Origin: a virus | Lineage: Duplodnaviria > Caudoviricetes | Virus record (IMG/VR): IMGVR_UViG_3300033067_001162 | Location: 1-24,498 of that record | Strand: one strand, 5' to 3' | Length of the DNA stretch: 24,498 nucleotides | Shown here: in pieces, positions 1 to 24,498 of the stretch | How positions within the stretch are numbered: the first letter of the stretch is position 1 | Layout: every line of letters starts with the position of its first letter | Notes under the pieces: model-generated | Told to the model about the DNA's origin: nothing | Database searches by the model: none | Seen by the model: the letters and a program-made list of their open reading frames with translations, nothing else | Made by a program: the position numbers and the translations under genes

Positions 1-977
1 TCAAAAGCCGCCTTGATTTCTGGTGTGACATCACTTGGTGACATCTCGTTGAAACACGCCTGAAGGTCATCGCGCTCATCTGGTGTGATGGATTTGCGAT
101 CACCCAATTGTGTCAACTTGTTGAGAATTTTCAGCATTGGATTGCGAGAATTAAAGATAAAAACCGACGAATCGTTCCCCGTCTCCTTTTGGTGATGGTT
201 GGCTGCTTCATCAACCATTTCTTCTGACGCAAGCAATGGTGTCATTGCTTTGAAGAATGGTCGATTGGTGAACGCACCTCCAATCAACAAATTTCGAACT
301 ACGGAACCCGTTTCTTCGTCTTTTTTTTGGAATACTATTTCGGGAGAAAAGTATTTGTATGCTCATTCAGTGAGCAGTTCTGCACCTTTCTTGGTGAGTT
401 CTATTTTTGCAAACAAGGCATCTTTGCCTTTATTGTATACATCTTTGAACCAACCGAGGGCTTTGTGATTGTCTTCGTGGTTCTCATCGACAGCAAGTTT
501 GATTTTTCTGACATTCTTGTCAAAGTTCGTTTTGACCTCTGACAGTGTTGTTGCAGTTATATTGAGTTTTCAAATCATTGGGTGATTCCAAACTCCCGTT
601 CGCATAATCTGAATATCCACGAGATCACCAGCGTTGAATTTTTTTCCTTCCGCTGGGGCTGTCGGTATATCAGAGAAAAACGCCTGGAAGTGGATTTCAT
701 CGTTTTCGTTGCAGCAGACTTCACTTGGAGACGCTTGATCCTGGACAACGAGTTCGTCAACCAGACTTTCAATCTGTGTCTTCTCCATTGTGTTGACCAG
801 TTCCTGAACCTTTGTGTTCATCACGAGATTTTTCATTCTCCAGAGAACACGATCAAAAGTCTTGGCATCAAGACCTTTGTCATAGATTATTTTCATAATC
901 GTCTCGGCTTGTTTCTGTGAAACTTGTGTCGCATCAGCGAAAGATTTTGATTTTTCCTGGAGTGCTTTTTTGTTCAT
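1..977 (-). CDS. Mu-like prohead protease (gpI/gp32-like), runs off window edge
   Basis: Read through TGA at 570-572: ...LAVDENHEDNHKALGWFKDV...ELTKKGAELLTE(G)AYKYFSPEIVF...LIGGAFTNRPFFKAMTPL, matching Mu protease motifs (H, GW, Y.YxSP, TNxP); no TAA/TAG to position 1. Confidence 0.85.
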
Positions 978-980
978 ATC

Positions 981-1322
981 CTAAATGATAGAAGGTAAAG
1001 TTTCGTCAATGGCAAATTCCGTTTTCTCGTCCGCAGTGGCTATTGCTTGCAACCTATTTTCAATTTGACTTCTCAAATCAAGATAGTGTGACAATGCTTC
1101 GTGTTTTCCAACCACCTTTTCTCTTTGAGAATTATAGATTCCATTTTTTGTTTTGCAAGTCTCATCTTCAATTTGTGACTTTCGTTTGTTGATTCTTTCC
1201 ATCAAATATTCTTCCGCCAATTTCAATGCACCAATCATCGGGAGTTCAAGAAACTCTTGTCCCTTCATTCGGATTTCTACCGAATTATTTTCCTGAAGTT
1301 GAATGGATAGAATTGCCACCAT
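981..1322 (-). CDS. Hypothetical protein (113 aa)
   Basis: ATG with T-rich leader, TAG stop 3 nt before the protease start. Confidence 0.6.
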   Translation of the reverse strand: MVAILSIQLQENNSVEIRMKGQEFLELPMIGALKLAEEYLMERINKRKSQIEDETCKTKNGIYNSQREKVVGKHEALSHYLDLRSQIENRLQAIATADEKTEFAIDETLPSII

Positions 1323-1461
1323 AACTTTTTTTTTGTTTTATAGATTTTGAGACCGCACAGATTTGTGCAAATCAATAGAACGGAATTGTGACTGTGTTTT
1401 TTTCCATATCGACGCATCTCTATAATAATAATATTTACTATATCTATACTATACTATGAGA

Positions 1462-1670
1462 GTTTCTGAAGGGTTTCAGACATCAGAAACATATCAGAAA
1501 CCCAGCAAACCTCTCCAATATAACGACCAATTAAAAATGAGTTTTTCAATCTGTCAATAAATTTTGCATCAAGTGATGAAGATTTGATGCGTTTTCTGTC
1601 GCATTTCAAATGATGCGTTTTTTCAGTATGCAGAAACTATTCAGAAACATCGGTTTCATCTGTCAGAAAC
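1462..1670. repeat. Cluster of TCAGAAAC short direct repeats next to an AT-rich tract
   Basis: TCAGAAAC at 1483, 1494, 1641, 1663, GCAGAAAC at 1630, inverted copy at 1462; TGATGCGTTTT at 1585 and 1611; AT-rich tract ~1419-1458. Confidence 0.6.
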
Positions 1671-4600
1671 TTGACCCCATCGGCTCGAAGAACATCTCTC
1701 ACATACTCTGAAAATGCTGTTTCTTCTGCATTTGCAAGGGCATCTTCGAGTTGTTGGATTCGCGCTTCGTGTTGCTTCTGTCGATTCGGAAAGGTGTTGC
1801 TGTCTTGAAGTGCTTTGAGTTTTTCACGACGGTCTGCCAATTCTTTTTCGATAATCTGAATGGCTGGACTGTTTTTGAGAACAATAGGTGCTTTGAGGTC
1901 TTTGAAGGTGTCCAGCGTCACATTGGCTGGAATGCTTCCAGGAATGCCCGTGAAGTTCGGCTTGAATGTCTCGTCCATCAATATTTCAACCCATATAGAA
2001 CGACAGTTGAAGTGTCGTGGTGGTGAGTAATTGTAAAAATCAGGACTGCCAGCCTTGACGACCCTTCCATCGAGACTTCGACAAATCTCTGTCGTCCTAT
2101 CGTCCAGGATAGCTGAATATTGGAATCACCAAATCTTCTCTGGATAGCGTTCGAAGATAGATGATCGACCAAGATTGATTGAACCAGTTATCCCCAGCGT
2201 TGTCAGAGTAGCTTTGGCAGACGAGAAAACCTTGTCGAGACTTTCAGCAGCAGCCGCAACCGTTTCTGCTGCATTGGTAGCCGTTATCGAACCACCCTTC
2301 TTGGCAATCTGCTGGGTTGCTGCTGTCTTCGCTGACGTTTCTGCCTTTGATATAAGACCAGCAACCACGGCATCGTTCTGGACACGGATTGCGCCAGCGA
2401 CTTCGCGAGCCGTTGGCGGAACCATCACACCCATCTCTGTTGCCGCTGTCTTCTTGCCGATTTCAAAGAGTTCTTTTTGAATGTTGGTCAATGCCTGTGC
2501 TAGATCACCAGCATATTTTGCCGATACAGCACCGAGTGCTTCAATGTTGTTATTCTCAACTGCATTCTTGATTTGTGCCAGAAGGTCAGCTTTCTGTCTG
2601 TCGGTGATCTCGGTCATTTTCTCTTCCAGAAGTTTTGTGAATGCTTCCATTGAGTTTGATAGAGAATCAAAATTGACCTTGCGTTCAGCGAATGTCATTG
2701 CACGAGGCGACTTGTCTTCAAATTTATTTATTTTGAATCCTTTTTTTTTTACCTCTGCGAAGTGAGAGGCGTCAGTGCATTCATTCTGAAGCCTAGTAAT
2801 GAATTGATTATTGAAACAATGAGAAAGTTTCAGATATTCTTCATCGAAGAACATATCTTTGCCAACTCCGTGATGGCAGTGTTCATCGTGAGTGTGTTCA
2901 GGTTCTTCGAAGAGACCTGACGATTTGCGAGTGTTCGCAATCTCTGCTGACTTGCTTTTTGTGGTGTTTGAGAAATCAGTGCGAAGTTTTGCTTGAGTAG
3001 AACGATTGTCTGCATTCTCTTTTGACAGCCCGTCAATCATTGCCTTCACTCCATCGCGCTTTGGGTCTCACTTTGGAAGGTCTGTCAAAGACTTTCGAAG
3101 TTCAACCATCTGCTTTGTGTTGTCCTGGATATGCTGTTTCATTGGTTCAATAGCTGATTGGAGAGTCATTCGACCAGCCTGGAGTTCAGCACGGATTCAT
3201 TTGACCGTTTCTGCAATAGCTGCTTTTCGCTCTTTGATAACAGCAGCAACTTGTTTCCTATCCTGAACATCTTGGCTTCTCAATCGTGTGAGTGGTTGAG
3301 TGACTTTGTTCCTTTCTCCACGGAGTGCGGCAATCTTCTGGTTGAGTGATTTGAGAGAAGCCAGCAGTTGTTTTCGTGCTGGAGTTCCCTTCTTTCATTT
3401 CTGAATGCCAGCCTTCACAGTCTTGAGGTGTTCAATCTCACTGCGCAAACCGTCCGTCTTTGCACGGAATTCTGCATTTGCCTTGTCTATATTGCCAGTA
3501 TGCTCGGCAATCTTCTTGGTGAGTCATTGACTCACAGTCTTGAGGGTTCCGCCACCAGCCTTTTTCAAGGCATCTGAAATGTTCTTCTTCCATTCATCAG
3601 TGAGGTGATCACCCTTGTTGATAAAATCGACAGAGTCTTCATCATCACACGCCATCAAGAGCATTTCTGACATCTCGTCGAAGAGTGATTCGAATTCTTC
3701 ATCTTCCATCTCTTCAGAAGCTGACAGAGTGTCAATCTCTTGCTGAAGTTGGTCAATCACAGCTGACTGGTCTTGTGGTGCTGCATTCGGGTCTGTTGCT
3801 GGAGCGTTTGGGTCAGTTGGTGCATTTGGATCGACGGGAGCATTCGGGTCAACAGCCCCTGGAGTGGCAGAAATCTCACGGGCTGGAAGTCCGAGAATAG
3901 TTCTGAAATGGTCTTCAATGTTTGAATCAGCATTGACGACACCACCACCAACGAGAGAGACGACAGTTTCAGCGAACTTCGCAACATCTGCACCACCAAT
4001 CTTCTCGAAATCAAGTTTTGGATATTGTTTGACATCAAAGTTGAAATCAACCAACTCTGGAATCAGAAATCGGTTGAATACATCAGCAATGCTTTTTGCA
4101 GCAGAATTGAGACACTGAAGGAAAAGGTCTGACTGGTCTTCTGACAATGAACGGCTTCCACTCTTTGTGTCACCAAGTTCGATGAATTGTGCAAGAACAC
4201 CTTTCGCGATTTCTCGATTGTGGTGTTTGATAGATTCGAAGAGATCAGTGCCACTCGAAGCGTGAAGGTCAGCGAATTCGAACTTCCAACCTTTTGTTTG
4301 TGGTCAAGGAACGACGATTCCTGTCTGATCACTAGCACGAATGTTTTTGACGATAGTGAGTGCCGCTGTTTTGTCAGCGTCTGTTGCACCTTCTCCAAGA
4401 TAAATGGTTGGAATACCAACAGACTGGCGTTCGTGACGAACCCCATCAAATCGGTATAGATTGTCTTTGAAAAACCAGTGCTTATAGGCAGAACGGAGAA
4501 CTGAAATTCCTTCATAGTTGTCACCTTCTTTCTTGTTGGTGAACAGAATCAGTTTGTCTCAAGGGATATTGACATTTGACAATCAAGCATTCGGTCAACC

Positions 4601-5203
4601 AACCACATTGGCTGGAACGAGTTGTTCAACTCCTGGCATTCCGTCTTGTGTCTCCCACTTTGTGATGGTTGTCTGTTTTCTGAATGCAATTTTCTTGATG
4701 ATGATATTGCCTTCGTCATCAACGCCCCAAACTTTCTCGAAGAGAGAAAAGCCAAACGCAAAAAAGGTGCATACTTCTTGAAGAAGGTTGTCCCAAGTTT
4801 TATCGAGTTTATTGAAGAGATTATCTTCGACAAAATCTGCTACTTCCCAGGCAGCATCATCTGATTCACCATTCTTGTCTTCTGCTGGCTTCATTCTCCA
4901 CTGTGTCGAACGGATTGGGAGTTCGAGAGCAAGAAGGATTGCAGAGACTTGTGAATCAGTTCGGCGCATCATATCGAACTTCGTCATTCCAGTCTGACCA
5001 GACAGCTCGGAATTGTAGTCTTCCGAGAGAATACCTTGAATGATATTTGTTCCAGATCAACCAAGTTCAGCGTTCATTTGTTCAGCTGACTTTCACGAAC
5101 CACCTTTGTCTTGTGATTTGCTCTTCTGGAGAGAAGCAAATGTTGGCGAAATCTGACTCTTTGTTTTTTCTGTTGCTGGTGTGGTCTTGCCATTCTTTGC
5201 CAT
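1637..5203 (-). CDS. Portal protein (Mu gp29/DUF935-like) fused to a long helical linker and a Mu gpF-like minor head domain, ~1188 aa
   Basis: Single frame from ATG 5203 to TAG 1637 when TGA=Gly (joins track ORFs 4595..4987, 3524..4147, 2126..3049, 1637..1981). Portal motifs EGDNYEGISVLRSAYKHW, HHNREIAKGVLAQF..GSRSLSEDQ; gpF motifs YSAILDDRTTEICRSLDG and PPRHFNCRS. Confidence 0.88.
3782..3852 (-). repeat. Intragenic 4x DPNA(P) peptide repeat in portal fusion linker
   Basis: VDPNAPVDPNAPTDPNAPATDPNAAP. Confidence 0.8.
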
Positions 5204-5221
5204 AGTGGAAAAATAAAGAAA

Positions 5222-6631
5222 CTAGAATTTTGCTGATAAGAAACTTTTGTTGCTGTCAGACTGTCGTTCACTCGGTTTCTGCAAGAATTGTTGGGATTTC
5301 TGAATCGCAACTTTCGCTTGTTTTTGAAATGCTTCGTTCATATTACGAACAGAATCGAAGTTTGCAACTGGTTGACCTAGCTTGACAAGTCAATATCTCA
5401 ATGCGTCAGGTCAGTGGTCTTCACCGTGTGTGTCCATATCCTCCACATTGCTTTTGTCGTGCTGTTGTTCTGGTATAGTTCGAATGAGATTCACACAGTT
5501 CGAAGTGATTTTCAGACTCGAAGTGATCTCTTTCGTGTTTGGGTCTTCATAGGGTTTCAAATACTTTCGCACCGTCAACCAACCTTCCACACGACTGTTG
5601 TCACCGCCTTCAACTCTCAAACCCCATTTTTCCAATTCCTCTTTGCCAGTGACTCAATTCTGTTCTCTCTTCCCGACGATGGCTGGATCAACAATCGTGA
5701 CAGAAATCTTCTCGTCCTGGGTTGTCATCGCCTGGATTTTGATTGCGAGTTCTTTGTATGACATTTCTGGTCAATAAAGTTCACGATAGCAAGTGACCTG
5801 ACCTTGCGTGTCTTGTGCCAGCCAATAGACGGCAGACGGATTTGCATATCAGTAATCGAGACAAACCAGATATTGTTTGGCATTCTTTGGAACGACTGGG
5901 TCGATGATATGGATTGATTCACGAAACTCGGTGAAATACTGACCTTCGAAGACATTCCAATCGCCTTCAAGATATGCCCGTCGTTTCTTCTCTGGCAGTG
6001 CCTGGAGTGCTTCGACATACTGGGGTTGTGTTTCCATCAATATCTGGTTGTCCCAGACGAACGATTGAACGAAGGCATAGTCTTCTGGCTTTTCACCTTC
6101 TTCTGACTTGAAATTTCGGTCAATCCACAGACGCTTCACCCAGGCGTGACCACGACCACCAGGATTGGTTGAACCGAAGAAGTTTGGAATGACACCCTTC
6201 TTGGTGGTTCGGAGTGAGGTCATCAAAATCTTCCACTCTTCTTCCGTCCACTGGGTCAACTCTTCGATGCAGATGAAATCATATTCGATACCCTGGAAGT
6301 TCAGAACATCTTCGAGATTTCGGCAGTATGAGAAACGGAGTGTCGAGCCGTTTGGAAAAGTGATGGTGTTCTTCTGCTGATTGTGCTTGTATAGTTCACG
6401 GGGAAGTTCGTTCTTCATCGGGTTGATCATATTCTCTTCGATCTCTGGCAGAGTGCGACGGAGAGCGAGACCACGAATTTTTGGTCACGACAAGCATTGA
6501 CGAGTGCATTCAGCGCGCATTTCATAGGATTTTCAACCACCTTTCGCACCACCATAGACACGGAACTTCGCAAAGGTATTGGCGAACTCCAGCTGCTTTG
6601 GTTGCAATGGATAGAGGGCGTGTGCTTCCAT
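5222..6631 (-). CDS. terL: Terminase large subunit (469 aa)
   Basis: YGGAKGG(TGA=G)KS Walker A, FICIEELT Walker B, GSTNPGG, nuclease CLDY(G)YANPSAVYW and EDH(G)PDALRY(G); ATG 6631 to TAG 5222. Confidence 0.95.
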
Positions 6632-7338
6632 TATTTTTTCTTTTTAGAGGGTTTTGACTTCTTCTTGACTGGTTCTGGTTTGTCAGACTCTTTTGGGGGC
6701 TGGACGAATGGTGATTGCACCATATTGGCAAACTGGATCGTGATTGCACCAGGATTGGTCAAATTCAGGTCAAGTTTCTCATTGAAGTCTTCAGAGTATG
6801 CCAGGAATGTTTTGACTGCTCACAACTGAATCTTTCCATCTTCATCGTCTGAACTGGCAGCATTCCGAAGTTGCTTCAATACCTTCGGAGTCCATCGTTG
6901 CATTGCTCACTTCAGAAACCATTTCCGCAAGACATCAGTTTCTTCTTGCTGTCTCCATTCAGAGAGGGTTCATTTGTGAACAACATATCTGTCACAGAAC
7001 TGAAGGTTTGTGAGGTCACAACACTCTGGAGAGGCTATGAAGGCAGCAAACAAAATCTTCTTCGGATTCATTTTTTCAAATCTTTGAAGTTTTTTCGCTC
7101 ATTCCGCCATATCTTCAATGATTCACCAGCCTGGGTCTTCTGTGATGGTTGACAGCTTTGTCAATGTTTTCTTATCTTGACTTTTACTACCCGAAAGGTC
7201 TTGTGATTTTTCGGGTTTCTGAAGTGTTTCTGCTTCAGAAACTCCCACATCTTTTTTCTTTGATGGTGGAGTCTTTTGAATATGCCCTGTGATTGGCTTT
7301 TTGACGGGCTTTTGTGTTTCTTTTTTCTTTTGTGCCAT
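6631..7338 (-). CDS. Putative terminase small subunit (235 aa)
   Basis: Immediately upstream of terL with TAATG stop-start overlap; HTH-like QFCDRYVVHK(G)TLSEWRQQ; Lys-rich ends; needs TGA read-through at 7123. Confidence 0.7.
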
Positions 7339-7376
7339 AGTGGGGGCGTGTGAAGAAATAGTTTTGATATAGCTCA

Positions 7377-7404
7377 ATAGTATCGAAATTGACACTGTTT
7401 GCAA
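7377..7404 (-). promoter_or_regulatory. Putative late promoter upstream of terS
   Basis: Minus strand TTGCAA-16 nt-TACTAT just downstream of a terminator; overlaps TGCAAACAGT motif. Confidence 0.35.
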
Positions 7405-7412
7405 CAAGGCAC

Positions 7413-7447
7413 AAAAAAGGGACAAGACGACGAATCGAATTGTCCCT
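7413..7447 (-). terminator. Intrinsic terminator separating accessory genes from the packaging module
   Basis: Minus strand AGGGACAA-14 nt-TTGTCCCT followed by TTTTT; second hairpin AAAACACC/GGTGTTTT at 7463-7490. Confidence 0.6.
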
Positions 7448-7506
7448 GGTGTCCCCCACTAGAAAACACCGTGGAAAGAATAGGTGTTTTTTCTGTGGTT
7501 GCAAAT

Positions 7507-8061
7507 TTACTGTTTGTCTGCTGTCTCCAGTGCAATGATTGATTCATTGAGAAGGGAAGCATCTTCGACGCCGCTGATTCCCTGGTTCTGTTCGTCTCTC
7601 CAAGAAGCGATGACAGAATCGAAGCCAGAGTTGAGTGCAGTGAACTGTTCATCATTGAAGGTGATAGACACTGTTGTCTCTCGGAGAGCCTTTCGGTCAT
7701 TCCAGATGACATCAATTTCATCTTCAAGTGCTTTGATTTCTGCTTCCACCGCTTGCTGTGAGTCTGGTCATTCATAAGGTAGAACTGAACCTTCTGTCAG
7801 TTTTTCTCCAGCTTCGAGAAGACGAGCCGAACGAAGTTTTGCTTCGTGCAACTTCTTTTTGTCTGCACGGAGTTTCTTTTTTCCGTCTGCTGGAACTTCG
7901 AGTTGATTTTGTTTGATTTCGAAGTCATTGACCACTGGACGAATTATGTCGATGATCTGTGCGACATTCTTGATGGTCTGGCGTGAATTCAAGAGAATCT
8001 TTGAAACGACGGCATAGAGGTATTGGAGACCAGGATTTGAAATAGTGATAGTGTACTTCAT
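7507..8061 (-). CDS. Hypothetical helical protein (184 aa)
   Basis: Track ORFs 7768..8061 and 7507..7749 are in frame across one TGA; TAA stop; pyrimidine-rich leader. Confidence 0.75.
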
Positions 8062-8088
8062 AGAGTGAGTATAAAAAAGATAAAATGA

Positions 8089-8307
8089 TTATTTGCGAAT
8101 TTCTCGGAGTCTATCCAGAGAAACGATTTTGTCCACTGGCTGTTTGTCAGCATCTTTCCGTTGGCAAACGCCAACGATCACAGCGGTCTGTGCTGTCTCG
8201 TCTACGGAACGAATATGACCTTCCCACAAGTCCATATTCTCTTCTTTGGCAGTCCAATAGACCGACATTCCGACACGCCACTTGGGAAGTTCGAGTTTTT
8301 TTCACAT
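8089..8307 (-). CDS. Small hypothetical protein, SH3/Tudor-like beta pattern (72 aa)
   Basis: ATG-TGA-AAA start: M(G)KKLELPKWRVGMSVYWTAKEENMDLWEGHIRSVDE...; absent from standard-code track. Confidence 0.65.
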
Positions 8308-8308
8308 A

Positions 8309-8521
8309 CTATCTTTTGTGTGAATTATATTCCCGATTGAAGTCCTTCTCGGACATCGAGAGAAGCATTATACCCTGGACGAATGCAATGATCGCTGGAA
8401 TGAGCGTCCACGCGAAGAGGAACATCAAGAGACCAGACGCGGTGCGTCCCAAATAAAATCTGTGTATTCCCAGGAATCCCAGGAAGAATGCCAACACAGT
8501 GGCAGTGCCTTTGTTTTTCAT
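8309..8521 (-). CDS. TM2-domain membrane protein (70 aa)
   Basis: MKNKGTATVLAFFLGFLGIHRFYLGRTASGLLMFLFAWT: canonical TM2 G.HRFYLG motif. Confidence 0.9.
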   Translation of the reverse strand: MKNKGTATVLAFFLGFLGIHRFYLGRTASGLLMFLFAWTLIPAIIAFVQGIMLLSMSEKDFNREYNSHKR

Positions 8522-8613
8522 AAAAGAAAAATAGAAAATAAAGTTTGCGGTCAAACCCCTTGAATAAGGGAAAACAGTATATGTCAGGGACACGAATGTC
8601 CCCAACATCAAAT

Positions 8614-8871
8614 CTAAAATGGCTCGTCTTCTGGTTTGATTGGGGTGTCACGGTAGGCAGAAACTTCAACATCGGTTATGTCAACCCAGAGTTCTTGAAT
8701 TCCGCCGTCCGCCTTCGTCCATTGAATAAATAGACGCGTTGTAGACCGAAGAAACCTCGTGACTGCAATGACCTTCGCAACGACTCCCGTGTCCGAATGC
8801 TTCACTGAAGCACCCAAAATGTCTGGCGTATCACTCATAAAAAGATGATAAATGTCTGGCGTATCACTCAT
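8614..8871 (-). CDS. Hypothetical protein with duplicated N-terminus (85 aa, or 74 aa from second ATG)
   Basis: MSDTPDIYHLF-MSDTPDILG...; TAG stop. Confidence 0.7.
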   Translation of the reverse strand: MSDTPDIYHLFMSDTPDILGASVKHSDTGVVAKVIAVTRFLRSTTRLFIQWTKADGGIQELWVDITDVEVSAYRDTPIKPEDEPF

Positions 8872-8884
8872 AAAAAGATGATAA
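8817..8884. repeat. Perfect 33-bp tandem duplication
   Basis: AAATGTCTGGCGTATCACTCATAAAAAGATGAT x2. Confidence 0.95.
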
Positions 8885-8895
8885 GAAAATAGAAA

Positions 8896-9030
8896 CTATC
8901 GCAGAAGAATCCCCAACACGATCAGAACGACTCCCGTGACAACGACCCAACGACCACCGAGAGAGATCACGACCAGTGCAATTCCAACAACGATTGGCAC
9001 ACTGTGGATCAAGAGGGAAATAATATCCAT
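8896..9030 (-). CDS. Small two-TM membrane protein (44 aa)
   Basis: MDIISLLIHSVPIVVGIALVVISLGGRWVVVTGVVLIVLGILLR; T-rich leader. Confidence 0.65.
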   Translation of the reverse strand: MDIISLLIHSVPIVVGIALVVISLGGRWVVVTGVVLIVLGILLR

Positions 9031-9077
9031 AAAAAAAGGATAGAAAATAAATAGTTTAGAGACATCACGGTCTATGA

Positions 9078-9248
9078 TTATATTCAATGGTTGTGAATAG
9101 CCCCGTCAAATTCCAGTTCGATTCACTCTTCCAAGAGAAAGGTTCTTGATTGCTGTTTCGTGAATCCGTTCTGTTCTTTGTAGTGATCTTCAAGTCTCTT
9201 GAGTTTGTCTGCCGAATTCTTGCTGATTTGAATGGTTATTTTCGGCAT
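9078..9248 (-). CDS. Small putative ribbon-helix-helix DNA-binding protein (56 aa)
   Basis: MPKITIQISKNSADKLKRLEDHY...SRTFLLEE(G)IE: alternating beta strand then two helices. Confidence 0.5.
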
Positions 9249-9577
9249 ATAATCGCCATTATGAATTGGGCTGCTTCCGTGAAGCTGGAGAACTGGAGTG
9301 GTTGAATGAATATATCCCCTATAACTCAACCCTTGTGACCTGAATTGATCACCAGGGAATCGGTCTCACCTTCCATTCTTTGCCACCTGGAACGCTTGAC
9401 GAGAAATAGAAAGTAGAATGGACGCCAGGTGATCTTCTCTTCAACGAAGAAAATCTTGATCCTCTTCGCTTTGTGAATCTCATATTCGTTCCGCGTGATC
9501 CGGTACCTGGCGAATTCCTTGACGACTATATCATCAGGGTGAAGTTTCTGGAATGTATGAAGGCAATAGTCAAGCAT
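9236..9577 (-). CDS. Hypothetical protein (113 aa)
   Basis: Track ORF 9326..9577 extended through TGA to TAA 9236. Confidence 0.6.
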
Positions 9578-9580
9578 AAA

Positions 9581-10014
9581 TTATTTTCTAAAAATTACAA
9601 GCATAGAAGGAAACGGTGCAGCATTCTTTGAATCACCGAACTTGAGACGCCCACGAATGAAACGGATCTCAACGCCTGGTTTGTGGTATATGAAATCGTG
9701 AAAATAGCTGGTGTCTGTCCTTGCTGGAATCAGAAGGCAGATCAATAGCACGCCCCCCCCCTCGATTCAGTGAAACATTTCTCGACCCACTTTCTCAAGT
9801 CTCTTCAATATGGGGGATTGCACCAGACTTTTCAGAACCAGGATTGAGCAAGTCAATCGTCGGCAATCGTGAAGAATCGAGCCGCCTTGTGGTTTGTTTC
9901 GTCGGCAGCTGGGTCAAGGTCGAATTCTCAAAACTCAAGTCTCACAGAATCAAAAAATGACTGCGGCGTTGACCACTCATTCGTTTTCGAAGAGAACATC
10001 AATTCTGTGTTCAT
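9581..10014 (-). pseudogene. Phage DNA N6-adenine methyltransferase (Dam-like), frameshifted at a G9 tract
   Basis: N-part EWSTPQSFF...FDLDPAA...DD(G)LAQSWF(G)KVWCNPPY(G); C-part LLIPARTDTSYFH...IRFIRGRLKFGDSKNAAPFPSMLVIF in another frame; ATG-to-TAA span is 434 nt (3n+2). Confidence 0.85.
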
Positions 10015-10028
10015 AATATCTAAAAAAT

Positions 10029-10373
10029 TTATTTTATAATAATAGAAGCAATGTCTTCAATCCACTCTTCCAGACGAGAAAATTCTTTTGTGTAGCAATA
10101 AATAATATCCACATATCCTTCACGAACTCTGAAAAGTGAAAATTCTTTATTTTGTATTTTTCAATATTCGTGAAGTTCTCAATCCCAATCCAGAATTTTT
10201 TGTTGGTCAATTATCTTTTCCAAAATAGGGTGTATAGACCCATCAAAATTGAAGAAGTATTCCACTTTCCCACGAAACATATTCGCGTCTACATCAATAA
10301 AAGAGAAACTGACAACTGGATCATTATTTTTGACTTCTGTTTTCTGAAGAAGTATTTTTTCAAGCGATTTCAT
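10029..10373 (-). CDS. Hypothetical protein (114 aa)
   Basis: Track ORF 10179..10373 extended through two TGA to TAA 10029. Confidence 0.65.
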
Positions 10374-10381
10374 AAAATATA

Positions 10382-10726
10382 TTACGGAATAAAAGTGTCA
10401 ATCTCAACAAAGAAACATTCCTCTCACGGTTTGCAAATCCTCTTTTCTGCGTCGATCTTGTGAACCTGGTGATCGTTTATTTTGTCATAGACATTCCCGA
10501 AGTGTTCGAATATGCAATCCTGTGCCACTTTCAGAAGGTTGTCGAGATCAGACCTGGTCGAGACATAAAATATCCAGGTCATCTTGTATGGCGGCGGACA
10601 ATCTATTTCAACCTCTCTCAATGCCCGTGCCATATTGTGCATAAATACCTTCTTCTTCGCGGTGCTGTGTCGTCTGCCAGTATAGGCTTCATTCACTGAG
10701 ATTGGTTTGAATTCAAATTTCATCAT
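10382..10726 (-). CDS. rusA: RusA-like Holliday junction resolvase
   Basis: KPISVN, SDLDNLLKVAQD, NDHQV motifs; one TGA then TAA 10382. Confidence 0.85.
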
Positions 10727-10727
10727 A

Positions 10728-11114
10728 CTAGTCAACAAAGTTTAGTTTTTCAATGTCTGGGAAATCGTGGAAAATCTGTTTTGCAATATGCGGTTGGAGT
10801 TTCGCACCATTGGCATAGATCAGATTCTCGTCTTGGTGTTTGTCGTGTCCCAATCAAACTCCAATATATGCCTTCCATTGGTTCTCATATGATTCAACCA
10901 GAACAGCACCAATCAGACTTGGCATTCAAACCTGGACGGTTGACCACCAGGTCGATGCCTTGATTTTCTGGTGTCTCTTTTGTCCTGGACTTCGAATCGG
11001 AACAACGATGCTGGCATTGCATTCGTCGCAACACTTTCAATCACGGACTGGATATGAATTGTTTCAATACCCAATCAGTTCTTTGTGACAAATGCAGCAA
11101 AAGAAGTTTTCCAT
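10728..11114 (-). CDS. Zn-binding hypothetical phage protein (128 aa)
   Basis: CCICHKELIGY(G)NNSYPVRD(G)KCCDECNASIVVPIR; open only with TGA=Gly. Confidence 0.7.
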
Positions 11115-11118
11115 ATTT

Positions 11119-11742
11119 TTAGATTAAAAAGTCATCTTGGTTCAGTTTGTCCCAGTAGAAATCAAGCGTGTCATAGATGACTTTTGGAACGGCAATCGTC
11201 TGTTTCTTCTCTTCAGAGAATGTCGGGACAGTTGGTTCCAGGAACATCAGATATTCTGAACCTGGGTTGAATTCATCTTTGAAGAAATTGACATCAACAG
11301 ACCGAATGAAGAATGTCATTTCACGGGCTTTGGTCTTGAACTCATACTTCTTCAGAGTCCCAGTGATATTTTGGCAGAAGTTCAATGAATTCCAATCCTG
11401 GATTGTCTCATTCATTTTCTCGAAGATATTGATTCCTTTTTGAGAATGGAAATCATCAAGCGTCAATTGTTTGTCATCAAGTTTCTCCAGATATGATTGC
11501 AGAGTCTTTTCATAGTTCCTGAAGTTCCTGACGATGACCATATTGTATGAAGTGAAGAAGGTTTCGAAGACATCTTCAAATTTCAAATCAATAGACCAGA
11601 TACCGTCCTCGTCCATCTTCAAACCTCACACAGAGAACTTCAATCAAATTGATTCGAGAGTCTTCGCGAGTGGAAAATTGATGGCGTGCTGAAGTGCCTT
11701 TATATCATAGCGTTTGAGTTGTGGAGCAGTTGATTTTTTCAT
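11119..11742 (-). CDS. Hypothetical protein (207 aa)
   Basis: ATG 11742 with CCCCTACT leader, two TGA, joins track ORF 11119..11622. Confidence 0.75.
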
Positions 11743-11766
11743 AGTAGGGGAAAAGAAAAATAAATA

Positions 11767-11946
11767 TTATTTGATAGAGATTCGAATTTGCACGACGAAC
11801 AGAGAAATTATACAAGTGTTTCAACCGATCTGAATTCACAGTTTCCAATTCCATCATCAACCGAATCTTCACCAAAGAGCAGTGGAAGACTCCTGTGAAA
11901 TAGAAATATGGAGTTTTCAGAGAGAGAATTTTTTTGAGTATTGCAT
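11767..11946 (-). CDS. Small Gly/Trp-rich protein (59 aa, six TGA codons)
   Basis: MQYSKKFSLGKLHISISQESSTALWGRFGGGWNWKLGIQIGGNTCIISLFVVQIRISIK fills the gap between neighbours. Confidence 0.65.
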
Positions 11947-11955
11947 AGAAAAATA

Positions 11956-12486
11956 TTATTTGCAGACACGACGAAGATGCCATTCTGTCTCTGTTTTGAA
12001 TCTGTCTTTGACAAGCTGTCGAACATTGAATCCATAGAGACGATCTGAAATCGTGCCATTGTTGAAAACTTCAGTGTAGTATTCGAAGCATTTCTCCATC
12101 TGCCAAATCGGGTCGTGAAAGTTTTGGTCTTTCAATGTTTCTTTCTGCCAAATGTCATTCCACTGACAGAATCAGTGTGCGTGTCCGTGATCACCGACTG
12201 CTTCTGGGTCAAATTGTGATTCGGCTTCAACCGTCAAAACGAAGTCCATATTGCCTTCAGAGATTTCAAGAGCATTGTGAACATTGGCATTCTCCACGAA
12301 TGTCTTGTCTCTCCAAGATACCTGACGCAAGAGTTTTGTGACTGGATAGGATTCAACCCAGCAATCAGCGACTGGCGCGATTGTTTCGATTGGCTTCTTT
12401 GAATCATCAAACATATTCATCGAAAAATATATGATGGTGAGAATCACTGTGAGAGTGAAGATGATTTTTGGGTGAGTGGGTTTCAT
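11956..12486 (-). CDS. N-terminally membrane-anchored lytic transglycosylase (SLT-like, 176 aa)
   Basis: TM segment IIFTLTVILTIIYF; EAESQFDPEAVGDHGHAH(G)FCQ matches ES..F...A......G..Q SLT motifs. Confidence 0.75.
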
Positions 12487-12489
12487 AGA

Positions 12490-12798
12490 TTATTTGTAAA
12501 TATGTTTTCTGAAATTATTCAGGAATGCTTTGATTCTATCCCGATTCTGTTTCGACTCGATGACAGCGTCAGCAAATGCAATTTGGTCATCAACCACAGC
12601 TTCGATGGTGAGACCACCAGTCTTGCTTCGCTGATAATCGTCAACAGCTTCTGGCGTGATATAGAAGACATTGTTGATTTTGATTGTCTTTATTTTGCCA
12701 CTGTGACAATTGCGATAGAGCGTGCGCGAAGTCATTTGAAACAGTTTGAGTCTATCTGCTTCCGCGATGGTGATTGGTTGTGTTGGTACTTTGAACAT
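12490..12798 (-). CDS. Excisionase-like (MerR/HTH_17) DNA-binding protein
   Basis: ITIAEA...TSRTLYRNCHSGKIKTIKINNVFYITPEAVDDY. Confidence 0.7.
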   Translation of the reverse strand: MFKVPTQPITIAEADRLKLFQMTSRTLYRNCHSGKIKTIKINNVFYITPEAVDDYQRSKTGGLTIEAVVDDQIAFADAVIESKQNRDRIKAFLNNFRKHIYK

Positions 12799-12817
12799 AA
12801 AAAAAGAAAAATAAGAA

Positions 12818-13642
12818 TTACATTTTGTCCCACCAGTGTTCCTTCTTGACCCGCTTGTCTTCCCCAGTGAATCTGACCGTCCTGGAGACTTCTATCAGAC
12901 GACTGGCAATCTGTGCCATCATCATCTTGCCTATGTCTTCCAGAGATTGATTTGAAGTGATGATAATTGGTTTGCGGTTCTCATATCGAGAATTCACCAC
13001 CAAGAAAATCTGTTCCTTCAACCAGTCCGTCGGCTTCTCCATTCCAAAATCATCAATGACGAGCAGATCAACTTCTTTCATATCGTTGAAAAGACTCTTG
13101 TCTGCATTGTCACTGTCAAATGATTTTCTGACTCGGTCAGCGACATCAGAGAATGAAATGAACATCACTTCAACCAGGTGCTTTTCTATGAGTTCGTTGG
13201 CGATTGCTGAAGCAGTGTGAGTCTTTCAAGTCCCAACATCACCCCAGAAATAGAGACCGAAACCCTTTTGATCCATCTCTTCCCAGTTGTCCACATATCC
13301 CTGGCAAATCTCAAGGAGTTTTGGCGCGCTCTTGAGGTCTGAAAGTCTCTTGTCTTGGAATCTATCGGAAACGCCAGATTTTTTCAATGCAGCGTCAATT
13401 TTCCGTCTCTTCCAGATTTTGAGCGATTCCATCTGTGCTGGTGCTTCCAGCCACTCGGTTCGAAGAGTCTGTCATTTTTCACAGTGATCACAGAACCGTG
13501 GCACTTCACCATATATCTGACTCCAAGCTGCTTCATATGGTTCGATTCCATCACGGCAGAAATTACACGGCGACAGTATCATCGGCACTTCATTCTGTGC
13601 TGATTTTTCCTGTGTTTGAATGTCATTTTCCTTGTGGTTCAT
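12818..13642 (-). CDS. DnaC/IstB-like helicase loader ATPase with N-terminal CxxC..CxxC (274 aa)
   Basis: GLYFWGDVGT(G)KTH Walker A, DLLVIDDFGME Walker B, NSRYENRKPIIITSN, RLIE. Confidence 0.92.
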
Positions 13643-14282
13643 TTGTTGAAGAGATTATTTGAATTTCATCGTTCCAGTTTTCGCCGTTGATCCAGGTCAG
13701 AGGATTCTTGATGAATCATTCTTTCCATTTCTTGCTGGTCTTCTGTTTCTCAATGGCTGTGAGTATCGTTGGAAGAAGTGAAGGTTTCAGTTTGAGAAAC
13801 TTTGTCATTGCTTTCTTCTTCTCAACCTTGTTTGGATAGGCAGACCAGAACTTCTCGAAGTCTGCTTCCGTCATCACATCTTTCTTTGGCGGTGATTCAG
13901 TTGGCTTCGGAGGTGTTTTCTCCTGGACATACTTTTCGCGCATTTTTTCGCGCTTCTTCAGCAGAGGTCACAATCGGTCAATCAGGTGCTGACTATATAT
14001 GAACTCTCACTTCTTCTGGAGAAGGTCAAATCAGATATAGAATTCAATGATTTCCTTCAGCAGTTTTTCATCAATCCCGAAGTCTGCTGCAATGACTTGC
14101 ACTTCAGAATCGGAGAGTTCTATCTTGAAATTGTCAGAGTCCGTCAGGTGTTCGAGCAACATACAAAATACTGAATATCCATCAGCACCCCATTTGTTGC
14201 GAGCAACTTTCACGACTCGGTGATTTCGGAGGTTGGTATCGTGAGAGAACCAGTCAGCATTGTTTTTGGTAGGTCTTGACAT
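13563..14282 (-). CDS. Phage replication initiator (DUF4373/Lin1244-like N-terminus, 239 aa)
   Basis: MSRPTKNNADWFSHD...GADGYSVFCMLLE; C-terminal FEKFWSAYPNKVEKKKA...(G)FIKNPLTWINGENWNDE; directly upstream of DnaC. Confidence 0.85.
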
Positions 14283-14306
14283 AGTGGGTTGTCGAGATTA
14301 TTGGAA

Positions 14307-14504
14307 TTATTTTGTCCGAGACTTGATGAACTTTGTGATCGCTGACTCTGGAATTCTTATGATGCGACGGATAGAACCTTTCTCGGATATATCCACAAAT
14401 CACAGTTTCCCGTCTTTGATCAGCTGACGAATTGTCCGCCCTTTGTAGCCGAGCAGTTTTTTGTCGACCACTTCTTTGATGGTGAAGAGGGTTTCGTTTG
14501 TCAT
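14307..14504 (-). CDS. Excisionase-like (HTH_17) small DNA-binding protein (65 aa)
   Basis: LFTIKEVV...GRTIRQLIKDGKL(G)FVDI...IRIPESAITKFI. Confidence 0.8.
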
Positions 14505-14511
14505 AAGAGAA

Positions 14512-14634
14512 TTATTGAGATATTTTTGCAGTTTCTGTCGCAGCTGGAATATTGAAGTGTGATGACGGTTCTTTGAAAGAACGAAGTTTGATCACTTTCT
14601 GCTTTTTTGCAGATGACACTGGTTGCTGTTCCAT
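14512..14634 (-). CDS. Possible small protein (40 aa)
   Basis: ATG with T-rich leader just downstream of a putative promoter; TAA 7 nt before next ATG. Confidence 0.35.
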   Translation of the reverse strand: MEQQPVSSAKKQKVIKLRSFKEPSSHFNIPAATETAKISQ

Positions 14635-14648
14635 AAAATAAAAAGGTT

Positions 14649-14737
14649 ATATATTGACAGGTGACAATATATGAAATAAAGATTTGAATGCAAGGATTTT
14701 ATTGCAATTATTTGCAACAATTTGCTGTTGTTTGCAT
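14649..14737. promoter_or_regulatory. Leftward promoter/operator region: 24-bp palindrome plus 10-bp-phased TTGC array
   Basis: ATATATTGACA-GG-TGACAATATAT (14649-14672); minus strand TTGCAT-16-TATATT; TTGC at 14702, 14712, 14722, 14732. Confidence 0.55.
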
Positions 14738-14752
14738 TATAGAGCCGAAACA

Positions 14753-15385
14753 CTATGGATTGACAATTCCGCTTGTGGTTTCTTGCATTGCCAACTCCCA
14801 CACTCACTGATTGATTTGTCGTTTCTTCGCAACTTCCCAAGAGGTTGGAAGGAATCGTTTGTCGACATTCTGAATCTTTGCACGGATTCTTTTGATATGA
14901 TCTTCACGAGGTAGTTTTCACAATTCACTCAAAAAGATGAATGGTGAATCTGTCTTCAAGTCATAAATCATATCACCATAGAATTCTTTCCAAATTTCTG
15001 TGGTCAAAAGCACATCATCATTTCTGGTGTCTGGGATTTTCTCCAGGATAACAAGAATTTGCTGTGTGAGTTGTCACATCTTCTTCGAACTTGAATCTAT
15101 TTTCACAACTGGTGTTTCACTTGTATATTGCACATTTTCTATGATTGGAGTCAATCAGAATCAATCTCTTGTTTGAAAAATCATATTGAAACCGACGAAC
15201 CGTGCTGGTGATTCCAGGAATTCGCCAATTGAATTTTCAACAATATGTCATTTTCCTGGATTGGCTGTGAGTCATTTCACAACATATGTCATTGCATTTC
15301 TGGTGAAATACCAATCTTTTTTGTCTGTTGAAAACTTATAGTGTGAAGGCTCTCAAGCGAACTTGATTTCTATATCTTTTTTCAT
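14753..15385 (-). CDS. Hypothetical phage protein (210 aa)
   Basis: Open only with TGA=Gly; C-part ILEKIPDTRNDDVLL...LPREDHIKRIRAKIQN...FLPTSWEVAKKR; CCACT leader. Confidence 0.75.
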
Positions 15386-15612
15386 AGTGGAGTAGGTGAA
15401 GAAGTAGAAGGTTTGTTTCTCTGGTGGTATGGAACATATTCGCCATATATGAAGATATATTCCGCCACTTCTTTCTGTCTGAAATGAAGTGTGTTGGCAT
15501 AGGCATAGAATTCATCGACAACTGCCGTGATCTCTTCAGCTGTCTTTGCAGACTTCTTGCGCTTGTGAAGGTCTTTGACTTTCTGGACTTCCAATTTGAT
15601 TTCATAATTCAT
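15370..15612 (-). CDS. Hypothetical protein (80 aa)
   Basis: Track ORF 15382..15612 extended four codons to TAG. Confidence 0.6.
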
Positions 15613-15622
15613 AGAGAGATTT

Positions 15623-16231
15623 TTAGATGATATTGCGGTTCAAAAGTTCGAAATAGCACTTCTTTGTTGCTTCTATGTCCGCCATCGCATTGTGTGCATT
15701 GTCAAACCCCACTCAAAAGAGTTTTTTGTGAAGTTCGTCCAGCTTCGGATATTTATATCCCTTGTAGTTGCTTTTTATAGCACAGAAGTCAATCGTTGCT
15801 TGCATTGTGCAAAACTCTTTGTCCAGGAACATCTGTTTCCATTCATTCTTGCCTGGTGTGAGATCGAGAGGATAGAGACGATCAAGTTCGATGAAGACAA
15901 TTCGACGGTCATATTCTGCATTGTGACAGATGACAATATCGGCTGTTCGAACCAGGGCTGTGAGCAGTTCAGAGAATGATTCGAATGATGGTTTGTCAGC
16001 AACCATTTCGTCTGTGATACCGTGGACATTTGATGCTTGTTCTGGTATAGGAACGCCAGGGTTGAAATAGAGGTCATTCGAAGTTTCCTTCAAAACGGTT
16101 CCATCTTTCTCATACTCACCGAAAATATATCAGAATTGCACCAGGTGCGGTTGCACTTCGAGAGGAGCGTTTTTGTCCTTCTCAAGAAGTCCAGTTGTCT
16201 CTGTGTCGAAGAAGAGGATTTTTTTAGACAT
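15623..16231 (-). CDS. DEDDh 3'-5' exonuclease (DnaQ-like, 202 aa)
   Basis: FFDTETTG (Exo I), VHGIT, CHNAEYD (Exo II), AHNAMADIEAT (Exo III). Confidence 0.92.
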
Positions 16232-16240
16232 AGAGAGTTA

Positions 16241-17473
16241 TTATTTGATTTCAACAGTTTTTTCACTCTGGAAGATATTCTTTGCAGTCTCAACTGCATC
16301 TTCGACTGGTTCAGACTTCTTTTTCACTGACTTCTTGGCTTCGGTGATTTTGACATCTGTCACTTTGACACCGTCACCGTCCTTTTCAACTGTTGCTTCT
16401 GCCGTGTGGTCTCAATCTGGGTGTCCAGGGTCAACCGCAACCGCTGTTGGTTTCACTGGCTCTTTTGGCTTGAATTCATCAATCTTCATTTCTATCCTTT
16501 GAATAAAGTCGATTGCTTGTTTCTCGGTCAAACCAGTTTCGTCATTGACGATATAGAGTTTCTTGATAGTTGCCTTCTTCATATCGTCCGAAATATCTGT
16601 GCGGTATTTCTGAAGACCCTTTTCATCTCTCTCTTCACCGCGTGTCTCAATGGCTGTCTTCATAAAACGAGACCAGACATCGGCAATCAGCTTGATAGTC
16701 TCTGGGTCGATGCGTTTGTCGCCGATACCCTTTGGAACAACAGCCTTGAAGCCTGGTGGTGCATATTTCTCTTCTTCTGGTGGTGCTTCGTGTTTGGCAA
16801 CGACACATTCTTCACCAACACAGATTGAAGACATCAGCTTGACCCATTCAGAGAAGTCCAGGCTTGGATTGTCTGTCTTCAGTGGAGCAAGACGGTTCTT
16901 TGTGGCAAGAACAGCGTGTTCTTTCACGACCATATATCTTTCTCCAAGAGTCTTGTCAATATCTAGGTAGCCAACGACATCACAAGCAGCTGCAATCTCT
17001 GTGGCAGACTTTCCATTCAATGATGGATAGATGCGGACGATAGTGTCTTCATCTTTCTCAACATTCTCTTGCGCCAAAAATATGCAGTGCATTGGGAGAT
17101 CACGGAAGTCACGAATGACTCTCTTGATTTTTGTGGAGACCTCTCCCCAGTCATCGCGACGAATAGCACGGTTGTTCTTCTTCTCGATCTCTGCCTTGAT
17201 GATTTCATTGATCTCGGTGATCGAGTCGATGATGATGGTTTGATAATCGTGTTTTTGTGTTTTCAAATAATCGTGAGCGTCCTGAAGGTCTTTCAGTGAA
17301 CGAATGACGACAGCATCGGGGTTTTTATCTGCAATAGAAAGCAGACCAGCTTCAGCGGACAAGAACAGCGGTTTTGGAGCAGTAGACGCGAAAGTTGTCT
17401 TTCCCGTTCCTGGTTTTCCGAAAATGAGTGCTTTGATAAAATGGTCTTGTGGCTTGAATTTGACGATTTGCAT
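16241..17473 (-). CDS. Sak4-like AAA (AAA_24) phage recombination ATPase with long C-terminal tail (410 aa)
   Basis: ALIFGKPGTGKTTFA, SAEAG, TIIIDSITE, AACDVVGYL, KNR motifs. Confidence 0.88.
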
Positions 17474-17496
17474 AGTGGGGTGTGGGGTTGGAAATA

Positions 17497-17772
17497 TTAT
17501 TCTGTGACTTCTGGAGCTGGTTCACCTTTCTCTGGAATGATGCGGTTCTTCCAAACATCTTTGACGAACGATTCATCGAATGAATTCATTCAGACTGGGA
17601 AGATGGCTGTTTCAACAGCCTTGTGGTTTTCCTGGAATAGATCAAAGGAAACTTTCTGTTCTGCATTCTTATAGAATCGAACCAGGGCTTGTTCCGCTGT
17701 CTCGGCAGTGACGACAGCAAGACAGTTGTCGTGTCCTTCACCAAAAATGATGAAGCATTTCTCTGTTGGCAT
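17497..17772 (-). CDS. Hypothetical protein (91 aa)
   Basis: ATG with TTTTTACT leader, one TGA, TAA stop. Confidence 0.7.
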
Positions 17773-17797
17773 AGTAAAAAGGATAAAAAATAGAAAT

Positions 17798-18034
17798 TTA
17801 CTGGAAGTCACGAGTGACAACCGTGGAAAATATATTCACAAGTGCGACTGGCACAAATATCGCCACGAAGTACATTGAATAATTATCACGGAAGTTTGGA
17901 TCAAGAGACAAGAAGGCAATCATCGTGATCACAAGACCAATACAAAATTTGTCTGTGACCTCTCGAAAGCGAATCAATCGCTGGATATTTTTCCGTTGTC
18001 CCAGATGGGACTTCTTGAAGGTGTGCTGAATCAT
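17798..18034 (-). CDS. Small two-TM membrane protein (78 aa), first gene of leftward early operon
   Basis: Two hydrophobic segments; CCCCACTATTCT leader. Confidence 0.65.
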   Translation of the reverse strand: MIQHTFKKSHLGQRKNIQRLIRFREVTDKFCIGLVITMIAFLSLDPNFRDNYSMYFVAIFVPVALVNIFSTVVTRDFQ

Positions 18035-18089
18035 AGAATAGTGGGGTTAAAAGATAGGCACGAAAGAACAATATTGAAAACCAGAATCT

Positions 18090-18234
18090 TTGCAAGTATT
18101 TTTTGCACGACTTTGCCAATGATTGCACATATTTGCATATGTAATTTTGAGACTTTGGCTTCTGCAAGAGGTTTGTGCAAACAGTTGCAAACAGTTGCAA
18201 AAGATTTGACAAGCCGAAAAGAGTGTGGCACACT
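18090..18234. promoter_or_regulatory. Divergent promoter region with 10-bp-phased TTGC arrays
   Basis: TTGC at 18103, 18113, 18123, 18133; TGCAAACAGT x2.6 at 18176-18201; plus-strand TTGACA(18206)-17 nt-CACACT with TG extension. Confidence 0.6.
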
Positions 18235-18339
18235 ATGGGTGTTCTATCAATAACCCCACAAAATATGAAATCAAAACCACCCTAGCGAATTTCTGCCGTC
18301 AGAAAACTGTCAGAAACTCTATTTCCTCATTCAGAAACT

Positions 18340-18603
18340 ATGTCACATCAAATCCAACTCGTCGATCAACACCCAACAAGGGAAATCGCATTCCGCAAAT
18401 ACCAGGTCATCAAACGCCAGGACGGATTCTTCAGCACAACAACAGAAGTGATATTCAAACCAGAATATTTCAAATCTGTTGACCGTATACAGTCAGAGCA
18501 AAGAAACAGCATTCAGGAGAAACGCCCGTTCGGTCATTCTCTCTTCTCTTCAGTGAAGGTCGCCAATATCCAAATCAACGGCAACCTTCGTCTGAAGTTC
18601 TAG
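18340..18603 (+). CDS. Hypothetical protein (87 aa)
   Basis: ACT-ATG start, TAG stop, first gene of the only plus-strand operon. Confidence 0.65.
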   Translation: MSHQIQLVDQHPTREIAFRKYQVIKRQDGFFSTTTEVIFKPEYFKSVDRIQSEQRNSIQEKRPFGHSLFSSVKVANIQINGNLRLKF

Positions 18604-18638
18604 TTATCATCTTTTATCATTTACTATCAAACCCCACT

Positions 18639-19334
18639 ATGAACACATTCAATCCAACATTCTCTGGACACCGCACTATTCGTTCAATTATCTGGTCAAA
18701 GGTACTCGACAGCATCGAAAGCATATCATTGCTTGAAATGTTCATCAATCTCGGTCTCGGTGTCGTCTCTGGCTGTGCAGCATATGCACTGATTCACCCA
18801 GACCACGCCCAGGCAATAGCACAAGCCATCAATGAATGGCACAATTACGCCTTCGCAAAGACAGTTCTTTCATTCGGAATCCTTTTCAATGCACGCAAGA
18901 TATATCACATCATCAAAATATTGGTCGCTAGACACGCGAAACAAGTTCCGACGGGTGAAACCCTTGAAGGAATCCCAATCGTTGAAATTCTCGACCATCT
19001 GTTCGAATTCCAGAGCTTCAAGCGCGACGACATAGAAAAGAAGTTCTGAATCCCACGAAATCGGTTCACTGACCTTGCACAGAAACTTGAAGAACTTGGA
19101 ATCCTGGCAAGAGGTGAGAACAATGCCCGTGTCCTCAATCCTGAATATAGCCGTTCCGACATCGCTTCAGTTCTCCAGGGTGCTGAACGGTCTGGTGACA
19201 TCAACAAAGTGTTCCGAGAGGTCAAACCAAATTCATTCACAAGCGAGCCGACTGGAAAGACTATCTTGGAGAGAGTCAAATCGTTTCTCTCCCCTTCCCC
19301 ACGGTTCACACCTCACAGAATCGGCGAAGAGTAG
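18639..19334 (+). CDS. Membrane protein with C-terminal FtsK-gamma-like winged helix (231 aa)
   Basis: CCCCACT leader; two hydrophobic segments; FKRDDIEKKF(G)IPRNRFTDLAQKLEELGILARGENNARVL resembles the FtsK gamma pattern; TGA at 19047 read through to TAG 19334. Confidence 0.65.
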
Positions 19335-19354
19335 AAAACCGCTGCGGCACTGGG

Positions 19355-19404
19355 TGCAACGGTCAGACAACCGCTTTGCAACCCACGGACAACCACTGGA
19401 CAAC
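19355..19404 (+). repeat. Five (TG/GA)CAAC units at exact 11-bp period
   Basis: TGCAAC 19355, GACAAC 19366, TGCAAC 19377, GACAAC 19388, GACAAC 19399. Confidence 0.7.
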
Positions 19405-19432
19405 AAAAGAATCCCCAAACGGGGATTCTTTT
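19405..19432. terminator. Bidirectional intrinsic terminator between convergent operons
   Basis: AAAAGAATCCCC-AAAC-GGGGATTCTTTT. Confidence 0.88.
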
Positions 19433-19560
19433 TATACACTTAGCAACAAAATGGATAGAAAAACATTTGATTGAAGCGGAAAGGTCGGTTCACTTATTTC
19501 GTTGCAAATTACACTTAACAACAAAAGTTTGTTCACATTCAGTGTCGGTCACTATACAAA

Positions 19561-19842
19561 CTATCCTAGTTTGTTCACTTCTGTCACTGACTGTGAATTT
19601 GATTCGATTATTCGAACAAAGTATTCATAGAAGAAAACGGCAGATCAAAATGTCTGTGCAGAGAATGCAGCAACTTGTGCTTTGATAACTTCATCAGCAA
19701 AATATTGATATGCAGTGTATGCAGTGGCAGCAACGAGAACAAAGATTGCGAGAACAAGCCTATTTGATAGACCAGAACGCTTTGAAAACTGTGTCAGAAC
19801 GGTGATGATAGCACCGACGAATATTGGGGCAAGTGTCTCCAT
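19561..19842 (-). CDS. Putative holin (93 aa)
   Basis: Small protein with 2-3 hydrophobic helices, last gene of the late operon, next to a peptidase. Confidence 0.65.
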
Positions 19843-19866
19843 AGTAAAAGGGGTAAAAAATAAAAA

Positions 19867-20739
19867 CTATTTCTGATTGACCAGGTATCGCAAGATTCAG
19901 ATTTCTGTGATTTCCTTCGTGATTCCTTCGCTGTCATTGTAGTTGTTGAAGAGTGGCAATTTTCCAGTTTGCATTCGGAGATCAATCAGGAGTTGAGAAT
20001 ATGGAGAGTTTGCAGTGTATTCCAAACGCTTCTTGTTCTTCAATGCTTGATATGCAGCGATTGCAGCTTCATCACGAGCGTCAGCGATTGCATAAATGGT
20101 GTATAGACCAGTCATTTCATCGAATGGAATGTCAAAATATCCATTATTGTCACCATATGAATTGATACCTTTGAAAGTCTTCTGTGCAACATCGACATCG
20201 ACACCAGCCGCGAATGCGTGACCAACAATCTGACCATCAGTTCTCTTGCTATATATCTTTTGTTCACGAACAGCAGTCCAGTTTCAGTTGTTCGAACCAG
20301 AATAGAGCCAATGACCGCGCATCACTGCATCAATCATCGCGTCTATGGTTCCGACGCGAGAATATCCAGCAATGAGACCTTCAGCAATCATTTGATTGAG
20401 TGCGGATTGAAGGGAATCACCATCTTTCTGAACAGACGGCTTTTCAGCAATTCTTTTCTGCCAGAGGACTTTCGGATCGGTGAAGACTGCTGGCTTGCCA
20501 GACAAATCACTTTCAACAATATTCTGTGCATTATTGATATTCAAAACACCCTGGCGAGTACAAGACATATACATCAGCGGATCAGCACCCTGGTTTGGTA
20601 TATGGACACGACTATATGGAAACTGAACTTTCACAACTGGTGCAGTATCACCAAAAACGAGTTCGGAATATTCCAAATCTCGTTGGTCTGGTTTGTCGAG
20701 TGCGGCACTTGGCGGCATCTGGATCAAAATATCGTCCAT
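19867..20739 (-). CDS. Papain-like (C1-type) cysteine peptidase, candidate lysin (290 aa)
   Basis: PNQG...MSCT (Gln/Cys), VGHAF (His), INSYG..GYF (Asn); joins track ORFs 20284..20739 and 19897..20115. Confidence 0.8.
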
Positions 20740-20765
20740 AAGTGGGAGGATAGAAAATAGATACC

Positions 20766-21053
20766 CTATTCAGTGGGTGTTGGTGTTTCTTGAAGTGCAG
20801 CAAGTTCAGCTGCCTTTCGATCAGCCTCTCTTTTTTCTGCATCAATCTGGCGTTGTTCAATAATCTTTGCATTATCTCACTTTGTCTGGCTGTCAATTTC
20901 ACCATCGACAACTTTTGTGTCATACTGTTTGCGAATCTTTTCATATTGAGCATCTGTCACATCAATAGTCTTCGCCTTTTCAGCTTTGTCATATGGCTGG
21001 AGAGAACTTTCAGTGATGAATCAATCTTCATCAATTTTGATATAGAGTTTCAT
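20766..21053 (-). CDS. Small tail-fibre-associated/chaperone-like protein (95 aa)
   Basis: MKLYIKIDED(G)FITESS...; follows fibre gene; CCCACT leader. Confidence 0.55.
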
Positions 21054-21065
21054 AGTGGGAAAAGG

Positions 21066-22286
21066 TTAGTCAGTAATTTCAGCAAATCAAGTTCCTGTCG
21101 TTTTCGTGACAAATACTGTCAGCGTTGTTTCTCAATAGTAGTCCATTTCTTGAAGAACAGAAGTGGAAAATGGTGTCATATTTCACCAGTTATTTGAATC
21201 AATTTTGAATATGACTCCACCACCAGCAAGATTTGAAAATCAAACTTTTCCAAGACGCTTTGCGGATCAGGTATAGAATCAAAAGAATGATATTCCAGGG
21301 GTACCAATGGTTGTGGAATTCCTGAACTGCCAAATTCAGTTCGTCAGGTCAACAATTGGTCATTGCAAAAGGCTATTCGACAAAGCTCAAAATGATAAAC
21401 CAGACAACGATCATATTTCCGCAAGACTTGTATTCAATATTTTGGTGATTGTATTTTGCTTATTGTGGAAAATAACATTTCACGAAATTTCTCAAAAGAC
21501 TTGGTCAAACATATAAGTTATTGCTGACCAGGTGTCAGTGTTTCCATCAAATTTCAGACAAACAGAATAGTTTCACTTTCTGAAAAGATTGTAGAATTTG
21601 TCAAATGATGCACCAGCACCTATTGCTGGGCATTTTTGCAGATCACCAGCACCACCAAACACTTCTGTTGCATAAGTATAGCTTGAAATATTATCATCTT
21701 GAACAGTAGTCACACTTGATGGCAATGCACCACTTGTGAGAGAAGACCAAGAACCAGAATACTTTCGACCAACATCACAAGTGTATGGTGAAGCCGTGAG
21801 AGAATAAAAGGCATAGACAACAGCACCTTTTGCAAAGACTCGGTTGAGATCATAGGACGCAACAGAAGGAACTGACAATGCAGTTCCTTTTGTGGCTGTG
21901 GTTCCTGAAATACTTATTGGATAAACATCATTGACTGCAAAAGATGCAGAACCACCAGCATCAGAACAGAGAAGGTGAAAGTTTGCTGACTGTGCGCCCT
22001 GGAATGCTGCAAATCTCGGTGCAGAAGTGAATGTTCCAAAAGAAGAAAGTGTGATTGGAGTGAGCGAACCAATATTTCAATTTGTGTCATAAGTGTATCT
22101 GTCAATCTTCAACCACGGAGAAGCAGAAAGACTTCTGACAAAGTAAATATATTTATTCGAATAATCAAACCACTGTCAGACCGTGGTGTTGTCGTGCAAA
22201 TCGGTCAAAATATATTGACCTTCTGCATCAACACGAACTGGTGTTGTATATACGCGCTTCGGTTGGCTGGTGTTGAGAACTAACAT
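21066..22286 (-). CDS. Putative tail fibre/receptor-binding protein (406 aa)
   Basis: Continuous beta/Ser/Thr/Gly-rich frame with about 15 TGA codons; position at distal end of tail module. Confidence 0.7.
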
Positions 22287-22307
22287 AGTTTATAAATAAA
22301 AAAATAA

Positions 22308-22880
22308 TTATGATTCAACCGTTCCCGTCAGGTTTCAAAGTGCATTATATGTCATAGTCCAGGTATTTGAACCGTTCGTGATTGTCTTGACTTGTCTATT
22401 TCTATTATATGTCAAAGTGAAGGTGACAGTGTCTGCATCGAAAGAAGTCAGCAATCCTTTTGTATATGTTGTCGAAGTGATATTGTCGAAACCACTTGCG
22501 CCCATAACTCAACCGACAGCATCGTTTCTCCATTTTGTGATTGAAGTGACAGCACCAGAGACGGTGACGACGATTGCAAGGCGAGTATAGTTGGCATTCC
22601 AGGCACTTGTGGAGACCTGAATCGTTCCAGTGGAATCAATCTGCACATAATTTGTTGCATTGTTTGTCATCGCGACAACACCACCAGCATAGTTTCATTC
22701 TGTGCTTCCGACTCGGTATGTTCCAGCACCAACATTCACATTCAAAGCAGAAGCGGCATAGACTTTCAATCGGTCTGAACCAGCAGAATAGAGATCATCG
22801 AGATCAGAATTGAATTGATTCATTCGAGTTGCCGTGATGGCATCGGCGACAGACCAGGTTGTTGAATTGAGTCTTGGCAT
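22308..22880 (-). CDS. Tail/baseplate structural protein (190 aa)
   Basis: W...DAITATRMNQF N-terminal motif typical of fibre/baseplate proteins; short YD-like C-terminal repeats. Confidence 0.7.
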
Positions 22881-22914
22881 AAATGAATTGTAGTTTTTAC
22901 GCTATAAAAAGCAA

Positions 22915-23532
22915 CTAGGTTGCAGAACTGATTGTGATTGACGCGTTGATTGAAAGTGTTTCGTTGACCGATATGGTTTCATTCATATTGATGCGAGAGA
23001 GCAGATACCCACTATTTGCCGAACCAGTACCATCACAGAAAACTCACGCTTCGAGATAGGTATGTCAAGCCACTTCAGTTGTCGTGAAGTATTTGTCCAA
23101 ATAGGCAACTTCAAGAACTCTATATCGGTTCGTGAATAGTCATCTGACGGTTTCTGTTCCAAGTTGCGTGTCTGTTGCTGCTGGAGTTGTCGAACTGCTT
23201 CAGAGTGCGATATAATTTGCGTTGAATGTACTGGCTGGACTCGTGCCAGTCAGAAGGGTTGCAAACTGGTATCGAAGAACCTGTGGAATGATATTGTGTG
23301 CTTCAAATATCTTCAAGTCTGATTCAAAATTTCCTTGATAATTCCGAAGAACCTTTCCGAGAAATTCCAGAGTCTCTTGATGCTTGTTCTGAAGACGCTG
23401 AATGAATAGTTCAACATTGTGAACGCTTTCTTTCAGGTGTAGTTTCTCAACCAAAATCCTGGCGAGAGTTTCGTCAGTTGCTTTGGTGATCTTCCAGTTT
23501 GGTGTGATGATGGCGACTTTGTCGATTTTCAT
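22915..23532 (-). CDS. Baseplate/tail-collar-like protein (205 aa)
   Basis: YIAL(G)SSSTTPAATDTQLGTETVR and EA(G)VFCDG...GYLLSR motifs. Confidence 0.75.
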
Positions 23533-23541
23533 ATTTGTATT

Positions 23542-24498
23542 TTATGAGACTTGAGAAAAACCACAATAGGCATCATTCAACGATCAACCTTCAGTGAAGG
23601 TGAGAGTGTAGGCATATTGACCAGTGCGGCTGTGAGCATAGAAGACTTTGTTTTTGTGTGTGAAAGTGAAAACTTCTCCCCAAGTCATCACTTCATCTTG
23701 ATTTTTCACAATGTCCACTTGCTCGTTGACCTCAACAGTCAAATCATCTGTCTTCTTGATAAGCATTTGAAAGAACTCTATGATGCCGAACATTGTCGAA
23801 CCAGCAGAAATTTTATATTTCCACTTCTCATTGTTTTTTGAATCCTTCGTGATTTTCTGAATCAAGAAATCATCATCAATGCCACGGCTCGAATCAATAA
23901 TATGAATAATTTGTCACGCTGACAATCCATCAATTTCTGTGGTGAAATCTGCCGTCAAAATGGCGTTTGCATAGTTTTCAATTTCTGCTCTTGCACGAAG
24001 ACGGGCTTCATTCCAGTCTTTGATTGACGCATCTGTCACAACAGCACCTTCGAAGATACCATCACCACCAAGCAAGGCTTTTGTGGCAAGAATAGAAGTG
24101 GCATTCTCCACACGAACTCTGATTGGTTTGTATGGATAATAAATGCGCTTGAAGAGAGAGCCGACGGGAAGAATGGAAGCAGTTGACCTTCTGACAACTT
24201 TTTCCTGGAAGTTGAAAAGATATTCAAATGATGCTGGATCATCGAGATTTTCCACACCGACAGTCTTCTGAACATAGCTTGCACCAGTCCCAGTGGTATC
24301 GACCCAAATCTGCAATGATTTTGCTTTATAGTCCAGATTCCAAGACTCTTGTTTTCCATCACAAACTTCGACTTGAGTATAGAGGTTTGAATCAACCGCT
24401 TCACCACCACGAACGGTTTGTCGGTTCTTCAGCTGTGAAATATCTGCCGTGATATTCAAGTCTGAATAATTCATTGAAGTATCATCGAGATCAAACAC
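23542..24498 (-). CDS. Tail protein (hub/Tal-like), 5' end outside window
   Basis: LKNRQTVRGG, EARLRARAEIENYA, DGLSA(G)QIIHI...FLIQKIT; joins track ORFs 23914..24498 and 23584..23865 to TAA 23542. Confidence 0.75.

Follow-up and report, generated by a model that had tools for sequence, protein, structure and literature searches.

In the tailed phage described here, TGA is a fifth glycine codon throughout the genes, and the phage likely (probability roughly 0.85) infects a code-25 Gracilibacteria host that already reads UGA as glycine. The stretch analyzed, referred to below as the window (24,498 nucleotides), is a 24.5 kb portion of a roughly 39-kb genome: the near-identical record G001, of 39,057 bases, is a complete phage, and the Caudoviricetes hallmarks are present, namely terminase, portal, major head protein and tape measure, the last two seen in G001. 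The phage is seen widely, G001 being complete and G002, G003 and L214 its relatives. Integrase families PF00589 and PF00239 were found in none of five records, G001–G003 included, the best named match to the terminase large subunit (TerL) in the cultured-phage collection is just 36%, and among the matches listed there is no RNA holder of the phage sequence. With TGA read through, 37 genes were delimited, covering 90.9% of the window, and 96 in-frame TGA codons fall in 30 of them (81%), against 334 GGN codons. The features are as follows.

3..977, minus strand: Mu-like head maturation protease/scaffold (PF10123, phrog_328); 2 TGA; cut by the window edge, 516 aa in G001
1637..5203, minus: portal fused to a Mu gpF-like head protein (PF06074, PF04233, phrog_113); 1188 aa; 11 TGA
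5222..6631, minus: TerL (PF03237, PF04466); 7 TGA, including those of Walker A (6535) and the nuclease motif LDY-G (5851)
6631..7338, minus: likely terminase small subunit (terS), named from position, with no family match; 5 TGA; homologues adjoin terL in G002, G003, L011 and L096
7507..9030, minus: upstream of terS, five small genes, of which one encodes a TM2 domain (PF05154); 2 TGA in total
9045..9081, minus: intergenic 37-nt word, a 4-bp dyad round a 6-nt center, kept in relatives
9581..10014, minus: N6-adenine methylase of the phage Dam type, split over two frames, phrog_111 on both halves; 4 TGA, including NPPY-G (9807)
10382..10726, minus: RusA-like resolvase (PF05866 just under cut-off, phrog_34); 1 TGA
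11956..12486, minus: lysozyme/transglycosylase-like protein (weak PF18013) with an N-terminal hydrophobic stretch; TGA at 12174
12818..13642, minus: DnaC-like helicase loader (phrog_50, PF01695); 2 TGA, including Walker A (13228)
13563..14282, minus: replication initiator with a Lin1244-like N-terminus (PF14297, phrog_2562); TGA is 6 of 12 Gly codons
14307..15612, minus: HTH_17 protein (PF12728) and two genes without a family; 10 TGA
15623..16231, minus: 3'-5' exonuclease (PF00929, phrog_192); 2 TGA
16241..17473, minus: Sak4-like ssDNA annealing protein (PF13479, phrog_124); 1 TGA
18340..19334, plus: the sole two plus-strand genes, no family match; 1 TGA among 17 Gly codons; about 90% identity in G003
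19561..21053, minus: small membrane protein, a 290-aa protein, putatively peptidase-like by its motif, and a 95-aa protein, with no family match; 5 TGA
21066..24498, minus: four distal tail-region genes, which in G001 come after the tape-measure gene; 24 TGA, including YIAL-G (23202); the last gene is cut by the window edge

The meaning of TGA is given by the residues that relatives carry at the same positions. Among 269 aligned cells that do not themselves hold TGA, glycine stands opposite TGA in 123 and tryptophan in none (background Gly 1.4%), and none of the 72 aligned TGA positions faces any Trp; TGG, for its part, lies opposite Trp in 306 of 444 cells and opposite TGA in none. Because relatives show Gly and never Trp opposite TGA, the codon is read as glycine and not as in code 4. 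This bears out what a sequence-only reading of the window had proposed, namely window-wide TGA=Gly, conserved Trp written as TGG and code 25 over code 4, and the homologue columns that it named as a check show Gly and not Trp. All six in-frame TGA sites that it cited are indeed present on the minus strand, their first bases (6535, 5851, 13228, 9807, 12174 and 23202) lying two above each position it gave. In TerL, the columns of 119 homologues hold 100 Gly and 17 Trp at Walker A and 86 Gly and 33 Trp at the nuclease LDY-G, as publicly translated. The DnaC-like Walker A codon (13228) and the lysozyme/transglycosylase-like codon (12174) are each GGN in 4/4 relatives, although the SLT label given to the latter protein leans on a weak Pfam match below cut-off (E 0.0014). 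At the methylase sites DD-X-L and NPPY-X, Gly is found in 3/3 standard-code homologues; the NPPY codon is in frame as claimed, but a frameshift also breaks the gene, at a G9 run near 9753-9761, where a relative has G11. The YIAL-G codon is likewise in frame, but faces only TGA in both aligning relatives, and the "baseplate" label attached to its gene (22915-23532) is not confirmed, the matches being only to PHROGs of unknown function; the protein has no match in the cultured-phage collection.

Coding density is in line with the same code. Stop-to-stop frames of at least 300 codons cover 8.4% of the window under table 11 and 78.8% when TGA is opened, as the sequence-only reading had expected, while opening TAG or TAA instead leaves coverage at 8.4%, and dinucleotide-model controls (n=20) with TGA read through reach a mean of 15.8% and a maximum of 27.6%. 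The gain is inflated because TAA and TAG are rare across all frames (TA dinucleotide ratio 0.38). Liu 2023 (PMC10746230), as described there, takes a coding-density gain above 10% as the mark of code 25; the gain here far exceeds that figure, measured on frames of at least 300 codons and not with the gene caller of that study. Under table 11, only 2,904 of 7,459 codons would precede the first TGA of their genes. That every gene ends in TAA or TAG is true of all 35 genes showing a stop (20 TAA and 15 TAG), but this follows by construction from reading TGA through.

Public gene calls of the window and of related proteins (P0001–P0003) do carry W at TGA sites, as would be expected if TGA meant tryptophan (code 4); that reading, like one that puts the TGA codons down to decay or sequencing errors, can be given almost no weight. 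The W of the public calls sits in Gly columns, and the DNA of G002 and G003 has TGA there. In addition to the absence of Trp from the 269 cells, contigs of four runs that span the stretch differ at 18 single letters, none within a TGA codon and none a GGN/TGA polymorphism, which was sought among them, and no in-frame TAA or TAG interrupts the TGA-bearing genes. The W of the public calls would thus be a table-4 translation of TGA, and because those calls put Trp at TGA, 41 of the 119 best terminase matches, about a third, appear to be mistranslated.

Two bacterial groups share TGA=Gly, and the sequence-only reading had named both, Gracilibacteria and Absconditabacteria (SR1). Absconditabacteria are predicted to use CGA and CGG, rarely, as Trp (PMC8629427). 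In the phage, CGA and CGG are still arginine: CGA lies opposite Arg in 260 of 351 cells and CGG in 48 of 70, with Trp in 0 of the 421; CGA makes up about 24% of Arg codons, and one CGA occupies a TerL column that is Arg in 119/119 homologues. The phage therefore shows the UGA half of the Absconditabacteria code and not the CGA/CGG half, which argues against Absconditabacteria and for Gracilibacteria, so that code 25 stands and SR1 is disfavored. An Absconditabacteria host is accordingly improbable, even though the signature of that code (Trp at Gly columns together with Arg at Trp columns) appears in 17 of the 119 TerL homologues, two of them close to the window TerL, and the clearly recoded phages are in the account of Liu 2023 (PMC10746230) mostly assigned to Absconditabacteria.

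Within Gracilibacteria, the host would belong to a mid-GC (37-43%) clade. Codon use correlates best, at 0.59-0.72, with eight mid-GC members of the recoded order, compared with 0.44-0.55 for five low-GC members and 0.52-0.54 for two non-recoded genomes, a comparison based on rough ORF picking in one stretch per genome of at most 20 kb, and leaving out G162 (too few codons) and the short stretches G448, G409 and G426. A single class-I release factor was found in 5/5 sampled genomes of this candidate order, which belongs to the class of Candidatus Peribacteria, and two in the Peribacteria genome G004. A phage contig in the bin of the code-25 genome G117 encodes a 40% homologue of the Sak4-like protein. 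Searches for CRISPR spacers or prophage DNA gave no spacer-like exact match among those listed in 401 genomes of the candidate class (query 4500-24498) or 81 family genomes (whole window), with two to three candidates scored per genome in incomplete genomes; the link to Gracilibacteria or SR1 genomes that the sequence-only reading had suggested looking for thus did not appear, and neither a host chromosome nor an integrated copy was found in either set. A TerL search of the 401 genomes gave four matches, none with TGA. We therefore infer the host from codon meaning and use, whereas the hosts in Liu 2023 (PMC10746230) were, as described, set by CRISPR spacers or integration.

The best prophage match among GTDB genomes lies on a Candidatus Peribacteria contig (G004; loci L011 and L222–L224), with TerL at 57%, the next matches of bacterial-chromosome type standing at about 42% or less. 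This prophage shares the head module and gene order, with capsid identity of about 50% and the portal-gpF and protease genes also in common, and its host–phage junction falls between the replication genes and terS. Unlike the phage of the window, it uses the standard code, is TGA-free and carries its own recombinase gene, apparently of the serine type from its sequence. The best named prophage relative is thus one without TGA, in a standard-code genome. A recoded relative, L012, was placed in a Marinimicrobia MAG, on an 11.6-kb contig that is possibly misbinned.

Early and late genes are recoded alike, as had been claimed: TGA makes up 30 of 107 Gly codons (28%) in early genes and 54 of 255 (21%) in late genes (p=0.17). 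This is likely because the phage infects Gracilibacteria in which TGA is Gly. Such a host would supply tRNA-Gly(UCA) and be without release factor 2, so that no code switch would occur during infection, and TGA would have built up under the host code, nearly interchangeable with GGN. In G001, none of the 38 Gly codons of the two capsid genes is TGA, which may reflect selection against TGA in the most abundant proteins. In a standard-code cell, by contrast, replication and packaging genes would come out truncated. A code switch during infection has been proposed for Lak, crAss-like and Agate phages; that the phage of the window makes one in a standard-code host is very unlikely. Such a host would fit the TGA-free close terminase relatives, one of them the Peribacteria prophage; yet the earliest genes are recoded (the initiator with 6 TGA, DnaC Walker A and the excisionase-like HTH gene), so no standard-code phase is left, and late genes are not enriched in TGA. 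Of the hallmarks of code switching, neither a clustering of recoded stops in the genes for structure and lysis nor a phage-encoded suppressor tRNA was seen. The tRNA scan (ARAGORN, RF00005) was blank on the window, as the sequence-only reading had stated, and also on G001, G002 and G003, although unusual tRNAs can escape it; it is weak evidence, because according to Borges 2021 (bioRxiv 2021.08.26.457843) suppressor tRNAs turn up in no more than 35-40% of switching phages. The same study, as described, saw a mismatch between phage and host codes for TAG=Gln and TGA=Trp only. Evenly spread TGA and the tRNA-free complete relatives support dependence on a host of code 25 over a mid-infection code switch.

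Code-25 phages have already been described (Liu 2023, PMC10746230; Borges 2021; RSA-ATP1, bioRxiv 10.1101/2024.03.08.584096), and the present phage is a further case, not the first of its kind. The claim that few such phages are characterized holds for the clearly recoded ones that probably infect Gracilibacteria, whose list is short, but the kind is already in print. According to Liu 2023, only 4 of 38 spacer-linked Gracilibacteria phages above 20 kb are clearly recoded; the phages described there resemble ours in dense in-frame TGA, a large code-25 gain in coding density and portal, terminase and tail genes readable only in code 25. RSA-ATP1, described as an Absconditicoccaceae phage, is likewise a 39-kb tailed code-25 phage with no integrase and with related prophages, and has internal UGA in most genes (60%), as does the phage of the window. 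It is reported to carry four tRNAs including a UGA suppressor, whereas none was detected here, and to be tied to Absconditicoccaceae, whereas our phage keeps CGA and CGG as Arg, the two being compared by description. The code-25 subset of Borges et al. (bioRxiv 10.1101/2021.08.26.457843) has TGA in about 90% of genes and was read as host-matched, as here; the 81% of the window is slightly under that average. The code-4 and code-15 phages of that study, as reported, have standard-code hosts, and their recoded stops gather in genes for structure and lysis; here, by contrast, TGA is spread evenly and is avoided in capsid genes. The phage thus brings one more complete genome to the few clearly recoded phages that probably infect Gracilibacteria and not Absconditabacteria, and the meaning of CGA/CGG can assign code-25 phages to either host group without spacers.

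A quick TerL tree (81 rows: the query, 69 of 120 matches and 11 loci) shows three interleaved code states among terminase relatives, and the nearest outside neighbors include two with the Absconditabacteria signature and two without sign of TGA. Whether the family passes among hosts of three codes (the standard one, UGA=Gly alone, and UGA=Gly combined with CGA/CGG=Trp), recoding each time, is close to a coin toss, a figure drawn from that one quick tree; the interleaving offers a handle on the speed of recoding after a host change.

The conserved 37-nt word is a candidate att/dif-like site or regulatory element. A dif site is described as 28 bp, with two 11-bp arms round 6 bp and with positions 7-12 pairing with 17-22 at more than four places (PMC3025954). 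By eye the word matches the B. subtilis dif given there at 14 of 22 arm positions; it forms only four pairs, one under the threshold, and one dyad pair is altered on both sides in G002. A matching single site was found in none of the chromosomes of the 401 candidate-class genomes, and in 204 candidate-order genomes there were one 2-mismatch and one 3-mismatch match, not above the reversed-pattern control, and no exact core match. Seven Rfam matches (E up to 5), all far under gathering scores, include none at 9045-9081. The word was rejected as a CRISPR spacer because the sequences on its two sides form no repeat. Wide occurrence of the motif in unrelated viruses was rejected too: three extra pairs were present in 7 of 92 distinct contexts, compared with 1.6 under permutation, in a scan covering 58 of 64 parts, and the excess is weak (4/89) because three of the seven contexts are family members that define the pattern. 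A foreign contig has 36 of the 37 letters of the word, in 5/7 runs, and a search of viral contigs did not turn up one of the flanks of that contig. It seems doubtful that this integrase-free phage lysogenizes Gracilibacteria via a dif-like site and host Xer, with the word-sharing contig as host chromosome, and that its family also switches among three codes. The weak point of this joint reading is the step through Xer; repeated code changes by themselves are likelier.

Reading TGA as a sense codon transforms the coding structure of the window, which has 42% GC over its 24,498 bases and carries nearly all its genes on the minus strand. Frames of 300 or more codons cover 8.4% of it under table 11 and 78.8% once TGA is open, and opening TAG or TAA instead brought no gain in that coverage. 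Because TA dinucleotides are rare in the window (ratio 0.38), 20 controls were generated from a dinucleotide model; they reached a mean coverage of 15.8% and a maximum of 27.6%. Thirty-seven genes were delimited (90.9% coverage), 30 of them with in-frame TGA (96 TGA versus 334 GGN codons), and the 35 with a visible end stop at TAA (20) or TAG (15). All six sites at which the sequence-only reading had placed TGA on conserved Gly positions are indeed in-frame TGA codons. The avoidance of TA is strong throughout (TTA accounts for 5 of 549 Leu codons, and there are 19 GTA) and exceeds that of the candidate host stretches sampled.

The identity of the encoded residue was examined in alignments of TGA-masked window proteins with 13 related records or loci. 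Where the window has TGA, 104 cells are themselves TGA, and the other 269 comprise 123 Gly and no Trp, against a background in which 1.4% of cells have Gly opposite other codons. Opposite window TGG, Trp stands in 306 of 444 cells and TGA in none. For the terminase large subunit (TerL), 119 homologues give 100 G and 17 W in the Walker A column and 86 G and 33 W in the nuclease column. In the W-bearing homologues, W is spread across Gly columns, a pattern that we read from these sequences as table-4 translation of TGA; in the recoded relatives G002 and G003, TGA is present in the TerL DNA. Overall, 41 of the 119 public proteins appear to be translated with Trp at TGA. At the DD-X-L and NPPY-X sites of the methylase, three standard-code methylases have Gly. 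Of the seven TerL TGA codons, three carry no weight for or against Gly: those at positions 49 and 287, where conservation is poor, and the one at 407, where most homologues have Ala. The window-wide recoding is thus real, and was correctly read as TGA for Gly rather than code 4.

A near-identical full-length record, G001 (39,057 bases, CheckV 100%), matches the window at >99.9% identity and extends it by the following genes:
Mu-like major head protein
holin
connector and tail genes
tape measure
Gene order and recoding are common to the window phage, G002, G003, and a further relative, L214, with TerL 80% (G002) and 76% (G003) identical. No tyrosine or serine recombinase was detected in any of five records, G001-G003 among them. 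The phage occurs, whole or in part, in thirteen runs from five studies, several recorded as riverine, and positions 4500-24498 are covered in four runs with 18 single-letter differences. Inside the head-tail region of G001 lies a 627-aa Cys/Gly-rich repeat protein without a PHROG match (L005 5237-7120, positions on G001), adjoined by a thioredoxin-domain gene (L005 4692-5219). Two plus-strand genes without known family (window 18340-19334), ~90% identical in G003, separate the early arm from the late one, in the place expected for the immunity or integration genes of a temperate phage.

That early and late genes are both recoded was borne out: with classes inferred from gene function and position, TGA makes up 28% of Gly codons in early genes versus 21% in late genes (p=0.17). 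The lack of a suppressor tRNA that it had noted in the window extends to the full-length record and two relatives: no tRNA of any kind was detected in G001, G002, or G003. TGA already stands in the replication initiator and in the Walker A motif of DnaC, which leaves no standard-code phase from which a switch could be launched. Of the 38 Gly codons in the G001 capsid gene and a neighboring virion gene (L005 8960-10560), not one is TGA (binomial 7e-5); in aligned capsid parts of relatives the counts are 1/39 (G003), 2/41 (G002), 0/34 (L096), and 7/38 (L012). In contrast, the code-switching phages of Borges et al. show late-gene enrichment of recoded stops, the opposite of this avoidance. Likely, then, the phage follows the code of its host and keeps TGA out of the proteins it makes in the greatest amounts.

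As to the host, Shulgina and Eddy (PMC8629427) predict that CGA and CGG encode Trp in Absconditabacteria, as does CGG in some Gracilibacteria. Opposite window CGA, Arg stands in 260 of 351 cells, and opposite CGG in 48 of 70, with no Trp for either. The best GTDB match is a TGA-free prophage on a Candidatus Peribacteria contig (57%), and a 40% Sak4 match lies on a phage contig binned with G117, a recoded genome of the same class. In-frame TGA and a single class-I release factor are features of all five genomes sampled from the order of G117, and in their synthetases CGA, where used, faces Arg or Lys; from these traits we infer that this order is Gracilibacteria proper. Codon use correlates with that of the phage at 0.59-0.72 in eight mid-GC members, 0.44-0.55 in five low-GC members, and 0.52-0.54 in two non-recoded genomes. 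The host is therefore likely (0.85) a code-25 Gracilibacterium, in line with the code-25 host that the sequence-only reading had supposed. The matches it had proposed to look for did not appear: among the class and family genomes searched, neither an integrated copy nor a spacer was found, and the host assignment accordingly stays an indirect one.

Code-25 phages are already described by Liu et al. (PMC10746230) and Borges et al., and RSA-ATP1 is likewise a described example. The window phage belongs to this sort and may be in the Zenodo tables of Liu et al. The available portion of PMC12911398 presents further Patescibacteria phages without code analysis, and the literature searched yielded no sorting of code-25 phages by CGA/CGG meaning. 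Signs of TGA are missing from 78 of the 119 TerL homologues and stand alone in 23; 17 combine them with Arg at Trp columns, and one is ambiguous. The DNA of locus L098 (20 TGA, no TGG in TerL) confirms the third of these states. A quick 81-row tree, built on one gene from an unfinished search, mixes homologues without TGA, with TGA=Gly, and with TGA=Gly plus CGA/CGG=Trp, so that the three states interleave. The window clade, with P0002 and P0003, falls in a support-98 group that also holds four neighbors known from protein alone, two of Absconditabacteria type and two showing no TGA. The recoded relative L012, a contig of 11.6 kb, sits in a Marinimicrobia MAG with unrecoded release-factor loci and is probably misbinned.

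An intergenic 37-nt word (9045-9081, minus strand) lies directly after a stop codon and ~25 nt ahead of the next ATG. It is kept in G003 (35/37), G002 (30/33), and L214, and one pair of its short dyad is changed on both sides in G002. The word resembles a dif site, as defined in PMC2958812 and PMC3025954, and its place corresponds to that of the junction in the Peribacteria prophage; it is a candidate attachment site or regulatory element. It was absent from 401 class genomes and showed no excess over control level in 204 order genomes. Of its 37 letters, 36 recur with constant foreign flanks in a second contig, found in 5 of 7 runs from three studies (1,071 bases in run X2, 1,697 in X4, 234 in X6); the word may just as well be a promoter or operator common to another mobile element. 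Several viral contigs unrelated to the phage (L215, L217/L231, L220/L235, L221, L240) likewise carry its core between a stop and the following start and keep its outer pairs, at a weak excess over chance.

The frame of the Dam-type methylase gene (9581-10014, minus strand) breaks at a run of G that counts 9 in the window (9753-9761) and in G001 and 11 in L214. This length difference suggests phase variation; the X4 and X6 contigs stop at the run, and the frame break is possibly an assembly effect. Elsewhere, one X4 contig has a Glu-to-TAA change at window 14836, within the 14753-15385 gene.
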